From positions 1-60,271 of the IMG/VR virus record IMGVR_UViG_3300008261_000124: a stretch of 60,271 nt of DNA. One strand, written 5' to 3'. The first letter of the stretch is position 1, and each line of letters opens with the position of its first letter. Positions 1-60,271 of this stretch are shown here, piece after piece. The DNA comes from a virus. Its lineage: Duplodnaviria; Caudoviricetes. The translations under genes were made by a program, and so were the position numbers. The notes beneath the pieces were generated by a model, which worked only from the letters and a program-made list of their open reading frames with translations, was not told the DNA's origin and did no database searches.

Positions 1-586
1 TTTTTCCTATATATATAGATATAAGACATATATATAGATATAGTATATATACATATATATATAGTATTGTTTATCTCTATATATACAGAAATGAGACTAA
101 TAAAAATTAATTGATTGATAATCAAGCAGTTAGATATTATTGGGTGTGTGTACTATGTGTGACTATCTTATATACATATATATAAGCATAAAACATACAT
201 TATGTGTGTAGATGATAGAGTATTTAAAGCAATTTTTACTTTAAGTAACCTCATCTAACTGACTGATTTACAATGAGTTATGTGTGAAAAAGAGTGAGTT
301 TAGACCCCATCCCGACTATTCTAACCCTAATTAATTCTTTATAATTTAGGACTCAACATATTTTTATGGGGGCGGGATATATAGCTAATATCCCATAAAG
401 CACTTCAATACACCATATATCTCTCTTTCTATCTCTCTATATACATCTATATATACTATTTCTTTCTTTATATCTATATCTATTTGTTCTTTTTGATAGG
501 AAAGAGATACCACCACAGTTATTAACATATTAACATACTCTTAGCTAATAACTGCTAATAACCGGTAATAATATATTTTTACACAT
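1..586. other. TA-dinucleotide-rich non-coding region (possible origin or genome-end region)
   Basis: No ORFs in the track; TATATA/AGAT runs at 1-90 and a CT/TA-rich tract at 415-485; 25-bp imperfect palindromes at 108-132 and 256-280. Confidence 0.4.
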
Positions 587-813
587 TAAACAACTACTGT
601 ATTAACACTAAATAGTAACACAGTACAGGGTGCTGGATATGTACAACCCCAATTGCTGCAACATTTGAAATTATAATGCCGAAGATATGCAGTACTGAAA
701 AATGTTATCTCATAGTCTAAGCTGTGAGTAATTTAGGTTAATGTAATAAGCCTGTAGGAGCGTGCAACGTAATCAGGAGATATATTACCCACTTAGAAGG
801 CAGTAGTTGTTTA
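587..813 (+). ncRNA. putative structured RNA closed by a 13-bp terminal stem
   Basis: TAAACAACTACTG (587-599) is the exact reverse complement of CAGTAGTTGTTTA (801-813); GC is raised, no ORF in the track. Confidence 0.5.
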
Positions 814-820
814 TACTTAT

Positions 821-983
821 AGATTGGGAGAACAAGCGGAAAAGGTACCCAGGTAATGCTGTGCCGATAAGAATCCCTAAAAGACATCTCTGAAGACATG
901 TTGCTGGCGTAGCTGAGCTAGGGGAGAGTTAGGTGAGTAATGGCTCTCACGGTTGTACCACTCACAGCCTCTGGTCCCAATCT
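821..983 (+). ncRNA. putative structured RNA closed by a 9-bp stem
   Basis: AGATTGGGA (821-829) pairs with TCCCAATCT (975-983); GC-rich interior. Confidence 0.45.
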
Positions 984-991
984 TACTTAAT

Positions 992-1067
992 TCCTAATGC
1001 ACAAGTCATAACTAAACAGGGTGTCGCCACCTGTATAAAAACAGGAGTTATGATTATGTGCTTAGGA
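992..1067 (+). ncRNA. long hairpin RNA element
   Basis: TCCTAA/TTAGGA, GCACA/TGTGC and AGTCATAACT/AGTTATGATT stems with an internal ACAGG/CCTGT hairpin. Confidence 0.5.
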
Positions 1068-1149
1068 TAAAACATATGCTGGTGGGGTAAGCATTGCAAC
1101 AGAATGTCCCATTCATACTATATTGTAGTATGTTGTAAAGGTTGCAAAT

Positions 1150-1277
1150 AGTCAGGTGGCGGAATTGGTAGACGCATAGTTCTTTATGGTGGATGAAGTT
1201 AAGGTACTTCAGAAATTTTAATCGCAACCATAAACATACTAAAAATCCTTTACAGGTTCGAATCCTTGTCCTGACTA
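1150..1277 (+). ncRNA. tRNA-like element 1 (Leu-type D arm, anticodon arm replaced by an extended insert)
   Basis: Acceptor AGTCAGG/CCTGACT+A; D arm TGGCGGAATTGGTAGACGC; T arm ACAGG-TTCGAAT-CCTTGT; 128 nt; no canonical anticodon arm. Confidence 0.75.
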
Positions 1278-1292
1278 CTAAAAATAAAAGTT

Positions 1293-1433
1293 ATGTTAGA
1301 ATTACATGATGGAAACTTAAGTTGTAATTATACAAAAGTTATTTACCGAGGTAAAGAATTTCCAGCACCAGTAGATATTGTAGTACTGTTAGCATGGGAT
1401 CATATAATATGTTTATTACAAACAAGTAAATAA
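1293..1433 (+). CDS. small hypothetical protein (46 aa) inside the RNA array
   Basis: ATG..TAA open frame MLELHDGNLSCNYTKV..., A-rich leader; fills the gap between tRNA-like elements 1 and 2. Confidence 0.5.
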   Translation: MLELHDGNLSCNYTKVIYRGKEFPAPVDIVVLLAWDHIICLLQTSK

Positions 1434-1436
1434 AAT

Positions 1437-1554
1437 AGTCAGGTGACAGAATTGGTGTCAAAGTATAAATCAAAGGGCAGAACACAAAGTCACTGAACAT
1501 AGAGGAGAGGCTGAGGAACTCCCATTACTTACAGGTTCATCCCTGTCCTGACTA
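1437..1554 (+). ncRNA. tRNA-like element 2
   Basis: Acceptor AGTCAGG/CCTGACT+A; D-like hairpin TGACA-GAATTGG-TGTCA; T arm ACAGG-TTCATC-CCTGT; different insert closed by AAGTA/TACTT. Confidence 0.7.
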
Positions 1555-1573
1555 CGAGAGGAAATAATCTTAA

Positions 1574-1667
1574 TCAGCCTCAATATGACTAATCACTTAC
1601 TATGTATAGTATAGGTGAAAAATCACACGTGAAAGATGATAAGGTTGACAAACGGGGAAAGACCCGT
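1574..1667 (+). ncRNA. structured element ending in TTGAC plus a GAAAGA-loop hairpin (copy 1)
   Basis: TCAGCCT (1574-1580) pairs with AGGTTGA (1642-1648); then ACGGG-GAAAGA-CCCGT (1652-1667). Confidence 0.5.
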
Positions 1668-1671
1668 ACAT

Positions 1672-1811
1672 AATCAGGTGGTATTAGAATACCTTTGGTA
1701 ATATGAAGCTGCAGTGAAGTATTACATGGTAACTCAAATAAGGAGTAATTACCTTATGTAAGTTAATAAAGGAATCATCCTTTGGTACAGGGGCAGAACC
1801 TGTCCTGATTA
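1672..1811 (+). ncRNA. tRNA-like element 3
   Basis: Acceptor AATCAGG/CCTGATT+A (compensatory change versus elements 1 and 2); D-like GGTATT/AATACC; T arm ACAGG-GGCAGAA-CCTGT. Confidence 0.7.
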
Positions 1812-1816
1812 CTGAT

Positions 1817-1945
1817 GTGGTTCGAGTCCACTCGCTAACTGAGGTTGTGGGAAGTAGGTGTGCCAGAGTTCAACTCTCTGGGTGTAGTAATACATGTTGG
1901 TTGACACGAACAGTTTGACTGCTGGGAAAGACCAGCATTTTTTTT
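1817..1945 (+). ncRNA. structured element with two T-loop hairpins and TTGAC plus a GAAAGA-loop hairpin (copy 2), followed by a T run
   Basis: GTGG-TTCGAGT-CCAC (1817-1831); CCAGAG-TTCAACT-CTCTGG (1863-1881); TGCTGG-GAAAGA-CCAGCA (1920-1937) then a T tract (possible terminator). Confidence 0.55.
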
Positions 1946-1968
1946 ATAACCAATTAATAATCAACAAT

Positions 1969-2151
1969 ATGAGTAATGAAGAAGAAGAAAACTTTAGAGA
2001 GTGGCTTAAAGATTTACCAGTAAGAACTCTTACTGATGAGCTAGTAGAATCTATATTATTTAGATTAGACCTAGTATTAGATGAAGCTTATGAGAATGGT
2101 GTCAACTCTGCTAAAAGAGAGATGAAAGAATTTATAGAAGGTAGAATGTAA
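1969..2151 (+). CDS. hypothetical protein
   Basis: ORF track 1894-2151; its 5' part overlaps RNA structure, so the start is moved to MSNEEE at 1969. Confidence 0.6.
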   Translation: MSNEEEENFREWLKDLPVRTLTDELVESILFRLDLVLDEAYENGVNSAKREMKEFIEGRM

Positions 2152-2194
2152 CAACTAAATAAACAATTAACTAACAACTAAAAACCAAATCAAA

Positions 2195-2320
2195 ATGAAC
2201 ACAGACATTGAAAAAGTATTGGATGACTATTTAGAAAAGTTAATCCAAAGTTGCACAGTATCAATAGATACTTGTCCTAATGACTCTGAAGATAATGACT
2301 TCAGTTTAGATAACCTATGA
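2195..2320 (+). CDS. small acidic hypothetical protein (41 aa)
   Basis: MNTDIEKVLDDYLEK...; leader AACAACTAAAAACCAAATCAAA-ATG nearly identical to that at 9001-9024. Confidence 0.6.
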   Translation: MNTDIEKVLDDYLEKLIQSCTVSIDTCPNDSEDNDFSLDNL

Positions 2321-2426
2321 AATAATAAAAAGTGTGGGGGTAGAGGTAAGCTCCCTTAATGTTGGTACGATCATGACACTCCCAATACAGCTTTTCTGAT
2401 ATTAAATAACTATTAAACAATTAATT

Positions 2427-2798
2427 ATGACCACATTTACAATAGACTTTTTTGAGCTTTGCTTTTTAGCTGAAGCATGTATTCCACCAAGACCTATAGC
2501 AAGAGCTATGTTTTGGCAAGATCTTACAAGAAAATATTATAAATATATGTCTCCAGAAGAAAGAATTAAAATCTTTGAATATCTTAACAGAAATGATATT
2601 TATAGAGAAAGTCTTGAATTTGAAGAAGATACCCAAATATTTCATGCAAGGTTTGATCCTAATAACCAATACTCAATTGAAACAAGATATGAAAACAAAG
2701 ATGGTATTCATGACTGTTTCCTATGGAAAGGTAATTACTATATAAACATAGACCAATACATTAATCAAAATTCAATAATTAAAATAACAAAACTATGA
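2427..2798 (+). CDS. hypothetical protein
   Basis: ORF track, 123 aa. Confidence 0.75.
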   Translation: MTTFTIDFFELCFLAEACIPPRPIARAMFWQDLTRKYYKYMSPEERIKIFEYLNRNDIYRESLEFEEDTQIFHARFDPNNQYSIETRYENKDGIHDCFLWKGNYYINIDQYINQNSIIKITKL

Positions 2799-3136
2799 TT
2801 CACCAACTTTACTATCTGTGCAGTATAATATTTATTGCTTATGAACTCTATCCTATTGTAGAACACAGAACTTTTATAAACAAATTAAGAAATCATACAT
2901 TATATGTAGAAAATGAATCTAATTTAAGAAAGATTTTGGGCATTTCTTACTTTTTATGGTGTATATTAGGATTGTTTACAAACCATGCCTGGCTTTTTGG
3001 ACTTTTATTAATATTATCAGTAGTAAATCCAATATTAAGACTGGTCTATCCTAAATATGATAGTCATATAGTGTATTCTGATTCTATAATATCTATAGTT
3101 ATACTATTTACAATTTATATTAAACTATTTATTTAA
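2795..3136 (+). CDS. hypothetical membrane protein
   Basis: 3-4 hydrophobic segments; ATGA overlap with the upstream gene. Confidence 0.7.
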   Translation: MIHQLYYLCSIIFIAYELYPIVEHRTFINKLRNHTLYVENESNLRKILGISYFLWCILGLFTNHAWLFGLLLILSVVNPILRLVYPKYDSHIVYSDSIISIVILFTIYIKLFI

Positions 3137-3153
3137 ACTTTTAAACTTTAAAT

Positions 3154-3477
3154 ATGAAAAAATTAAAACATAAAATACTTAGTTACTTTAAAAGACCTAA
3201 GTATATCAAAGTAAATCCTAATGAAACTGAAAAACTGTGTGTTTTAAGAATAAATGATAATACAGATAGTTTAATAGATGCTTTAGGTATAACTGAAAGT
3301 AGGGCAGAATATTTAATAATTCAAATGGATGAGTTATTTAATACTGAAGAAGATATTGTAGATGTTGCTGAAAAAGTAAGCAAGATTTGTGTGCATGTTA
3401 ATGAATTATTCTTTATAAGCATGTGTATCTACAAAAGACAAAATTATAATCCTGCAAACTATTTGCAGAAAGTATAA
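3154..3477 (+). CDS. hypothetical protein
   Basis: ORF track, 107 aa. Confidence 0.7.
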   Translation: MKKLKHKILSYFKRPKYIKVNPNETEKLCVLRINDNTDSLIDALGITESRAEYLIIQMDELFNTEEDIVDVAEKVSKICVHVNELFFISMCIYKRQNYNPANYLQKV

Positions 3478-3482
3478 TATTG

Positions 3483-3542
3483 CTGGGTGAAAAAGGTCAG
3501 TATAATATTTCATAGGGTGTTTTTTATACTGACCACACCCAG
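3483..3542. promoter_or_regulatory. intergenic two-stem hairpin upstream of thyX
   Basis: CTGGGTG/CACCCAG outer stem and GGTCAGTATAA/TTATACTGACC inner stem. Confidence 0.55.
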
Positions 3543-3556
3543 ATAATTTAAAAATT

Positions 3557-4330
3557 ATGACAAAAGATGATTATTTGCAAGAAGATCATGAATCTTACAT
3601 TAAACTAATAAATGAATCCGGCTATCCTATTTGGATATCTAATTATTATGAACCACTTAATTATAAAAAAGAAAATATGAAAAATACAGTAGAGTTAATA
3701 AGTCATTATGGATCAGATGAAATAATAGCATTGTCTGCCTGGACAAGTACTTCAAGAGAACTTAATGATGAAAAAAGAAAAAGAATTCCTAATTTGATTA
3801 AAATGTTATGGAAAGATGGTCATGAAACACCATTTGAAAAAGGTATTGTTCATTTTTTAGTAACATGTGATATAGCAAGTCATATACATTTATTAAAACA
3901 TAGAATAGCTAGTATTAATGCTGAATCAGCAAGGTATAAAGAGTTAAAAGAAGATAAGTTTTATCTACCTGAAGATTGGAAAGCTGAAGGTAAACAGAAT
4001 TGGTATGATACATTAAAAATTTTTACAGAAAAATCAAACATGTTGTATCATCAATGTCTTGAAGATCTAACACCTGTACTTGGTAGGAAAAGAGCCAAGG
4101 AATCAGCAAGATTTTTCAAAACTTATAATTCTCAAATAACAGCAGATGTTATGTTTAATATGAGAAGTTTTGCAAATTTTATAAAATTAAGAAATAGTGA
4201 GCATAGTCAGGTTGAAATTCGTGATATAGCCCAACAAATGTGGAATCTTGTTGAAAATATTGAAAATAACCCTTTCAAACATACTTTAGATGTGATAAAA
4301 GAAAAAATTGAACTAACTAATATAAAGTAA
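3557..4330 (+). CDS. thyX: flavin-dependent thymidylate synthase (start may be MKNTVE at 3677)
   Basis: GHETPFE, KHRIASINAESARY (ThyX RHRx7SxR-type motif), NMRSFANFIKLR, QVEIR. Confidence 0.92.
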   Translation: MTKDDYLQEDHESYIKLINESGYPIWISNYYEPLNYKKENMKNTVELISHYGSDEIIALSAWTSTSRELNDEKRKRIPNLIKMLWKDGHETPFEKGIVHFLVTCDIASHIHLLKHRIASINAESARYKELKEDKFYLPEDWKAEGKQNWYDTLKIFTEKSNMLYHQCLEDLTPVLGRKRAKESARFFKTYNSQITADVMFNMRSFANFIKLRNSEHSQVEIRDIAQQMWNLVENIENNPFKHTLDVIKEKIELTNIK

Positions 4331-4331
4331 T

Positions 4332-4637
4332 ATGAGAGATGATATAGAATGCCCTTATTGTAATAAAAGTCAAGAAATAAACCACGATGATGGTTATGGT
4401 TATCAAGAAGATGAAATTTATCAGCAAGAGTGTGATAACTGTGGTAAAACTTTTACCTATACGACATCAATAGTCTATTACTATGAAGCAAGTAAAGCTG
4501 ATTGCTTAAATGATGCGGACCATCAGTGGGAAAGGACACATACCTACCCTAAAAAATTTACTAAAATGAAATGTGTTATGTGTGGTGAAAGAAGAAATCC
4601 TACACCAGAAGAGTTATCAATAATATTAAAAGACTAA
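4332..4637 (+). CDS. zinc-ribbon protein
   Basis: CPYC, CDNC and CVMC motifs. Confidence 0.7.
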   Translation: MRDDIECPYCNKSQEINHDDGYGYQEDEIYQQECDNCGKTFTYTTSIVYYYEASKADCLNDADHQWERTHTYPKKFTKMKCVMCGERRNPTPEELSIILKD

Positions 4638-4640
4638 AAT

Positions 4641-4846
4641 ATGGAACATAAAATAATAAACACCGGAACATATCTACTAATAGTAGATGACTCAGAGATT
4701 AAAGAAGGTGATACAGTAAGTGTGAAATGGAAAAACCAAGTAGTAGTTTTGGTGCACATATGGCTAATTTCTTTGGTCAATCAATACCTAAAACAACCAA
4801 CTCACAAGGTCTTACTCAATGGGTAGGAGAATATATTTATGACTAA
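4641..4846 (+). pseudogene. frameshifted or internally deleted hypothetical gene
   Basis: N-part MEHKIINTGTYLLIVDDSEIKEGD; the -1 frame is open 4712-4846 (KCEMEK...PKTTNSQGLTQWVGEYIYD) and overlaps the next start. Confidence 0.5.
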
Positions 4847-5015
4847 AGAAGAATTTATTGGAAATTATTTGCAAAAAAGTAGAAGGTTAAAAAACCACAA
4901 CTTGCCTTATGGTATGGAGTATCTTAGCTTAGTATCACAGGTAGAAGAAGATGCTGAAAAGAAGTATAAATCTTATCTTAAAAAACAACAAAAGAATGAA
5001 ACTAATAACAGATAA
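4839..5015 (+). CDS. hypothetical protein (58 aa)
   Basis: Open frame MTKEEFIGNYLQKSRR..., below the track cutoff. Confidence 0.6.
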   Translation: MTKEEFIGNYLQKSRRLKNHNLPYGMEYLSLVSQVEEDAEKKYKSYLKKQQKNETNNR

Positions 5016-5217
5016 TGCTTTTGACAAAGCTTGGAAGAAGTCATGTCCTACTTGTGAACCACAACAAGTTAATAGAATACTCTGGTTTAGAGAACAGTGT
5101 CATACTTGTGAGCAACAAGATTTAAAATATGAAAAACAAGAGTTAAAAAATGCACTAACTCTATTGAGATACATGAAAGGAGTAGAAGATGCATTACATG
5201 GTAGACAAAGTAACTAA
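4996..5217 (+). CDS. hypothetical protein with two CxxC motifs
   Basis: CPTCE and CHTCE; start moved to MKLITD. Confidence 0.6.
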   Translation: MKLITDNAFDKAWKKSCPTCEPQQVNRILWFREQCHTCEQQDLKYEKQELKNALTLLRYMKGVEDALHGRQSN

Positions 5218-5229
5218 AAACAATTAACT

Positions 5230-5511
5230 ATGAAAACACCTGAAGAAATAGAAAAGTTGGCTAAAAAAGAAGCTGAGAAACTCCATGATAAGTCGAAGCA
5301 CGAAGATTGGGCTATTTACCACCAACTTGTTCACGAAGACACTGAACTAATCAAGATAGGCTACACTCAATGCCAAGAAGATAACAACACATCAAAAGTA
5401 ACAAGAGTTGAAGTTGTTGATGAAACTGGTAGGGTATATTCTAAATGGGATTGTAAAATAGAGTTATCTTATCAAGATGATGGTAGAACATTGAAAGTAT
5501 TTGTAAAATGA
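5230..5511 (+). CDS. hypothetical protein (MKTxEEIEKLA / GYTQCQED family)
   Basis: Paralogous to 5508-5744. Confidence 0.75.
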   Translation: MKTPEEIEKLAKKEAEKLHDKSKHEDWAIYHQLVHEDTELIKIGYTQCQEDNNTSKVTRVEVVDETGRVYSKWDCKIELSYQDDGRTLKVFVK

Positions 5512-5744
5512 AAACACAAGAAGAAATAGAAAAGTTAGCAGAAAAAGAATATAGAGAATATCCTAATAATCCTTTAGATGAACCAGCATGGCATTATAAC
5601 AAGGATATACATTGCCATAAAAAAAGAAAAGCATTTATCAATGGCTACACTCAATGCCAAGAAGATATGATTGATGAAATAAAAAAAGCCTATGAGGAAG
5701 GTTTAAAAGATGGATATGCTGCATGCTTTAAAGTAACTCACTAA
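5508..5744 (+). CDS. hypothetical protein (MKTxEEIEKLA / GYTQCQED family)
   Basis: Paralogous to 5230-5511; shared exact 25-nt repeat. Confidence 0.75.
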   Translation: MKTQEEIEKLAEKEYREYPNNPLDEPAWHYNKDIHCHKKRKAFINGYTQCQEDMIDEIKKAYEEGLKDGYAACFKVTH

Positions 5745-5848
5745 ACAAACAAGACTAATATGATATTATCATCAGCTATTATAATAGCTATACCATTATG
5801 GCTTATAGCATTAGAACTTAAAGAATTAAACAAACAAGACTAATATGA
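5742..5848 (+). repeat. 22-nt direct repeat flanking a 27-aa hydrophobic ORF (5760-5843)
   Basis: TAAACAAACAAGACTAATATGA at 5742-5763 and 5827-5848. Confidence 0.85.
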
Positions 5849-6096
5849 AAAAATTATTATTGACTTTAACAATTATCATATCTCTTACCGGGTGTAAGAG
5901 TTGTGTATCTAACTATGAACAAAGAAAAGCTGGTGTGCAAAAGGTTTGCCCCAAGTGTATTTACACAGTTAGTGAGAACATGCACATAGCACAAGACACT
6001 AGTAAAAATCCTAACATAGTATACAAAGTATACTTTTGTAGTGGTGGTATTTATTACAATGCTTGGGATGTAGATCATCTAACTAAAATACAATGA
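5845..6096 (+). CDS. putative lipoprotein
   Basis: MKKLLLTLTIIISLTGC signal peptide and lipobox. Confidence 0.7.
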   Translation: MKKLLLTLTIIISLTGCKSCVSNYEQRKAGVQKVCPKCIYTVSENMHIAQDTSKNPNIVYKVYFCSGGIYYNAWDVDHLTKIQ

Positions 6097-6113
6097 AGAT
6101 ATAGAACACTCCA

Positions 6114-6311
6114 TTGAATACTCCACTTAGATCTAGTAAATTAGTAAGAAGAGTTATACTTGATGAGAACTTACCAGCAGGGTGGCCTGTTAAGTGGGGT
6201 GGTATGTATGATATAGCAATAAATGGTAAGCTTATTCCTGCTGGGTTAAGAACACTTGACTGGACAGGTCAGCAGTGGATAGATTTTATTAACAAACATA
6301 AAGAAGAATAA
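6114..6311 (+). CDS. hypothetical protein
   Basis: ORF track; an in-frame upstream ATG at 6093 is separated by TAG at 6102. Confidence 0.55.
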   Translation: MNTPLRSSKLVRRVILDENLPAGWPVKWGGMYDIAINGKLIPAGLRTLDWTGQQWIDFINKHKEE

Positions 6312-6312
6312 A

Positions 6313-6585
6313 ATGAAAAATGTACTTATATCAAAAATAGAGCTTATTGATTCTAAGTTTGAAGAATTAACAGGTAAAGAAATCTTAATGGTTGTGTCTA
6401 TTTCTATAGATCTAGATAGTATTATTTGCATAAGAGAAATAATAGAAGATGGTGAAACAGAACCTTCGCCAGGTAAATGTAAAATATTACTTTCTAGTGG
6501 CTATGAAGTAACAGTGCTTACACCTTATGATGAAGTATTTAATTTAAGGTTTAAAAATATTAATAGTGGTAGAAAAAGTATTTAA
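6313..6585 (+). CDS. hypothetical protein
   Basis: ORF track, 90 aa. Confidence 0.7.
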   Translation: MKNVLISKIELIDSKFEELTGKEILMVVSISIDLDSIICIREIIEDGETEPSPGKCKILLSSGYEVTVLTPYDEVFNLRFKNINSGRKSI

Positions 6586-6778
6586 TCAAGAAGAGTGGAA
6601 CTCTAAGATAAGAGAAGCTTCTAAGAAATGGTTTGAAGAAAACCCAGACTATAATCCTGGTATTAACTACTATGACTCTGGTGAGATAACAATACCTGGT
6701 GATCCTGGGTATTATAGAGTACCTAGAGAAATGTGGGAAGAATATCATGAAGCTAAATATCCTGGATATGGTAGATAA
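6566..6778 (+). CDS. hypothetical protein
   Basis: ORF track, 70 aa. Confidence 0.6.
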   Translation: MVEKVFNQEEWNSKIREASKKWFEENPDYNPGINYYDSGEITIPGDPGYYRVPREMWEEYHEAKYPGYGR

Positions 6779-6799
6779 AATAACTAGAAACTAAAACTG

Positions 6800-7036
6800 A
6801 TGAAAAAAAGAACACTATCAGAAATAAATGCTGCCAAAAAAAAACTTCAGTCTAAAATGTCAGATGATCATGTATACCTAAAAATGTTAGATCAAGAAGT
6901 GCCTAAAGGAGGTGTTTACTATAACTGGGTTGATGAAGAATCTGAATTTAGATATAGAGGTAGTATAAAAAAGTTAAAAAAAATTGTTGAATATATACTA
7001 AATAAACACGAAAGTGATGGTAGAAAAAGTAACTAG
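6800..7036 (+). CDS. hypothetical protein
   Basis: ORF track, 78 aa. Confidence 0.65.
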   Translation: MKKRTLSEINAAKKKLQSKMSDDHVYLKMLDQEVPKGGVYYNWVDEESEFRYRGSIKKLKKIVEYILNKHESDGRKSN

Positions 7037-7874
7037 AAAGTCTATGCTTATTAGACCTTCTAACAGGTCAACAGACTTCATTAGTCCAAGCTTTGGACAT
7101 GGTTGCTTAGGTTTCAACTGTAGTTATTGTTATATGAAAAGACATAAACCTACAGGTTTAACAGTAGCCACTAACACAGAAGATATACTTACAGCTATTG
7201 ATCATCATTCTTGGTTTGCTGATGTAGAGAAACCTAATCAAACTCATGATGAATATATAAGCTACGACATCTCTTGCAATGAGGACCTAGCTTTACATTT
7301 AAAGTATCATGAGTGGAAAAAGATTTTTGACTTCTTTAAGAATCACCCAAAAGCTATGGGATCTTTTGCTACTAAGTATGTAAACAAAAAACTGCTTGAA
7401 TATAATCCAGAAGATAAAATTAGAATAAGATTTAGCTTAATGCCTCAAGTATATGCTGATCAGTTGGAACCTAATACTAGTAGTATAGAAGAAAGAATAA
7501 AAGCTATTGACCAGTTTATTGATGCTGGATATGATGTGCACATAAATTTCTCTCCTGTAATAGTTACTAAAAATTGGTTATTAGAGTATGAAGAGTTGTT
7601 TATTCAAGTTAATAGCTTTGTAAAGAATAAAGAAAAGATCAAAGCCGAGGTAATATTTCTTACTCACAATGAAGGTAAGCATCAGTATAATCTAGCCAAC
7701 AATCTACCAGGAGAAGATCTATTATGGAAGCCTGAGATACAAGAAGGTAAGATTTCACAGTATGGTGGAGAAAATATTAGATATAAACATGATCTCAAAG
7801 CTGAGTATATAAGACAGTGGACCGAACTACATGATAAGATACTCCCATGGAACACTATTCGGTATTGCTTTTAA
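7017..7874 (+). CDS. spore photoproduct lyase-like radical SAM protein
   Basis: GCLGFNCSYCYM cluster motif (Cx4Cx2C), FATK, RIRFSLMP, EPNTSSIEERI, GYDVHINFSP. Confidence 0.85.
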   Translation: MVEKVTRKSMLIRPSNRSTDFISPSFGHGCLGFNCSYCYMKRHKPTGLTVATNTEDILTAIDHHSWFADVEKPNQTHDEYISYDISCNEDLALHLKYHEWKKIFDFFKNHPKAMGSFATKYVNKKLLEYNPEDKIRIRFSLMPQVYADQLEPNTSSIEERIKAIDQFIDAGYDVHINFSPVIVTKNWLLEYEELFIQVNSFVKNKEKIKAEVIFLTHNEGKHQYNLANNLPGEDLLWKPEIQEGKISQYGGENIRYKHDLKAEYIRQWTELHDKILPWNTIRYCF

Positions 7875-7902
7875 ACAATTTAAAATAATAAAAAATATTA
7901 TC

Positions 7903-8379
7903 ATGAAAAGCTTTAATGTAAAAATAACAGCTGATGAACTAAAAACAATGTTAAAATTAGTTCTTTTGTGTAAAAATCCTGATAAGTTAGCAGATGTAAT
8001 AATAGGTAATCTTTCTAAAAATAGTGTTGGTTTAGAACAAGTTTATAAGGGTTTATTAAATATATTTCCAGAATGTCCTTATAAAGTAGGTCAATGGGTA
8101 TATGTAAATCTTAATGAATTTTATATTTGGCAAATAGATAAAGAAAAAACAAGACTTTTACCTCAAGTTTTAAATAATACATATTTACCAATAGAAATAA
8201 CTGATATTGATTTGTATTCTACATCACCTGTTAAAGCTAAAGCAACAATAATTAAGACAGGATCAGATACATCTGTAACAGAATCTGTGTATGCTGAATT
8301 AGATACAATAACGGGTATAGTAGAAAATTTAGAGGATTTTATTGAAAATATAGAAGGGATAGATAATGAAATTGTTTAA
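7903..8379 (+). CDS. hypothetical protein
   Basis: ORF track 7831-8379; start moved to MKSFNV to avoid the overlap. Confidence 0.7.
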   Translation: MKSFNVKITADELKTMLKLVLLCKNPDKLADVIIGNLSKNSVGLEQVYKGLLNIFPECPYKVGQWVYVNLNEFYIWQIDKEKTRLLPQVLNNTYLPIEITDIDLYSTSPVKAKATIIKTGSDTSVTESVYAELDTITGIVENLEDFIENIEGIDNEIV

Positions 8380-8384
8380 TCTTT

Positions 8385-8392
8385 TATATTTG
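8385..8392 (+). promoter_or_regulatory. Bacteroidota-type -7 promoter box
   Basis: TATATTTG matches TAnnTTTG, just upstream of ATGs at 8402 and 8408. Confidence 0.55.
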
Positions 8393-8407
8393 TGTAAAAT
8401 AATGATT

Positions 8408-8596
8408 ATGAGTGAAATAGAAGAAAAATCTTCATTTAAAAAACATAGAAAATATGTTTATTTAGACAAATATGAGTTTCAAATTGAAGATATTAAACAA
8501 GATATTTCTTATTTAAGAAAAACTGTTTTGATTACTACAATTGCATTAACACTTGTGTCTGTAGTATTAGCTTTAAAAGAATTAAATATATTGTAG
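8408..8596 (+). CDS. small protein with a C-terminal transmembrane helix
   Basis: TVLITTIALTLVSVVLAL; start placed downstream of the promoter box. Confidence 0.65.
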   Translation: MSEIEEKSSFKKHRKYVYLDKYEFQIEDIKQDISYLRKTVLITTIALTLVSVVLALKELNIL

Positions 8597-8902
8597 ATGA
8601 TAATTTACCAGCTTCCTAACGGCAGGATAGTGTATATCTCCATAGAAGAATATTTAAACATTTCAGATAATGATCTGAATAACATAACAGGGGGAGAATA
8701 TCCAAAATCTGTGTGGGAAGGCTCGGTATTAGATTGTAAAAGTTCTAAAAAAAGAACTACTGTAAATAATGAACTAGATTATATACCTGATAGTGAAGAA
8801 ATTGAATCAGTATATACTCAAGTGTCTATAAATTCCTTAACAATGGATGAAATAGAATCTATGGAAGACCAAGATGATATTTCAGAAGAAGAAGAAAGCT
8901 AA
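8597..8902 (+). CDS. acidic hypothetical protein
   Basis: MIIYQLPNGRIVYISIEEYL, acidic tail. Confidence 0.75.
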   Translation: MIIYQLPNGRIVYISIEEYLNISDNDLNNITGGEYPKSVWEGSVLDCKSSKKRTTVNNELDYIPDSEEIESVYTQVSINSLTMDEIESMEDQDDISEEEES

Positions 8903-8933
8903 TTATTAATAAAAAATAATTGCTAAAAATGTG

Positions 8934-8961
8934 AAAACCAGGATGAGTTGCCTGGTTTTTT
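8934..8961 (+). terminator. intrinsic terminator
   Basis: AAAACCAGG/CCTGGTTTT hairpin plus T tract. Confidence 0.7.
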
Positions 8962-9021
8962 GCATTTATAATAATCACAACTCAAAATCAATTAATGTTT
9001 AACAACTAAAAACTAATCAAA

Positions 9022-9492
9022 ATGAATAGCAAAGTAAAAGTAACAGCAGATGAATTAGGTAATGTAGTAGTAGTATCAAAAAACAATCCAACATGGGCTC
9101 ACATTAGAGTAGAACAAACAAGAGTTGTGGTTGATGATAATGGTTTTGCTAGAAAAAGATCTATTAGTGCACTAATTCATGGTACAACAGAAGATTTAAA
9201 ATCTTTTGGTTGGGTGTTAGGACAAGAATTATCTGGTAAAATTATTTTCAAAGAAAGTTTACAACCATTCAATATGAAAGAACCTGAACGTGATTATAAA
9301 ATTGCAGGTAAAACAGGTATTGTATGTTGTTTAGATGGACAACCTATTTATAGAAAAACTTTCTATACTTTAAATTCTAATTCAGAAGATTTAGCTATTG
9401 CTCATAATAATACAGAAGATATTAGAGCAGCATATAGTACACTTACTGAAACAGATATTCAAGAATCCCAAGATTTATCAGTAGATCTTTAA
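9022..9492 (+). CDS. hypothetical protein (beta-rich, acidic tail; possible ssDNA-binding)
   Basis: ORF track; flanked by terminators. Confidence 0.75.
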   Translation: MNSKVKVTADELGNVVVVSKNNPTWAHIRVEQTRVVVDDNGFARKRSISALIHGTTEDLKSFGWVLGQELSGKIIFKESLQPFNMKEPERDYKIAGKTGIVCCLDGQPIYRKTFYTLNSNSEDLAIAHNNTEDIRAAYSTLTETDIQESQDLSVDL

Positions 9493-9500
9493 CAGTAACC

Positions 9501-9530
9501 AAGGAGAGGTAATAAAACCTCTCCTTTATT
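9501..9530 (+). terminator. intrinsic terminator
   Basis: AAGGAGAGG/CCTCTCCTT hairpin plus T-rich tail. Confidence 0.7.
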
Positions 9531-9555
9531 ATTTATAAACTTAACACCCTTAATT

Positions 9556-9993
9556 ATGTATACTAGAAAAAACCCTTACATTAATCATTATGAGAAAGAT
9601 CCTTATAATGATCATCAAAACTTTCTTTACAATAGAGCTTTACATGGTTTAAATATCTATTCTAAGAAAGAATTAAATGAACTAACTGTGGAAAAGAAAA
9701 AGAGAATCTTAAGAATTTACAAAAAAACACAGTATGTACTTAATCTATGGAAACAAGAACTTGTCAATGAAATGGCAAATGCTTTGTTTATGAATTTGTT
9801 TCCTAGAATGTCAATAACTCAAGAGATATTACACTTTGGAATAGAAGGTGATGAAACTTATATTAATAAATTAAGTTTTAAGATGTTGAAAATTAATAAA
9901 TCTCAGATTATTGAAAAACTCATTGAAAATAAACTATTACCTAAAAATTTTAACCAATTAGAACAAACTTATGAAAATAGAATCAGTCATTAA
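9556..9993 (+). CDS. hypothetical protein
   Basis: ORF track, 145 aa. Confidence 0.75.
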   Translation: MYTRKNPYINHYEKDPYNDHQNFLYNRALHGLNIYSKKELNELTVEKKKRILRIYKKTQYVLNLWKQELVNEMANALFMNLFPRMSITQEILHFGIEGDETYINKLSFKMLKINKSQIIEKLIENKLLPKNFNQLEQTYENRISH

Positions 9994-10204
9994 TGGAGGA
10001 GTATATATTTTACTTAGTCCAGAAAACAGCATGGAAGAAGAATTAATTAAAACTTTATGTAAACAAGAAAATGATATAGTTCAGATTAGATCTAATTTAA
10101 TTGTTTTAAATCAATCATTTACTAATGGTGTATTGATAGGTAAGAAGGTAGTGGGATCATTAAAAAGTAGAAATGACATTGAAGACAAAAAAGAAGAAGT
10201 GTAG
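9971..10204 (+). CDS. hypothetical protein
   Basis: ORF track, 77 aa. Confidence 0.65.
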   Translation: MKIESVINGGVYILLSPENSMEEELIKTLCKQENDIVQIRSNLIVLNQSFTNGVLIGKKVVGSLKSRNDIEDKKEEV

Positions 10205-10601
10205 TATTTGTGAAGAAGAGACTTTTATTTGGGCTAACCGAGATGGTATGAAGTTATGTAAGCAATGTTCTTATAATGGAGTTGCCAAACTTAGTAAAAT
10301 TAAACCAACTGCTAAGCATAAACCAATAGCATCTCGGACCCAAAAAAGGTCTAAAGAAGAAAGATTATATTCTGCTAAGAGAATACTTTATCTTCAAAAT
10401 CATCCTATGTGTGAAGCACATTTACCTGGTATATGTACAGAGTATTCTACTGATATTCATCACATGTCTGGTAAAATAGGTGATCTGTTAACAGATGAAA
10501 GATATTTTAAAGCTTTGTGTAGATCATGTCACACTTTTGTAGAAAATAATCCAGAAGTAGCAAAAGAAAAAGGATTTAGTATTAACAGATTAACAAAATA
10601 A
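10173..10601 (+). CDS. HNH-like endonuclease with zinc ribbon
   Basis: N-terminal CxxC pairs; CEAHLPGIC..STDIHH..LCRSCH. Confidence 0.7.
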   Translation: MTLKTKKKKCSICEEETFIWANRDGMKLCKQCSYNGVAKLSKIKPTAKHKPIASRTQKRSKEERLYSAKRILYLQNHPMCEAHLPGICTEYSTDIHHMSGKIGDLLTDERYFKALCRSCHTFVENNPEVAKEKGFSINRLTK

Positions 10602-10603
10602 TT

Positions 10604-10903
10604 ATGGGATACATAACAATAAATAGAGATATAGATGTAGACTTTGATGAAATAGAAGATTCTGATATTCTAGATATAATAGAAGATAGACTTGATACTT
10701 ATAAGAGAAGACAAAATAAGTTAGCTCATGCAGATCTTATAAATGATATCAAGGATCTGATTAAGGATTCAACAAGTCTACCAGAATCTAACACTACACA
10801 TATTGATGAAGGTTCTTTATATTATGAACTTAAACTTAAAGTATGTAAAGAGCTTATGAGCAAGTATAGTCTAGAACAATTAGAAACATTTTTAAATAAA
10901 TAA
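10604..10903 (+). CDS. hypothetical protein
   Basis: ORF track, 99 aa. Confidence 0.7.
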   Translation: MGYITINRDIDVDFDEIEDSDILDIIEDRLDTYKRRQNKLAHADLINDIKDLIKDSTSLPESNTTHIDEGSLYYELKLKVCKELMSKYSLEQLETFLNK

Positions 10904-10904
10904 T

Positions 10905-11030
10905 ATGAATGAATTTATATGTAGTGAGTGTGGTACCAAGTACAGCTCACCAGAATTAACACCTCCTCCAGGAATAAAGTGGAGTGATGGTCATGTATGT
11001 ACACCTAAACCTGTAAACAATGGAAAATGA
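10905..11030 (+). CDS. small zinc-finger-like protein (41 aa)
   Basis: MNEFICSECG...GHVC, below the track cutoff. Confidence 0.6.
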   Translation: MNEFICSECGTKYSSPELTPPPGIKWSDGHVCTPKPVNNGK

Positions 11031-11391
11031 GTTTGTTAGCTATACCCAAGCTCTAGCTCTTAAAGAATTAGGGTTTAATGAACCTTGCCTCTCTTTATAC
11101 TTAGATAATCACAAGAAAACAATGACAAGTAGTATGAAGGGAGCAGACACGAATAGTTGGTTAAAAGAACATTATTCAGGATATGGAAATAGTATTACTG
11201 CACCACTCAAACAACAAGCATTTAGATGGTTTAGAGAGAAACATAATTTACATCCAAGTATTATGTATAACGGTATTGGACAATATGATTTTACATTAAA
11301 AGGTGACTGGTCAGGTAGAATTTGGGATACCTATGAAGAAGCAGAACAAGCGTGCTTAGATAAATTAATAGAAATAGTTAAAATCAAATAA
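11020..11391 (+). CDS. hypothetical phage protein
   Basis: EFVSYTQALALKELGFNEPC...APLKQQAFRWFREKH...TYEEAE. Confidence 0.75.
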   Translation: MENEFVSYTQALALKELGFNEPCLSLYLDNHKKTMTSSMKGADTNSWLKEHYSGYGNSITAPLKQQAFRWFREKHNLHPSIMYNGIGQYDFTLKGDWSGRIWDTYEEAEQACLDKLIEIVKIK

Positions 11392-11392
11392 C

Positions 11393-11590
11393 ATGGGACA
11401 AGAAGTTAAAAAAGTATGGTTACTCTTTGATGGTAGATATAAAACAGATCAAGACAATGCAGTATGCTTTGAAGCTTGTGAAACACTTAAAGAAGCTAAA
11501 AAGAATGCAAAAGAGTATGGTAATGATACTGTAATAGTTGAAACAGAAGTACACGGTAAATATCTTAAAAATCATAAAACTATAAATTAG
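11393..11590 (+). CDS. hypothetical protein
   Basis: ORF track, 65 aa. Confidence 0.65.
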   Translation: MGQEVKKVWLLFDGRYKTDQDNAVCFEACETLKEAKKNAKEYGNDTVIVETEVHGKYLKNHKTIN

Positions 11591-11591
11591 T

Positions 11592-11801
11592 ATGAAAAAT
11601 AAAAAAGAAACAACAGAACAAGCACCAGTAAATGTTCGTGATAAGACTCTTGATATATTGGAAGAGATGGAAAGAAATCTAGCAAGATTAAAGCTAGCTT
11701 TCAAAGCAGGTCTAGATGAGATGGGAGAGATTACAAAGGAAGATGTTGATTACAATATTAATATTGTAAGTAGATTAATGTATAAAAAATTTGGTAAATA
11801 A
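11592..11801 (+). CDS. hypothetical protein
   Basis: ORF track, 69 aa. Confidence 0.65.
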   Translation: MKNKKETTEQAPVNVRDKTLDILEEMERNLARLKLAFKAGLDEMGEITKEDVDYNINIVSRLMYKKFGK

Positions 11802-11820
11802 CAATTAAAACTTAGAAATC

Positions 11821-12354
11821 ATCGGACAGTATTATAAAGCAGTAAACTTAGATAATATGGAGCATGTGTCTTCATATGATTATGGAAATGGTGCTAAATT
11901 AATGGAGCACAGTTACATAGGTAACAACTTTGTAGAAGCTGTAGAGTTTCTACTGATAAATGATGGTGATGATAAAGGTAGATGGGCAGACTCTAGAATA
12001 GTATGGGCAGGCGACTATGCTGATCTAGAAGAAAATGGAAAAAATATCTATGATAAAATTGCAGAAGACAATGGTTTACAATTTTTAGTAGAAGCTGTAC
12101 CATCTAAGTATCCCTACCTGGTTAACTGGGACAAGAAAGAGTATGTAGATAAAAGAAAGTGTCCTACCCCTGGAAAAGGTAATGATTGGCAAATACACCC
12201 ACTCCCATTACTAACCTGTGAAGGTAATGGTAGAGGTGGTGGAGATTACCATGGAGATAACGATTATGTAGGAACATGGTCAAGATGTGTAGTCAATCTA
12301 ATGAAAGAGATACCTGAAGGATTTACAGAAATAACTCCTAACTTTATAGAATGA
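11821..12354 (+). CDS. hypothetical phage protein (probable ATC start or mutated start)
   Basis: Frame extends upstream of 11857 as (I)GQYYKAVNLDN; KLMEHSY, WAGDYAD, HPLPLLT, GNGRGGGDY motifs. Confidence 0.75.
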   Translation: MGQYYKAVNLDNMEHVSSYDYGNGAKLMEHSYIGNNFVEAVEFLLINDGDDKGRWADSRIVWAGDYADLEENGKNIYDKIAEDNGLQFLVEAVPSKYPYLVNWDKKEYVDKRKCPTPGKGNDWQIHPLPLLTCEGNGRGGGDYHGDNDYVGTWSRCVVNLMKEIPEGFTEITPNFIE

Positions 12355-12584
12355 CAACAATACATGAGCTACAACAAATACTATGGGTTACAACTCCACA
12401 TGGAGATGGTATAGCATTATTTATAATGGATTATGGTATGCAAAACAACACAGTATGGGTTGTAGCTCTTGAAAATGATGGTTCTATAAAACATTATGAT
12501 AGTAGTCAAATAAAACTTTGTTATAATCACACAATTAATTTTAATATAAATGGGAAAAATGAAAGATTTAACAATAAAATTTAA
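12351..12584 (+). CDS. hypothetical protein
   Basis: ORF track; WVTTPHGDG..DYG. Confidence 0.7.
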   Translation: MTTIHELQQILWVTTPHGDGIALFIMDYGMQNNTVWVVALENDGSIKHYDSSQIKLCYNHTINFNINGKNERFNNKI

Positions 12585-12864
12585 AGGTTATCAAATCAGT
12601 GGAATTGCTCATTTAAAATTATGGGGTGGAGATGAAGGAACTATAAATATGGATAAATGTTTTATACCAGTAGATGAATTAACTCACAACAGAATTAAAA
12701 TCTGTATAAATGATGCAGGATTTGGTTGTGAAAAAATAACATCAGCTAGAGTAGACATTCATAAAATATATGGTGAACCACCTTATTATAAAGAATATGA
12801 TAGAAGTATAATTTTAGATGAACAACAATGCTTTGATGGCATAAGAGGTGTATTTTATGAATAA
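12550..12864 (+). CDS. hypothetical protein
   Basis: ORF track, 104 aa. Confidence 0.7.
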   Translation: MGKMKDLTIKFKGYQISGIAHLKLWGGDEGTINMDKCFIPVDELTHNRIKICINDAGFGCEKITSARVDIHKIYGEPPYYKEYDRSIILDEQQCFDGIRGVFYE

Positions 12865-13951
12865 AACTAGAGAAATAATACAAAAAGAAGTTTTAGAAGT
12901 TTTAAGAAAAACAAAAAGAGGATGTGTAAATGTTAGTGTAGGTGTTGGTAAAACTTTAATAGGTTTAAAACACATGAGTGAAAACTTTACAGATGACTCA
13001 TTCTTTCTTGTTGCTGCTCCTAAAAAATCTATTATACAAAGTTGGAAAGAAGAAGCAAAAAAACATAATTTAGAATACTTATTAGATAATATAACCTTTA
13101 CAACCTATTTATCTTTAAAAAAACAAGACTTAGACTATAAATGTCTCTATCTTGATGAAGCACATAACCTTTTAGAATCACATGAGGTATGGTTAAGTGC
13201 ATATAAAGGAAACATAATAGGGTTGACAGGTACCCCACCTAAATATGTTGAAAGCAAAAGAGGAAAGCTTTTTAATAAATATGTTCCGGTTGTATATTCC
13301 TATGTAATAAATGATGCAGTAAATGATAAAATCTTAAATGATTATCAAATATATGTTCATGAATTGCATTTGTCTAAAGCTAAAACAATAAAAACAGGTA
13401 AAGCTCCTAAGATGTGGATGACTTCAGAACAAGAATCTTATAATTATTGGACAAATAGGGTTAATTTTGCTAAATCTCCTAAAGAAAAACAAATAATGAG
13501 TATCATGAGAATGAAAGCTATTATGAGTTATCCTAGTAAAGAGCAATATGTAAAAAAACTTATAGAAACTATAAATGATAAACTTATAATATTTGCTAAT
13601 ACTCAAGAACAAGCTGATAAATTTGGTGTAGCAAGTTATCATAGTAATAATATAGAATCCTCTGATAATTTAGATTTGTTTAAAAAAGGTATTATTAATC
13701 AATTATCTTGTGTTTTACAATTAAGTGAAGGTGTAAATATTCCTAATTTAAAATCGGGTATAATTATGCATGCTTATGGTAATGAAAGAAAAAGTCAACA
13801 GCGGATAGGCCGGCTGATGAGGATGAATCCTGATCAAAAAGCAACTATACATATACTATGTTATAAAGATACTGTAGATGAAACTTGGGTAAAGAATTCA
13901 TTAGAAGATTATGATAATAATAAAATAATATGGACAGACAACTATTTTTAG
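12857..13951 (+). CDS. superfamily 2 helicase
   Basis: GVGKT (motif I), DEAH (II), GLTGT (III), EGVN, QRIGR (VI). Confidence 0.9.
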   Translation: MNKTREIIQKEVLEVLRKTKRGCVNVSVGVGKTLIGLKHMSENFTDDSFFLVAAPKKSIIQSWKEEAKKHNLEYLLDNITFTTYLSLKKQDLDYKCLYLDEAHNLLESHEVWLSAYKGNIIGLTGTPPKYVESKRGKLFNKYVPVVYSYVINDAVNDKILNDYQIYVHELHLSKAKTIKTGKAPKMWMTSEQESYNYWTNRVNFAKSPKEKQIMSIMRMKAIMSYPSKEQYVKKLIETINDKLIIFANTQEQADKFGVASYHSNNIESSDNLDLFKKGIINQLSCVLQLSEGVNIPNLKSGIIMHAYGNERKSQQRIGRLMRMNPDQKATIHILCYKDTVDETWVKNSLEDYDNNKIIWTDNYF

Positions 13952-13959
13952 ACAACCAA

Positions 13960-14241
13960 ATGGTTGAAATTGAACATGATGTAGATTTAGAAGAGGCAAT
14001 AAAAGAACTAATAGAACCAACACTTGCTATTGTAGTTTATAATGATGACTATAATACTTTTCAGCATGTTATTGAATGTTTTGTGGCTTATTGTGATCAC
14101 AGTCCTCATCAAGCAGAACAATGTGCACTAATTATACATAACAATGGTAAATGTGCAGTAAAAAATGGATCTAAAGATAAACTTCAACCGATTTATGAAG
14201 CTTTATTAGAAAAAGGTTTAACTTGTAAAATTGAAAAATAA
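13960..14241 (+). CDS. clpS: ATP-dependent Clp protease adaptor ClpS
   Basis: VYNDDYNTFQHV...QAEQCALIIHNNGKCAV. Confidence 0.88.
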   Translation: MVEIEHDVDLEEAIKELIEPTLAIVVYNDDYNTFQHVIECFVAYCDHSPHQAEQCALIIHNNGKCAVKNGSKDKLQPIYEALLEKGLTCKIEK

Positions 14242-14397
14242 ATGAGTTATAAATTAGCTAAAATGCAATCTGAAAGAAATGATAATTGTTTACCTGGGTA
14301 TAAACATGCATATGAAATTATAAAAGGGAGTGCTAAAAATTCCACTACTCCTAAATGGAAATGTAAAATATGTGGTAATATAGTAAAATCATCTTAA
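14242..14397 (+). CDS. small hypothetical protein (51 aa)
   Basis: C..H..CKICG, below the track cutoff. Confidence 0.55.
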   Translation: MSYKLAKMQSERNDNCLPGYKHAYEIIKGSAKNSTTPKWKCKICGNIVKSS

Positions 14398-14415
14398 TTT
14401 TAATATTTTTGTAAT

Positions 14416-14733
14416 ATGGCATGTACAGCAATTAAAATAGGAGATGTTAGAATAAAAATAATAACAACTCCGGTTTCTTTCCCTAATACAGAAGGAGTTA
14501 TAAGAAACTTTACAGATGTTCAATTATATAAATGTGATGATGATTTTATTCCAGAAGGATCTGCATCAAGAAGTATTCATGAAGATGATGAAGAAACTTA
14601 TCATAAAAAATTAAGAAAAGAATCTTTTGAAAGAGGTCATTTTGTGAAAGAAGAATCTACAGATATAGAATGGAATCCTGATTATAAACCAGAAGAAAAT
14701 GAATCTGCCCTTCAAAGTGATATGCTTGGATGA
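14416..14733 (+). CDS. hypothetical protein
   Basis: ORF track, 105 aa. Confidence 0.7.
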   Translation: MACTAIKIGDVRIKIITTPVSFPNTEGVIRNFTDVQLYKCDDDFIPEGSASRSIHEDDEETYHKKLRKESFERGHFVKEESTDIEWNPDYKPEENESALQSDMLG

Positions 14734-15007
14734 TAGCAATAGACCAGAAAGCATTCCTACCAGTAAATGGATAAAAAAAGGTGAATCTTATACAGTAATC
14801 AAAATAGGTAAATTATTAATACAAAATGGACTTGTTGGTTTTAAACTACAAGAAGTTAATATTGATGATTGTTACCCATACCAATTTTTTTCTGCTAAAA
14901 GATTTGGTATTCCTACTCCAGATAAATGGATAGAAGAAGAATTAGAAAGATTACTAAAAGAAGCTCAAGAAGAAGTTAAAGAACTAAATACTTATTACAG
15001 TGAATGA
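14699..15007 (+). CDS. hypothetical protein
   Basis: ORF track, 102 aa. Confidence 0.7.
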   Translation: MNLPFKVICLDDSNRPESIPTSKWIKKGESYTVIKIGKLLIQNGLVGFKLQEVNIDDCYPYQFFSAKRFGIPTPDKWIEEELERLLKEAQEEVKELNTYYSE

Positions 15008-15320
15008 TATTCAAACTAAAAACAATGCAATAACAAGTTACTTAGGTGGACCAGCTGTCCTTAAATCTTTATTCTTTAATGGATTAACAGATGAAGAATT
15101 TTATTTTGTAAGTCCAGAAGATTTACAATTTCATTTATCCTGGGATTGGATGATGCCTTTATGGAAAAAATTAAGGTTAGATATATCTTCAAGAGAAGAT
15201 CAAGTAGCTATGTTCTATGCTATGAACAAAGCTTTAGATGAAGTTGATCTAGAAAAATTACACAATCTAGTATCAATTTATTGTATTAACTGGTGTAAAC
15301 AAAAACAAATTAAACTATGA
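15000..15320 (+). CDS. hypothetical protein
   Basis: LQFHLSWDWMMP motif. Confidence 0.7.
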   Translation: MNDIQTKNNAITSYLGGPAVLKSLFFNGLTDEEFYFVSPEDLQFHLSWDWMMPLWKKLRLDISSREDQVAMFYAMNKALDEVDLEKLHNLVSIYCINWCKQKQIKL

Positions 15321-15469
15321 AAAGAGAAGCAAACCCCGTAAGACCTGAAGTAAAAGCTCACCAAGAAAGATTTATGAAAACTCCACAGGAAAGAGCTCAC
15401 ATTAAAAGATTAAAATCAGAACATAAAAAATACTTAAAAAACATAATCAAAGAAGGTTATGAAAGGTAA
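15317..15469 (+). CDS. small basic protein (50 aa)
   Basis: ATGA overlap with the upstream gene; open frame MKREANPVRPE... Confidence 0.55.
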   Translation: MKREANPVRPEVKAHQERFMKTPQERAHIKRLKSEHKKYLKNIIKEGYER

Positions 15470-15866
15470 AAAAGATGCAATGTTTACCTCTATGCTTAAA
15501 AAGCAAGGAGGTAAACTTGTTTATGCAAATAAATCTGATGAAACTATTTATAAATTATTTGTAGATAATCTTCAAGAAGGTCAATTTGTAGAAGTATTTT
15601 TTGATGCAAATAAAGATGATGGAACTTTAGCACAACTAGCTAAAATACATAAATGCATAAGAGAACTAGCTAAAGAAGCAGGTTACAATTATGAAGATAT
15701 GAAATTAATGGTTAAGAAAAAAGCAGGATTATGTATTAAGAAAGAAATAGAAGGTGAAACAATGATGTATTGTAAGTCATTTGGTCAAGCTTCTAAATCA
15801 GATCTTATTTCTGTAATTGAAACTATAATAGAAATAGGAGACTTACTTAATATTAATTGCCGTTAG
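15459..15866 (+). CDS. hypothetical protein, possibly NinB/Orf-like
   Basis: QLAKIHKCIRELAKEAGY..MK..SFGQASKSDL pattern; family call is weak. Confidence 0.55.
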   Translation: MKGKKDAMFTSMLKKQGGKLVYANKSDETIYKLFVDNLQEGQFVEVFFDANKDDGTLAQLAKIHKCIRELAKEAGYNYEDMKLMVKKKAGLCIKKEIEGETMMYCKSFGQASKSDLISVIETIIEIGDLLNINCR

Positions 15867-16158
15867 GTGCTAATTCTTCATCAGGAATTTCATATTCTTC
15901 TTCCTTAGTTTTACCTTGCTTAACAGCTTGTTGTTCTATTTCATAAACTAACATCATATTTACATGTATATTCATTTCATGTAAATTAGCTGGTGGATCA
16001 TTAGTTTTTAGTTTTTCTAAAACAGCTTTAAATTCATCTAGTTTCATAGAATTTCCTAATGCTGTTAATAGTTCAACAACTCTTTTATAGAAAGATCCAG
16101 AAACTTGGATATCTATTAAAGCATCATTAGGTATAGTTTGAAATTTAACTTTTGCCAT
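15853..16158 (-). CDS. hypothetical protein (lone antisense gene)
   Basis: Fills the gap between + genes; TATATTTG box on the - strand at 16170-16163. Confidence 0.75.
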   Translation of the reverse strand: MAKVKFQTIPNDALIDIQVSGSFYKRVVELLTALGNSMKLDEFKAVLEKLKTNDPPANLHEMNIHVNMMLVYEIEQQAVKQGKTKEEEYEIPDEELAPNGN

Positions 16159-16181
16159 AAGGCAAATATAATTAAAAAATC

Positions 16182-16889
16182 ATGATTACAGTAAACCTAC
16201 AAGAAACACAATTAAAATTATATGAAAAACTAAAACCTTCTGGATGGGGTGATAAACTTAAAACATTCATATTAAGTAGTGAATTTGAAAACATACTAAC
16301 TACATTACTTAATGAGGTTAATGAAAATAAAAGATTTACTCCACCTTTAAAACAAGTATTTAGAGCATTTGAAACATGTAGTCTTAATAATCTTAAAGTT
16401 ATTATTATAGGACAAGATCCTTTTCCTCAACCTTATGTTGCAGATGGTCTTGCTTTTTCTTGTAGTAACATAGGAAAGCCTGAAGTATCATTAAAGTTTA
16501 TCTTTAAAGCATTAGAAGATACAGTATATCCTGATGGTTATACTTGGGACCCTGATTTAGAAAGATGGGCAAATCAAGGTGTATTATTGTTAAATACAGC
16601 TCTTACAACAACTATGTCAAAAATTGGAGTGCATTATGATTTATGGAAACCTTTTATAGAATTTTTATTAGACTATTTAACTATTAATAATCCAGGATTA
16701 TGTTATGCTTTTTTTGGTAAAAAGGCTCAAGCATGGGTTGATTATATTCCTGATAATAATCATAAGTTATATACCAGTCATCCAGCATCAGCAGGTTATA
16801 AAAATTTAGATAAATGGGATTGTAATGACATATTTAACAAAATCAATATTTTTGTACAAAATCAATTTAATACTAAAATAATATGGTAA
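16182..16889 (+). CDS. ung: uracil-DNA glycosylase (family 1)
   Basis: KVIIIGQDPF, ADGLAFS, WANQGVLLLN, SHPAS. Confidence 0.93.
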   Translation: MITVNLQETQLKLYEKLKPSGWGDKLKTFILSSEFENILTTLLNEVNENKRFTPPLKQVFRAFETCSLNNLKVIIIGQDPFPQPYVADGLAFSCSNIGKPEVSLKFIFKALEDTVYPDGYTWDPDLERWANQGVLLLNTALTTTMSKIGVHYDLWKPFIEFLLDYLTINNPGLCYAFFGKKAQAWVDYIPDNNHKLYTSHPASAGYKNLDKWDCNDIFNKINIFVQNQFNTKIIW

Positions 16890-17365
16890 ATGAAGAGCCA
16901 GATAGAATTTATGGCAGAAGAGCTGAAATAAAAGAATTTGTTGATGAATTCATAGCAAGTTTTATTCAAAAATTTGGATATAAACCTATAGTAATGTTTT
17001 CAAACAATGAATTTAAAGGAGTTACTAAAGTTTTACCATTTCCAAAAATAGAAGAAATAGCTAATAGGCAGCTTAAAGAAGCATTAGATAATTCTAATTC
17101 AAAATTCTTTTTTCCTATTACTTCTAAAAAGAGAAAGAGAATGGTTATTTATTACAAACATTGTACAGCTAAATTAATGTATGACATGGGTTATACTATG
17201 ACTTATATTGCAAAATGTTTAAATATGAGTCACTCTACTGTGTCTGTTTCTGTATATAAAATACACCAGTTTGTAGGAATAAATGATGCTATTATTTGTA
17301 ACATTTTAAATTCATTAAAGAATGAAATCATTGAACAACAAAATAACACTATTGACAATTTTTGA
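16883..17365 (+). CDS. HTH protein resembling the DnaA C-terminal domain
   Basis: SKKRKR...YTMTYIAKCLNMSHSTV. Confidence 0.55.
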   Translation: MVNEEPDRIYGRRAEIKEFVDEFIASFIQKFGYKPIVMFSNNEFKGVTKVLPFPKIEEIANRQLKEALDNSNSKFFFPITSKKRKRMVIYYKHCTAKLMYDMGYTMTYIAKCLNMSHSTVSVSVYKIHQFVGINDAIICNILNSLKNEIIEQQNNTIDNF

Positions 17366-17954
17366 TAGTATTATTACAGAAGGTTTAAGTCCTAATCAGT
17401 ATTATTTATTACAATGTTTGAATGAAAATATTACAGCTCCTTCAGTTAATTTACATCAAGATTTAAGACATCTTGTAAGTAATGAATGGATTAAAGATGA
17501 AACATCTGCTAAAGGTCCTTTATATATTCTTCAACCTAAAGCAAAATCTTTAATATCTAAAATTGATTCTTTTGTTGGCATACATGTTAAAAAAGCACTA
17601 TCTCATAGTATGGGTGCAGATTTTGAAACCAATGCTGAAAAATATAACAACATATTTCCAAAAATAAGATTAGGTAGTAATAAAGCTGCAAGATCTCCTA
17701 TTAAAGAAATTATTATTGCTTTTAAATGGTTTTTTGAGAATTATGAATATAGTTGGGAAACAATACATGAAGCAGCAGAAGTATATATTGAAACTGAAAG
17801 ATCTAAGAATTTTAAATTTACCAGAACATCAAAATATTTTATAAGAAAACAAGATACAGACAAATCTTGGTCTTCTGATTTAGCTAGTTATTGTGAATTA
17901 GTAGAATCAGGTGAAGACTTTGATAAACCTAAACATATAGAAAAAGTATTTTAG
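17322..17954 (+). CDS. hypothetical protein, possible replication initiator or helicase loader
   Basis: Directly upstream of DnaB; wHTH-like N-terminus; function inferred. Confidence 0.5.
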   Translation: MKSLNNKITLLTIFDSIITEGLSPNQYYLLQCLNENITAPSVNLHQDLRHLVSNEWIKDETSAKGPLYILQPKAKSLISKIDSFVGIHVKKALSHSMGADFETNAEKYNNIFPKIRLGSNKAARSPIKEIIIAFKWFFENYEYSWETIHEAAEVYIETERSKNFKFTRTSKYFIRKQDTDKSWSSDLASYCELVESGEDFDKPKHIEKVF

Positions 17955-17974
17955 GTTTTTTTGATTTCTTTTAA

Positions 17975-17982
17975 TATATTTG
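17975..17982 (+). promoter_or_regulatory. Bacteroidota-type -7 promoter box
   Basis: Intergenic TATATTTG upstream of the helicase. Confidence 0.55.
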
Positions 17983-18009
17983 ATATCCGTTTATAAATAA
18001 TCAAAGTAC

Positions 18010-18999
18010 ATGGCAAAATCAAAATGGAAGACTCAAAGAGAGTCTTTTATAGAATCATTGTCTTATTTAGAAGGTAGAAGATATGGTAAAATAACCAGTA
18101 TTAAAACTCCATGGGATTCTTTTAATAATGCAACAACTGACGGTATAGAATGGCATAGTACAACTGTAATAGGTGCCAGACCTGCTACAGGAAAAACACT
18201 AGTAAAAGATTTACTTGTCAATGGTGCATTTAGACTTAATCCTTTAATGAATTTTAGGGTGCTTGAATTTCAGTTTGAAATGTTAGGTAAAAATTCAGCA
18301 ATAAGAGAATACTCTAGCCACATAGGTAGATCATATAAATACTTATGTAGTGCTGATGGTAAACTTAGTGATGAAGATTTTCTTAAATGTAAAGATTATG
18401 CTAAAAACAAACTTAAATTTCCTATTGATGTAGTAGAAGAGCCGTGTAATATGATTGAGTTTGTTGAAATTATAAATGATTATATGCTTGAGCATTCTTC
18501 ATTAAAAGAAGATGGTAAAAGAGTATATAAAAATACAATAATTACATTAGACCACTCGTTATTACTTAAAAGAGCTCCTGGGGAAAAAGATAAGTTTGAT
18601 ACTCTTTATACATTAGGAGAAACATTAACTGCATTAAAAAGAAAATATCCTATAGCTTTTATAGTACTTAGCCAGCTTAATAGAGGAATAGATGCTCCAG
18701 AAAGAAATGAAGATGGTAAATATGGTAATTTCATATTGGAATCTGATATCATGGGTGCAGATGCCTTATTACAACATGCTGATACTTTAATTGGTCTTAA
18801 TAGGCCCGGTAAACAAAAAATAAAGTATTATGGTGTTGAAAGATATATTATAGATGGAGATCCTACTATATTAGCTATGCATTTTATTAAATGTAGAAAT
18901 GGTGAAACAGGTGTAGCATTCTTTAAAACAGCTTTTGAGCAAATGCAAATACATGAAATACAAGCACCTGCAAGACAAGAAAAAAAAGTTAGAATATGA
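18010..18999 (+). CDS. dnaB: replicative SF4 (DnaB-like) helicase
   Basis: GARPATGKT, FQFEM, ITLDH, LSQLNR, ADTLIGL, KCRNG. Confidence 0.9.
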   Translation: MAKSKWKTQRESFIESLSYLEGRRYGKITSIKTPWDSFNNATTDGIEWHSTTVIGARPATGKTLVKDLLVNGAFRLNPLMNFRVLEFQFEMLGKNSAIREYSSHIGRSYKYLCSADGKLSDEDFLKCKDYAKNKLKFPIDVVEEPCNMIEFVEIINDYMLEHSSLKEDGKRVYKNTIITLDHSLLLKRAPGEKDKFDTLYTLGETLTALKRKYPIAFIVLSQLNRGIDAPERNEDGKYGNFILESDIMGADALLQHADTLIGLNRPGKQKIKYYGVERYIIDGDPTILAMHFIKCRNGETGVAFFKTAFEQMQIHEIQAPARQEKKVRI

Positions 19000-19535
19000 G
19001 TATATCAACAATAGATTCTGCAGAAGACAGAAAAGAAAATCTTAAAAAACTAAAAGATTTTCACAAAAGTACAATTGAAAGTTTGGGTATAACTGATTAT
19101 TATTTACTAGGTAAAATGGCATATTTATCTCCTAAAAGAGAAAAAATAGTAAGTTTTTTTCATAGTGAAATAAGTAAAGGTGAAGATATCTACATAGAAT
19201 TTACTAACAGGTTTAATATACCTGAAGATCCTGATAGAACACTTTATGTTTATAGGTTTAATCCACATTTTCAAGAAGAATATGAAAATACAGGAGATTC
19301 TGATTTAAGTAAAGTTAGATATATTGTTCCTGTAGATGAATTGAAAATAGTAAAAAGATACAGCCCAAAGGCTGAAATTAAAATAGAAGAAGAGACAAAA
19401 ACATTTGAAGATTTTAGCTTACCAGATCCTGAAACAGATCCACCTCTTAATGAGATGACTATAAGAGATCTTGCAGCTATATTGCTACAAAAGCCAGTTA
19501 GCAAGAAACAATGGTTAAATGAACTTTTAAAATAA
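18996..19535 (+). CDS. hypothetical protein
   Basis: ORF track, 179 aa. Confidence 0.75.
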   Translation: MSISTIDSAEDRKENLKKLKDFHKSTIESLGITDYYLLGKMAYLSPKREKIVSFFHSEISKGEDIYIEFTNRFNIPEDPDRTLYVYRFNPHFQEEYENTGDSDLSKVRYIVPVDELKIVKRYSPKAEIKIEEETKTFEDFSLPDPETDPPLNEMTIRDLAAILLQKPVSKKQWLNELLK

Positions 19536-19541
19536 ATGTAA

Positions 19542-20174
19542 ATGGAAAACAATTTAACGACACAAAACAATCAGCAGGATTTAAAGGGTTTTTTACAAAC
19601 TCTTATTGATTCCAAAAAACTTCCTACTCATGTAAAAACAGTAGAAGATGCATTCACTATTGCTCAAATGGGTAAAGAACTAGGTTTTGCAACAATGCAA
19701 AGTATGCATTACATCATCCCGATCCAAGGAAGACTGAGTTTATCTGCTAAAGCAACTGGTGCTTTACTTAGAAAAGGTGGTGTAAAGTTTTATACTAAAG
19801 AAGATGGTGTTTATGTATATGCTGATGGTAGTACAGACACAATTTCTCCAAAAACTGATGGTACTAAACCTGTAGATCAAAGAACTACAATTGTTTTTGT
19901 AAGAGATAATGTGGAAGAAGTATGTTCTTTTACATGGAAAGATGCTGAGAAACAAGGTCTTACTACTAAGGATAATTGGAGACGCATGGTTAAGGAGATG
20001 CTCTATGCAAGATGTTTAGCAAAAGGTGCTAACAGAGTTGGTGCTGATTTATTATTAGGATTGTATACAGCAGAAGAAATGGCAGATACTTTCTTAAAAG
20101 AATCAGATGTAAGAAGAAATGAAGATGGTACAATAGCAGAAGTTATTGATACTAATTATAATGAAGTAAAATAA
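19542..20174 (+). CDS. RecT/Bet-like single-strand annealing protein
   Basis: GKELG..MQSM..I..IQGR, FTWKDAEKQGL..KDNW..EMLYAR, GLYTAEE. Confidence 0.7.
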   Translation: MENNLTTQNNQQDLKGFLQTLIDSKKLPTHVKTVEDAFTIAQMGKELGFATMQSMHYIIPIQGRLSLSAKATGALLRKGGVKFYTKEDGVYVYADGSTDTISPKTDGTKPVDQRTTIVFVRDNVEEVCSFTWKDAEKQGLTTKDNWRRMVKEMLYARCLAKGANRVGADLLLGLYTAEEMADTFLKESDVRRNEDGTIAEVIDTNYNEVK

Positions 20175-20194
20175 TAACAAAAAAACAAAAAAGT

Positions 20195-20902
20195 ATGAGT
20201 GGAAAATTAAGCACAAAAAACATCCAAACAGGTGGAGAAGGAGTATCTAAAACATTAGAACCAGGTAATGTCTTAGCAAAAATTAATGGTATATCTTTAG
20301 ATGAGTTTAAATTTAAACCTGGAGCTTATCATATTATCTTGCATTTAGAAGGTGAAGATCAAGGTAGTAACTTTGAAGGTTTTTATTATGATAAAGATAG
20401 ACCTGAGTTAGGAAGACATAAAGGTAAAATAGGTAATGTAAAAGCAACAGAATGGGCTTTTGCAGATGGTGAAACCAAATCAGGTATTCCCGTAAGTAGA
20501 GATCAAGAAATGTTAAAATTCTTAAAACAAGTTTGTATTGCTACTAATACAGTTAGCTGGTTAGATGCTCAAGATGAAAAACATGATACTATAGAATCTT
20601 TATTTACAGCATTTTCTAAAGATAAACCTTTTAAAGATGAATTCTTTGCTTTTTGTATTGGTGGTAAGGAATATACAAACAAAGGTGGTTATACTGCTTA
20701 TGATTTATTCTTGCCAAAATTTACTAAAGATGGAGTATCAATAGAAAAAGAAGATGCTTCATCTTCTAAACTTTTAAAGTTTAATCCAGATGAGCATATC
20801 AGAAAGAAAAAAGTAGATCCTGTTAATGAGTTTGGAGGTTCTTCAGATAGTTTCAGTGATGCTACTACTGGAATTACTACTGATTCAGATTTTGATCTTT
20901 AA
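20195..20902 (+). CDS. putative single-stranded DNA-binding protein
   Basis: Lies between the annealing protein and primase; acidic tail ending DSDFDL; followed by a terminator. Confidence 0.55.
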   Translation: MSGKLSTKNIQTGGEGVSKTLEPGNVLAKINGISLDEFKFKPGAYHIILHLEGEDQGSNFEGFYYDKDRPELGRHKGKIGNVKATEWAFADGETKSGIPVSRDQEMLKFLKQVCIATNTVSWLDAQDEKHDTIESLFTAFSKDKPFKDEFFAFCIGGKEYTNKGGYTAYDLFLPKFTKDGVSIEKEDASSSKLLKFNPDEHIRKKKVDPVNEFGGSSDSFSDATTGITTDSDFDL

Positions 20903-20907
20903 CTAAC

Positions 20908-20932
20908 AAGGGAGTGTAACAACTCCCTTTTT
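20908..20932 (+). terminator. intrinsic terminator
   Basis: AAGGGAGT/ACTCCCTT plus T tract. Confidence 0.75.
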
Positions 20933-20944
20933 ACATTATACTAT

Positions 20945-21949
20945 ATGCTAAAAACAAAATCCATTATAACAGATTTAAAAGAAGTACCAAGAGAGTGGGT
21001 TTTTGAGTATTATTTATTATTACCAGAAAAATTAACAGGGCAAGATGTTAAAATAAAATCAGTATTTAATCCAAATGACAATACTCCTTCTATGTATGTA
21101 TATTATGCAAATAATGAAGTTTATAAGTTTAAAGATTTTTCTACAGGTAAATCTGGTGATTCAATAAATTTAGTAATGGAGCTTTTTAATTTAAGTACTA
21201 GGGGTGAATCAGCTCATAAAATAATGGAAGATTATAAAAAATATCTTTCTATTAATAATGATGCTTTAGATTCAAGAGTACTTAAAAGAGTATCTAGATA
21301 TAAAATTGTAGATTTTACTCCTAGATCTTGGACAAATTTAGATGAAAAGTACTGGACCAAATTTAATATAAGTTCTAAACTTTTAGAATTTTATAAAGTT
21401 TCTCCTATATCTGATTTTAAACTTAGTAAAATAGAAGAAAATGGTGATGTAAAAGAAATAGTAATTAAAAATTATAATATGTATGGTTTCTTTAGAACAG
21501 ATGGTACTCTCTATAAAATATATCAACCTTTGGTTAAAGACAATAAGTTTTTTAAAATAAAGGATTATATACAAGGTACAGACCAACTAACTATGAAAGT
21601 ACCTTATTTAATAATATGTAGTAGTTTAAAAGATATAATGGCTTTTAAAAATTTAGGATACAGAAATGCAGAAGCTATTGCTCCAGATAGTGAAAACAGT
21701 TTGATCCAAGAACATATTATAAATGCATATAAATTAAAATACAAATCTATAATTACTTTGTTAGATAATGATCTTGCTGGTATAGAGGCTATGAAAAAAT
21801 ATGAGACTCTTTATAAAATACCTTATGTTATTCTTAACTTATCCAAAGACTTATCTGATTCTGTAAGAGATTATGGAATCCATAAAGTAAGAGAAATTTT
21901 AACACCACTTTTAAAAGATAAATTAAATAAAAATGAGTTGGTTGTATAA
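20945..21949 (+). CDS. DNA primase (Toprim)
   Basis: DNTPS..FKDFSTG N-domain; SSLKD, APDSE, LDNDLAG, KDLSD. Confidence 0.85.
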   Translation: MLKTKSIITDLKEVPREWVFEYYLLLPEKLTGQDVKIKSVFNPNDNTPSMYVYYANNEVYKFKDFSTGKSGDSINLVMELFNLSTRGESAHKIMEDYKKYLSINNDALDSRVLKRVSRYKIVDFTPRSWTNLDEKYWTKFNISSKLLEFYKVSPISDFKLSKIEENGDVKEIVIKNYNMYGFFRTDGTLYKIYQPLVKDNKFFKIKDYIQGTDQLTMKVPYLIICSSLKDIMAFKNLGYRNAEAIAPDSENSLIQEHIINAYKLKYKSIITLLDNDLAGIEAMKKYETLYKIPYVILNLSKDLSDSVRDYGIHKVREILTPLLKDKLNKNELVV

Positions 21950-22352
21950 AAATGCAGTGTTTAAAGATGAGCACATACCAAATGGAGCTATCGGGTTTGT
22001 CTATATGATGACAGCTATAGTAGATAACCAATCTGTTGCTTATATAGGCAAAAAAAATTTCTATGCTACTAGAAAAAAAAATCTTAGTAAAAAGAAGCAA
22101 CCGGTAGACAAAAGAAAGAAGACCTATGAAAGAGTTAGTAAATTAGCTTATCATGACTACTACAGTAGTAATGATGTTCTTAAACAGGCTCATAAAAGAG
22201 GTGTAGTAATCAAAAGAGAAATACTTAAAATATGTTTTAGTAAAACTGAACTTACTTATCAAGAAGTAAAACACCAGTTTTTACACGGAGTATTAGAAAA
22301 AGATTATTTCTTGAACCGTAATATTTTAGGTAGATTCTACAAACAAAAATAA
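21933..22352 (+). CDS. GIY-YIG-like protein
   Basis: GFVY..YIGKK..YYSS..REIL..E..N. Confidence 0.7.
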   Translation: MSWLYKNAVFKDEHIPNGAIGFVYMMTAIVDNQSVAYIGKKNFYATRKKNLSKKKQPVDKRKKTYERVSKLAYHDYYSSNDVLKQAHKRGVVIKREILKICFSKTELTYQEVKHQFLHGVLEKDYFLNRNILGRFYKQK

Positions 22353-22353
22353 T

Positions 22354-22710
22354 ATGAATTGGCAAGAAGCAGTATTACTATTAAAAGATAGAGGTATAGT
22401 AAAGTTAGAAATAAAATATGAAGGATCAGGAGATTCAGGTGCTATAGATGATTGTCTTTATTATGATGGAGAAGATAATGAACACTATATAGCTCAAATT
22501 GATATTACACAAAAACAACATGATAATATCATTGATTTAGTATATCCTATGTTAGATGATATAGAAGATTGGTATAATAATGATGGTGGTTATGGTACAG
22601 TAACTATCAACCTAAATGATTTTACTTATTCTATAGAAAATAATGTAAGATTTACTGATGTTGATACTTTCACACATGAAGGTGAACTTAAAGATTTTAT
22701 TAAAGAATAA
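22354..22710 (+). CDS. hypothetical protein (DUF6878-like)
   Basis: YEGSGDSG and DWYNNDGGYG motifs; family name from memory. Confidence 0.65.
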   Translation: MNWQEAVLLLKDRGIVKLEIKYEGSGDSGAIDDCLYYDGEDNEHYIAQIDITQKQHDNIIDLVYPMLDDIEDWYNNDGGYGTVTINLNDFTYSIENNVRFTDVDTFTHEGELKDFIKE

Positions 22711-23057
22711 TGTCACACCCGTATGACCACAGCCGTTCCTCAGCAAAGAAGTGGGGTGGTGATCCTGAAGAATACTTGAAATATCATGAGTGGTTTGATG
22801 AAACTAAAGCTTGGGTAGGTCATAGTGTTCACAGGATGTTTAGACACCATTCAGAAGGTATATTTGAATGTGAGAAAATATTTGGAAAGTTTTTCTATAA
22901 CTCTGTAGGCAAAAGAGTATATATAAGATATATAGGAGAACAGCATGTCAAAGAAGACTGCAATGGTCATATTCCTTCTGCTAAAGAATGGGTAGATGCT
23001 ATTAATAATAAAGAAACACCACTATGGATGTTAAAGACACAAAAAATAGAAGATTAG
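22710..23057 (+). CDS. His-rich hypothetical protein (DUF6915-like)
   Basis: HPYDHSRSSAKKWGG, HRMFRHH, EQHVKED; family name from memory. Confidence 0.7.
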   Translation: MSHPYDHSRSSAKKWGGDPEEYLKYHEWFDETKAWVGHSVHRMFRHHSEGIFECEKIFGKFFYNSVGKRVYIRYIGEQHVKEDCNGHIPSAKEWVDAINNKETPLWMLKTQKIED

Positions 23058-23482
23058 TTTCTGATATTGTCATTGATGAAGATCAATATAAGAATTTACT
23101 GAACATGTTGAATTCTACAGAACAAGATGCTGTAGTAGCTTTAAATGTAATAAATAACTTAAAGGTTGATAAAAATCTTATACAAGTTTTATTTCTCAGA
23201 AAGGAATCAGCTTGTTCAAATGATTATTGGAATATACATTGTAGTAAGCATATAAAGTATCATAAAAATACAAGTGTAATAACAAACCCTAATTTAATTA
23301 CTTATGCTAATATATTTAAAATACTAAATCAATTTACATTTTCATCAAAGAAAGATAAAGAACAAGCTTTGATTTTTTATACTAAAAGATTAGAAAATTT
23401 TCTTATTAAAAATCTATTAGGTTTTGAGGATGTAATAGATAATTTTTCTATAAATGTAAAAATAAAAGATAATGACAAATAA
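23024..23482 (+). CDS. hypothetical protein with the shared YxxLxxMLxS motif
   Basis: ORF track; motif shared with 27328 and 27812. Confidence 0.7.
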   Translation: MDVKDTKNRRLVSDIVIDEDQYKNLLNMLNSTEQDAVVALNVINNLKVDKNLIQVLFLRKESACSNDYWNIHCSKHIKYHKNTSVITNPNLITYANIFKILNQFTFSSKKDKEQALIFYTKRLENFLIKNLLGFEDVIDNFSINVKIKDNDK

Positions 23483-24982
23483 AGCAGAACAATTAGCAAA
23501 AGCTAGTAAAGATTTAATGCTAAAAGAACCTTTCTATGGTTTGTTTCTTACAATGCTTAACAAACAATGGAGTGATAAAGTACCTACTGCTGGTGTTAGT
23601 AGACTAGGTATTAACTATCAACTTTATTTGAATGAAGAGTTTTGGGCAACATTAGATCCTAATAAGAGAATTGGTTTACTCAAGCATGAGCTCAATGTAA
23701 GGGTTCCTTATGCAGTAATGTATAAGTAAAATGTCTTAAATTGTCGGGAACTACCTTAGAGCTTTACACACCAAGCATATATAGTAATATAATATGTGGC
23801 CAGAATAATTACCTGGGTATGGTAAAAGAGGTGAAGATTGGTATATCCGCAGCCAAATTTCTTGGAAGTATACCAAGAAAGAGGTTCAACGACTACAATA
23901 GACCATCCTGTGAAGGATGAAGGTATAGTCTGATCTCATGTGAAAATATGAGTTAACATAAATGATTACACATAGGTTTCTTTCACATAACAGATTTTGA
24001 GCATCTTACAAATAAGATGATTGCTAATATAGCTTTTGATCTTGAGATAAATCAATTTATTGATAAAGACTCTTTACCAGAAGGTGGTATGACAATAGAC
24101 TTGTTTCCAGATCTTAAGTTAGAACCTAAAAAGGGTAGCAAGTATTATTATGACAAGTTATTAAATGCTGCTAACAATCCCGGTACTTGTAGTACTGTAG
24201 ATAAGATGATGCAAGCTGCTGGTGATGGAGAAGGTGAGATAGAAATTGATATAGATAAGCAAGGTAATGTAAAAGTAAAATTACCTAATCATGATACTTG
24301 GCAAGAGTTTGAAGATCTTGATGAAGCAACTAAGAAGTTGATTAAAACTCAAACAGAACATATCATAAAAGAAGTAGCTGATCAGGTTGTAAAATCTAGA
24401 GGTACAGTACCTGGTGAGTTTAAAGAAATACTAGAAAGACTAGAAGCTTTAGATCCTCCTAAGTTTAACTGGAGAGGATTCTTAAGAAGATTTGTTGGTG
24501 GTAATATTAGACACAATACTAGATTATCAAGACACAAACCTAATTTTAGATTTCAAGACAATCCTGGGTTAAAACATAAATATAAGAAAAATATTCTTGT
24601 TGCTGTAGATACTTCAGGTTCTGTACATACAGAAGAACTTAAGGAGTTCTTACATGAGATATATCATATACAAAGAAGTGGTACAGAAGTAACTATTGTT
24701 CAATGTGATAGTGCTATATCTCATATAGAGAAATTTGATCCTAAGAAGGAATTTAAAATAAAAGGTAGAGGAGGCACTAGCTTCCACCCGGTCACAGATT
24801 ATTATGACCAACATTTTAGAAAGTACAACTGTTTAATATACTTAACAGATGGGGAAGCACCAGCTCCTGATAAATGTAGAGGACCTGTATTATGGGTTAT
24901 CTCTAGTCAGTCCCAAGGACTAAATAAAGATTTAAAAGGTTTACAAATTCAATTACCAAAAGATTATGGCAACAGCAAATAA
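23472..24982 (+). CDS. metallopeptidase-VWA protein (DUF2201-like), two exons 23472-23692 and 23965-24982, 412 aa spliced
   Basis: Splicing gives LLKHELLHIG (HExxH); NIAFDLEINQ; MIDAS DTSGS, GRGGT, YLTDG. Confidence 0.88.
23693..23964 (+). mobile_element. group I intron without ORF (272 nt)
   Basis: 5' exon ends in U with P1 GAGCU/GGUUC; P10 UGUAA/UUACA; P AAUUGUCGGGAA, Q AUCCGCAGCC, P7 GACUA/UAGUC, P8 CAUCCU/AGGAUG; terminal G; reading frame restored. Confidence 0.92.
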
Positions 24983-27326
24983 CAAAATTAGCATGAACTC
25001 TGAAGAGTTAAAATCATTATTAACATACATTCATAACAATAATAAAGTATTGTTAGAGAAGAACTTACCTGTACAGACTGTAAATGTAGAAGGTGAAGCA
25101 GGTGGTGGTAAGACTTCTACTATTCTTCAACTAGCTAATGAGTTAGGATTGGATATGATACGTAAGAACCTCGCGGAGCTTGAAGATGTGGCAGATCTTA
25201 TCGGGTTTCCGTGCAAGGAGCATGAGATGATTGGTAAAGACAACTCTGTTAGATGGGTTGTAGAAGGTACTATGCCTCAGTATATTCAAGCAGGTTATAA
25301 ACCAACCGGTGAAAAGAGAATGACACATGCTGCTCCAGATTGGGCACAGGGTAGAGTTGCTCCCGTTCTATTGTTATTAGATGATTATAGTCGTTAAATT
25401 AAATTTACTAGATTTTTATTATCTAGCACTAAAATTAGTATATTTGTAATAAATATTTATTATGAATAAACTATTTAATTCAAAATTAACAAGTTATAAA
25501 AATAAATCAGGTGTATATCTATTAAAGATAAAAGAAAATTATTATGTTGGTAGTTCTATTAATCTTATAAAGAGATTAGAAAGTCACAAAAGTAAATTAA
25601 AATTATTAAAACATGAAAATATATACATACAAAGATGTTTTAATAAGTATGGTAAAAAAGAATGTTTTTTCTCAATACTTGAATTTTGTGAACCGGATAT
25701 AAGACTGATAAAAGAACAATTTTGGATTAATACCTTAAATCCAAAACTAAATCTTAAACCAAATTGTTTAACTCAACAAAACTGTATTACTACTTCTAAA
25801 CCTGTATTTCAATATTCTCTTAATGGAGAATTTATTGCAGAATTTCCATCAGTCAGAGAAGCTGAAAGAATTCTTGGTATTTCAGGTATAGGAAATGTAG
25901 CTAGAAAAGTAAAATCTTATTTTAAATCTGTAGGAGGTTTTTTATGGGATTATGAAAAAAAAACAAATCTTAGTTATACAAATAACAGTAAGAAAGCTAA
26001 AATAAAAGCAGTTACTATGTATAATAAGGAAGGTATAAAGATTAAAAGTTTTGAATCAATAGCAGATGCAGCAAGATATATATTAAAACCAGAAGATAAT
26101 TTTGATGGTTTATGTGCATGTATATCGAGTGTAGCTAAAAATAAAGGTATTTTAGTAAAAGATAAATATAGATATTCTTATGATAATTTAGAATTTCTTA
26201 AACCTTTGGTACTTAAAAGAAATTATCCCATATTGCAATGTGATACATCAGGAAATATTATTAAAGAATGGGAATCAGCTATTATAGCTGCTGAATCTTT
26301 AAATATATCAACAGGTGCAATTAGATTAGCATTAAAAGGAAAAATAAAATTATGTAAGAATTCTATATGGAAAATCAAGATGTAGCGTCTATTAAAAAAT
26401 CCTGTGAATTGTCTGGAAAAGCATAGAAATATGCCAATCAGCAGCCAAGCTGTTTAGTAATAAACAGAAGGTTCAACGACTAGTGTATGGAATATAGTCT
26501 GAACTGCAAATATAAAAGACTAAATTGCAGAATCTAAGGATAAAGAGCCTTAGAGATAACAAAAATGGCATCAGAAAAGTTTATTCAAGCGACCATGACT
26601 CTCCTGGAAACACAATGTTATGGTAGCTGGTGTTTACCAAAAGGTTCATTAATTGTTCTTACCTCAAATCCTGATAATGGCAACTATTCTGTTAGTGCAT
26701 TGGATGGAGCTCAAAAGACTAGGGTTATTAATGTAAACTATAAGTTTGATGTTAATGTATGGGCAAGATATGCAGAGAAAACTGGTATTGATGGTCGTTG
26801 TGTAAACTTCTTGTTATTACACCCAGAGTTAATGGAAGGTGAGAATGTTAATGCTAGAACTGTAACTATGTTCTTTAATAGTTTAATGTCTATCAAGAAT
26901 TTTGCAGATGAGTTACCTCTTATTCAGCAGTTAGGTGAGGCATGTACTAATCCAGAGCTTACTACTTTGTTTACTACATTTATCAATAACAAGTTGGATA
27001 AGTTAGTTACTCCTAAAGATATGTTACTTCATGACAATGAATCTTATATTATAGGTGAACTAAACAGTTGTATTGGTAAAGATGGAAACTATCGTGCAGA
27101 TATTGCTAGTGTATTAGCAACAAGGTTGATTAACTTTACTTGTACTTATTCTGATAATAACTCAATAACTCAAAAGATTACTGACAGACTTATCAAATTC
27201 TCTACAGAAGATATATTTACTACTGACCTTAAATATATTATTGTAAAACAAATACTTAACTATAACAAGCAGAAGTTCCAAAAACTTATGCTTAATCCTG
27301 AAGTATTAAAGATGACTATGAAATAA
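24966..27326 (+). CDS. MoxR-like AAA+ ATPase, two exons 24966-25394 and 26568-27326
   Basis: Walker A GEAGGGKT; Walker B LLLDDYSR joined to ASEKFIQA; sensor LTSNP. Confidence 0.85.
25395..26567 (+). mobile_element. group I intron with a homing endonuclease gene in the P1 loop (core appears truncated)
   Basis: Exon UAGUCGU pairs with GCGUCUA at 26385-26391; P10 GAUGU/GCAUC; P, Q and P7 elements at 26400-26500; terminal G at 26567; reading frame restored. Confidence 0.85.
25462..26385 (+). CDS. GIY-YIG homing endonuclease with three NUMOD1-like repeats
   Basis: SGVY..YVGSS..RLESH; repeats KPVFQYSLNGEFIAEFPS, KAVTMYNKEG..FES, PILQCDTSG..WES; TATATTTG box at 25439-25446. Confidence 0.9.
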   Translation: MNKLFNSKLTSYKNKSGVYLLKIKENYYVGSSINLIKRLESHKSKLKLLKHENIYIQRCFNKYGKKECFFSILEFCEPDIRLIKEQFWINTLNPKLNLKPNCLTQQNCITTSKPVFQYSLNGEFIAEFPSVREAERILGISGIGNVARKVKSYFKSVGGFLWDYEKKTNLSYTNNSKKAKIKAVTMYNKEGIKIKSFESIADAARYILKPEDNFDGLCACISSVAKNKGILVKDKYRYSYDNLEFLKPLVLKRNYPILQCDTSGNIIKEWESAIIAAESLNISTGAIRLALKGKIKLCKNSIWKIKM

Positions 27327-27327
27327 T

Positions 27328-27807
27328 ATGGAAGAACAAGCAGTATATACACCACTGGTAGCTACCCCTGTTGAGGGGGAAGCTCCAGTATTAAATGAAG
27401 ATACATACAATACATTGTATGGGATGCTAAAAAGCCCAGATGAAGGTAATCATAAAATGGCACAACTTATTTTAAATAGTTGTGATATCAAAAAATCTAT
27501 TTATTGGATTTGGATGTTAGCAAGGACTGGATATGTTAGTAGAATGGTAAACTTAAGAACAAAAGCTAGTAGAGCTTTTAGAGATCATAGTAGATTATTC
27601 TATATATGCAATAAAAATGAACTAGCATTTGCTGAGTATTGTGTAAGAGAAGGTGGATTAATGACACCAGAAATCTTTAAATATTTAGAAGATGCTATTA
27701 TACGTAAAGCTAAGTTTCAGTTTAAACACACTTTCTATGATGTACAATTTAAAATAAAGGAAGAGTATAAAGATCTTCCTGCTAATGTTGAATTTATAAA
27801 TAATTAA
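27328..27807 (+). CDS. hypothetical protein with the shared YxxLxxMLxS motif
   Basis: ORF track, 159 aa. Confidence 0.75.
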   Translation: MEEQAVYTPLVATPVEGEAPVLNEDTYNTLYGMLKSPDEGNHKMAQLILNSCDIKKSIYWIWMLARTGYVSRMVNLRTKASRAFRDHSRLFYICNKNELAFAEYCVREGGLMTPEIFKYLEDAIIRKAKFQFKHTFYDVQFKIKEEYKDLPANVEFINN

Positions 27808-27811
27808 AAAG

Positions 27812-28930
27812 ATGAATTTTAAGAAAACAATTTTACTAAACGGTGGTTTTAATTCTCAAAATAATTTTATAGTAAATAAGTACTATTTATCAGAAGATGA
27901 GAATCCATTTAATATTTTTAAAGATAATTATGTTTCTACCCCAGGAAATATACTGTATATTTATCCTAATTCTACAATTCCTAGATTTAAAGTAAAAACT
28001 TTTTGTGAAAATAACAAAGTATCTTTAACAAAGAACAAAGAAAAAGCAAATGCTATTTTTGCTGACCCTTCATCACTAATAGATAATTTATTTGAAAGAA
28101 AAGGTTGGTTAAGAAAATTAAAAGTATCAAGTTTAAAACATTATCTTGATCATTATGTGCTTGTGCAAGATGTTAGATTTGATTCCATTAGACAATTTTT
28201 AAATGAAGTAGAAACTGATTTTGTATTATGTAATTATCAGTTTATGAATTCTGTTCTTGAGGGTAGGAGTGGTATTCCAAAGTATAATTTTATTAAGTAT
28301 GATGATGTTGTAGATGAGGGTAATCCTACTACTTTAAATAATCTCTGGGATTATACTTATACTTATGATCAAAATTTATTATTACCAGAAGATAATTATC
28401 AAGAATATATATATCTTGTGAATAATTTTCATAATATTTATCATCAAGATGCTTTATTAAAAATAATTAATACAGGTACCATAATTGATAAAGAGTTATA
28501 CGAAGGTCTAAACAGCATGCTTAAAAGTACAAATAAATCAGATCATGTTGTAGCAATGGAAGCTATGGCAAATGCTGATTATTTAAAGTCTGCTATATAC
28601 TTGTTATTATTATTTAAAGAGTATAATCGTGTAATGTTTGATAATCAAGCAAGATATCATGTAAACTTTAAAAGTTTGTGCAATTTCTTTAATATTAATC
28701 ATAGATCTAGAATTAGTATAGATAATATAGTAAATAAATTAAAAGAAAAAGAAGTTCTTACTACTAAGAATCTATACATGCTTTTAGATATGGTTACTGA
28801 AGAAGTACAAGATCATGGTAACACGGCCTGTTTTAAAATGACTGGAGTAGCTCCTATACCAGAACTAGTAGAAATAGCTAAGCAAACAGATGCTAGATTA
28901 GAAAAACCAGAAACAATAGAAGAACTATGA
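27812..28930 (+). CDS. hypothetical protein with the shared YxxLxxMLxS motif, possible BRCT-like N-terminal segment
   Basis: ORF track, 372 aa; BRCT call is weak. Confidence 0.75.
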   Translation: MNFKKTILLNGGFNSQNNFIVNKYYLSEDENPFNIFKDNYVSTPGNILYIYPNSTIPRFKVKTFCENNKVSLTKNKEKANAIFADPSSLIDNLFERKGWLRKLKVSSLKHYLDHYVLVQDVRFDSIRQFLNEVETDFVLCNYQFMNSVLEGRSGIPKYNFIKYDDVVDEGNPTTLNNLWDYTYTYDQNLLLPEDNYQEYIYLVNNFHNIYHQDALLKIINTGTIIDKELYEGLNSMLKSTNKSDHVVAMEAMANADYLKSAIYLLLLFKEYNRVMFDNQARYHVNFKSLCNFFNINHRSRISIDNIVNKLKEKEVLTTKNLYMLLDMVTEEVQDHGNTACFKMTGVAPIPELVEIAKQTDARLEKPETIEEL

Positions 28931-29940
28931 CAGAAACCACTAAAAAGACTCCTGCTGAATTAGAGCAGGAGTTTTATTCTAAACCCTTGTATATTAGCTA
29001 TTCAGCATTGAATAAACTATTATTTTCTCCTCAATTATATTACAAACATTATGTACTACAACAGAGAGAAGAACAGATAGATTCTTATTTAATTGATGGA
29101 AAAGTTATACATAGTTTATTATTAAATGATGGTTCATTTGATGAAAATTTTATACTTTTACCATCATCACTCCCAACAGGCAACTCAAGATTAGTGATAG
29201 ACAGAGTCTTTTCACAAGTAGACAAAACCAATCCAGGATTACTCACCGACCACTCTCAATCTATAATTAATATACTCAAAGAAATAAACCTTCATCAATC
29301 TCTAAAAACTGATGAACAAAGAGTAGCAAAAATAGTTACAGAAGAAACTATTAGTTATTATTCTTTTTTATTAGCAAAGGGAAGCAGAGACATAATTGAT
29401 TCTGAAACATTACAAAGATGCAATGAAGTTGTTGATGTGCTGAAAGCAAATAGCAAAGTTTGTGACCTTTTAGGATTATACAGATCAGAAATGGAAAACA
29501 TAGATGTAATAAATGAAACAGAGTTTCGTGCAGAAAGTAAAGATCTGAATACTCCTATTAATCTAAAAGGTATAGTTGATAGTATATTAATAAATCATGA
29601 TACTAAAACAATATATATTAATGATTTAAAAACTACCGGTAAGACAATATCTGATTTTGAAGAAACTATTCAGTTCTATAAATATTCTGTACAAGCTGCT
29701 ATTTATAACAGGCTTGTAAGATTTGAGTATAATTACATTATTGAAAAAGACTGGACAGTTAAATTTCATTTTATTGTTGTAGATAAGTATCAACAAGTTT
29801 ATTGTTTTGAAGTTTCTGATGAAACAATGGTTAAATGGGATGCTGAATTAATAACATATTTGAATGAAGCTGCTTGGCATCTTAAAAATAAAAACTTTGT
29901 ATTACCCTACAAATTTGCTACAAGCCAAATAATTTTGTAA
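28927..29940 (+). CDS. PD-(D/E)xK exonuclease (RecE/RecB-like)
   Basis: SYSAL, GKVIH, LKGIVD..INDLKTT, YSVQAAIY. Confidence 0.85.
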   Translation: MTETTKKTPAELEQEFYSKPLYISYSALNKLLFSPQLYYKHYVLQQREEQIDSYLIDGKVIHSLLLNDGSFDENFILLPSSLPTGNSRLVIDRVFSQVDKTNPGLLTDHSQSIINILKEINLHQSLKTDEQRVAKIVTEETISYYSFLLAKGSRDIIDSETLQRCNEVVDVLKANSKVCDLLGLYRSEMENIDVINETEFRAESKDLNTPINLKGIVDSILINHDTKTIYINDLKTTGKTISDFEETIQFYKYSVQAAIYNRLVRFEYNYIIEKDWTVKFHFIVVDKYQQVYCFEVSDETMVKWDAELITYLNEAAWHLKNKNFVLPYKFATSQIIL

Positions 29941-29950
29941 ATTAATTATT

Positions 29951-30520
29951 ATGGCTCAGACATTATCAATGTATAAAAATTATTTTCAAAAAAGTAGGAT
30001 CTTTATGTATCCACTTTTAGAAATTAAGAAGGGTGCAAGCGTAACCCCAATTGAAACTTATATATCTTGGGAAGGTTTTTATAAACCTCAGGATAGAAAA
30101 TTTTGTTGCCTTTATCATTTAAGAGATGATAAAGACTTTATAAATTTTGAAAAAGATAAGTTGATTAATAATAAACTTTTTCATGACTTTAAACAGACAG
30201 AAGATGGAAAAGGTATTTATGTTTTTGATTTTAATTCCTATGCTGAAGACTGGGATAATATAATTAAAGGTAAATATTCAAAACTTACTCCTATTTATAA
30301 GAGAAAAATTGAAAACTTTCATAACAAGAAAGAATCTAATTATGCTTATATAGAAAGTTTTTTATATCCTGAAAAATATTATTCTATGTATTCTGAAATG
30401 ATTGGTGTTGCAGAAAATCTATTAAAAGATGTTGGTGAGTTATGTTCATTAATGGATTTTGAAAAAGAAAATCTACATGCTAAAATTAAAAATTTGGAAT
30501 TAAAGTCTAAATTGTCTTAA
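29951..30520 (+). CDS. hypothetical protein
   Basis: ORF track, 189 aa. Confidence 0.75.
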   Translation: MAQTLSMYKNYFQKSRIFMYPLLEIKKGASVTPIETYISWEGFYKPQDRKFCCLYHLRDDKDFINFEKDKLINNKLFHDFKQTEDGKGIYVFDFNSYAEDWDNIIKGKYSKLTPIYKRKIENFHNKKESNYAYIESFLYPEKYYSMYSEMIGVAENLLKDVGELCSLMDFEKENLHAKIKNLELKSKLS

Positions 30521-30543
30521 TTTGTAACCCTTAAACCAAAACT

Positions 30544-30966
30544 ATGACAGACTACAAAACAATGATGTTGGTAACTATTCCTTGGACACCAACAGAAAAA
30601 AGTTTCAGACTAATTCCAGTATCCACAGCTTGTCCATATTTGGATGTTGTATATTGGAGAGACAAGAAAGTGTTAGAGATTAACTCTACTTTCAAGAAAC
30701 AAGAATATGCAATGTTTCCAAAAGTGGATGACAATGGTGATATTGAAATGAGAAAATCACCTAAGAAAAATGAAAATGGTCAGACAACTACTGAGAAACA
30801 AGAAAGAAGAATGACTGAGGTGCTTCAAAAGTATTATATTATTGACAAAGGTGAAATAGTAAACTTTATTAAAAGATTTGCTATTAATACTGATGAGATT
30901 GCTTTTGAGAAAATCATCAATGAAACTGATATTGTACTAGCAGAAACACCAAAAATCATAACTTAA
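30544..30966 (+). CDS. hypothetical protein
   Basis: ORF track, 140 aa. Confidence 0.75.
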   Translation: MTDYKTMMLVTIPWTPTEKSFRLIPVSTACPYLDVVYWRDKKVLEINSTFKKQEYAMFPKVDDNGDIEMRKSPKKNENGQTTTEKQERRMTEVLQKYYIIDKGEIVNFIKRFAINTDEIAFEKIINETDIVLAETPKIIT

Positions 30967-30982
30967 AAACCATGGCGTGGTT

Positions 30983-31014
30983 AAAGGGTATAGAGAGATC
31001 TATACCCTTTTTTT
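30983..31014 (+). terminator. intrinsic terminator
   Basis: AAAGGGTATAGA-GAGA-TCTATACCCTTT plus T tract. Confidence 0.8.
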
Positions 31015-31053
31015 ATCTTAGAAGGGGGAACAGCTTAACTGAACATAAATAAC

Positions 31054-31212
31054 ATGAAAAAGAACCATTATGTAATAGACTACGAGACTCTTATAGACTG
31101 TACTGTCCTTGTAGCTGAGCACTATAAAGAAAACATAATTCACACATTTGTTATAGGCCATCTTAAAAATGATATGCAGGACTTGTACATAAGAAAGCTC
31201 AAGATGTTATAA
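31054..31212 (+). CDS. DNA polymerase B N-terminal ExoI fragment (out of frame with the main ORF)
   Basis: MKKNHYVIDYETL contains the ExoI DxE motif; stop at 31212. Confidence 0.7.
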   Translation: MKKNHYVIDYETLIDCTVLVAEHYKENIIHTFVIGHLKNDMQDLYIRKLKML

Positions 31213-32339
31213 ACAGACAAGAAAATAAAGAATTCTCAGAGTTTAGTGAAAGAGATTTATCTATAAGACAGATAGATGTATTCAAGTTAAACCACTGGGA
31301 CAATCCGGCTAAAAGATCTAGTCTTAAATGGATACAATATTCTATGGATTGGCACAATATTCTTGATATGCCTATTCACCATACAACCAGTGTTACTACT
31401 CAAGAACAACTTGATACCGTGGTAACTTATTGTATTAATGATGTAAAGTCTACTAAACAAATTATGAATCTTAGCAAAGATCAAATTAATCTTAGAAAAG
31501 ATCTTACTAAAGAGTATGGTATTAATTTATTTAGTGCTTCAGAACCAAGAATATCTAAAGAGTTATTCTTAATGTTTCTAAGTCAAGAAACTGGAATAAA
31601 AAAGTACGACTTAAAAAATCTTAGAACTAGAAGAGATTATATAAAAGTATCAGATATAATACTACCTTATACTAAATTTAATCATCCAGCTTTTCAAAAT
31701 TTACTTTTAAACTTTAAAGGTTTAATAATAAATGCTAAAGATACTAAAGGAGGATTCAAATATAGTTTTAACTATAAAAATGTAAAAACTGATTTTGGTC
31801 TAGGCGGTGCTCATGGTTGTACAGCTTCTGGAGTATATGAAGCTAAAGATGGTATGATCATCATGAGTTCTGATGTCACCAGCTTTTATCCTAATCTAGC
31901 TATTAGAAACAAGTGGTCTCCTGCTCATTTACCTAAAGATATCTTTTGTGATAAGTATGAATGGTTCTTTGAGGAGAGAAAAAAATTACCCAAAAAAGAT
32001 CCTAAAAACTATGTTTATAAAATTATTCTTAATTCAACTTATGGTTTAAGTAATGATGAGAATAGCTTTCTATATGATCCAGAGTTTACCATGAGAATTA
32101 CTATCAATGGTCAATTAACTCTGATGATGCTGTATGAAATGTTATCTGAAGGTATACCAGGATCTATTCCTCTAATGCAAAATACAGACGGTGTAGAGAT
32201 GATGATACCTGAACAATACAAACAGAAGTATATGGAAATATGCTCAGAATGGGAAAAGATAACGCAGCTTAACCTAGAACATGATGAGTATAAGAAAATG
32301 GTGATTAAAGATGTTAATAACTATATAGGAATATATTAA
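31173..32339 (+). CDS. polB: family B DNA polymerase, main fragment
   Basis: Frame open from 31173; ExoIII YCINDV; motif A SSDVTSFYPN, B KIILNSTYG, C NTDG; DVNNY. Confidence 0.9.
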   Translation, partial: YAGLVHKKAQDVINRQENKEFSEFSERDLSIRQIDVFKLNHWDNPAKRSSLKWIQYSMDWHNILDMPIHHTTSVTTQEQLDTVVTYCINDVKSTKQIMNLSKDQINLRKDLTKEYGINLFSASEPRISKELFLMFLSQETGIKKYDLKNLRTRRDYIKVSDIILPYTKFNHPAFQNLLLNFKGLIINAKDTKGGFKYSFNYKNVKTDFGLGGAHGCTASGVYEAKDGMIIMSSDVTSFYPNLAIRNKWSPAHLPKDIFCDKYEWFFEERKKLPKKDPKNYVYKIILNSTYGLSNDENSFLYDPEFTMRITINGQLTLMMLYEMLSEGIPGSIPLMQNTDGVEMMIPEQYKQKYMEICSEWEKITQLNLEHDEYKKMVIKDVNNYIGIY

Positions 32340-32383
32340 TTAATGTTATTTTTATTAATAACTATATTTCATATATTTGTTAT

Positions 32384-33016
32384 ATGAAAGCTGACATAAA
32401 ACATAAAAATCTATCTGGTATTTACATGATTAGAAACCTAATAAATAATAAAGTTTATATAGGTAAATCTTTAAATATATATGCTAGAATAATTGAGCAT
32501 ACTTATAAATTAAATAAAGGATTATCTGATAGTTCTCATTTACAAAGTTCATGGTTAAAACATGGTTCAAAAAACTTTGACTATTCAATATTAGAAATAA
32601 TTAAAGATACAGATGAAATTGCTAGAAGAGAATTATTTTGGATGCATGCTTTAAAAACTTTAGATAAAAATTATGGTTATAACTTAAGATCTGATAGTGA
32701 TTCTGAAATGATAGTTCATGAATCTACAAGAAAAAAAATATCTAATAGACTTAAGAAAGAATGGGCTAAAGGTATAAGAAAAGATCACGGAAAAAAACTT
32801 TCAGCTAATTGGAAAATAAATCCAGGTAGAGTTCAATTACAATCTAAAGTAATGTCTAAAGTATTAACTAAATATGAATATGTAATAAATGGTAGAAAGC
32901 TTAATTATAAAAGATTAAAAAGATGCGGTTTAAAAAATGTTATAGCAACTTTTTATAAACAAAATAGTAATAAAGTAATTTTTAAAGGTATAGTAATAGA
33001 AAGAATAAAAACATGA
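32384..33016 (+). CDS. free-standing GIY-YIG homing endonuclease inside the polB locus
   Basis: SGIYMIRNLINNKVYIGKS..R..H, E..W, GYN; TATATTTG box at 32372-32379. Confidence 0.9.
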   Translation: MKADIKHKNLSGIYMIRNLINNKVYIGKSLNIYARIIEHTYKLNKGLSDSSHLQSSWLKHGSKNFDYSILEIIKDTDEIARRELFWMHALKTLDKNYGYNLRSDSDSEMIVHESTRKKISNRLKKEWAKGIRKDHGKKLSANWKINPGRVQLQSKVMSKVLTKYEYVINGRKLNYKRLKRCGLKNVIATFYKQNSNKVIFKGIVIERIKT

Positions 33017-33501
33017 TACAGAAAAAAGCTAAGTATAAAGGATTATTTGAGTTTGAAAACATGGCTTTACATAAAAACAAAAGTTTTTTAATCATACCTA
33101 AAGCTTTGAGTGCATACTTTATTGATAACAAATTGCCAGAACAGTTTTTACAAGAAAATAGAAATATACTAGACTATTGTGCAGGTGTAAAAATCAAAGG
33201 TGACTGGGAATTTCAACAGACTTGTGTTATTGATAGAGAAATAACAAGACAAACCTTACAGAAAACACTTAGATATTATATATCAAATAATGGTTGTAAA
33301 ATTTATAAAGTAAATAAATCTGACAAAAGAGAAATACAACTTGAATCAGGCAAGTGGATGCAAACTTTATTTAATGTATATAAAAATAAAGCTTGGGAAG
33401 ACTATAACATAGATGAGTCCTATTATTTGGACAAAATCTATAGAGAGATTAATAATATTATACCTAAAGTTAGTAAACAACTTAATCTTTTTGAACAATG
33501 A
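33013..33501 (+). CDS. family B DNA polymerase C-terminal (thumb) fragment
   Basis: KAKYKGLFE (PolB KxKG motif), LRYYIS, IDESYYLDKIYREI, clamp-binding-like QLNLF. Confidence 0.8.
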   Translation: MIQKKAKYKGLFEFENMALHKNKSFLIIPKALSAYFIDNKLPEQFLQENRNILDYCAGVKIKGDWEFQQTCVIDREITRQTLQKTLRYYISNNGCKIYKVNKSDKREIQLESGKWMQTLFNVYKNKAWEDYNIDESYYLDKIYREINNIIPKVSKQLNLFEQ

Positions 33502-33683
33502 TAAACAACATAAATGATCCCTCAAAAGAGGGGTCAAATGAACTTAATAAGGTTCCCGGTGAAGAACACAATAAAAGTAAAATCAAAATGTCTATTCAAG
33601 CTGATTTAGAAGATTTGATCAAGGAGATGGAAGAAGAAGAAAAGAATAAAGAACCATGGAGACAGAAGTATATAAAAAAATAG
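33498..33683 (+). CDS. hypothetical protein
   Basis: ORF track, 61 aa. Confidence 0.55.
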   Translation: MINNINDPSKEGSNELNKVPGEEHNKSKIKMSIQADLEDLIKEMEEEEKNKEPWRQKYIKK

Positions 33684-33686
33684 AAT

Positions 33687-34034
33687 ATGACAAGAGAAGA
33701 ATTTAATACTATAGTAGCAAGGAGGCAAGAGCTTATTAATAATGTTTTAGCTAGTAAAGGTACCGAGTACTCTGCAGGTAATCAAGATGCTTTTCACAAT
33801 TTTAAAAAAGCTATTGGTTTAAGTTTTCATAATACTCAAGAAAAAGTAGCTTGGGAATTTGCAGTAAAACACTTTCAATCAATAAAAGATATGTTGGATC
33901 ATTTATCTATAGATGGTTTTAATGGTCACCCAAAAACAGAATATGTTGAAGAAAAAATTGGTGATGCTATAAATTATCTTATATTAATAGAAGGAATGAT
34001 TAAAGAAAGAATAAAAAACTATAATAAACTTTAA
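33687..34034 (+). CDS. alpha-helical protein resembling nucleotide-modification-associated (DUF1599-like) domains
   Basis: KGTEYS..FHNF..KH..EKIGDAINYL. Confidence 0.55.
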   Translation: MTREEFNTIVARRQELINNVLASKGTEYSAGNQDAFHNFKKAIGLSFHNTQEKVAWEFAVKHFQSIKDMLDHLSIDGFNGHPKTEYVEEKIGDAINYLILIEGMIKERIKNYNKL

Positions 34035-34047
34035 AAACAAAAAAAAA

Positions 34048-34446
34048 ATGGAAAAACCTTTAAAATCTGTAGCTGCTTTTCATAAAGCTTTTTTACAACA
34101 AGATGGAGAAAAACCAAGATTAATAGATGTTGACTCTTATGATTTAAGATTCAAATTAATGAAAGAAGAAAATGAAGAATATCTTGAGGCATGTGCTGCA
34201 AATAATCTTGTAGATATAGCTGATGCATTAGGAGATCAACTATATATTCTATGTGGTACTATTTTAAAACATGGTATGCAAAATATTATTGAAGATGTAT
34301 TTGATGAAATACACAGAAGTAATATGAGTAAACTGGATGAAAATGGAAACCCTATTTTTAGAGAGGATGGTAAAATACTTAAAAGTAGTAGATACTTTAA
34401 ACCAGATCTCAGTAAAATAGTTATTGCATCCCTTGCTGATAACTAA
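34048..34446 (+). CDS. MazG-like NTP pyrophosphatase (dUTPase-like)
   Basis: EENEEY..DALGDQLY..HRSNMSK..DGKILK. Confidence 0.85.
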   Translation: MEKPLKSVAAFHKAFLQQDGEKPRLIDVDSYDLRFKLMKEENEEYLEACAANNLVDIADALGDQLYILCGTILKHGMQNIIEDVFDEIHRSNMSKLDENGNPIFREDGKILKSSRYFKPDLSKIVIASLADN

Positions 34447-34451
34447 CTAAT

Positions 34452-34486
34452 AATAGGCTACCTCAAAAGGGTAGCCTATTTTTTTT
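34452..34486. terminator. terminator at the convergence of + and - gene blocks
   Basis: AATAGGCTACC/GGTAGCCTATT plus T tract. Confidence 0.8.
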
Positions 34487-37400
34487 ATTGTCTACTAAAT
34501 GTTTCAAAAGATTGTAAACCTTTAACAGGATCTACTTGACTTCCAGAGAAACCTAACATTGTTCCTAAATGGTTCCATATTTTAGCTTCTCCTTCTTTTT
34601 GCCACTCATAAGGACCTGTATCTTTTTTGTAAAATAAATCTTCATTTTCACCAGGCATAGCATGTAGGGCAATATCAGTTAATATTTTAGAATAAGATGT
34701 AATAGTTGGACCAAAGGCAAGTGATGTTGAACTTGTTAAATCAAGATAGTTATTCAAACCTACTCCTGGTAGTGGTATAAAACTTTGGTTTTCAGCTTGT
34801 GTTTTTAGCATTAGAGTAAGAGCATGGTTTGATAACCACCCTGTTAATTCAAAATCATCTTCCCCTAATGCACCAGATTTAGCTCTTAATTTTTCAAATC
34901 TATCTTCATCATCATCATCATAACCAAACAATAGAGAAGCTACCATAGATACTATTAATATTTGTGCAGCATCCATAAGCATTCTAGCCATTGCTCTTTT
35001 TTCAGATTTTTGAAGATATTTTATATGTTTACCTAATGTAGCTATTGTTTTTGCTATAGCAATTGTAGCTTCTACATAATATCCTGCTCTTATAGTACCT
35101 AATGCAAAGTTTGCACGGTCTTTACCAAATCTGTTCATAAACATACTTGTAAAGTATCTTCTCATGAAAGCAAATAACCTATAAGCAAAAAAAGCTTGAG
35201 CTTGAGGTTGTTCAAATTTAGCAAAAGCACCATTGAGATCTTTAAACTTCTCATGTACAGCATTTTGCATTTTTACAAACTCTTTACCTAATACAGCTTT
35301 TTCTTGACCGTTTTCATCTACTTCATAAGTGATTCCATAAGTAGCATCTACACCTTCTTTTAGAACCATCTTACCAGACTTATCTAATTCAAAAGCATCT
35401 GCATAAGCTATACTAGTTTCTACACCATTTACAATTCTTGGAATTTGTTTATGATACATCATAGAATAGAATAGCTGTAAACCACCTTCCATCTCCATGA
35501 ATTTTCTAGGGCTATACACAAAACTTAAACTAGCTAGATCTTTAGCAAAAGTTCTTGATGCATCTTTACCCAAACTTTCATCTGCTTTACCTTGTAATGG
35601 ATCCATAAGCATTATGAGTTGAGTATCTAATGTATTATAGTTACCACCCCATATTCTAGTAGTCCATTCATTCATTGCTGTCTTACTTCTTATTTTACCT
35701 TTACCCATAGAGACAAAGTCAAAATATTCACCAGCTGTTGCTTCAACATTTAACTGCCAAAGAATACCCCAGTAGTTTTTTACAGCAGATGGTAAGTTTA
35801 ATGCAAAGTAATTAATAGATGCTCCTTTTGTAATACCAGCAGTTACTTTATTAATCCAATCAAGATGTTTTTCATCAAAGACCTTACCTTTAAATTCTCG
35901 GTTATAAAGAGCTTTAAAACCAGCAACTCTATTACTTGTACCTTTATTACCAAACAAAGCTTTTACACTATCTCTCATAGTACCTTGTTTGTTTCTAATT
36001 TTATCAAGTTCTCTTGCTGCTTCATCTAAATTTTCTAGTGTATTCATCATGGCCTGGGCAACTGGAGATATTTCATTAAATACTCTTTGTTTTTCAGCCT
36101 GAAGCATATACAAATTAAAAGATGTTATAAGATCATAAGACACTTCTTCAATAGGAATATTAGACAAACCTCTCATAGGAATTTTATCTACAACAGGATC
36201 TAATAAAGCATTTTTAGCCATTGCTAGTTTTTCATAATCTTCTTCAAACTGAACATTGCCTAATTCATCTTCAACATCAATTTCTTCCCTAGATTCTATA
36301 TTAGCTTCTTCTTTAGACTTACCACTAAGAGTAGCAGCCATACCTCTACCCACACTTTTTATTCTATCAACCCATCTTTTTAAAGGTCTACCTGTTCTTA
36401 ATCTTTCAAGATTATCTTTAATAGGAAATCTTGGAATATCTAAATATAATTTTTGAGATTTATCAAGACCTATTTGATTATCAACATGATATTCTGTAAA
36501 GGCTTTTAGTAAAGCAGCTTTTTTAGAATCTTTGATAATTTCATAATAAGCATGATTTATAAATGGAGAATCTTGAGGTGCTCCCTGTTCTTTACTTAAA
36601 GGAAGATATTCACCCCGGTTATTAACAAACTGAGCTTTTTCTTCTTTAGTCATGTTAGGCTTGATGGTTTTAAATTCATCTTTTATTTTGAAAAAGAAAA
36701 ATCTAGAACTAGGAATACCATTTATTTCATAGGTTTGTCCTTCAAACTTAACTTTAGTTTTTTCTATATAAGGAACATCAGGATTTTTTTCAATAGGAAT
36801 AACAACACTCCAAGCATTTAGTCTTTCATATTTGTATTTCTTTGTACCATCTGAAGTCATGTAATATCTTTTTACATGATTTTCATTAAACCATTTAGCA
36901 AATGATGGTTTTTTAAGTAAAGTACCTTCTAATAATTTAATATCACTAAGAAGTGAATCAGCCTCATCTAATTTTCTAGGTTTAGCATTAATAGCAATTA
37001 GATTTTGGTTTAATTCATCCATGTAATACTCAGTAGGCTCTTTAAACTGCAATTCAGCAAGTTCTTTTAAAACTTCTTTTATTCTAAGTTTAGTAGCTGT
37101 ACTAAGATTAATCTGATCATTTTGAGATTTAAACTGAATATCATTAATTTTTTCTTGAATATTCTTAAGCTTTTCTAAAATTTTAGCTCTATTGGCCATT
37201 TTAGAAGGATCAGTCTGACCATAAGAATCTTTATATCCAGATAAAATAGCTGTTCTTTCTTTATAAAGTGCATCTACTTTATATTCATCAGGTAAATCTT
37301 TAGATAATTCAGCTAAAGTATCATATAATTCAGCTTGTCTATCATAATAAGCTTGTGTATATTTTACTCTACTGTTTTGTTTTAACCATTTATATTGTAA

Positions 37401-40073
37401 ATCTTTAAACTCATCAGTTAAAGTACCATCAGGATTATATTTTGCTATGTTAGAATATCTAGGATCTGTAGCTAACAAATTAGAAAAAGCTTCAAATTCT
37501 CTTTGAAACTGACCTTTTTTAGGAATAGCATCATAATACTTACCCATTCTTTTTCTATGAGCAGTTAAATCCCTTGCTATTTTTTGGTCTTTTTGATCTT
37601 TAAGATTTCCATTCTCATCAAAAATAGAGTAAAGTCTTTCTCTCTGTTTTAATAAATTATCTAGTATACTATTGTTTTCAAATGTATCTAGTTCATTAGG
37701 ATTATCAGCTCTAAACTTTTTTATCTCAAGATTTATTTCTTCTAACTTCATGAAAGCATCATAGTTCTCATTTTCAAGAACTTTTCTGTCTTCATAATAT
37801 GACTTAACATATTCTCTATTAAAGTATTTATTTAAGAATTCTTCTTTTTTCTTATAAGCTTCTTTTAACTTTTCTGGATCATTAGCCTTTTTAGCATCTT
37901 CAATATCTTGCTCTAGCATGGCAACTTCATACCTACCACTAGTTGTTGGTGCCATTAAAGATAATACAGCTTGTTTAGTTAGTCTACCGTTTTCATCTCT
38001 TCCGGCTTTTGTATCTGTTATAATATATTCACCAAACTCTTTTCTAGGATCATTCCCTGTAATACCTAAAGACTCCATAAGAGGCTGAATAGTCTCAGAA
38101 AATTTTCTAGATCTTAAGAAAGCATTAGCTGTAATATCTGATGTATGTTTCTTTAAGAATAAAGCAAAAGTTGAAAGAATAGGATCAGGATTTGTAGTAT
38201 AACTCTCAAACATTGTACTCCAAAAATTAGAGTCACCAAGTTCACCAGTATACAATTTTTTTATTTTATCCTCATCAAATGTATATTTCTTCTTTTTTTC
38301 TTTTAGTTCTTTTATAAGCTTATCTCTATAAGAATCAGCAGGCATTTCTTCTAGCCTTTTGATTTCTTCATCAATATTCTTTGTTATATTTTCTGAAAAA
38401 TAGTTAAGTAAATCTGTAGTAGATTTTACAGCACCATCTTCTTGTATAGTAACAAAAGTTTCTTTACCTTTTTTAACAGAAGCATCTAATGTAGCAACAA
38501 ATCTAAAAACATAACTATCTTTGGGAATACCAGCTTCAATCATTGCTCTTTCAGTTTGATCAATGAAATCACCCCATTGTTTTAATAAATCATGAGCATA
38601 AGCTACATCTTTTAGTTTGTCTACAGGTTTAGCATTACTTGCTGCAATGGTTTCTAAATACTTATTAATTTCAGTAAGAGTTTTATCTAATGTAAATAGA
38701 GAATTTATTAATGCTTTAGTTCTAAAAGAAAGAGTAAGATCAGCATAGTTTTTTACTTTAGAAGGATCTACATCTTTTAATCTCTCAGCAATATCTCTTA
38801 AATATCCACCTGCTTCTTCATCAGCAATAACCTTTTTTATATCCCAGTAAGGTTTTGCTTTTGTAAGTCTTAATTGTCTATCATTGAACATTATAAAATT
38901 ATCAATAACACCCATAAGTTTACTTTCAGCTTCTGCAGTTTTTATAGCATCAGTAATTTCTTTTGCAGCTTTTTCTAATTCATTATTATAAGAATTTATA
39001 GTTTCTGCATTAACTTCTTCATTTTCAAGTTTAAAGTTTTCATTCTCTACCATTTTAACAAAAGATGAAACACTATCATTAGGAGTAAGCTTTTCTACTT
39101 TTACAGTTCCAAATTGTTTTCTTATTCTTTGTTTGATGTGATACATCAGATTATTCTTTATAAAAGCATCAAATGCTTCACTCATAAGACCTGCATTAAC
39201 ATTAGTACCAGCATTTTTTACTGATGCATAATATTTAAGAGATTCAGCTAAAACTAATTCTTTATATAAATCAGAATCTTTATTTATTATTGTTGGATAT
39301 TTATCATTTATAATCTCTTGAATATCAGCTGCTTGTGGAGTTTTAAGAAATCTTTCATAAATAGCATTAAAAGTATCTTTAGCATTTAGTCTTAAAGTAT
39401 GAATTAAAGGTAAAGCAATATCAGCAAAGTTGCTATTCAATGATATTTTATCCTCAACTAAATGTATTTTGTTATTGATGATAAATACAGATTGTCCTTG
39501 ATAAGGAGTAGCAGTTTTTGTTAGAATATTATTAGCTTCTTGGGTTGTTACAATTATAAAATCCCTACCTAAATTTTCACCAAACTTGTAGAGAAATTCA
39601 TCTTTTCTCATCTTGTTTTGTAAATCAATAGCTGTTATTGGTTCTACAAATTCTTCTGGTACTTCATTAGCCAATTCTTCAAGAGTTTGGAATCTTTTAG
39701 CAGCAATTTCTTTTTCTTCCTCAGTTCTTTTTATAATTTCTCCTTGAAACAATTTATCTAAATAATCATTATTTGCAAGCCATTGTTTATAAACATCTTC
39801 ATTAAACATACCTTCTTGAGCATCATTTATCATGTCAAGAAGAGTAGTGCTATAATCATACTTTTGTCTTTTAACTAATGGAACATATTTATTAAGTAAA
39901 GCAGCTGCTTTTATAGGTTCAGCTTCAGTAAATAGAAAAAATGCCCCGGCAACAGGCTCAGGTAAAACATCTTCTCTAGATGACATCCATACTTTCCAAG
40001 TATTATTTTCACCTATAGTATTTTCTAGAGCTAACCAGTCTGGGGCAGTTTTAAGAGGACAAGATCCTTTCAT
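34485..40073 (-). CDS. giant virion/ejection protein (1862 aa)
   Basis: In the virion RNAP gene block; helical; C-terminal hydrophobic segment; single Cys at residue 5. Confidence 0.75.
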   Translation of the reverse strand: MKGSCPLKTAPDWLALENTIGENNTWKVWMSSREDVLPEPVAGAFFLFTEAEPIKAAALLNKYVPLVKRQKYDYSTTLLDMINDAQEGMFNEDVYKQWLANNDYLDKLFQGEIIKRTEEEKEIAAKRFQTLEELANEVPEEFVEPITAIDLQNKMRKDEFLYKFGENLGRDFIIVTTQEANNILTKTATPYQGQSVFIINNKIHLVEDKISLNSNFADIALPLIHTLRLNAKDTFNAIYERFLKTPQAADIQEIINDKYPTIINKDSDLYKELVLAESLKYYASVKNAGTNVNAGLMSEAFDAFIKNNLMYHIKQRIRKQFGTVKVEKLTPNDSVSSFVKMVENENFKLENEEVNAETINSYNNELEKAAKEITDAIKTAEAESKLMGVIDNFIMFNDRQLRLTKAKPYWDIKKVIADEEAGGYLRDIAERLKDVDPSKVKNYADLTLSFRTKALINSLFTLDKTLTEINKYLETIAASNAKPVDKLKDVAYAHDLLKQWGDFIDQTERAMIEAGIPKDSYVFRFVATLDASVKKGKETFVTIQEDGAVKSTTDLLNYFSENITKNIDEEIKRLEEMPADSYRDKLIKELKEKKKKYTFDEDKIKKLYTGELGDSNFWSTMFESYTTNPDPILSTFALFLKKHTSDITANAFLRSRKFSETIQPLMESLGITGNDPRKEFGEYIITDTKAGRDENGRLTKQAVLSLMAPTTSGRYEVAMLEQDIEDAKKANDPEKLKEAYKKKEEFLNKYFNREYVKSYYEDRKVLENENYDAFMKLEEINLEIKKFRADNPNELDTFENNSILDNLLKQRERLYSIFDENGNLKDQKDQKIARDLTAHRKRMGKYYDAIPKKGQFQREFEAFSNLLATDPRYSNIAKYNPDGTLTDEFKDLQYKWLKQNSRVKYTQAYYDRQAELYDTLAELSKDLPDEYKVDALYKERTAILSGYKDSYGQTDPSKMANRAKILEKLKNIQEKINDIQFKSQNDQINLSTATKLRIKEVLKELAELQFKEPTEYYMDELNQNLIAINAKPRKLDEADSLLSDIKLLEGTLLKKPSFAKWFNENHVKRYYMTSDGTKKYKYERLNAWSVVIPIEKNPDVPYIEKTKVKFEGQTYEINGIPSSRFFFFKIKDEFKTIKPNMTKEEKAQFVNNRGEYLPLSKEQGAPQDSPFINHAYYEIIKDSKKAALLKAFTEYHVDNQIGLDKSQKLYLDIPRFPIKDNLERLRTGRPLKRWVDRIKSVGRGMAATLSGKSKEEANIESREEIDVEDELGNVQFEEDYEKLAMAKNALLDPVVDKIPMRGLSNIPIEEVSYDLITSFNLYMLQAEKQRVFNEISPVAQAMMNTLENLDEAARELDKIRNKQGTMRDSVKALFGNKGTSNRVAGFKALYNREFKGKVFDEKHLDWINKVTAGITKGASINYFALNLPSAVKNYWGILWQLNVEATAGEYFDFVSMGKGKIRSKTAMNEWTTRIWGGNYNTLDTQLIMLMDPLQGKADESLGKDASRTFAKDLASLSFVYSPRKFMEMEGGLQLFYSMMYHKQIPRIVNGVETSIAYADAFELDKSGKMVLKEGVDATYGITYEVDENGQEKAVLGKEFVKMQNAVHEKFKDLNGAFAKFEQPQAQAFFAYRLFAFMRRYFTSMFMNRFGKDRANFALGTIRAGYYVEATIAIAKTIATLGKHIKYLQKSEKRAMARMLMDAAQILIVSMVASLLFGYDDDDEDRFEKLRAKSGALGEDDFELTGWLSNHALTLMLKTQAENQSFIPLPGVGLNNYLDLTSSTSLAFGPTITSYSKILTDIALHAMPGENEDLFYKKDTGPYEWQKEGEAKIWNHLGTMLGFSGSQVDPVKGLQSFETFSRQ

Positions 40074-40074
40074 T

Positions 40075-40866
40075 TTAACATTCGCTTTTTTTGTTGTTAA
40101 TATCTTCTTCTGATGGTGAAATATGTTTGTTTACAATGTCATCTATAGATGGAGCTCCTGTAACACTAGGATCACTTATTCCAAAAGCATCATTAAGTTT
40201 GTTAGACAAATATATTGATAATTCTTGGTTTGTAGAGGATTCCTCTTCAGTAAAAGGAATGATGTTACCTTCTTCATCCATAGTCCAGCTACCTTCTTTA
40301 CGTCTTTCTATGTCTTCTTCTTTAGAAAGGTCTTCTGTTTCATATTCTTCTTCTGGTGTAGTAAAATCTATAGTTTTTTGAATACCTATTTGTGGTTTAC
40401 TTATCAGTAAAGATGGTGATTGTCTAGGATTAATTTCTACAATAATAACATCTTCAATTGTAGTATTTTTTAACTTAAAAATATCAGGATATTGAGTTGC
40501 AATTTCTTGCATTATTTTAAGATTAGGCTCAAAGATCTCTTTCCTATTGGCAGTTTTAACACTCATACCAACATTCCATCCTTTTACTATAAAAATTTTA
40601 TCATTAGATTTAGCAAGAACTCCCTGTAAATAATCTAGAATACCTCTTTCAGTAAGATATTGGTTGGCTTTGAGACCTCTTTGTATTTTCTGTAGTTTGT
40701 TTTTATTAATATTTAATAAAAAATTTTTGGCTTCACTTACAGTAGGGATATAATCAGAGTCTGGTTTACCCTGATTATATCTTCTTATTAAGCCTTCAGC
40801 AATAGTGCTTCCATATCTTTTTTCTAAGTTTTTATACTCCTTAGTTGATTTATTTATACAAGTCAT
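40075..40866 (-). CDS. hypothetical virion-associated protein (263 aa)
   Basis: Between giant genes; Cys only at residues 3 and 263. Confidence 0.7.
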   Translation of the reverse strand: MTCINKSTKEYKNLEKRYGSTIAEGLIRRYNQGKPDSDYIPTVSEAKNFLLNINKNKLQKIQRGLKANQYLTERGILDYLQGVLAKSNDKIFIVKGWNVGMSVKTANRKEIFEPNLKIMQEIATQYPDIFKLKNTTIEDVIIVEINPRQSPSLLISKPQIGIQKTIDFTTPEEEYETEDLSKEEDIERRKEGSWTMDEEGNIIPFTEEESSTNQELSIYLSNKLNDAFGISDPSVTGAPSIDDIVNKHISPSEEDINNKKSEC

Positions 40867-40871
40867 AGTAC

Positions 40872-43800
40872 TTATAATTTACAATTAATTGTTTGATCTA
40901 CAAATTGTTCGACTGTTAAATCAAATGGTAGTTCATTATATTTATCAAGTATGCTCTCTAAGGTACCAACTTTTTTCTTTTGTTCATCAGTTAATTTATT
41001 ATAGATAGCTGTTATTTGTTTTATAGGATCACCAGTTTGTACTATAGGTTGAGTAGTGGATTTACTATAATTCTTTCTTAGTTCAGCTAAAGCAGCTTTA
41101 TTTATTCTATCTTCTAATAATCCTTTGGTTTCTCCTTCAGCTTGTTTAATAAAGTCATGACCTAATTCATGAAGAAGAACAAAAGTAAAAAATTCATCAA
41201 ATGATGTAAACTCATTTTCAGCAAGAGGTGTAGCAGAACTTTTATCATTTAATACTGCAGATTTAGTCCAAGCTTTTTCAGCATATTTTTGTTTCAAAAG
41301 TGAAATATTTAGTAAAATAGCATTACCAATGTTTCTTGCTCCTACAGGTTTATCTCTAGTTGATTCAATTTGTTGGAACAAAAGAGGTTTTTTTCTAAAA
41401 GTTTTTTGAGCTAAAGCTTTTTCTTCAGTAAAATATGGTTTACCTAGTTGAGTAGTAGTAAGTTTAGCTTGATCAAATATAGATGATAAGAACACAATAT
41501 TTTTACCACTATCCTCTAAAGACTTGATATTAGAAATAGCAGAATCAATATCAGTTTTAGCAGCATTGATTTGCTCAAAAGACATACCTGGAAATCTATA
41601 GTTCAAATCTGATAAAGAAGAAATAATGATAGAATCTAGATTGTTGTTTTTTACATCATAGATAAAATCACTTTTCTTTTCATAATCTTTAGCTAAATCT
41701 TTAAATGTTTGAGAGTTATCATCTAAAACATAAACATTACCTTTTACATTTGTTATAAATGGTAAGTTGTTTATATTCAATGCATTAGATTGTTTAAGAT
41801 TAATAACATCTTGCATATTCATTCTCCAGTTTACACCTCTATTTATTAAAGTAGAATTTTTAGAATTATATCTAGCTTTAAAAAATTCATTAAAACCGGC
41901 TAAAAATTTATCTGCATTATCACTATCTAATAATTTTTTTAGGTTATTGACAGCAACATCCATTATTCTATTATAGTTTCCATAAGGCATGATTGACATT
42001 AAGTTAAACTCACTTGGGTTCATACCTGATTGTAAGAAAGCATATAACGGTAACTTTTCAAAAAAGCTACTTATATAAGCATTATTTTGAGGACTGTTTG
42101 CTACTTTAATAAAACTAGGATCAGCAAGTTCACTCATTTGTCTTCTATAATCTTCTCTTTTCTTTTTACCATTCTCATCCCTAATATCTGTAACATCTGA
42201 TATATCAGTAAGAGTAAAGTTTAATATACCTTTATACTTTTGTTTTACATCATTAGGTACTACACTAGCTTTAAATTTAGATATAACAGAATACTTTTTA
42301 GCAAGAGCAGGGTTATCATTAATAATATTTATAAGTTCTTGAGCCACAGTATCTTTTCCAGATCTAAATAATTTGAATGTATTATAAATATTATTTAATG
42401 CTTTATTCTTTAAAATGTTTTCATAAGCATACTTCTTTAATCCGTCTTCTGTAGAAAATGCAGGATTATTAATATTTTTTAAAGCAGCATAAGATCTTTT
42501 ATAGCTAGTAGTATTAACCACAGAATCTATTGGATACATTCTTCTTAAATATTCTCTTTCTAAGCTAAACTCAACAAACTCTTCAAATGTAGCATCTTCA
42601 AAAGCAGCTAAAGGAACAGGATATAATCCTCTTTCTATATAGTTTTTAGCATATTCTTTATTATCATAATCATTTTTAAGTTGTTCAATGTTAACTAACT
42701 GATCTACAGGAATTTGTTTATACATTGTATCACCAGATCTGTAGTTTTTAAGAGTATTGATAAATACATACTGATATAAAGAATTTAAAAATCTTATTAC
42801 ATATTTTTCTTCATCTAAACCAGTAGCTTTTTCTATACTACTAAATAGTGTTCTATTTTCTACAGCATTAGTTAAAAAGTCAATTACCTTAGGATGATTT
42901 CTAGTAGGAAACAGTCTTCCAAACAATTCAATAGTAAAATCTTGAACTTGAAATGGTTTAAGAGCACCTCCATTAACAAGATTATTTACATCTTCTTGAG
43001 AAACAGTTTTAGAATCTTTTAATCTAGCTATAGCTCTTGATTTTATCTTAGCCTCAAACATGTTTGGTGAAGTAGTTGTATCAGGATTTAAAGTCATTTT
43101 TAATAAATCATAATCCTTCATCAATTCTTCAATAAGAAGATATTGTAAAAATCCAGCTTTTTGAGATTGATCAGCAAAATTAAGTCTGCTAGAAGCTATA
43201 CTTTTTAATTCATCTAATGTAAAAGCTCCTTTATGATAAAAATTTAAAGCATATTGTAAACCGTGTACATTATCTTTATTATTAGTATATTCAGCACTTG
43301 GTACATTTATAGATCTCATCATATATTTCTTAGCTAAATTTTTAGCATTAGACCCACTTGAATCATGATCTTTACCAAATACTAATTTAGATAGTGGAGA
43401 TTTATAACTATTTTCTAAAGAAACATATTCTCTAACCATAGGATTAGAAACAAAATATGCTATGTGTTCAAAAGGCACTCCTGCATCAACTAAAAACAAA
43501 ATTTTAGGTGTAACAGTAGGATTACCTTGCAAATAAGCTACCCATTCATCTTTATCAATATCAACAAATCCATTTAACAACTGAGAAATAATTTCAGCAA
43601 CACTGTTTTCATTATTATAATCTCTATCTTTAGATAAAGAAATAGCACCATCAGAAGTTTTATTATGCTTTAACTTTAAACCAATAGGAAAATCAACAAT
43701 TTTTTCTTCAATCACATTTTTACCAGCTTTAGTCCGAGTAAGTATTTTTATTACCACAGGCATTGACTTTTTAAGCTTAGTTCCATAAATACGGAATTGG

Positions 43801-46800
43801 TTACTATTAGTACCACCTACAGCAACAATACCTAGACCTTGACCACCAGCAATACTAGCTTGTTGTTTATCTGTATTAAAATCTTGCTCTAACATTCTGG
43901 TAGCACTAATTCCTTTTGGAGCATTTCTTTTACCAGTCATAATAGACTTTTCATAGTCTGTTTCATCATCTAGTTCTTGAACTAATGATTTTAATCCTTT
44001 TTGACCTGGAGCATCTTCAGTTATGTATTTAGTTAAATGAGTATCATTTGGTGTCAATAATACTTCGGCCATATCTGGTAAAGAAAGGACATCAGTTATA
44101 GCATCAATTAAATCATTCTCAATAACTTTAGAAAAGTTTCTTTTATGCTCTTTTGCTAAAGAAAGTTCTATAGCTGTTTTAGCTAAATCATTTTTTTCTT
44201 TATATAAATTAGATATAGTTTCTTCAACTTTATTTAACTCAGTAATATTAAAGTCTTTAAGTTTTTGATTGTATATTTTATATGCTTCAGGTATATTATT
44301 TTTAACAAAGTCCATTAGATTTTTATCAGAAAGATTTTCTAATAATTTTCTAGTATTTTTTTGAGTTAAAGAATTATACTGTTCTTTTCCTAAGTACTTA
44401 GTTTGAGCAACATCAGTTACAGCTTTTCTGAAATCACTAAGATCATCTTTAATAGTAGTCCAAGTAAGATTCTTTTTGTCTACTTCAGTTTTGATTTCAC
44501 CTTTAATAGCTTTAGCCCTAGCTTTATTAAAACTTTCTTCAAGCTTTTCTATATGAGCATCTAACTCCTCAACAGTATTAAAACTATCTTTAATTAAAGT
44601 ACCTCTGCTAGATATGTACTTAGAGTAAGAAGTGAGTTTATCCACGTCAAAGTCAGTACCTGATTTAGCAACAATTTCTGCAGGAATAATAATAATTGGA
44701 CCGGCAATAGGTGGTAAAAATCTTTGAACTTCAGCAAATTCTGCAGAGTTAGGTCCTTGTACTGGAATCCTAACACCTGTTATTCTAATTTTTAATCTGT
44801 TTTCATCTGTATTTAACCACTCATTGACATTGATCATTTCATTAAGCCTATTGAAACTTGCATCAAAGTCTAATTCTCTATCACCTTTTTCATTCTTTTT
44901 ATAAACAGCAATTATTTCTTTAGAATCTATATAATTACCTTTTTCATCTTTGGTAAAATATTTAGTAAAGAAAAGCTTTTGATAATCTTCATTTAAAGCA
45001 ATAGCTACACCCATACCTTTTGTGTCAACTTTACCATCAGGATCTACTACATAAGATCTTAAACCATTAGTTCCATAATTATTTAAGTCTTTTTCTGTAG
45101 GTTTTTTAAATTTTACATCTTGAAAAAATGCAGAAGATCCTTCAACTAATGGTTCACCATTTACTTTTAATCTTACTAATCTATTGTTGATAATAGATAC
45201 TAGATTTTTTTCTATTTGTGGAGCTAAAGGGTGGCTACTTAAATCAACTGTACCTTTTTCATTGCTTTGAATAAGATCAATTTCAGTTTTGCTGTAACCT
45301 TGTTTTTCTAATTCTTTTCTTATAAAACCTAGCATTACTTGAATATCACCTTCAAGTTTAACAGTTCCAGTTTTAGGATCAATTACTTCTTTAAATTTTA
45401 AATTTCTTAGTATTTCAGCCTTTTTAACTTTTACTATTCTATCAATAAGACTAAATACCTTGTCAGTTTTTTCTTTAAATATCTGTTTTTTAGGATCTCC
45501 TTCACTGTATAAACTAACATTAAATAGTTTACGTAACTGAGATGCTAAAGTAGATTCTCCTTTAAAATAACTATTTACTTTAGTTTGATTTTTAAGATAA
45601 GCAAGAAATATAGGATTTACAGTAAATGTAAAATTTTCTTTTAGTCTACTTGTATCATTTCCTTCATATATATCATCACCATTAAGATTTTCTGAGGATC
45701 TAATATGTGATTGTTTTGAACCTGATTCAAATGTGATATAATCAATACCTTGTTCAATCATTTTTAAATGAATGTCCTGTAGCACAGCTTTTTTATTTCC
45801 GTATTCAAGCATACTAGGAGTCAAAGGCATCAAACTAAACTTATGAATACTGTTTATTGGATATCTACCTGTAATAGCTAACGGACCGGCATAACCTAAT
45901 TTGTATACTGGAAATAAACCTTTTATCTCATCTGCAGATACTTGTTTACCTTTTATAACATCTTGATATGCAGCTTCTTGTTCAGGACTCCAATCTGATT
46001 CTAATTTTTTAAGAATTCTGTATGCATCAAAACTAACAAAACCTTGACCATCAGCATCTTTAATTTTAGCAAAAGGAGCCATCCTACCACCTGTAGGATT
46101 ACCGTTTTTATCTAAACCATCTGGTCCATATAATTCTTTTTTAATAGCAGCCTCGTCTGTAATACCTCTTCTTATCATTGACTTTCTGAACATATCTTCA
46201 TACATTTCATAATATGCAGATCTTACTTCAGATTCTTTTATGATAGCTGTATTAAATATACTAGTATGTTTTCTAATATCTTTTTTAGCTATTTTATTCT
46301 CATCCATTAATTTTTGCTCATACTCTCTTTTAGCATAAGTATTAGCATAATTATTAGCTAATGAACCTGTTGCAAAAATAGTACCTGGTGATTGGTAAGG
46401 AGCAATCCTTTTAGGACCTTCATTTTTAGCATGATTAAACTGAAAGTGATCTGTATGAATAATTGTTCCTACTTCAGCTTTGTATAACCAAGAGTTAATA
46501 GTATAAGATGAGAAAAATGCATTTTTAAGAAGTATATCAGAACTTTCACCTAAAGAATCTAACTGTGCTTTTTTTATTACTTTATTAGAAATAAATCTTT
46601 CTTTTAAAGCTTCTTTAATAGCTTCTGGTAATAATGCTTCTCCATTTCTTTGAAGTTTTGCAGATTTAACAGCTTTAACATATTGCTTTTCATATCTTTT
46701 CTTTAATCTAGAAAAATATTCAAGAACTTGTTTATTTAGTTCATCTCTTAATACTTCATTCTCATTTAGAGTAGTTATTAATCCTTTCTCAGCAACAGCA

Positions 46801-49800
46801 TTTAAAAATTCAGTAGTTGTTAATCTTTGTTTTAATGATTTTTCTTTATCAACATCTTGCTCTAAAACATCATCAAACATTGCAAATTGATCAGCTTTTT
46901 CAAAACCTTTATATGTTTTATAGTAAGTCGGATCATCTTTAACCATTTTTATTCTTTTGATTTCTGCTTCAAGTTTAGGATAAACCAGTTGTAATATTTT
47001 TGTATTAACATTGCCTTGGGTAATATAATCTCCTGAAGCATTTTTTAAGAATAACTCAGTATCTATAAACAAATGATTAGTCTTTTTACCATCATAAGTT
47101 TTTATTTCTTTTATTTTTACACCTAAATATGTTTTCTTTCCTGCAGCTCTTGTTGTACCTTCTTGAACACCATAAAACATCATACTAGTCATGTCAGTAA
47201 TAACTTTGTCTAGTTTGGTCATTTTACCATAAGGTACACCATTAGATTCAAAATCTTCAGTCACATATTTGCTACCATCAACATCAAATACCTCTATTGA
47301 GTTATCTTGATCTTTTGTTCCATCTGTTTTAAATAATGAGTTTAAAAAGATAGAAGCTTTTGCTTGAGGATTAAATTCTGGATTTAGATAATATAAATGA
47401 GCATAATCACCTAACAATGTATTATCAAACATATCACCTTTAAACATAACTTCATTAATAGAATTTATGATTTTAGTGTATGTACTGTTAAGAGCAGTTG
47501 TTGCTTTTAAATTATCAGAAGAAGCTCTTACCATACTGCCGGTATATTGATCTGAATACTGAGCCTCAAGACTAGCAATAGCATCAACTCTACCAACAGA
47601 TGAGTTATAATTTATATCTACAACCTGATTAAATCTATTTAATGATTTAAACTTGTGAAATCTACTTAAGAAATCTATTGGAGCTTCAATGTTTAGTTTA
47701 TTATATTCAGCAAGACCTATGGCTTGTGCTATATATTTTACATCTTCTTCTTGTAATGTTTGATTTATATCATAATTATTAGTTAGATATAATCCAATAC
47801 TATTTAAAAAAGGTATCCAGTTTTCTTTACTGTTTACTGTATAAGATAATAAACCATCAGCACCAAATGTTTCTACTAAAAAAGCTTTCTTAATAGCTGG
47901 TAAATTTAATTCATTAGCTTTTGTTTCAGTATTTACTTTGATATAAGGAGATGATGTTTCCTGAGCAAACTTAGATGGCCAATCTCTTCTTTTAATTTTA
48001 AAGTATTCTGCAGTAGTTTTACCTACTTTTATTTTCACAGATACTTCTCCATTTTCATCTCTATCTTCTACAAATTGTGTAGCTAAGATAGGCATGTTGT
48101 AAAGATTTAAAGATTGCCATAAACTAATCCACATATTAGCTGCATTTTCAGATGTAGACATTACTTCAGCAGGATTACCAACTTTGAGCAATAATTGATC
48201 AAAATATGGAGCAATCTTCATATCACGGGCTTTTATCATTTTATTATATAAGCCTGTCGGTGTTGTTTGACCACCTAATTTATTAGTTAATACTCTCCAT
48301 GTAGGAATAAAATCTACAGTTTCAGGAAATCCTAAAGCATTTTCTATATTAGAACCATCAGGGTTTTTTTTGAGTAAACTTTTAACAAGAAATAAAGTTT
48401 CATTTGTGGCTATATCTTCAGATTTTTTCTCATTAGGACCCTTGTTTGAGTAAGTTTCATCAGCTTCTGCTTTTTTAGAATCTAAATTATCTATTTCAAT
48501 ATCATAATCTTTTACTAAACCTAAATCTTTAAATGCAGAATTTTCTCTATGGAATGCAACAACAGAATTACCTTTTGCATTACCTTTTATTATTTCTGTT
48601 ATATCACCAAATATTTCTGATTTTAGAGCTCTACTTAAAATATCAATATTTCTTTTGTAAACATCTAAGAAAGGATCATTTTTATTTTCTTTATTTTTTT
48701 CTACATAAGCCATGTGTTGTTTAAGCTTATTTTGAAAAGCTGTTTTAACAACAACATTATAAATATGATCTTGATTTTTAGGACTTGTTATAGCTGTAAT
48801 AACATATCCATTAGCAATAACACCTTTTGCTTTTTGTTCTTGAATTACTCTATCTGTATATAAAGATATAATACCATCAATACTATTGCTTAACTCTATA
48901 GCTTCTTGATAGTTAAACAAAGGTGCCCCATCTTCTGCTATAATACCAGAGTTTAATCTTCCAAACTCAGCATTTTTAAGATTAGGAGCTATACGGCTTA
49001 TTTGATCTTGTGTCTTAGCTCTATACAAAGTATTGAACATTTCATTAAGAACAGTCTCAGAACCAGGATTAGAATATACAGTAGTTGCATCAGCACTACC
49101 AAAAAACTGTTTAAGTAAAGCCCAAATTCTATTAAAGATTTTACTTAGAATATTAGTTTTAGCATTTTTGGTTTTAAACTTACCATTATTTATAGCAAAT
49201 AATCTAAACTCTTCTGCTATAAATTCTTCTAGTAATAATCTGTCTTGAGGAAAGTTAGGGTTAAGATCACTAAACTTTACTGTTACTTTTTCAAAGTTGT
49301 TACCTCCTTGACCACCGGTTCCTTTAACTACTTCAAATGAACCATCAAGTTTAGAAACACTGTTATACAATCTATCTCTATCACCTTTTGATAAATATAA
49401 TTGACTAAATACATGCCATGCTTCATGATAACCATGAGTATAACTTGCTCCAGAAAACAATGTAACAGCTGCATTAGAAAACATACCAAATGCATCAGAA
49501 TTTACAATTGTTCTACTAAAGTCAGTTGTAATTAATGGTTTACCACTTTCATCAACAGCTTTAAATAAAGGGCTTTCTTCTAAAAACTTTTTAGCTCTTT
49601 CTTCTTGTTCAGCTGTTGTAGGTATGGTTTCTAAAAGTTTTGATCTGAATGCTGCAGAATTTATATCAAAGTCAATTCCTCCAAATAAATCAGGATTTTC
49701 ATCAACTTTTTCTATAGTTTCTTTAACTTCTTGTTCTACTTGTTTTTTCTCATTTATTCTTTTATATCCTAAATAAGAATTAACAATCATTGGTCTACCT

Positions 49801-51467
49801 TTTCTTCCTACAGTTTTATCCATAGCAACTCTAGGCATAATTCTTTGGAAAATAAAATCATAGTAATTTCTACTATCTTCAGTTATTTCACCAGTAGGTG
49901 TAACAGTGATCCATCTTAATTTATTATCATTGTAAGGTTTTTCCATAATAGTAAGGAAATTGTTACCAAAGAAACTTTTTAGAATTTCTCTAGCTTCTTC
50001 CTTATTATTTACAATATCTAATATTTTACCATTAACACTTAATACATCTTTAGTAAGAATAAATCCAGAGTTTTCTTCTATATGTAAAAACTGTTTTATA
50101 TAATCTAGTTTATCCATAGCTGATAAAGGAATACCTAAAAGCTTTGGATCATCAACTAAAACACTTACAATATTATTTAATACATCAGAATCAGTACTAA
50201 GTTTTTCAGGATTTTTTAAAGATACTCTTGAGTCTGAATCTTCAAATTTTATAGTAGGTAATACTATACTTTTATTACCTTTTACTATTGTAGTAAATTC
50301 AATACTTGCTTTTTCTACCGGTGTAAGATTAAACTCAGAAAGATAAGCTTGTGTTGCTTTTCTTTGAGCAGGAGTCATATCATTTGTATTTTTATAATAA
50401 CCAGTGCTACCACTGTTTATATCTAAAAGTACAGGTTCAGTATTAGTTTCTTCTACTATTTGTTTTACAAAATCTTCTTTTTCTTTATATAACTTATCTA
50501 TATAAGAAACTAAATCTTTAAACTTTTCAGTTTTAACAGCTTCTTTTTCTTCAGAAGTTAAACTTGTATCACTATCTACTATATTTGTTATTTCAGTTTG
50601 TTTTTCATTAAACAATCTGTCTTTAATGGATTGTTCTTCTTCTTTAGAAGAAGCTTTCATTAAAAAATGAACTATAGTACCATTACTTGCATCACCAAGA
50701 GTACCATCTTCTTTAAAGTAAAGAAAGTTACCTTTATTATCTACAAGAGCTAATACTACAAAATTTGTAGGTTGCTCATTCAAATAAAGATTTCTTTCAA
50801 GATTAGGTAATTGATTTTCTTTTATTGCCAGCAATCTAAACCCAGTATGTCCTTCATAAGTAACTTCTGTAAAGTCTGGTTGAAAATCTTTAACAGAACC
50901 TAATAATTTATTTACTACATTATGATGTAAATTTGCTTTAGGGTTTGTTTGATCTTGAGAAGGAATACCATTTACTCTAAGTAACTGTTGACCAATAGTT
51001 TTATTTATTTCACTTGGGAATAATAATCTATCAATAAAAAGTTCTTTTGCAGATGTAGTAGTTTCTATAGGAATAACTGAATCTTTAGGTTGATTAGCAA
51101 TCTCTTCTTCTATTTGTGATATAGGAATAGATATAATTTTTAATTCTTTAGCTAAAAGATCCAACCCATTTTGACTATTTACTTTTTGAATAAGATCTTT
51201 AATACCATCTAAATCTTTCCCGTCTAAACTCATCATGTCTAGATCAGGATTTATTTTAAACAAATTAGTCATTATTTGTGGTACATGATATGCCACACCT
51301 AAAGCCTGTACTTGATCTTTATTTTTACTATAAGCAGCATCATAAATTTCTTTTATAATACCCAGATAATTAAATGGTTTTGTCTTAATACCTTCCAGCA
51401 TTAAAACATTTACATATTCTTCTAAAGCTTTTTTTAAGTCTTTTTGTTGTTCAAGATTACAAACCAT
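40872..51467 (-). CDS. virion-packaged RNA polymerase (crAss-like, double-psi beta-barrel type) with zincin-like domains
   Basis: DADGQG, RIPVQGPNS and catalytic SGTDFDVDK (44640-44654); HEAWH and HELGH motifs. Confidence 0.88.
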   Translation of the reverse strand: MVCNLEQQKDLKKALEEYVNVLMLEGIKTKPFNYLGIIKEIYDAAYSKNKDQVQALGVAYHVPQIMTNLFKINPDLDMMSLDGKDLDGIKDLIQKVNSQNGLDLLAKELKIISIPISQIEEEIANQPKDSVIPIETTTSAKELFIDRLLFPSEINKTIGQQLLRVNGIPSQDQTNPKANLHHNVVNKLLGSVKDFQPDFTEVTYEGHTGFRLLAIKENQLPNLERNLYLNEQPTNFVVLALVDNKGNFLYFKEDGTLGDASNGTIVHFLMKASSKEEEQSIKDRLFNEKQTEITNIVDSDTSLTSEEKEAVKTEKFKDLVSYIDKLYKEKEDFVKQIVEETNTEPVLLDINSGSTGYYKNTNDMTPAQRKATQAYLSEFNLTPVEKASIEFTTIVKGNKSIVLPTIKFEDSDSRVSLKNPEKLSTDSDVLNNIVSVLVDDPKLLGIPLSAMDKLDYIKQFLHIEENSGFILTKDVLSVNGKILDIVNNKEEAREILKSFFGNNFLTIMEKPYNDNKLRWITVTPTGEITEDSRNYYDFIFQRIMPRVAMDKTVGRKGRPMIVNSYLGYKRINEKKQVEQEVKETIEKVDENPDLFGGIDFDINSAAFRSKLLETIPTTAEQEERAKKFLEESPLFKAVDESGKPLITTDFSRTIVNSDAFGMFSNAAVTLFSGASYTHGYHEAWHVFSQLYLSKGDRDRLYNSVSKLDGSFEVVKGTGGQGGNNFEKVTVKFSDLNPNFPQDRLLLEEFIAEEFRLFAINNGKFKTKNAKTNILSKIFNRIWALLKQFFGSADATTVYSNPGSETVLNEMFNTLYRAKTQDQISRIAPNLKNAEFGRLNSGIIAEDGAPLFNYQEAIELSNSIDGIISLYTDRVIQEQKAKGVIANGYVITAITSPKNQDHIYNVVVKTAFQNKLKQHMAYVEKNKENKNDPFLDVYKRNIDILSRALKSEIFGDITEIIKGNAKGNSVVAFHRENSAFKDLGLVKDYDIEIDNLDSKKAEADETYSNKGPNEKKSEDIATNETLFLVKSLLKKNPDGSNIENALGFPETVDFIPTWRVLTNKLGGQTTPTGLYNKMIKARDMKIAPYFDQLLLKVGNPAEVMSTSENAANMWISLWQSLNLYNMPILATQFVEDRDENGEVSVKIKVGKTTAEYFKIKRRDWPSKFAQETSSPYIKVNTETKANELNLPAIKKAFLVETFGADGLLSYTVNSKENWIPFLNSIGLYLTNNYDINQTLQEEDVKYIAQAIGLAEYNKLNIEAPIDFLSRFHKFKSLNRFNQVVDINYNSSVGRVDAIASLEAQYSDQYTGSMVRASSDNLKATTALNSTYTKIINSINEVMFKGDMFDNTLLGDYAHLYYLNPEFNPQAKASIFLNSLFKTDGTKDQDNSIEVFDVDGSKYVTEDFESNGVPYGKMTKLDKVITDMTSMMFYGVQEGTTRAAGKKTYLGVKIKEIKTYDGKKTNHLFIDTELFLKNASGDYITQGNVNTKILQLVYPKLEAEIKRIKMVKDDPTYYKTYKGFEKADQFAMFDDVLEQDVDKEKSLKQRLTTTEFLNAVAEKGLITTLNENEVLRDELNKQVLEYFSRLKKRYEKQYVKAVKSAKLQRNGEALLPEAIKEALKERFISNKVIKKAQLDSLGESSDILLKNAFFSSYTINSWLYKAEVGTIIHTDHFQFNHAKNEGPKRIAPYQSPGTIFATGSLANNYANTYAKREYEQKLMDENKIAKKDIRKHTSIFNTAIIKESEVRSAYYEMYEDMFRKSMIRRGITDEAAIKKELYGPDGLDKNGNPTGGRMAPFAKIKDADGQGFVSFDAYRILKKLESDWSPEQEAAYQDVIKGKQVSADEIKGLFPVYKLGYAGPLAITGRYPINSIHKFSLMPLTPSMLEYGNKKAVLQDIHLKMIEQGIDYITFESGSKQSHIRSSENLNGDDIYEGNDTSRLKENFTFTVNPIFLAYLKNQTKVNSYFKGESTLASQLRKLFNVSLYSEGDPKKQIFKEKTDKVFSLIDRIVKVKKAEILRNLKFKEVIDPKTGTVKLEGDIQVMLGFIRKELEKQGYSKTEIDLIQSNEKGTVDLSSHPLAPQIEKNLVSIINNRLVRLKVNGEPLVEGSSAFFQDVKFKKPTEKDLNNYGTNGLRSYVVDPDGKVDTKGMGVAIALNEDYQKLFFTKYFTKDEKGNYIDSKEIIAVYKKNEKGDRELDFDASFNRLNEMINVNEWLNTDENRLKIRITGVRIPVQGPNSAEFAEVQRFLPPIAGPIIIIPAEIVAKSGTDFDVDKLTSYSKYISSRGTLIKDSFNTVEELDAHIEKLEESFNKARAKAIKGEIKTEVDKKNLTWTTIKDDLSDFRKAVTDVAQTKYLGKEQYNSLTQKNTRKLLENLSDKNLMDFVKNNIPEAYKIYNQKLKDFNITELNKVEETISNLYKEKNDLAKTAIELSLAKEHKRNFSKVIENDLIDAITDVLSLPDMAEVLLTPNDTHLTKYITEDAPGQKGLKSLVQELDDETDYEKSIMTGKRNAPKGISATRMLEQDFNTDKQQASIAGGQGLGIVAVGGTNSNQFRIYGTKLKKSMPVVIKILTRTKAGKNVIEEKIVDFPIGLKLKHNKTSDGAISLSKDRDYNNENSVAEIISQLLNGFVDIDKDEWVAYLQGNPTVTPKILFLVDAGVPFEHIAYFVSNPMVREYVSLENSYKSPLSKLVFGKDHDSSGSNAKNLAKKYMMRSINVPSAEYTNNKDNVHGLQYALNFYHKGAFTLDELKSIASSRLNFADQSQKAGFLQYLLIEELMKDYDLLKMTLNPDTTTSPNMFEAKIKSRAIARLKDSKTVSQEDVNNLVNGGALKPFQVQDFTIELFGRLFPTRNHPKVIDFLTNAVENRTLFSSIEKATGLDEEKYVIRFLNSLYQYVFINTLKNYRSGDTMYKQIPVDQLVNIEQLKNDYDNKEYAKNYIERGLYPVPLAAFEDATFEEFVEFSLEREYLRRMYPIDSVVNTTSYKRSYAALKNINNPAFSTEDGLKKYAYENILKNKALNNIYNTFKLFRSGKDTVAQELINIINDNPALAKKYSVISKFKASVVPNDVKQKYKGILNFTLTDISDVTDIRDENGKKKREDYRRQMSELADPSFIKVANSPQNNAYISSFFEKLPLYAFLQSGMNPSEFNLMSIMPYGNYNRIMDVAVNNLKKLLDSDNADKFLAGFNEFFKARYNSKNSTLINRGVNWRMNMQDVINLKQSNALNINNLPFITNVKGNVYVLDDNSQTFKDLAKDYEKKSDFIYDVKNNNLDSIIISSLSDLNYRFPGMSFEQINAAKTDIDSAISNIKSLEDSGKNIVFLSSIFDQAKLTTTQLGKPYFTEEKALAQKTFRKKPLLFQQIESTRDKPVGARNIGNAILLNISLLKQKYAEKAWTKSAVLNDKSSATPLAENEFTSFDEFFTFVLLHELGHDFIKQAEGETKGLLEDRINKAALAELRKNYSKSTTQPIVQTGDPIKQITAIYNKLTDEQKKKVGTLESILDKYNELPFDLTVEQFVDQTINCKL

Positions 51468-51473
51468 AATATT

Positions 51474-54400
51474 TTAACACAATTTGTTTATAAAGTTATT
51501 TTTAGCTTCTTCTTTAGTAAGCTTGTTGTTGTATACTGTTTGATTTTGAACTATTGATTTTTTATTTTCAAGTATAGTATCATTATCCTCAGTAGTTACA
51601 TTTATAGATTTAGGATCTACAACCCCTTGTATAACAGTTGATAAATCTTCAATTTTTATAGTTACATCACCTGATATCGGAGAAGATAAAGTTACAGTTT
51701 TTTTGTTGATTTTACTAATTTTATAAGGGTTTGGAGTTACTTGACCAAAAGGAGTATATAATACCTCATAGCCTCTTTCCTTAGCAATAGTTAAATTATC
51801 AACATTAATATTTTTATTTATAGATTCAAGAGTTACAGTTTCAGATTTAAACTCTTTAGAAGGTGTATTTTCTCTTACATATCCAAAATTTTGAGATTTA
51901 ATATTACCATCTTTATCAAATCTATAAATAGCTAATACTTCTCTAAGTTTACCTTCTATTTCTTTTGTGATTTTTTTAATAGCAAACTTTTCACCTACAG
52001 GTTGTACAGTAGTAGTTTTACTAAGATCATAATTAGGAATAACCCTTACTACTCTACCATCATCTAATGTTATTTGATATGATTGATCAGTATATGTTCC
52101 ATAATCTCCTATAGAAAAAGTGCCGGTTAAAGCAGAATCTCCCTGAAGTTCTGAAGATAAAGCTTTAAACTTTTCTTCAATAGACATGTCATTAAAAGCC
52201 TGAGTATCAACAGGTTGAGCAAAAGTTAATGTAGAAACAGTTACTTCAGAGGGTTCTTCTTCTATAGCAGCTTCAGTACTTGTAGAAATAGGTAGAGGAG
52301 AAGGTGTAGTTTCAATAACTTCTTTACCAATAGGTTGCAAGTAATCTTCTACTACTTTATCATAAGTAATAGTTGCATTTTTAGCATCAAAAGCATCTAC
52401 AGCTTCTAAAATATTACCATCTAAATCACCTTTAACCTCAATAGGTAACAAAGCTAATTTTTTAACCTGAATACCTAAAAGATCTTCAATCATTTTCTTG
52501 TAAATAGAAAGCTGTAATGTATAAGCTTCTTTTTTCTTAAAACTATCTTTTTCAGTTCCAAACTTTGTCCAGTCACCGGCAGTTTTAATATCATAAATTT
52601 TAAAGTTTCCATCTTTATCTATAACAAGTAAATCAAGCTCTCCGGCAACTTTTTCTTCTTTACCTTTTACATTATATCTACCAAAAGGAACAACATTCTT
52701 AGCTACAATAATCTCACCTCTTTCTTTAAGTTTTTCTCTAACCTTAGTTAAAGCATCCACTATACCACGGTAAGCAGCTTCACTCACAGACTTAGGTTTC
52801 CTAATTGGTTTACCATCAAAAAAATCTCTAGCAAGCTCATCAACTACATTACCTCTATCTTTAGCCTCACTATAGATTATATCATTTAGTGTTTTTTTGA
52901 AGTTTTCAACAGACTCATCTTTTGATACAGCATCTATTAACTTATTGATTTTATTTTGAGAAAGTCTGTCTTTGTATGTTTTTATTTTCTCTTTTTCTAA
53001 TCTATCTATGATAGAATTAATAAGATTTTTAGCATACTCTAGTTTATATTTGCTTTTTAAAGATATGTCTTTTAAAGCTTTTTCATAATACTCAACTAAT
53101 AGTTTTCCACTTGTTTCAGCATAATTAAACTCTTGAATACCATATATTTCTTTTAAAATTCTATCTTTAAGTTTGGTAGCTCTAAGATTATAATCTTCCC
53201 CAGCAACTACATAACCAGATTGATCATCTTTCTTTTTAGCATCTTTAGATATAGCTTCTAATTTTTTTAAGGCTGCTAACTGTTCCGGAGACATGGCAGC
53301 TTGAAGCTCTTTTATAGCAATAGCATTCTCAAGATTTAAAAGCATGTTTTGTTCATCTTCTGTTAAATCTTTTTTCTTAGATAAAACATCATATTCAGCT
53401 TTAAGTTCATCTAAAGTTTTATCAGCAAATACATCTACTTCTTTAACCTTTTCTTGAGTCTTAATATATTTATTTACTATTGGTCTAACAGTAGGATCAC
53501 TAGTCAACCATTCCTGAAAACTTGTTTCTGGATCAATATATCCTTCAGATTTTTTATATTCATAATCTTCTACAAGTTTATCAATAAGTTCTTGAGGATA
53601 TGTAGAAGGATCATCAGGATTAATACCTTCTTGTTTTTCTTTGGTAGCTTCAGACTTTTTAGCTTCTCTTTTAACTTGTTCTGCTTTTTCTAATAAATCA
53701 AGATGATCCTCCCAAACTTTCATTGCTACTTTATATCTAGCATCATCTGGAGAAATATCTTGTTCTTTATTTTTATCTATAAACCCTGTAATATTAGGAA
53801 TTTCTGTACCATTTACTACAGCATTTTTAATAGCTTTTAAATCTTCAGGTTTTAAAATTAATCCTGTATTTTTATAAATCTCATTTAGGATAATGTTAAG
53901 TTCTCTTCTTCCTGTAAAAACATCATTGTTATACTTTAGTACATTTTCTTTATCGCTTATAATAGTACCAAATACATTTTGAAGTCTTTTTTGAACAGAT
54001 AGGAAACCTTCTGGATTAGAAAGTACATTGATAGATTTTACTAAACTTTTACTTTCCTCACCCAAAAGCATGTGATCTAATACAAGTTGATATGCCTCAT
54101 CTATAGTACTATCAAGTACCATACTATTATTGTCACCAGCTAAATATTTTAAGATTTTATTAAAATCTTTTTTAGCTTCTTTTTTAGCTTCTTCTATAAC
54201 TTCTGAAGATTCACCAAACTTTATTTTACTAGCTGTATCATAGAATTTTTCTATTAATTCTAATCTTTCAGTTTTTTGTTTTTTAACCTTCTTTTGTTCA
54301 GGTATAGATTCATCTAATACAGCTATTTCTTTTTTAAGTGTATTTATTTCTTGAATAGTTCCTTGATTACTCATCAGACTCATAAATGTTTGAGCATCAG

Positions 54401-56690
54401 ATTTTGCTATTTTATTAGCAAGTCCTGAAAAACTCTGAGTCATCTTTTCCATTCTTTCAGACAAATTAGTCAAAGAATGTTTTGAAAATATTAAATCTTT
54501 TTTAGCCTGTTCCCATGCTTGATAAGCTATAAGATTAGCTCTAAATAAAGGATTGTTAGAATCATATTGTTTAAAGTTGAATGGGTTAGGCATTTCATTA
54601 GAAACACTTTCATAAGTATTTCTTATGCTTTCTGCTCTAGAAATTACTTTATCAATATATTTTAAAGCCTGGTTACCATCTTCAATTCCATATTCTTTAA
54701 AAGCATCTTTAGCTTCTTCTGGACTTAAGTTTTTATAGTCTTTGATTTTATTAAGAATGATATCATATTTACCTGTTCTTAAAGCTGTATGTATATGTTC
54801 AAACACAGCTTCATCTTTAATATCTCTTGCTGTTTTTGCATCACCATTTTCTAATGCTTCACTAAGGTCATCAGCCATTTTTTGCTGTTTAACAGCATTA
54901 GCAAGATCTGGAGCCAAGTATGTAACAGCATTTTTATAAAAATCATTTAAGCTATCAACTTCTGTTTTTCTTTGAGCATCTCTTGCAGCTTTTGCTTCTT
55001 TTATTTTTTCTCTATCTTTAAATGCAACAGCTTTAGAGATAGCATAAGAAGGTGCAGACATTACAGGAGATGCAAACATACTCATTGCAAAACCACTGGC
55101 AAAAGTTTCAGCTCCTTGTGCAGAAAACTGATCACTTAAACCTTTCATAAAATATCCCATGTAACCTTCATAGTCAGCTCTTGCTGGATCTTTATACATA
55201 GCGATTGCTTGTTCTGCAGAACCTTTAGAAATAGCTTCTTGTATATTTTCTTGAATACCCTCTGCAAAGTTTCCTTTTAAATAATTATAAGCATATCTAC
55301 CATATACTTTAGGATCTTTTAAAGCTTTAGCTGCTACTTTAGCTCTATTGAAAAAACCTTCTCCGGCTTCAACAAATGTCTTTTTATCAAAAAGTATATC
55401 ATCACTAAATTTAACAAGATTCTTTTTTAAAAGTTTATCTACAGGAGCAAACATACTATTGTAGAAAAATTTATTACTCCACATAATAGCTGGCATATTA
55501 TATAATGCAGTCTTATATGATTGTGTATTAGCAATATTTTCTATTTTTTGTAATTCTTCTCCAGTAGGATCAACCCCGTGTTCATCTCTATATTGTTTAA
55601 TCAAATCTTCTGTAACATCTATCTTGGTCATACCACCTTCAAGCTTTGCTTCAGATACGGCAGCTTTAGTCATCATTACATCTCTAGCAAAACCACCAAA
55701 GGTTCCTACCATTTTTGCATAGTCTGTAGCATAGTCCGTAGCTTTTAAAGCTTGCATAGTATTTTCTAATGGATTAACCATTGTACCAATACCACTTGTT
55801 ATTTTCCCAGCTCTAGTATTCCAAAATGATCTTGCATCAGATACATTGTTTATAGCTCTAAACTCATCAGTAGCTTTACCGGCAGCTTTAGCAGTATCTG
55901 TTATCTTATCACCAACTTTTAATCCTTCAGCTATTTTTTCTGCAGCTTTTCCTGTTCTTGTAAAAATAGAAGGTAATGTAACTTCAGAACTTAAACCTCC
56001 GGTAGCAACAGTAGCTGCTGTCAAGGCTAAATCCTCAGCTAACATTTCTAAACCTATACCAATACTATATCCAGAGTTAAGAAATGTATTAGTTAAAAAT
56101 CCACCAACCCCTCCTTTTGTAGAAGAACCAATCTCCATAGCCCTCTGCATTTCTCTAGCATTTTTAACATCTGGAGCTAAAGGATCTGTAAACATATCAC
56201 CCCAAGTACTAACACCAGATTTTATACCAGTCCAAACTAAAGATGGCCATTGACTAGCTGCTCTAACAAACTCATCTCCAAAAGTCATGTTATCATTATA
56301 AAGACTTTCATTATCTCTATATGGAGAAAAACCAAGATCTTTATATGGTTTAGAGTTATAATATCTTTCAAAATTAGCACCATCAAAATCTCCACTATAA
56401 CTATAAGGTCTCATTATAGAGTAGTCATTTTGTGGAGTTTTACCTAATTTTTCAACAGCAGCATCTAAGTAAGAAACATTTTCTCTACCTGGATTACTAC
56501 CTGATAAAGGGTTCCCAACTACATACTTATAAATATCACTACTTGCTGGTTTAGCAGGCATTGTTACTTTTTGAGTTTCTAAAGAACTCAAAGCATTATC
56601 TAAATAATCTACATTTTGAGTAGAAGGAGATATTGTCTCAGCTGTAGGTTGTTCTACTACCTCCTGAGATTGATTAATTTCTTCTGCCAT
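51474..56690 (-). CDS. giant virion/ejection protein with a PD-(D/E)xK nuclease-like domain (1738 aa)
   Basis: Gly/Ala-rich N-half with EGIQENIQE; RGNVVD..AGELDLLVID..IYDIKT..YTLQLSIY. Confidence 0.75.
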   Translation of the reverse strand: MAEEINQSQEVVEQPTAETISPSTQNVDYLDNALSSLETQKVTMPAKPASSDIYKYVVGNPLSGSNPGRENVSYLDAAVEKLGKTPQNDYSIMRPYSYSGDFDGANFERYYNSKPYKDLGFSPYRDNESLYNDNMTFGDEFVRAASQWPSLVWTGIKSGVSTWGDMFTDPLAPDVKNAREMQRAMEIGSSTKGGVGGFLTNTFLNSGYSIGIGLEMLAEDLALTAATVATGGLSSEVTLPSIFTRTGKAAEKIAEGLKVGDKITDTAKAAGKATDEFRAINNVSDARSFWNTRAGKITSGIGTMVNPLENTMQALKATDYATDYAKMVGTFGGFARDVMMTKAAVSEAKLEGGMTKIDVTEDLIKQYRDEHGVDPTGEELQKIENIANTQSYKTALYNMPAIMWSNKFFYNSMFAPVDKLLKKNLVKFSDDILFDKKTFVEAGEGFFNRAKVAAKALKDPKVYGRYAYNYLKGNFAEGIQENIQEAISKGSAEQAIAMYKDPARADYEGYMGYFMKGLSDQFSAQGAETFASGFAMSMFASPVMSAPSYAISKAVAFKDREKIKEAKAARDAQRKTEVDSLNDFYKNAVTYLAPDLANAVKQQKMADDLSEALENGDAKTARDIKDEAVFEHIHTALRTGKYDIILNKIKDYKNLSPEEAKDAFKEYGIEDGNQALKYIDKVISRAESIRNTYESVSNEMPNPFNFKQYDSNNPLFRANLIAYQAWEQAKKDLIFSKHSLTNLSERMEKMTQSFSGLANKIAKSDAQTFMSLMSNQGTIQEINTLKKEIAVLDESIPEQKKVKKQKTERLELIEKFYDTASKIKFGESSEVIEEAKKEAKKDFNKILKYLAGDNNSMVLDSTIDEAYQLVLDHMLLGEESKSLVKSINVLSNPEGFLSVQKRLQNVFGTIISDKENVLKYNNDVFTGRRELNIILNEIYKNTGLILKPEDLKAIKNAVVNGTEIPNITGFIDKNKEQDISPDDARYKVAMKVWEDHLDLLEKAEQVKREAKKSEATKEKQEGINPDDPSTYPQELIDKLVEDYEYKKSEGYIDPETSFQEWLTSDPTVRPIVNKYIKTQEKVKEVDVFADKTLDELKAEYDVLSKKKDLTEDEQNMLLNLENAIAIKELQAAMSPEQLAALKKLEAISKDAKKKDDQSGYVVAGEDYNLRATKLKDRILKEIYGIQEFNYAETSGKLLVEYYEKALKDISLKSKYKLEYAKNLINSIIDRLEKEKIKTYKDRLSQNKINKLIDAVSKDESVENFKKTLNDIIYSEAKDRGNVVDELARDFFDGKPIRKPKSVSEAAYRGIVDALTKVREKLKERGEIIVAKNVVPFGRYNVKGKEEKVAGELDLLVIDKDGNFKIYDIKTAGDWTKFGTEKDSFKKKEAYTLQLSIYKKMIEDLLGIQVKKLALLPIEVKGDLDGNILEAVDAFDAKNATITYDKVVEDYLQPIGKEVIETTPSPLPISTSTEAAIEEEPSEVTVSTLTFAQPVDTQAFNDMSIEEKFKALSSELQGDSALTGTFSIGDYGTYTDQSYQITLDDGRVVRVIPNYDLSKTTTVQPVGEKFAIKKITKEIEGKLREVLAIYRFDKDGNIKSQNFGYVRENTPSKEFKSETVTLESINKNINVDNLTIAKERGYEVLYTPFGQVTPNPYKISKINKKTVTLSSPISGDVTIKIEDLSTVIQGVVDPKSINVTTEDNDTILENKKSIVQNQTVYNNKLTKEEAKNNFINKLC

Positions 56691-56695
56691 TTATA

Positions 56696-58420
56696 TTATT
56701 TATTAAGTAATTTCTTATTGCTTTCAGAAGCAAGTCTTAATCCTTCTAACATCATTTGTTCAGAGGTGCTAATATCAGAAATAGAAATGGTTTTAGGTGA
56801 AAGAGATTCAGTAACAAGTTCTCCATTTCTAACTACTTTTTTATCAGTTACTACTTTTACAGTTCCTGATCTTTCATCATAATCTGTAAATCTTACTGTT
56901 CCACCATAGTCTGAAAATACATCAATATCTACATCTTTACCACTTCTAAGTATTGTTTCAGTATTAGTCATTTTAGTAGCTTCAATAATATTACTTTTAA
57001 TCATATCCTTATTAAAAAATAATGTAATACCATCAGCTAATATTTTATCTCTTTTAACAGCAAGATCACCTTTTTCTTTACTTCCTAAAACTTCTTCAAG
57101 AAAATCTTTTGGTAATTTTAAACTCATAGAACCTACATTTTCTTTTTCTGCAGCAATAGCAGATAATAATGCAGAAATAGTAGGTTTGTCTTTATCTTTA
57201 GAATTAACTTTTCTTACAAGAGCTTCTAATACCATTTTAGCAGTTTCATCTTGATCTGTATCTTCATACGTTTCTCTATCATTAGATGAACCTATTACAA
57301 TTTTAGCACCACCCGGATTTGATATAGCTTCATTAATAGTACTAACAACATCAGCAGAAGGACCAGTTCTAGTTTTTAGATCTAATGCACTGTAATTTAA
57401 ACCTCTTGCAGATATGTTACCCTGTCCACTAAGTCCGGCTCCTGTATTAAAAGTTTTAGATGTAGTATTATAAGTTATATAAAATTGATCTTGTAAAGCT
57501 TCATAAACATCTTGAGCATCACTTGCATCTGCATCATAATTACCAGCAGCATATTCTCTTTTTATATAATCTTCAATAAAACTTTTAGGGGCATCTTCAT
57601 TATGACCTATAAATGATCCACTTTTTGTTAAAAGTAAATCAGCATATTTAGCAGCTTTATTATCTTCTGTAGCTTTAGATTTAATAAGGTTTACAACTTT
57701 TTTATTAGCATCAAGAGCATTTACCATTTTAGCTACATAAGCATCATGACCTTTTTTAACATGATATGCAACTTCTTTTGCTTTAGAACCTCCTACAAAA
57801 TCTTGTGCCCAGCCTGTATCACCAGACGGATTTTTCTTTTGATCTAATTGAGTAAGTGTATTACTAAAAAGCTGATAATAGTTACCTTTCTTTATATTTC
57901 TTTCTAATGATTTAGGATCAGTTATTTTATTCCAATTATCACCAAAGTTATCTTTTAAATACTGTTTAGCACCAGGTGCATTAGAATTTTTAGCTTTGGT
58001 AAATACTTCATATAAATAACTTAAAGCTCCATTTTTTGAATCAGCTTCAGATGCAAAAGCTTCTCTTCTAGTTCTTTGATACATCATTTCAGGAGTTTCT
58101 TTTAAATCATAAGAAACAGTAGAACCAGGAGTTGCTTCTACTTCAGTAGCTCCTGTAGTAAAATCTCCAGCAGGACTAGGTAATGTACCATTTTTAACAC
58201 CTTCTTCTATTTCTTTTAAACTAACATCATAACCATATTTAATCTTCATCTCTTCTACATTAATAGCAAACTTTTGAAGATTTTCATCTTTTCTTAAACT
58301 ACTTGCAAGAACTAGTTCACTCTTTTGTGCAGCAGATCTAGCACTTATTTCTCCATAAGGATTTGCTTTAATAGTTCTTGTTTCACCTCTTTTAGATAAG
58401 TTTTCAGCAAGACTGTCCAT
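56696..58420 (-). CDS. virion protein, probable C-terminal part of a gene disrupted near 58465
   Basis: Frame stays open upstream to about 58471, overlapping the stop of 58465-59376. Confidence 0.65.
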   Translation of the reverse strand: MDSLAENLSKRGETRTIKANPYGEISARSAAQKSELVLASSLRKDENLQKFAINVEEMKIKYGYDVSLKEIEEGVKNGTLPSPAGDFTTGATEVEATPGSTVSYDLKETPEMMYQRTRREAFASEADSKNGALSYLYEVFTKAKNSNAPGAKQYLKDNFGDNWNKITDPKSLERNIKKGNYYQLFSNTLTQLDQKKNPSGDTGWAQDFVGGSKAKEVAYHVKKGHDAYVAKMVNALDANKKVVNLIKSKATEDNKAAKYADLLLTKSGSFIGHNEDAPKSFIEDYIKREYAAGNYDADASDAQDVYEALQDQFYITYNTTSKTFNTGAGLSGQGNISARGLNYSALDLKTRTGPSADVVSTINEAISNPGGAKIVIGSSNDRETYEDTDQDETAKMVLEALVRKVNSKDKDKPTISALLSAIAAEKENVGSMSLKLPKDFLEEVLGSKEKGDLAVKRDKILADGITLFFNKDMIKSNIIEATKMTNTETILRSGKDVDIDVFSDYGGTVRFTDYDERSGTVKVVTDKKVVRNGELVTESLSPKTISISDISTSEQMMLEGLRLASESNKKLLNK

Positions 58421-58464
58421 GTCTTTAAATTCTAAAGCACTAGCATTTGCTATGATTGCTTTAT

Positions 58465-59376
58465 TTAAAGTTTACCAGTTTTTTCTTTTTTCTTTTCAAG
58501 TTCTAATATTCTATTATTAACTTGAGCATAATTATCACTTACATATTTATACTTTTTATTAATGTCTTCTAGACCTTGATTAAAAACTTTAGTAGCATAA
58601 GCCTGTTCTGAAGCTTCTCTAGAACCATGAATATTAATACCATTTCTTATATTATCTTCTATATCAACATAAGACATAGTTCTGTAATTTTCTTCTATTC
58701 TTGGATCATTACCATATACACTTTTAAATACTCCTAAAAGACCATCTTTAATAAGTTTTCCATTTTTGTCAGTAACTATCCATTGTCCACTTACAGTATC
58801 TTTTTCAGCATTAAATCCTTTATCCATAACAAGTTTCATAGCTTTTTCTTGCCACGGAACATAAGAATCATAAGGATCTAATTTAAAATTTACAGCTTCA
58901 TTAGCTGAAAGATTTTTATACTTCTCCATTTGATACTGCATTTTTTTTACACCAGCATCCCAATATAATCCTCCACACTTATCAGCATCTACACAACCTT
59001 TTAAAGATTCAGCTTTTTGTAACTGAGAGTTAAACTTTTTAGTAGTAACCATATCATGAACCATATTTTGGTCATCATAAAATCCTTGAAATACATTTAA
59101 AGCTTGATCAAGATTTTCTTGTCTAGACAAATCTAATCCTGCAATTCTTTGAATATCTCCATTGATTACTTTAAAAAATTCTTCTCTTCTTTTAATATTG
59201 TCTTCTCTAGACATAGGCGAGTATAAAAGACTTCCATATAAATCATTTACTTTCTTTTTTGCTGCATCATACTTTGTTTGCTTAGTTTGCATAACATTAG
59301 CAAAAAAGTTAAGATCAGGTTGAAAAGGTTGGATTTGTGGAATGTAGTCTGTTAAACCCTGTATATATGTAGCCAT
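58465..59376 (-). CDS. virion protein (MATYIQG.. N-terminus), probable N-terminal part
   Basis: ORF track, 303 aa. Confidence 0.7.
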   Translation of the reverse strand: MATYIQGLTDYIPQIQPFQPDLNFFANVMQTKQTKYDAAKKKVNDLYGSLLYSPMSREDNIKRREEFFKVINGDIQRIAGLDLSRQENLDQALNVFQGFYDDQNMVHDMVTTKKFNSQLQKAESLKGCVDADKCGGLYWDAGVKKMQYQMEKYKNLSANEAVNFKLDPYDSYVPWQEKAMKLVMDKGFNAEKDTVSGQWIVTDKNGKLIKDGLLGVFKSVYGNDPRIEENYRTMSYVDIEDNIRNGINIHGSREASEQAYATKVFNQGLEDINKKYKYVSDNYAQVNNRILELEKKKEKTGKL

Positions 59377-59462
59377 GTTTGTTTTTAATTGAGTTACATT
59401 AACTTTATAATATAAATATATTTAAAATTTTATATGTTTAATACACTTATAAAGTTTATTTA

Positions 59463-60271
59463 TTAAGTATAAGCTTGTTGCGATAAATAATCTCCCCTAT
59501 CATCAGCTTCATTTTTTGAACTAGATCCTCTTCCAGTTAAAATTTTTATAGCTTCATCTCTTGTAAATCCTTGATCCATAAGACTTTTTAATTCATCTCC
59601 CATAGTTTTTGATGGTTGATTTGGAGTAGGTACAAAATAAGGATTGAATCCTATCATACCACCTGTTGAAGGATCAGTATAATAATTATCATATAAAGTA
59701 TTTAAAGCTTGAGCTTTAGCTCTATTTGTTATTGCATCAATATAAGATTGTCTTACATTTTGCCTAGCTAAATTTTTTGAATTATCAAACTGTTGATTCA
59801 TAACTGTATATTTATCATACAATTGAGTATCTAAGTTAGCTTTATTTTGTGCTGCTGCATTAAGAATATCAGTTCTTTCTTTATTAAATTGATTAGCTAA
59901 ACCAACATTAAGATTATTATATCTTGCCATAATATCAGCAGCATTTTTTAAAGCTTGACCTTGAATAGAAGATGATCTAGCAGATAAAGCTTGTGGTCCT
60001 GTAAAAGCTGCCATACCTTGTGTTTGTATATTAGCTTGTTCAGCATTAGCACCTAATTCACGGGTAGGATCATAAAATGTTACCTCAGGTAAATATACTT
60101 GAGGAGTTGCTTGCCATGGTTGATATCTTTTTACTCTAGCTAAATCTCCAGCAGCACCGGCAATTTTAACAATGTCTTGTAACCACCAAGGATGATAAGG
60201 AGTACCTGGTTGTTGAGCAGGAGTAAACCTTTTAAATTCTTCTTTAGGTTTTTCTTCTTTAGGTTTTTCTT
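59463..60271 (-). CDS. virion protein, 5' partial
   Basis: Frame is open from the window edge (EKPKEEKPKEEF..WWLQD..YDPTRELGANAEQ) into the track ORF 59463-60014. Confidence 0.75.
   Translation of the reverse strand, partial: EKPKEEKPKEEFKRFTPAQQPGTPYHPWWLQDIVKIAGAAGDLARVKRYQPWQATPQVYLPEVTFYDPTRELGANAEQANIQTQGMAAFTGPQALSARSSSIQGQALKNAADIMARYNNLNVGLANQFNKERTDILNAAAQNKANLDTQLYDKYTVMNQQFDNSKNLARQNVRQSYIDAITNRAKAQALNTLYDNYYTDPSTGGMIGFNPYFVPTPNQPSKTMGDELKSLMDQGFTRDEAIKILTGRGSSSKNEADDRGDYLSQQAYT

What the first reader, a model, noticed from the sequence alone, without database searches (positions are those of the whole stretch)
1150..1811. Array of three tRNA-like shells carrying unrelated long inserts
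Seen: elements 1150-1277, 1437-1554 and 1672-1811 share the acceptor stem (AGTCAGG/CCTGACT, with a compensatory AATCAGG/CCTGATT in copy 3), discriminator A and an ACAGG/CC(T)TGT T stem. D stems differ but still pair. The anticodon/variable region is replaced by roughly 70-95 nt of different structured sequence, and no CCA is encoded. Covariation argues for selection on structure rather than decay. Inference: tRNA scaffolds processed by RNase P/Z that display or release cargo RNAs, or decoys for anticodon nucleases and other tRNA-sensing defences. The repeat/variable-insert layout is array-like.
Basis: partly seen in the sequence, partly recalled or inferred. Interest (0 to 1): 0.85.

Follow-up and report, generated by a model that had tools for sequence, protein, structure and literature searches.

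The report
Phage leucine-tRNA shells carrying swappable RNA
This lake phage encodes three small RNAs that keep the outer frame of a leucine tRNA but carry unrelated folded inserts where the codon-reading arm should be; they belong to a very large phage-only family whose job has not been tested.

Summary
A covariance model built from other phages finds exactly three copies, at 1150-1277, 1437-1554 and 1672-1811 (70.8, 45.5 and 32.6 bits; next best 16.7). ARAGORN and Rfam call nothing.

The copies belong to a large family in uncultured phages. The family keeps a 7-bp acceptor stem that covaries, a Leu-type D arm, a T arm, A73 and C74. Inserts span about 20-130 nt and fall into 364 clusters among 493 unique elements.

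The conserved part matches the published LeuRS recognition set (PMC2377443). At sites with matching flanks the insert is often unrelated (45 of 109 pairs). Shells also tightly bracket mini-genes, here a 46-aa ORF.

Best reading: tRNA-Leu-derived scaffold RNAs matured like tRNAs, which display variable cargo, punctuate transcripts and serve as recombination handles. Cargo function is unknown and expression is untested.

The closest known RNAs are T5 RNA1/RNA2 and T4 rnaC. This scan has already met the family on other DNA.

The parts
1150..1277 (+). Shell copy 1, near-canonical. Acceptor 1150-1156 with 1270-1276; Leu-type D arm 1159-1175; cargo 1176-1251 (76 nt); T arm 1252-1269 with one bulged T; discriminator A at 1277.
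   Evidence: R1 70.8 bits, E 2.8e-17. Sequence. Weak Rfam tRNA hit of 18.6 bits.
1278..1292 (+). 15-nt A-rich leader without a Shine-Dalgarno motif, lying between shell 1 and the start codon of the mini-gene.
   Evidence: Leader lengths across the family peak at 14-16 nt: 65 of 153 shell+ORF units, mode 15.
1293..1433 (+). 46-aa ORF held between shells 1 and 2, with a 15-nt lead and a 3-nt trail.
   Evidence: ORF list. Three homologues at 83-89% identity. One of them carries an N-terminal extension that reads through a canonical shell T arm and acceptor.
1437..1554 (+). Shell copy 2. Acceptor 1437-1443 with 1547-1553; D arm 1445-1459; cargo 1460-1530 (71 nt); T arm 1531-1546 with a 6-nt loop; discriminator A at 1554.
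   Evidence: R1 45.5 bits. Cargo homologues at 85-87% in L143, L180, L181, L215, L033 and L084.
1555..1671 (+). Spacer without an ORF. It holds a small hairpin (ACGGGGAAAGACCCGT) and a sigma-70-like hexamer pair; its role is unknown.
   Evidence: The consensus match alone is not evidence of function.
1672..1811 (+). Shell copy 3, variant class. Acceptor AATCAGG 1672-1678 with 1804-1810; D arm 1680-1693 with no GG in its loop; cargo 1694-1786 (93 nt, three hairpins); T arm 1787-1803 with loop GGCAGAA; discriminator A at 1811.
   Evidence: R1 32.6 bits. Fold z-score -2.9. Cargo homologues L020 and L095 show compensatory changes. The alternative T loop goes with a D loop lacking GG in 5 of 5 family members.
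1812..1945 (+). Conserved downstream unit with a T-arm-like hairpin (GTGGTTCGAGTCCAC), ending in an intrinsic-terminator-like hairpin (1920-1937) and a T run. It is the likely end of the ncRNA transcription unit.
   Evidence: Terminator scan. One homologue follows a shell in L112 and has a compensatory change in the terminator stem. The 28-mer was found in only that one other contig.

Best explanation
The three elements are members of a large, phage-restricted family of RNAs derived from a leucine tRNA.

What is kept: the acceptor stem, the Leu-type D arm, the T arm, the nucleotides that form the tRNA elbow, discriminator A73 and C74. What is replaced: the anticodon arm and variable arm, by unrelated folded inserts ('cargo').

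Inferred mechanism:
1. They are transcribed on the + strand together with the neighbouring mini-gene, up to the terminator at about 1945.
2. The host tRNA machinery cuts them out, with RNase P at the 5' side (U at -1) and 3' trimming plus CCA completion after A73-C74.
3. The result is stable L-shaped RNAs that display the cargo.
4. The same cuts free the flanking short mRNA, so the shells act as punctuation.

Because the conserved part equals the published recognition set of bacterial LeuRS, the shells may also be leucylated.

At the DNA level the constant ends act as homology arms through which cargo is exchanged between phages. What the cargo binds or does is unknown. Frequent replacement at fixed sites suggests host-specific or arms-race functions.

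Shown here: the family, its structure, its conservation pattern, the bracketing of ORFs and the cargo replacement. Inferred: transcription, processing, charging and action in trans.
For: Family size. They gave 493 unique acceptor-anchored elements of 55-163 nt.

Structure.
- Of 113 unique elements anchored on the D and T arms only, 101 have all 7 acceptor pairs. There are 33 variant acceptor combinations, including fully changed stems such as TCCATAG/CTATGGA.
- On alignment A1, 97.3% of cells pair against 27-41% when the partners are slid. 64 cells changed on both sides, and 0 of 500 shuffles reached the observed values.

Strand. G-U pairs are tolerated. The reverse strand scores about 8 bits. 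The elements lie on the same strand as the tRNAs in the clusters.

tRNA core in the acceptor-anchored set (n = 493): A14 in 460, A15 in 454, GG in the D loop in 447, T loop TTCRANY in 467, and T before the T stem in 400. A73 is present in 467 of 495, C74 in 484 of 495 and U-1 in 414 of 495.

LeuRS identity. PMC2377443 (abstract and passages read) gives it as A73 plus the U8-A14, G18-U55 and G19-C56 core, with A15-U48 also in E. coli. It reports the anticodon arm as dispensable for aminoacylation.

Origin. A Chitinophagia MAG tRNA-Leu(CAA) shares the shell's D and T arm sequences. The same pattern occurs in 4 of 121 sampled genomes of its phylum and 5 of 81 of its order.

Punctuation.
- An ORF of at least 40 codons starts 10-25 nt after 108 of 451 shells, against 93 of 912 tRNAs in the same loci.
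- In 36 of 140 gaps between shells, one ORF fills the gap, with a 13-23 nt lead and a -2 to +9 nt trail.
- The window shows the same layout.

Cargo.
- 364 clusters among 493 elements.
- Compensatory changes occur within cargo families.
- 214 of 241 same-cargo pairs from different loci lack any flank similarity.
- 45 of 109 pairs whose flanks match on both sides carry unrelated cargo.

Phage restriction. The exact 25-nt T arm plus acceptor occurs in only 14 contigs of 185,579 species genomes, all of them MAG contigs.
Against: - No expression or end-mapping data.
- Copies 2 and 3 have degraded or altered T loops, and copy 3 lacks the D-loop GG. They may be poorer substrates, or decaying.
- R1 does not separate weak shells from ordinary tRNAs at 30-55 bits.
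- Cargo folds only modestly better than shuffles (mean z -0.80; 15% below -2). In 272 representatives a terminal closing helix is predicted in only 12%.
- The ORF-adjacency excess is partial (24% against 10%).
- The window's cargos show no complementarity to the window beyond chance, so no target is known.
- No partner protein was seen among the 30 window ORFs scanned, of 78 listed.
- The A1 counts are inflated by how the rows were chosen. Parts of each row were fixed by the search pattern, and 4 of 41 variant-acceptor rows with fewer than 6 pairs were dropped.
Confidence: 0.6

Rival explanations
1. The shells are mainly processing signals, phage 't-elements'. Their job is only to let RNase P and 3' enzymes cut polycistronic transcripts into short mRNAs and tRNAs. 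The inserts are tolerated filler that must merely fold on itself.
For: ORFs are tightly bracketed, with fixed leads and trails. Maturation signals are conserved. Cargo stability is only modestly above shuffles.
Against: - Many shells stand head to tail with no ORF between them: in the sorted list, every gap up to 99 nt holds at most a 16-codon ORF. Copies 2 and 3 here are also separated by a spacer with no ORF.
- A 55-70 nt shell would be enough for a cutting signal, yet inserts reach about 130 nt.
- Cargo families are conserved at about 80% or more where the flanks are not alignable (214 of 241 pairs).
- Cargo is replaced whole rather than eroded.
Confidence: 0.2
2. The shells act chiefly at the DNA level, as portable homology or recombination sites. 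This would be comparable to integron attC sites or the repeated promoter stem-loops of T4-type phages (both recalled). They would shuffle small gene and RNA cassettes, and the tRNA likeness would only be their origin.
For: - Constant ends with a variable middle of variable length.
- Unrelated cargo at matched sites (45 of 109 pairs).
- ORFs are bracketed.
- GIY-YIG homing endonuclease genes are present in the window.
Against: - Unpaired tRNA tertiary nucleotides (A14, A15, G18G19, TTCRANY, A73, C74) are kept in 81-98% of members. A DNA site would not need them.
- G-U pairs are tolerated on one strand only.
- Orientation always matches that of neighbouring tRNAs.
- No integrase was seen among the 30 ORFs scanned.

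This reading is compatible with the best explanation as a second role.
Confidence: 0.1
3. They are decaying tRNA-Leu pseudogenes, or tRNA-Leu genes with introns that are spliced into working tRNAs.
For: - The D arm is Leu-type.
- ARAGORN names a few family members tRNA-Leu or other tRNAs.
- Copies 2 and 3 have imperfect T loops.
Against: - There are hundreds of copies with covarying stems.
- No conserved anticodon stem-loop flanks the inserts, by reading the lists.
- Insert lengths run continuously from about 20 to 130 nt.
- No group I intron or other Rfam family is hit.
- True tRNA-Leu genes with other acceptor stems sit in the same clusters.
Confidence: 0.04
4. They are decoys or sponges for host factors that read the tRNA top half: defence nucleases or toxins aimed at the acceptor, T arm or elbow, or LeuRS, EF-Tu or the CCA-adding enzyme. 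On this view the shell is the active part.
For: The acceptor sequence AGUCAGG is strongly conserved, beyond what pairing needs: about 64% of D/T-anchored elements (72 of 113). The shell shares D and T arm sequences with the tRNA-Leu(CAA) of some Chitinophagia-order genomes.
Against: Nothing here links the shells to any defence system. This view does not explain conserved and exchanged cargo. Anticodon nucleases are excluded, because there is no anticodon loop.
Confidence: 0.06

Closest known systems
Phage T5 RNA1 (144 nt) and RNA2 (125 nt), annotated in NC_005859 as 'tRNA-like stable RNA with unknown functions'
   Same: They lie in a phage tRNA cluster. They fold as acceptor stem plus D-type hairpin plus extra hairpins plus T arm. 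RNA1 has a Leu-type D arm (GCCGGAAUUGGUAGACGG). RNA2 has the T arm GCAGGUUCGAAUCCUGU, almost the family's own.
   Different: Their acceptor sequences differ. R1 gives 29.8 and 30.2 bits, no better than ordinary T5 tRNAs (tRNA-Lys scores 42.1), so homology is not shown. There is no known family of hundreds with exchangeable inserts.
Phage T4 rnaC (species 1 RNA, 139 nt) and rnaD (species 2)
   Same: They are stable RNAs of unknown function inside the T4 tRNA cluster. rnaC has paired ends, a canonical T arm (CCGGGUUCGAAUCCCGG) and two long hairpins in place of the D and anticodon arms.
   Different: rnaC has no Leu-type D arm. R1 gives only 17.5 bits for rnaC. rnaD shows no clear shell.
Engineered 'tRNA scaffold' for expressing recombinant RNA, and tRNA-like processing signals: plant mitochondrial t-elements, mitochondrial tRNA punctuation, mascRNA (all recalled, no call)
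   Same: The logic matches. A tRNA frame whose anticodon arm is replaced by cargo is cut out by RNase P and 3' enzymes and is stable. tRNA-like folds define the ends of neighbouring mRNAs.
   Different: Those are either man-made or eukaryotic and organellar. None is a phage family with a fixed Leu frame and hundreds of natural inserts.
tmRNA and bacterial Y-RNA-like YrlA (tRNA mimics)
   Same: They have a tRNA-like acceptor and T arm module joined to a non-tRNA domain.
   Different: ARAGORN finds no tmRNA and Rfam finds nothing. There is no G3-U70, no tag reading frame shared across the family and no pseudoknot set. In YrlA the RNA ends lie at the other end of the fold (recalled).

Membership tests
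Canonical tRNA (Rfam RF00005) | Score at or above the family's gathering cut-off, or a call by a tRNA finder | tested here: not met
   ARAGORN finds 0 genes. Rfam gathering gives 0. Copy 1 scores 18.6 bits against a cut-off of 29, and copies 2 and 3 are not listed.
Canonical tRNA (Rfam RF00005) | Anticodon arm with a 5-bp stem and a 7-nt loop bearing U33 and an anticodon | tested here: not met
   76, 71 and 93 nt of other structure lie in its place.
Canonical tRNA (Rfam RF00005) | 7-bp acceptor stem, T arm, discriminator | tested here: met
   All three copies have them. Copy 1 has a bulged T in its T stem, copy 2 a 6-nt T loop, and copy 3 the non-standard T loop GGCAGAA.
Phage tRNA-Leu shell family (uncatalogued; model R1) | Match to a covariance model built from other phages' elements | tested here: met
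   70.8, 45.5 and 32.6 bits. Copies 2 and 3 fall in the score range of ordinary tRNAs, so this feature alone is weak for them.
Phage tRNA-Leu shell family (uncatalogued; model R1) | Acceptor AGUCAGG/CCUGACU or a covarying form, U at -1, A73, C74, no encoded CCA | tested here: met
   Copies 1 and 2 match exactly. Copy 3 has AAUCAGG/CCUGAUU. All three have A73 and C74. Base -1 is T, T and A.
Phage tRNA-Leu shell family (uncatalogued; model R1) | Leu-type D arm with A14, A15 and G18G19, and T loop TTCRANY | tested here: inconclusive
   Copy 1 has all of them. Copy 2 has GAATTGG but the T loop TTCATC. Copy 3 lacks both and fits the variant class (GGYRGTA-type T loop with no D-loop GG, 5 of 5 members).
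Phage tRNA-Leu shell family (uncatalogued; model R1) | Insert homologous to inserts carried in canonical shells elsewhere | tested here: met
   Copy 2 matches L143, L180, L181, L215, L033 and L084. Copy 3 matches L020 and L095. For copy 1, no cargo homologue was seen among the loci held.
tmRNA | tRNA-Ala-like domain, tag reading frame, pseudoknots | tested here: not met
   ARAGORN and Rfam give no tmRNA. Position 3-70 is U-A.
tRNA-Leu gene with a group I intron | Intron of about 200 nt or more with the group I core, inserted in an intact anticodon loop | tested here: not met
   Inserts are 71-93 nt. There is no Rfam intron hit even at E up to 10.
Integron attC-type recombination site | Associated integrase and attC consensus boxes | tested here: inconclusive
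   No integrase was found among the 30 of 78 window ORFs scanned. The record is about 50% complete. The attC boxes were not searched for.
T5 RNA1/RNA2 and T4 rnaC stable RNAs | Sequence or model-level homology beyond general tRNA likeness | tested here: inconclusive
   R1 gives 29.8, 30.2 and 17.5 bits, within or below the range of ordinary tRNAs in the same loci. The architecture is alike.
LeuRS substrate (functional class) | A73 plus an intact U8-A14, G18-U55, G19-C56 core | not testable with these tools
   The sequence features are present in copy 1 and in 91-95% of the family. Charging needs an enzyme assay.

The most novel reading that the evidence does not exclude
Phages of freshwater Bacteroidota maintain a shared, recombining library of hundreds of small structured RNAs. 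Each is mounted on one constant leucine-tRNA frame, which the host matures, CCA-tails and possibly leucylates. The inserts would be RNA effectors, such as aptamer-like binders or mimics aimed at host defence or translation factors. They would be swapped between co-infecting phages through the constant shell ends, giving an RNA counterpart of accessory-gene cassettes.
Probability: 0.25. Interest if true: 0.9.

Novelty: new variant of a known kind. Interest (0 to 1): 0.75.

Why it matters
tRNA-like stable RNAs of unknown function have been known in T4 and T5 for decades (annotations seen).

This family shows that such RNAs can form a very large, modular system:
- one fixed frame that keeps exactly the part of tRNA-Leu that processing enzymes and LeuRS read;
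- hundreds of exchangeable inserts.

That makes an old open question testable. The frame predicts the ends, the CCA addition and the possible leucylation. The swap sites give natural controls in which the context is the same and the cargo differs. The family also offers a natural precedent for the engineered tRNA scaffold, and a large pool of uncharacterised phage RNA domains.

Six full-text searches found no description of it. One survey of viral structured RNAs (PMC10690425) mentions tRNA-like candidates only in general terms. Its supplementary tables could not be opened and may list some members.

Tried and rejected
Cultured phages. blastn of the window region and of two family members against 50,697 phage records gave no match, or only short generic tRNA matches. 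No record covered 80% or more of an element.

Known RNA families. Rfam at gathering score on the window and on 19 loci gave only tRNA, one tmRNA and one freshwater-1 RNA among the 150 rows shown; 42 lower rows were not shown. The freshwater-1 hit lies about 460 nt from a shell, not inside one.

Antisense idea. The longest complementary runs between the three cargos and the window were 10-12 nt. Shuffled cargos averaged 11.7-12.7 nt. Rejected for this half of the genome.

Mini-ORF ideas. Copy 3's cargo has AAGGAG followed by a start and a stop codon, and copy 1's cargo holds an 11-codon ORF. I noted both from the sequence and did not pursue them. The family at large shares neither.

Partner protein. 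PHROGs and Pfam scans of 30 of the 78 ORFs found replication, repair and homing-endonuclease genes only.

Expression.
- The look-up of sequencing runs listed freshwater and lake runs. One metatranscriptome holds 0.22 of the sampled words.

tblastn of the 46-aa ORF against the loci held gave nothing.

Host tRNA pattern. One search is void, because my gap range excluded the true spacing. It was rerun. No control phylum was searched, so specificity to Bacteroidota is not shown.

Promoter box. An exact Bacteroidota-type TAnnTTTG box (motif recalled) lies 2-8 nt before +1 in 29 of 513 shells against 3 of 888 tRNAs. None of the window's three copies has it.
Full report
THE WINDOW

The window is a 60,271-bp IMG/VR virus record, rated about 50% complete. 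GC content is about 29%.
- Replication and repair genes lie on the + strand up to about 33.5 kb.
- Giant ORFs of 1738, 3531 and 1862 aa lie on the - strand. I recall this layout as crAss-like.
- The first 1.95 kb holds no long ORF, and the finding lies there.

THE OBSERVATION

The three elements are as described, and their arm sequences are listed under the observation check.
- All three have a 7-bp acceptor stem, a paired D arm, an ACAGG/CCTGT T stem and discriminator A. None encodes CCA.
- The inserts are 76, 71 and 93 nt.
- ARAGORN and Rfam call nothing. The only weak hit is tRNA at 18.6 bits for copy 1.

I built a covariance model (R1) from 112 elements of other phages. It finds exactly these three intervals on the + strand, at 70.8, 45.5 and 32.6 bits. 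The next hit scores 16.7 bits inside a gene, and the reverse strand scores about 8 bits.

R1 also gives ordinary phage tRNAs 30-55 bits. Copies 2 and 3 are therefore assigned to the family also on two other grounds:
- their acceptor sequence;
- their inserts recur inside canonical shells elsewhere. Copy 2 matches L143, L180, L181, L215, L033 and L084. Copy 3 matches L020 and L095, with compensatory changes.

THE FAMILY

Size.
So did a scan for the D and T arms alone.
- Among the loci fetched there are 493 unique acceptor-anchored elements of 55-163 nt.

Conservation of parts the pattern did not fix (n = 493).
- A14 in 460 and A15 in 454.
- GG in the D loop in 447.
- T loop TTCRANY in 467.
- T before the T stem in 400.

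Flanking and 3' positions.
- A73 in 467 of 495 and C74 in 484 of 495.
- T at -1 in 414 of 495.
- CCA encoded in only 11 of 495.

Acceptor covariation.
- Of 113 unique elements anchored only on the D and T arms, 101 have all seven acceptor pairs.
- 41 of them carry 33 variant acceptor combinations, several with the whole stem changed.

Pair counts on alignment A1.
- 97.3% of cells pair, against 27-41% with slid partners.
- 64 cells changed on both sides.
- 0 of 500 shuffles reached the observed values.

These counts lean on how the rows were chosen. Parts of each row were fixed by the search pattern, and I dropped 4 of 41 variant rows that had fewer than 6 pairs.

Distribution.
- The elements sit inside phage tRNA clusters on the tRNA strand. 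Some loci hold more than ten.
- The exact 25-nt T arm plus acceptor occurs in only 14 contigs of 185,579 species genomes, all MAG contigs.
- No cultured phage record holds a full shell.

WHY LEUCINE

The D arm GGCGGAAUUGGUAGACGC is of the tRNA-Leu type. True tRNA-Leu genes in the same phage clusters have like D arms but other acceptor stems.

A Chitinophagia MAG that carries a shell also has a tRNA-Leu(CAA) with the same D arm and the T arm GCAGGTTCGATTCCTGT. That pattern occurs in 4 of 121 sampled genomes of its phylum and in 5 of 81 of its order. All four phylum hits recur in the order sample. I ran no control phylum.

PMC2377443 (abstract and passages read) makes three relevant statements:
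- bacterial LeuRS reads A73 and the tertiary core U8-A14, G18-U55 and G19-C56;
- in E. coli it also reads A15-U48;
- the anticodon arm is dispensable for aminoacylation.

This is the set that the shells keep, while everything else varies. Leucylation is therefore plausible but untested.

CARGO

Diversity and folding.
- The 493 elements fall into 364 insert clusters, 283 of them singletons.
- The inserts fold somewhat better than shuffles in 272 representatives: mean z -0.80, 40% below -1 and 15% below -2.

Conservation and exchange.
- Elements with like cargo from different loci usually have flanks that do not align (214 of 241 pairs).
- Among 109 pairs whose 120-nt flanks match on both sides, 45 carry unrelated cargo inside identical shells.
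- One site shows at least five different inserts.

So the inserts are conserved as units and are exchanged as units, with the shell ends as the likely crossover points.

Relatives of this window.
- Five relatives were found through the neighbouring 123-aa protein. None has ordinary tRNAs.
- Two carry shells at the same place, with other acceptor stems (AGUGAGG, CACGGAG).
- One pair differs by a hairpin inserted in the D loop.

PUNCTUATION

Copy 1 is followed after 15 nt by a 46-aa ORF, which ends 3 nt before copy 2.
- The ORF has three homologues at 83-89% identity.
- One homologue's predicted N-terminus reads through a canonical shell end, so a shell precedes it there too.

Family-wide figures:
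- an ORF starts 10-25 nt after 108 of 451 shells, against 93 of 912 tRNAs;
- leader length peaks at 15 nt;
- in 36 of 140 inter-shell gaps a single ORF fills the gap, with a 13-23 nt lead and a -2 to +9 nt trail.

The leaders are A-rich and lack a Shine-Dalgarno motif. I recall this as typical of Bacteroidota.

An exact TAnnTTTG box (motif recalled) lies 2-8 nt before +1 in 29 of 513 shells, against 3 of 888 tRNAs. The window's three copies do not have it.

READING

The best-supported view is as follows. These are tRNA-Leu-derived scaffold RNAs, matured by the tRNA machinery. They display variable inserts, they separate neighbouring short mRNAs, and their constant ends serve as recombination handles.

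Transcription, processing, charging and any action of the cargo are inferred.

Rivals, in order of weight:
- pure processing signals;
- DNA-level recombination sites;
- decoys for factors that read the tRNA top half;
- pseudogenes or intron-bearing tRNAs.

Decoys for anticodon nucleases do not fit, because no anticodon loop is kept.

COMPARISON AND NOVELTY

The nearest described RNAs share the architecture:
- T5 RNA1 and RNA2, annotated 'tRNA-like stable RNA with unknown functions';
- T4 rnaC.

R1 scores them no better than ordinary tRNAs, so homology is open.

Six literature searches found no account of the family. PMC10690425 speaks only generally of tRNA-like candidates in IMG/VR (passages read; supplements closed). 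A 2026 preprint on bacterial tRNA mimics treats other motifs (outline read).

Earlier notes of this scan report the same family on other DNA, in at least 50 genomes by their count. I retested their main claims here: the family, T5 and T4 as nearest known RNAs, cargo swapping, and punctuation of mini-genes.

I class this as a new variant of a known kind. The kind is phage tRNA-like stable RNAs. What is new is the scale, the fixed Leu frame and the cassette-like exchange of inserts.

Noticed in passing
window 1812-1945: A further conserved non-coding unit follows copy 3 directly. It has a T-arm-like hairpin (GTGGTTCGAGTCCAC), a variable middle and a terminator-like hairpin with a T run. Its one homologue also follows a shell (L112 10756-10890) and has a compensatory change in the terminator stem. 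The 28-mer from its 5' part occurs in no other IMG/VR contig.
   Followed up: partly
window 300-1147: The stretch upstream of the array has no long ORF and a higher GC content than the rest of the window. Another first-stage note describes four stem-closed units at 587-1147. Rfam finds nothing there. I did not study it.
   Followed up: no
L095 6127-6189 (- strand): A freshwater-1 RNA (RF02979, 73.2 bits, cut-off 72) stands alone in a phage tRNA and shell cluster, about 460 nt from a copy-3-type shell.
   Followed up: partly
L020 4975-5349 (- strand): A phage-encoded tmRNA (RF00023, 53.3 bits) lies in the same cluster as tRNAs and shells.
   Followed up: no
L447 3327-3480 versus L448 3350-3480: Two close relatives carry the same shell and cargo. 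One has an extra stretch of about 23 nt inside the D loop, between GGAA and the 3' half of the arm. Ten or so family members show similar D-loop inserts, for example L046, L054, L070, L096 and L111.
   Followed up: partly
window 25462-26385 and 32384-33016: Two GIY-YIG homing-endonuclease-like ORFs lie in the replication module. The second follows a 331-aa ORF with only a weak family B DNA polymerase match.
   Followed up: no
window 1-130 and 400-480: Low-complexity (TATA/TCTC)-rich runs lie at the start of the record. Part of this stretch is what made the read-laying tool refuse my call.
   Followed up: no

Follow-up and report, generated by a model that had tools for sequence, protein, structure and literature searches.

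Terminal cysteines at the facing ends of four consecutive cargo proteins of a crAss-like phage: a probable disulfide-locked chain

The means by which a phage delivers several megadaltons of protein cargo, including the polymerase with which infection starts, is treated as an open question by Bayfield et al. (PMC10172136) and in the N4 paper. The stretch of DNA analysed here (hereafter the window) comprises the 60,271 nucleotides of the IMG/VR virus record IMGVR_UViG_3300008261_000124 (Duplodnaviria; Caudoviricetes) and encodes, in four consecutive open reading frames on the minus strand, proteins of 1738, 3531, 263 and 1862 amino acids in transcription order (Table 1). A preliminary description of the window had claimed that these proteins contain only six Cys residues, all at termini, with one at every end facing a neighbour and none at the two outer ends, and had proposed that the cargo is joined head to tail by disulfide or metal links. 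The locus raises the question of whether such terminal Cys residues act as paired links between cargo proteins.

The claim of six Cys proved exact on translation of the reading frames. The four proteins total 7,394 residues, with Cys at position 1738 of the first (..FINKLC), positions 3 and 3529 of the second (MVC.. and ..INCKL), positions 3 and 263 of the third (MTC.. and ..KSEC) and position 5 of the fourth (MKGSC..); no Cys is internal and both outer ends lack one. The 45 plus-strand reading frames of at least 100 amino acids in the window carry 129 Cys in 8,500 residues (1.52%), a rate at which about 112 would be expected in the four proteins, and a Cys occurs within the first six residues in one of these 45 and within the last six in three. 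The Cys frequency of the block thus lies far under the proteome background, the mark by which Cys suppression is recognised in the Schitoviridae. The 574-aa protein encoded directly upstream, which shares the suppression, has no PHROG or Pfam match.

Table 1. Features of the cargo block and its flank, in window coordinates
Feature	Coordinates	Strand	Basis or remark
574-aa ORF, Cys-free, no terminal Cys; belongs to Cys-suppressed block	56696..58420	-	Directly upstream of 1738-aa ORF
1738-aa first chain member, gp47/g067-like; single Cys is the last residue	51474..56690	-	ORF translation, BLASTP
PD-(D/E)XK nuclease-like region, residues 1248-1419 of 1738-aa protein	52434..52949	-	PHROG 298 E 1.6e-8; Pfam PF12705
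Residues 1695-1738, the C-end of 1738-aa protein; predicted docking segment (partner: polymerase)	51477..51608	-	Predicted interface residues
TGT codon of Cys1738	51477..51479	-	Column invariant in 51 aligned homologues
3531-aa virion RNA polymerase; Cys at residues 3 and 3529 only	40872..51467	-	ORF translation, motif
N-terminal segment, residues 1-106 of polymerase, predicted receiver of 1738-aa C-terminal helix	51150..51467	-	Complex prediction
Cys3 codon of polymerase (TGT)	51459-51461	-	C3 invariant in 30/30
HEAWH zincin-like motif, residues 681-685 of polymerase	49413..49427	-	Alignment; H681, E682, H685 invariant
DFDVD catalytic motif, residues 2272-2276 of polymerase	44640..44654	-	Alignment; D2272, D2274, D2276 invariant 30/30
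Cys3529 codon (TGT), two residues before polymerase C-end	40881..40883	-	Nearly invariant column
263-aa coupler protein, double-Cys	40075..40866	-	ORF translation
Coupler Cys3 codon	40858-40860	-	TGT
Coupler Cys263 codon	40078-40080	-	TGT
1862-aa last chain member, gp49/g065-like; single Cys is residue 5	34485..40073	-	ORF translation, BLASTP
Cys5 codon of 1862-aa protein	40059-40061	-	TGT

Similarity searches relate the block to known crAss-like phages. The 1738-aa protein matches crAss001 gp47 (BLASTP E 1.4e-21) and is also related to phi14:2 g067; its nuclease-like region scores 22.1 bits with the Pfam model, for which the cut-off is 22. The label of virion RNA polymerase given earlier to the 3531-aa protein holds, the DFDVD motif being invariant in all 30 aligned homologues; Drobysheva et al. 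(10.1101/2020.03.07.982082) identify DFDxD with the catalytic site in the virion RNA polymerases of crAss-like phages. Its direct matches are weak (BLASTP E 5.7e-18 with the 2967-aa protein of cr108_1, and E 1e-6 with crAss001 gp50 over 51 residues around the motif only), searches of PHROGs and Pfam return only sub-threshold rows and a PDB sequence search gives no hits. The 1862-aa protein, related to phi14:2 g065, is linked to crAss001 gp49 through an intermediate, L003_1154 (BLASTP E 7e-18 to the intermediate and E 3e-55 from there to gp49); it has no PHROGs or Pfam match, and Lbo-JY46 is its sole tblastn match. A model of its residues 1-500 (pLDDT 85.1) has no Foldseek match in the PDB at E<=0.001, and the VIA wide search returned generic helical bundles only, the highest Z being 9.2, for residues 375-500, and such matches being rated common. 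Packaging in the virion and injection of the polymerase are known for phi14:2 and crAss001 only, where the other proteins of the block are likewise reported to be packaged (10.1101/2020.03.07.982082; PMC10172136).

The Cys pattern is conserved with its polarity and is gained and lost together with gene splits and fusions. The count in orthologues that the preliminary description had suggested finds the terminal-Cys rule, polarity included, in about 250 homologous proteins of 22-55% identity. Among 150 representatives of the gp47-like family, a Cys lies at most five residues from the C-end in 140 and at most ten in 145, five representatives are without a C-terminal Cys, none has one at the N-end, and six Cys are internal in 255,680 residues. 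In the polymerase family the Cys is at positions 3-5 in 30 of 31 and 0-4 residues before the end in all 31, with eight internal Cys in 116,407 residues. The gp49-like family carries it at positions 2-6 in 65 of 69, the remaining four appearing N-truncated, and never at the C-end (0/69); 22 Cys are internal in 136,914 residues.

Co-variation of the partner ends within single genomes was assessed in three loci from a metagenome scan and in 14 records of named phages, A4 excluded; scans of viral_contigs confirmed no relative. The named phages have one Cys pair per protein boundary. Phi14:2 carries its Cys at the last residue of g067, residues 3 and 2179 of g066 and residue 3 of g065, and no others; crAss001 has them at Cys2339 of gp47, Cys5 and Cys2404 of gp50 and Cys5 of gp49, with two deviations in gp50, whose C-terminal Cys stands eight residues before the end and which has an internal Cys1334. 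One pair per boundary is also kept in DAC15 and, with a 517-aa double-Cys coupler, in phi17:2. With intron-split genes and ambiguous bases allowed for, 13 of the 14 records hold as many N-end as C-end Cys; the exception, Lbo-JY46, keeps its boundary pairs but also encodes a 674-aa protein whose Cys5 has no partner. Extra internal Cys occur in some gut phages (ten in IAS gp056, seven in IAS gp057 and ten in cr116_1 051).

The gp47-like gene lies on the strand opposite to the polymerase gene in crAss001, IAS virus, DAC15 and cr116_1, and the pairing still holds. The earlier criterion of pairing by gene adjacency was too narrow, since the partner genes in these four phages are non-adjacent and pairing follows the order of the proteins. 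Since partner genes can lie on opposite strands, a nucleotide signal at the gene junctions cannot explain the pattern. A reading of this kind, in which chance or a TGT near stop or start codons acts on top of general Cys depletion, could have drawn on the fact that all six codons are TGT and that the junctions in the window are 1-6 nt long; with uniform placement, however, all six Cys would fall at most five residues from any of the eight termini with P = 2.5e-14, and conservation across the ~250 divergent proteins together with the opposite strands already refutes it, leaving it next to no probability.

Gene fusions provide a further view of the pairing. It had been suggested that points of gene fission might gain Cys pairs, and the relatives bear this out: the pairs are lost together where genes are fused and gained where an extra protein is inserted. 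In the Suoliviridae cr1_1, cr118_1 and cr109_1, where the gp47-like protein and the polymerase are fused, only the pair of polymerase C-end and gp49 N-end is left, while in the Intestiviridae crAss002, cr11_1 and cr3_1, with polymerase and gp49-like protein fused, only that of gp47 C-end and polymerase N-end remains. The fusion point is without Cys in cr1_1 and cr118_1 by BLAST mapping and in cr3_1 and crAss002 by extrapolation from the alignment; in cr11_1 the estimated junction has Cys2319 at its margin. Taken together, the two fusion types give the order gp47-like, polymerase, gp49-like, which is the order of both phi14:2 and the window.

Some apparent splits have a different origin. Those of cr108_1 (2967/798) and cr116_1 (051/049) fall exactly at the DFDxD motif, and both have intron-like inserts; the 'terminal' Cys of cr116_1 051 was accordingly rejected as an exception, as it is a product of read-through. 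In IAS virus, ambiguous bases occur at the junction of gp055 and gp056.

These observations bear on two readings in which the terminal Cys would not join neighbours. In the first, each Cys acts singly, as a modification site or a link to portal, capsid or DNA; the unpaired Cys5 of the Lbo-JY46 protein would suit it, as would the fact that no direct cross-link is on record in these phages, but it accounts neither for equal N-end and C-end counts in 13 of 14 records nor for the joint disappearance of both members of a pair at fusions. Other possible cargo partners, moreover, are mostly Cys-free (gp46 of crAss001 and, in cr108_1, IAS virus and cr116_1, the proteins corresponding to gp45/gp46), and the reading appears improbable. 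In the second, each two-Cys protein joins its own N-end to its own C-end, while the 1738-aa protein is linked to the 1862-aa protein. The Cys counts of the window alone would permit this; the pairs that survive in the two-protein lineages, gp47-C with polymerase-N in the Intestiviridae and polymerase-C with gp49-N in the Suoliviridae, and the docking prediction described below make it very improbable indeed. That the terminal Cys are functional and are paired, C-end to the N-end of the next protein, in gene order is well supported.

The 263-aa protein, with a Cys at either end, would serve as a small coupler between polymerase and 1862-aa protein. In the aligned family C3 is invariant (7/7), and although the C-terminal halves are unrelated in sequence, six of the seven aligned members, the window's own counted, end in Cys, as does an N-truncated copy (L004); the exception, the 290-residue P0002, carries its second Cys at residue 224 and lacks one at the end. 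The model of the 263-aa protein (mean pLDDT 57.8) has residues 1-150 folded at pLDDT of about 75-85 and an acidic tail, residues 153-263, disordered at pLDDT below 50. Searches of PHROGs and Pfam, tblastn in the phage collection and Foldseek in the PDB at E<=0.001 gave no match. A docking domain shared with the neighbours is unsupported, the coupler profile matching the gp49-like N-terminus with a probability of 8% and the polymerase with 0.1%.

Prediction of complexes between each C-end and the following N-end, as had been proposed, was carried out for one of the three joints, and there the C-end of the 1738-aa protein is predicted to dock on the polymerase N-end. For polymerase residues 1-400 with residues 1579-1738 of the 1738-aa protein, ipSAE, which is the model's own confidence, on alignments made for this analysis and with no Cys-Cys distance given, is 0.71 (runs 0.67-0.79), while the best of three controls has 0.00; of 80 solved complexes 58 attain this mark, and of 110 mismatched pairs 2 do. 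The runs share at least 66% of contacts, with partner pLDDT of at least 65. The predicted interface takes in residues 1-6 of the polymerase and 1732-1738 of the 1738-aa protein, and antiparallel helix contacts are predicted between polymerase residues 11, 14, 18 and 21 and residues 1736, 1733, 1730 and 1726, respectively.

A precedent for a joint of this layout exists in cyanophage A4 (Anabaena phage A-4L), where cryo-EM reveals gp27 with its C-terminal helix lodged in gp26 and a disulfide between gp27 Cys1715 and gp26 Cys5 (PNAS 2025, PMC12002296). According to the A-4L record, the 1717-aa gp27 and the 1114-aa gp26 have exactly one Cys each, the bonded one. A lone Cys at one C-end and another close to residue 5 of the protein that follows are common to A4 and the window, and the predicted joint of the window likewise has a C-terminal helix in the N-terminal part of the following protein. 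A4, in contrast, is a 42-kb T7-like podophage with one joint and no RNA polymerase in the chain, whereas the window has three joints and a double-Cys coupler. No BLASTP match at E<0.01 was found between the A4 proteins and the window families, nor any match at E<=10 of the three family HMMs to A4 gp25-gp29; the likeness is therefore one of mechanism rather than demonstrated homology.

The A4 structure also bears on the nature of the link. A metal bridge, in which the ends dock non-covalently and two Cys hold Zn or Fe, would be served equally well by the predicted docking and by a pairing rule that suits a two-ligand bridge. Three or four ligands are normally needed, however, and the invariant or nearly invariant residues near the ends are only the Cys themselves and L15 of the polymerase, with no conserved His, Cys, Asp or Glu around the Cys; the one solved analogue, A4, has a disulfide, and we regard a metal bridge as unlikely. 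Two points count against a disulfide, namely that assembly takes place in the reducing cytoplasm and that gut phages live without oxygen. Virions of crAss001 do contain disulfides in tail and portal-vertex proteins, while gp47, gp49 and gp50 are unresolved in its cryo-EM structure (PMC10172136). A disulfide of cargo proteins has not yet been seen in any crAss-like phage, which is a further point against.

A real disulfide clasp might do no more than keep an ordered core of cargo stable on the portal, resembling the A4 pre-ejectosome, with no role in threading or ordering. The gp27-gp26 pair does form the outer ring of a pentameric, DNA-binding pre-ejectosome (PMC12002296). Such a role leaves unexplained why all three families keep the Cys no more than about five residues from a chain end and why some lineages have, with the order unchanged, a peptide fusion in place of the joint, and a chain reaction upon ejection is proposed in the A4 study itself (PMC12002296); we hold it to be a rather doubtful, minor possibility. 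It differs from the reading preferred here in the inferred purpose only.

In the preliminary description the linkage was not known to have been described. This is only partly right, since the gp27-gp26 disulfide of A4 is in print; for crAss-like phages, no description of terminal-Cys or disulfide-linked cargo was found in the literature searched, with the final Nature version of Drobysheva et al. (PMC12127119) and supplements outside that search. The A4 paper, the only one found to pair 'pre-ejectosome' with 'disulfide', treats the bond of this single pair as a detail of the structure, and the words 'cysteine' and 'crAss' are absent from its available text (PMC12002296). The Cys of the cargo block are likewise unmentioned in the available parts of 10.1101/2020.03.07.982082 and PMC10172136, where 'disulfide' is used only for tail and portal-vertex proteins.

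The closest counterparts of the block are phi14:2 g067-g066-g065 and crAss001 gp47-gp50-gp49, which are homologous, have the same order and DFDxD and follow the terminal-Cys rule; the window phage differs in its fourth member of 263 aa and in its much larger proteins. Some crAss-like phages fuse the three cargo proteins into a 'polyprotein', for which the authors expect proteolytic cleavage (10.1101/2020.03.07.982082). The same three modules are covalently joined there in the same N-to-C order, but by peptide bonds, whereas the join between the separate gene products of the window would be a reversible disulfide. The Schitoviridae ejection proteins (N4 gp50; DEV gp71/72/73) are likewise giant, include a virion RNA polymerase and have almost no Cys, a suppression ascribed to passage through the oxidising periplasm (PMC11445570); in contrast to the window, they are reported without any Cys (0.00075% in gp71 homologues), and no terminal pairs are described in the available text of that source.

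The block of the window is probably best read as a docked and disulfide-locked cargo chain, 1738 - 3531 - 263 - 1862, of a crAss-like phage. The four reading frames would constitute a block of ejection proteins, consisting of a gp47/g067-like protein, the virion RNA polymerase, the small coupler and a gp49/g065-like protein. Each C-terminal helix may dock on the N-terminal helical segment of the next protein, as predicted for one joint, and by analogy with A4 the single Cys at each facing end would lock the joint as an intermolecular disulfide in the virion. The resulting linear chain would be the covalent counterpart of the fusion proteins encoded by other lineages, and the remaining Cys may have been purged, which would prevent off-pathway cross-linking both in the packed capsid and in the oxidising periplasm. 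The chain might set stoichiometry or the order of ejection and might fall apart by reduction in the host cytoplasm.

AB-type protein toxins offer a parallel, in which two chains are held by one interchain disulfide during unfolded crossing of a membrane and are then separated by cytosolic reduction, although these are unrelated proteins, not linked head to tail, and are no virion cargo. A wider generalisation is advanced only tentatively, as one that may well not hold. In the Crassvirales, and also in two or more unrelated phage lineages (those of Lightbulbvirus phi17:2 and Leptolyngbya phage Lbo-JY46 among them), cargo threaded N-to-C by terminal disulfides, here 7,394 residues, could exit the capsid as one unfolded polymer, in the order of the genes, and stay linked in the periplasm until cytoplasmic reduction frees the active parts, the RNA polymerase among them; small double-Cys proteins would be modular couplers, and peptide fusion and disulfide joint would be interchangeable in evolution.

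The rule of one Cys per facing end provides a simple hypothesis for the cultured phages phi14:2, crAss001 and DAC15 and would extend the single A4 disulfide to a general principle across unrelated protein families. It can be used to locate the likely start codon of crAss002 gp33, to expose intron-interrupted genes that pose as split genes and to predict ejected proteins in uncultured phages. The cargo of these phages may thus be a covalent chain, the order of which is written in the genome.

The 60,271-base virus record, the completeness of which is rated at about 50%, carries four back-to-back open reading frames (ORFs), and all six Cys residues of this block are encoded by TGT. The sole Cys of the 1738-aa protein is its last residue, 1738; the 3531-aa protein contains Cys only at residues 3 and 3529, the 263-aa protein only at residues 3 and 263, the latter its last, and the 1862-aa protein only at residue 5. 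ORF listing and translation thus bear out in every detail the preliminary description of four ORFs with six Cys, all terminal, and Cys-free outer ends of the block. The upstream 574-aa ORF also has no Cys. The 45 plus-strand ORFs of the window served as background and contain 1.52% Cys (129 of 8,500 residues), which lies within the first six residues in one ORF and within the last six in three. If chance were the explanation, the probability that all six Cys land at most five residues from a terminus would be 2.5e-14, uniform placement being assumed.

Positions of the cargo genes, motifs and Cys residues in the window and in named phages (coordinates are those of each record)
Genome	Feature	Position	Strand	Remark
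Window	four back-to-back ORFs (1738, 3531, 263, 1862 aa)	34485-56690	minus
Window	HEAWH, HExxH motif of polymerase	residues 681-685, 49413-49427	minus	invariant in 30 homologues
Window	HELGH, second HExxH of polymerase	residues 3433-3437, 41157-41171	minus	under sub-threshold Pfam row
Window	263-aa (coupler) gene	40075-40866	minus
Window	1862-aa gene	34485-40073	minus
Window	inverted repeat and T-rich sequence	34440-34484	minus
phi14:2	separate genes	g067 Cys 1797 (last); g066 Cys 3, 2179; g065 Cys 3		no further Cys
crAss001	separate genes	gp47 Cys 2339 of 2341; gp50 Cys 5, 1334, 2404 of 2412; gp49 Cys 5
DAC15	separate genes	crAss001-type scheme		few internal Cys
IAS virus	separate genes	crAss001-type scheme		internal Cys; allowing for ambiguous bases at gp055/gp056 junction
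IAS virus (NC_049978)	gp055/gp056 boundary	L009 9480-9540		runs of ambiguous bases
cr116_1	separate genes	crAss001-type scheme		internal Cys present
Cellulophaga phage phi17:2 (Lightbulbvirus)	separate genes	1957 aa Cys last; 517 aa Cys 4, 516; 1914 aa Cys 3
Leptolyngbya phage Lbo-JY46	separate genes	1552 aa Cys last; 2748 aa Cys 4
Leptolyngbya phage Lbo-JY46	674-aa protein	L015 2626-4650		upstream of chain
Suoliviridae cr1_1, cr118_1, cr109_1	gp47-like + polymerase fused	fusion C-end Cys; next protein Cys at 3-5		only Cys pair left
Intestiviridae crAss002, cr11_1, cr3_1	polymerase + gp49-like fused	gp47-like C-end Cys; MSC start		only Cys pair left
cr108_1	polymerase insert at DFDxD	L005 21785-22076		non-coding
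cr116_1	polymerase insert at DFDxD	L011 11566-12407		non-coding
Bacteroides phage crAss002 (MN917146)	gp33 start	L008 9270-9420

A match to crAss001 gp47 (E 1.4e-21) and a PD-(D/E)XK-like region mark the 1738-aa protein. The 3531-aa protein carries DFDVD at residues 2272-2276, invariant in 30 of 30 homologues; a motif of this type (DFDxD) defines the virion RNA polymerases of crAss-like phages in the preprint of Drobysheva et al. (10.1101/2020.03.07.982082), which also places the three proteins of the RNAP block in the virion and reports fused versions from some phages. The 1862-aa protein is tied to crAss001 gp49 and Cellulophaga phage phi14:2 g065 through a metagenome relative. The 263-aa protein matched no known family in PHROGs or Pfam; its predicted model has a folded N-terminal domain (residues 1-150) followed by a disordered acidic tail. 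Bayfield et al. (PMC10172136) list crAss001 gp45, gp46, gp47, gp49 and gp50 as virion cargo proteins, which have to unfold partly for exit via the tail. Over the HELGH region of the polymerase, Pfam gives a sub-threshold match to DUF4344 (E 0.044), annotated as a putative metallopeptidase; the zincin-like domain of phi14:2 reportedly lies in gp65 instead. An HExAHP motif stands in the N-terminal region of the consensus alignment of the gp49-like family, the full-length 1862-aa protein has no HExxH, and the peptidase site may have been lost in this lineage. Immediately past the 1862-aa gene's stop codon come a GC-rich inverted repeat and then a T-rich stretch, which together look like a terminator closing the cargo operon where plus-strand genes meet it.

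Terminal Cys residues are conserved in all three large families. Among the best 150 of 619 gp47-like representatives (50% clustering), a C-terminal Cys lies within 5 residues of the end in 140 and within 10 in 145, an N-terminal Cys occurs in none, internal Cys number 6 in 255,680 residues and exactly one Cys is present in 142. The polymerases (n=31; 3,078-4,628 residues) carry an N-terminal Cys at positions 3-5 in 30 and a C-terminal Cys, 0-4 residues from the end, in all 31, with 8 internal Cys in 116,407 residues and exactly two Cys in 23. Gp49-like proteins (n=69) have Cys at positions 2-6 in 65, a C-terminal Cys in none and 22 internal Cys in 136,914 residues; the four without the N-terminal Cys are shorter and begin inside the family alignment. 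Self-closure, the joining of a protein's own two ends, is a very improbable rival reading.

The cargo block was read in 15 phage records, Anabaena phage A-4L among them. The gp47-like gene lies on the opposite strand in the Bacteroides phages crAss001 and DAC15, in IAS virus and in cr116_1, and therefore the rule of one Cys at each end facing the next cargo protein concerns proteins and not gene junctions. A single polymerase gene probably spans IAS gp055 and gp056, its product having Cys5 and a further Cys two residues from the end. The single Cys of the Lbo-JY46 674-aa protein (residue 5, MKKKC) had no C-terminal-Cys partner within the stretch read, and is either an unpaired exception or has its partner elsewhere in the genome.

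The Cys pattern is polar and co-varies with gene architecture, each fused lineage retaining a single terminal pair. The fusion points are Cys-free in cr1_1 and cr118_1 (BLAST mapping) and, by extrapolated alignments, in cr3_1 and crAss002; Cys2319 of cr11_1 lies at the edge of the junction estimated by BLAST mapping. The two kinds of fusion combined give the order gp47-like, polymerase, gp49-like. An independent role for each Cys would be a less economical reading of this co-variation. In cr109_1 (NC_055892) the terminal pair is kept despite in-frame stops under table 11 (70 in the 4328-aa protein, 33 in the 1381-aa protein), such stops being expected in a crassvirus with recoded stop codons. 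The annotated crAss002 gp33 starts MVLDY, and an in-frame ATG lying 32 codons further downstream yields MSCTPSNPK; the cr11_1 and cr3_1 homologues start MSC, and the terminal-Cys rule points to this second ATG as the true start. A hairpin occurs in the 170-nt gap after crAss002 gp32. Cr108_1 and cr116_1 are exceptions in appearance only, the polymerase gene being cut exactly at DFDxD by an intron-like insert. A 14-base string is common to both inserts, which resemble group I introns occupying one shared site, and that of cr116_1 also contains a 215-aa ORF with 6 Cys.

The window's own addition is a four-member chain including the 263-aa coupler. Coupler relatives are few. Cys3 is invariant in the seven aligned sequences, and Cys is the last residue in six, the window's own counted, with tails unrelated in sequence; one homologue has a second Cys at 224 of 290, and an N-truncated copy at a further metagenome locus is likewise Cys-terminated. 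Across the family (the window coupler, homologues P0002-P0005 and metagenome loci L002 and L003) an N-terminal domain of about 150 aa is conserved, whereas the C-terminal halves, predicted to be disordered in the window coupler, are unrelated in sequence and length (total 230-375 aa), nearly all ending in Cys. The neighbours obey the rule at three metagenome coupler loci: the C-end of the upstream protein reads SLNC or ELKCK, and the only Cys of the downstream protein, which is 2730 or 1154 aa long, is residue 3 or 4.

One joint is predicted to dock. A single complex prediction, with family alignments for both partners, combined polymerase residues 1-400 and the C-terminal 160 residues of the 1738-aa protein. 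Its ipSAE, which is the model's own confidence and no measurement, was 0.71, with three runs spanning 0.67-0.79, and the highest of three controls scored 0.00; of 80 solved complexes 58 reach the ipSAE mark, as do 2 of 110 mismatched pairs. Contact agreement between runs was at least 66% and partner pLDDT at least 65. The C-terminal helix of the 1738-aa protein is predicted to lie antiparallel on the first polymerase helix (contacts 11:1736, 14:1733, 18:1730 and 21:1726), with an interface that takes in polymerase residues 1-6 and residues 1732-1738 of the partner, which would place Cys3 and Cys1738 both at one end of the paired helices. Under the disulfide reading, helix docking would prepare every joint for its bond; a purely structural clasp is a less probable rival.

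A solved look-alike of the predicted joint exists in A-4L, where gp27 (1717 aa) and gp26 (1114 aa) have one Cys each, namely those of the disulfide Cys1715-Cys5 (PMC12002296). No relationship between these proteins and the window's families was detectable by BLAST or family HMMs, which makes the terminal-Cys pattern either ancient or convergent. By analogy with this pair the bond would be a disulfide, a metal bridge between the same residues being the alternative chemistry. Ejected proteins of N4-like phages are known to be Cys-suppressed, which is ascribed to periplasm passage (PMC11445570); terminal Cys are not described for them there.

One disulfide joining successive ejection proteins has already been published, that of a single cyanophage pair. 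In the literature searched, which comprised main texts and, for Drobysheva et al., the preprint, no description was found of a Crassvirales-wide terminal-Cys rule, of such a rule around the virion RNA polymerase, of the exchange of terminal-Cys pairs with peptide fusions or of double-Cys couplers. Head-to-tail disulfides at all three joints are the most economical explanation, and we consider such a chain fairly probable. It would be the covalent counterpart of the fusion proteins that other lineages encode, and may serve to fix the stoichiometry of the cargo and its ordered or single-file ejection, with reduction presumably releasing the chain.
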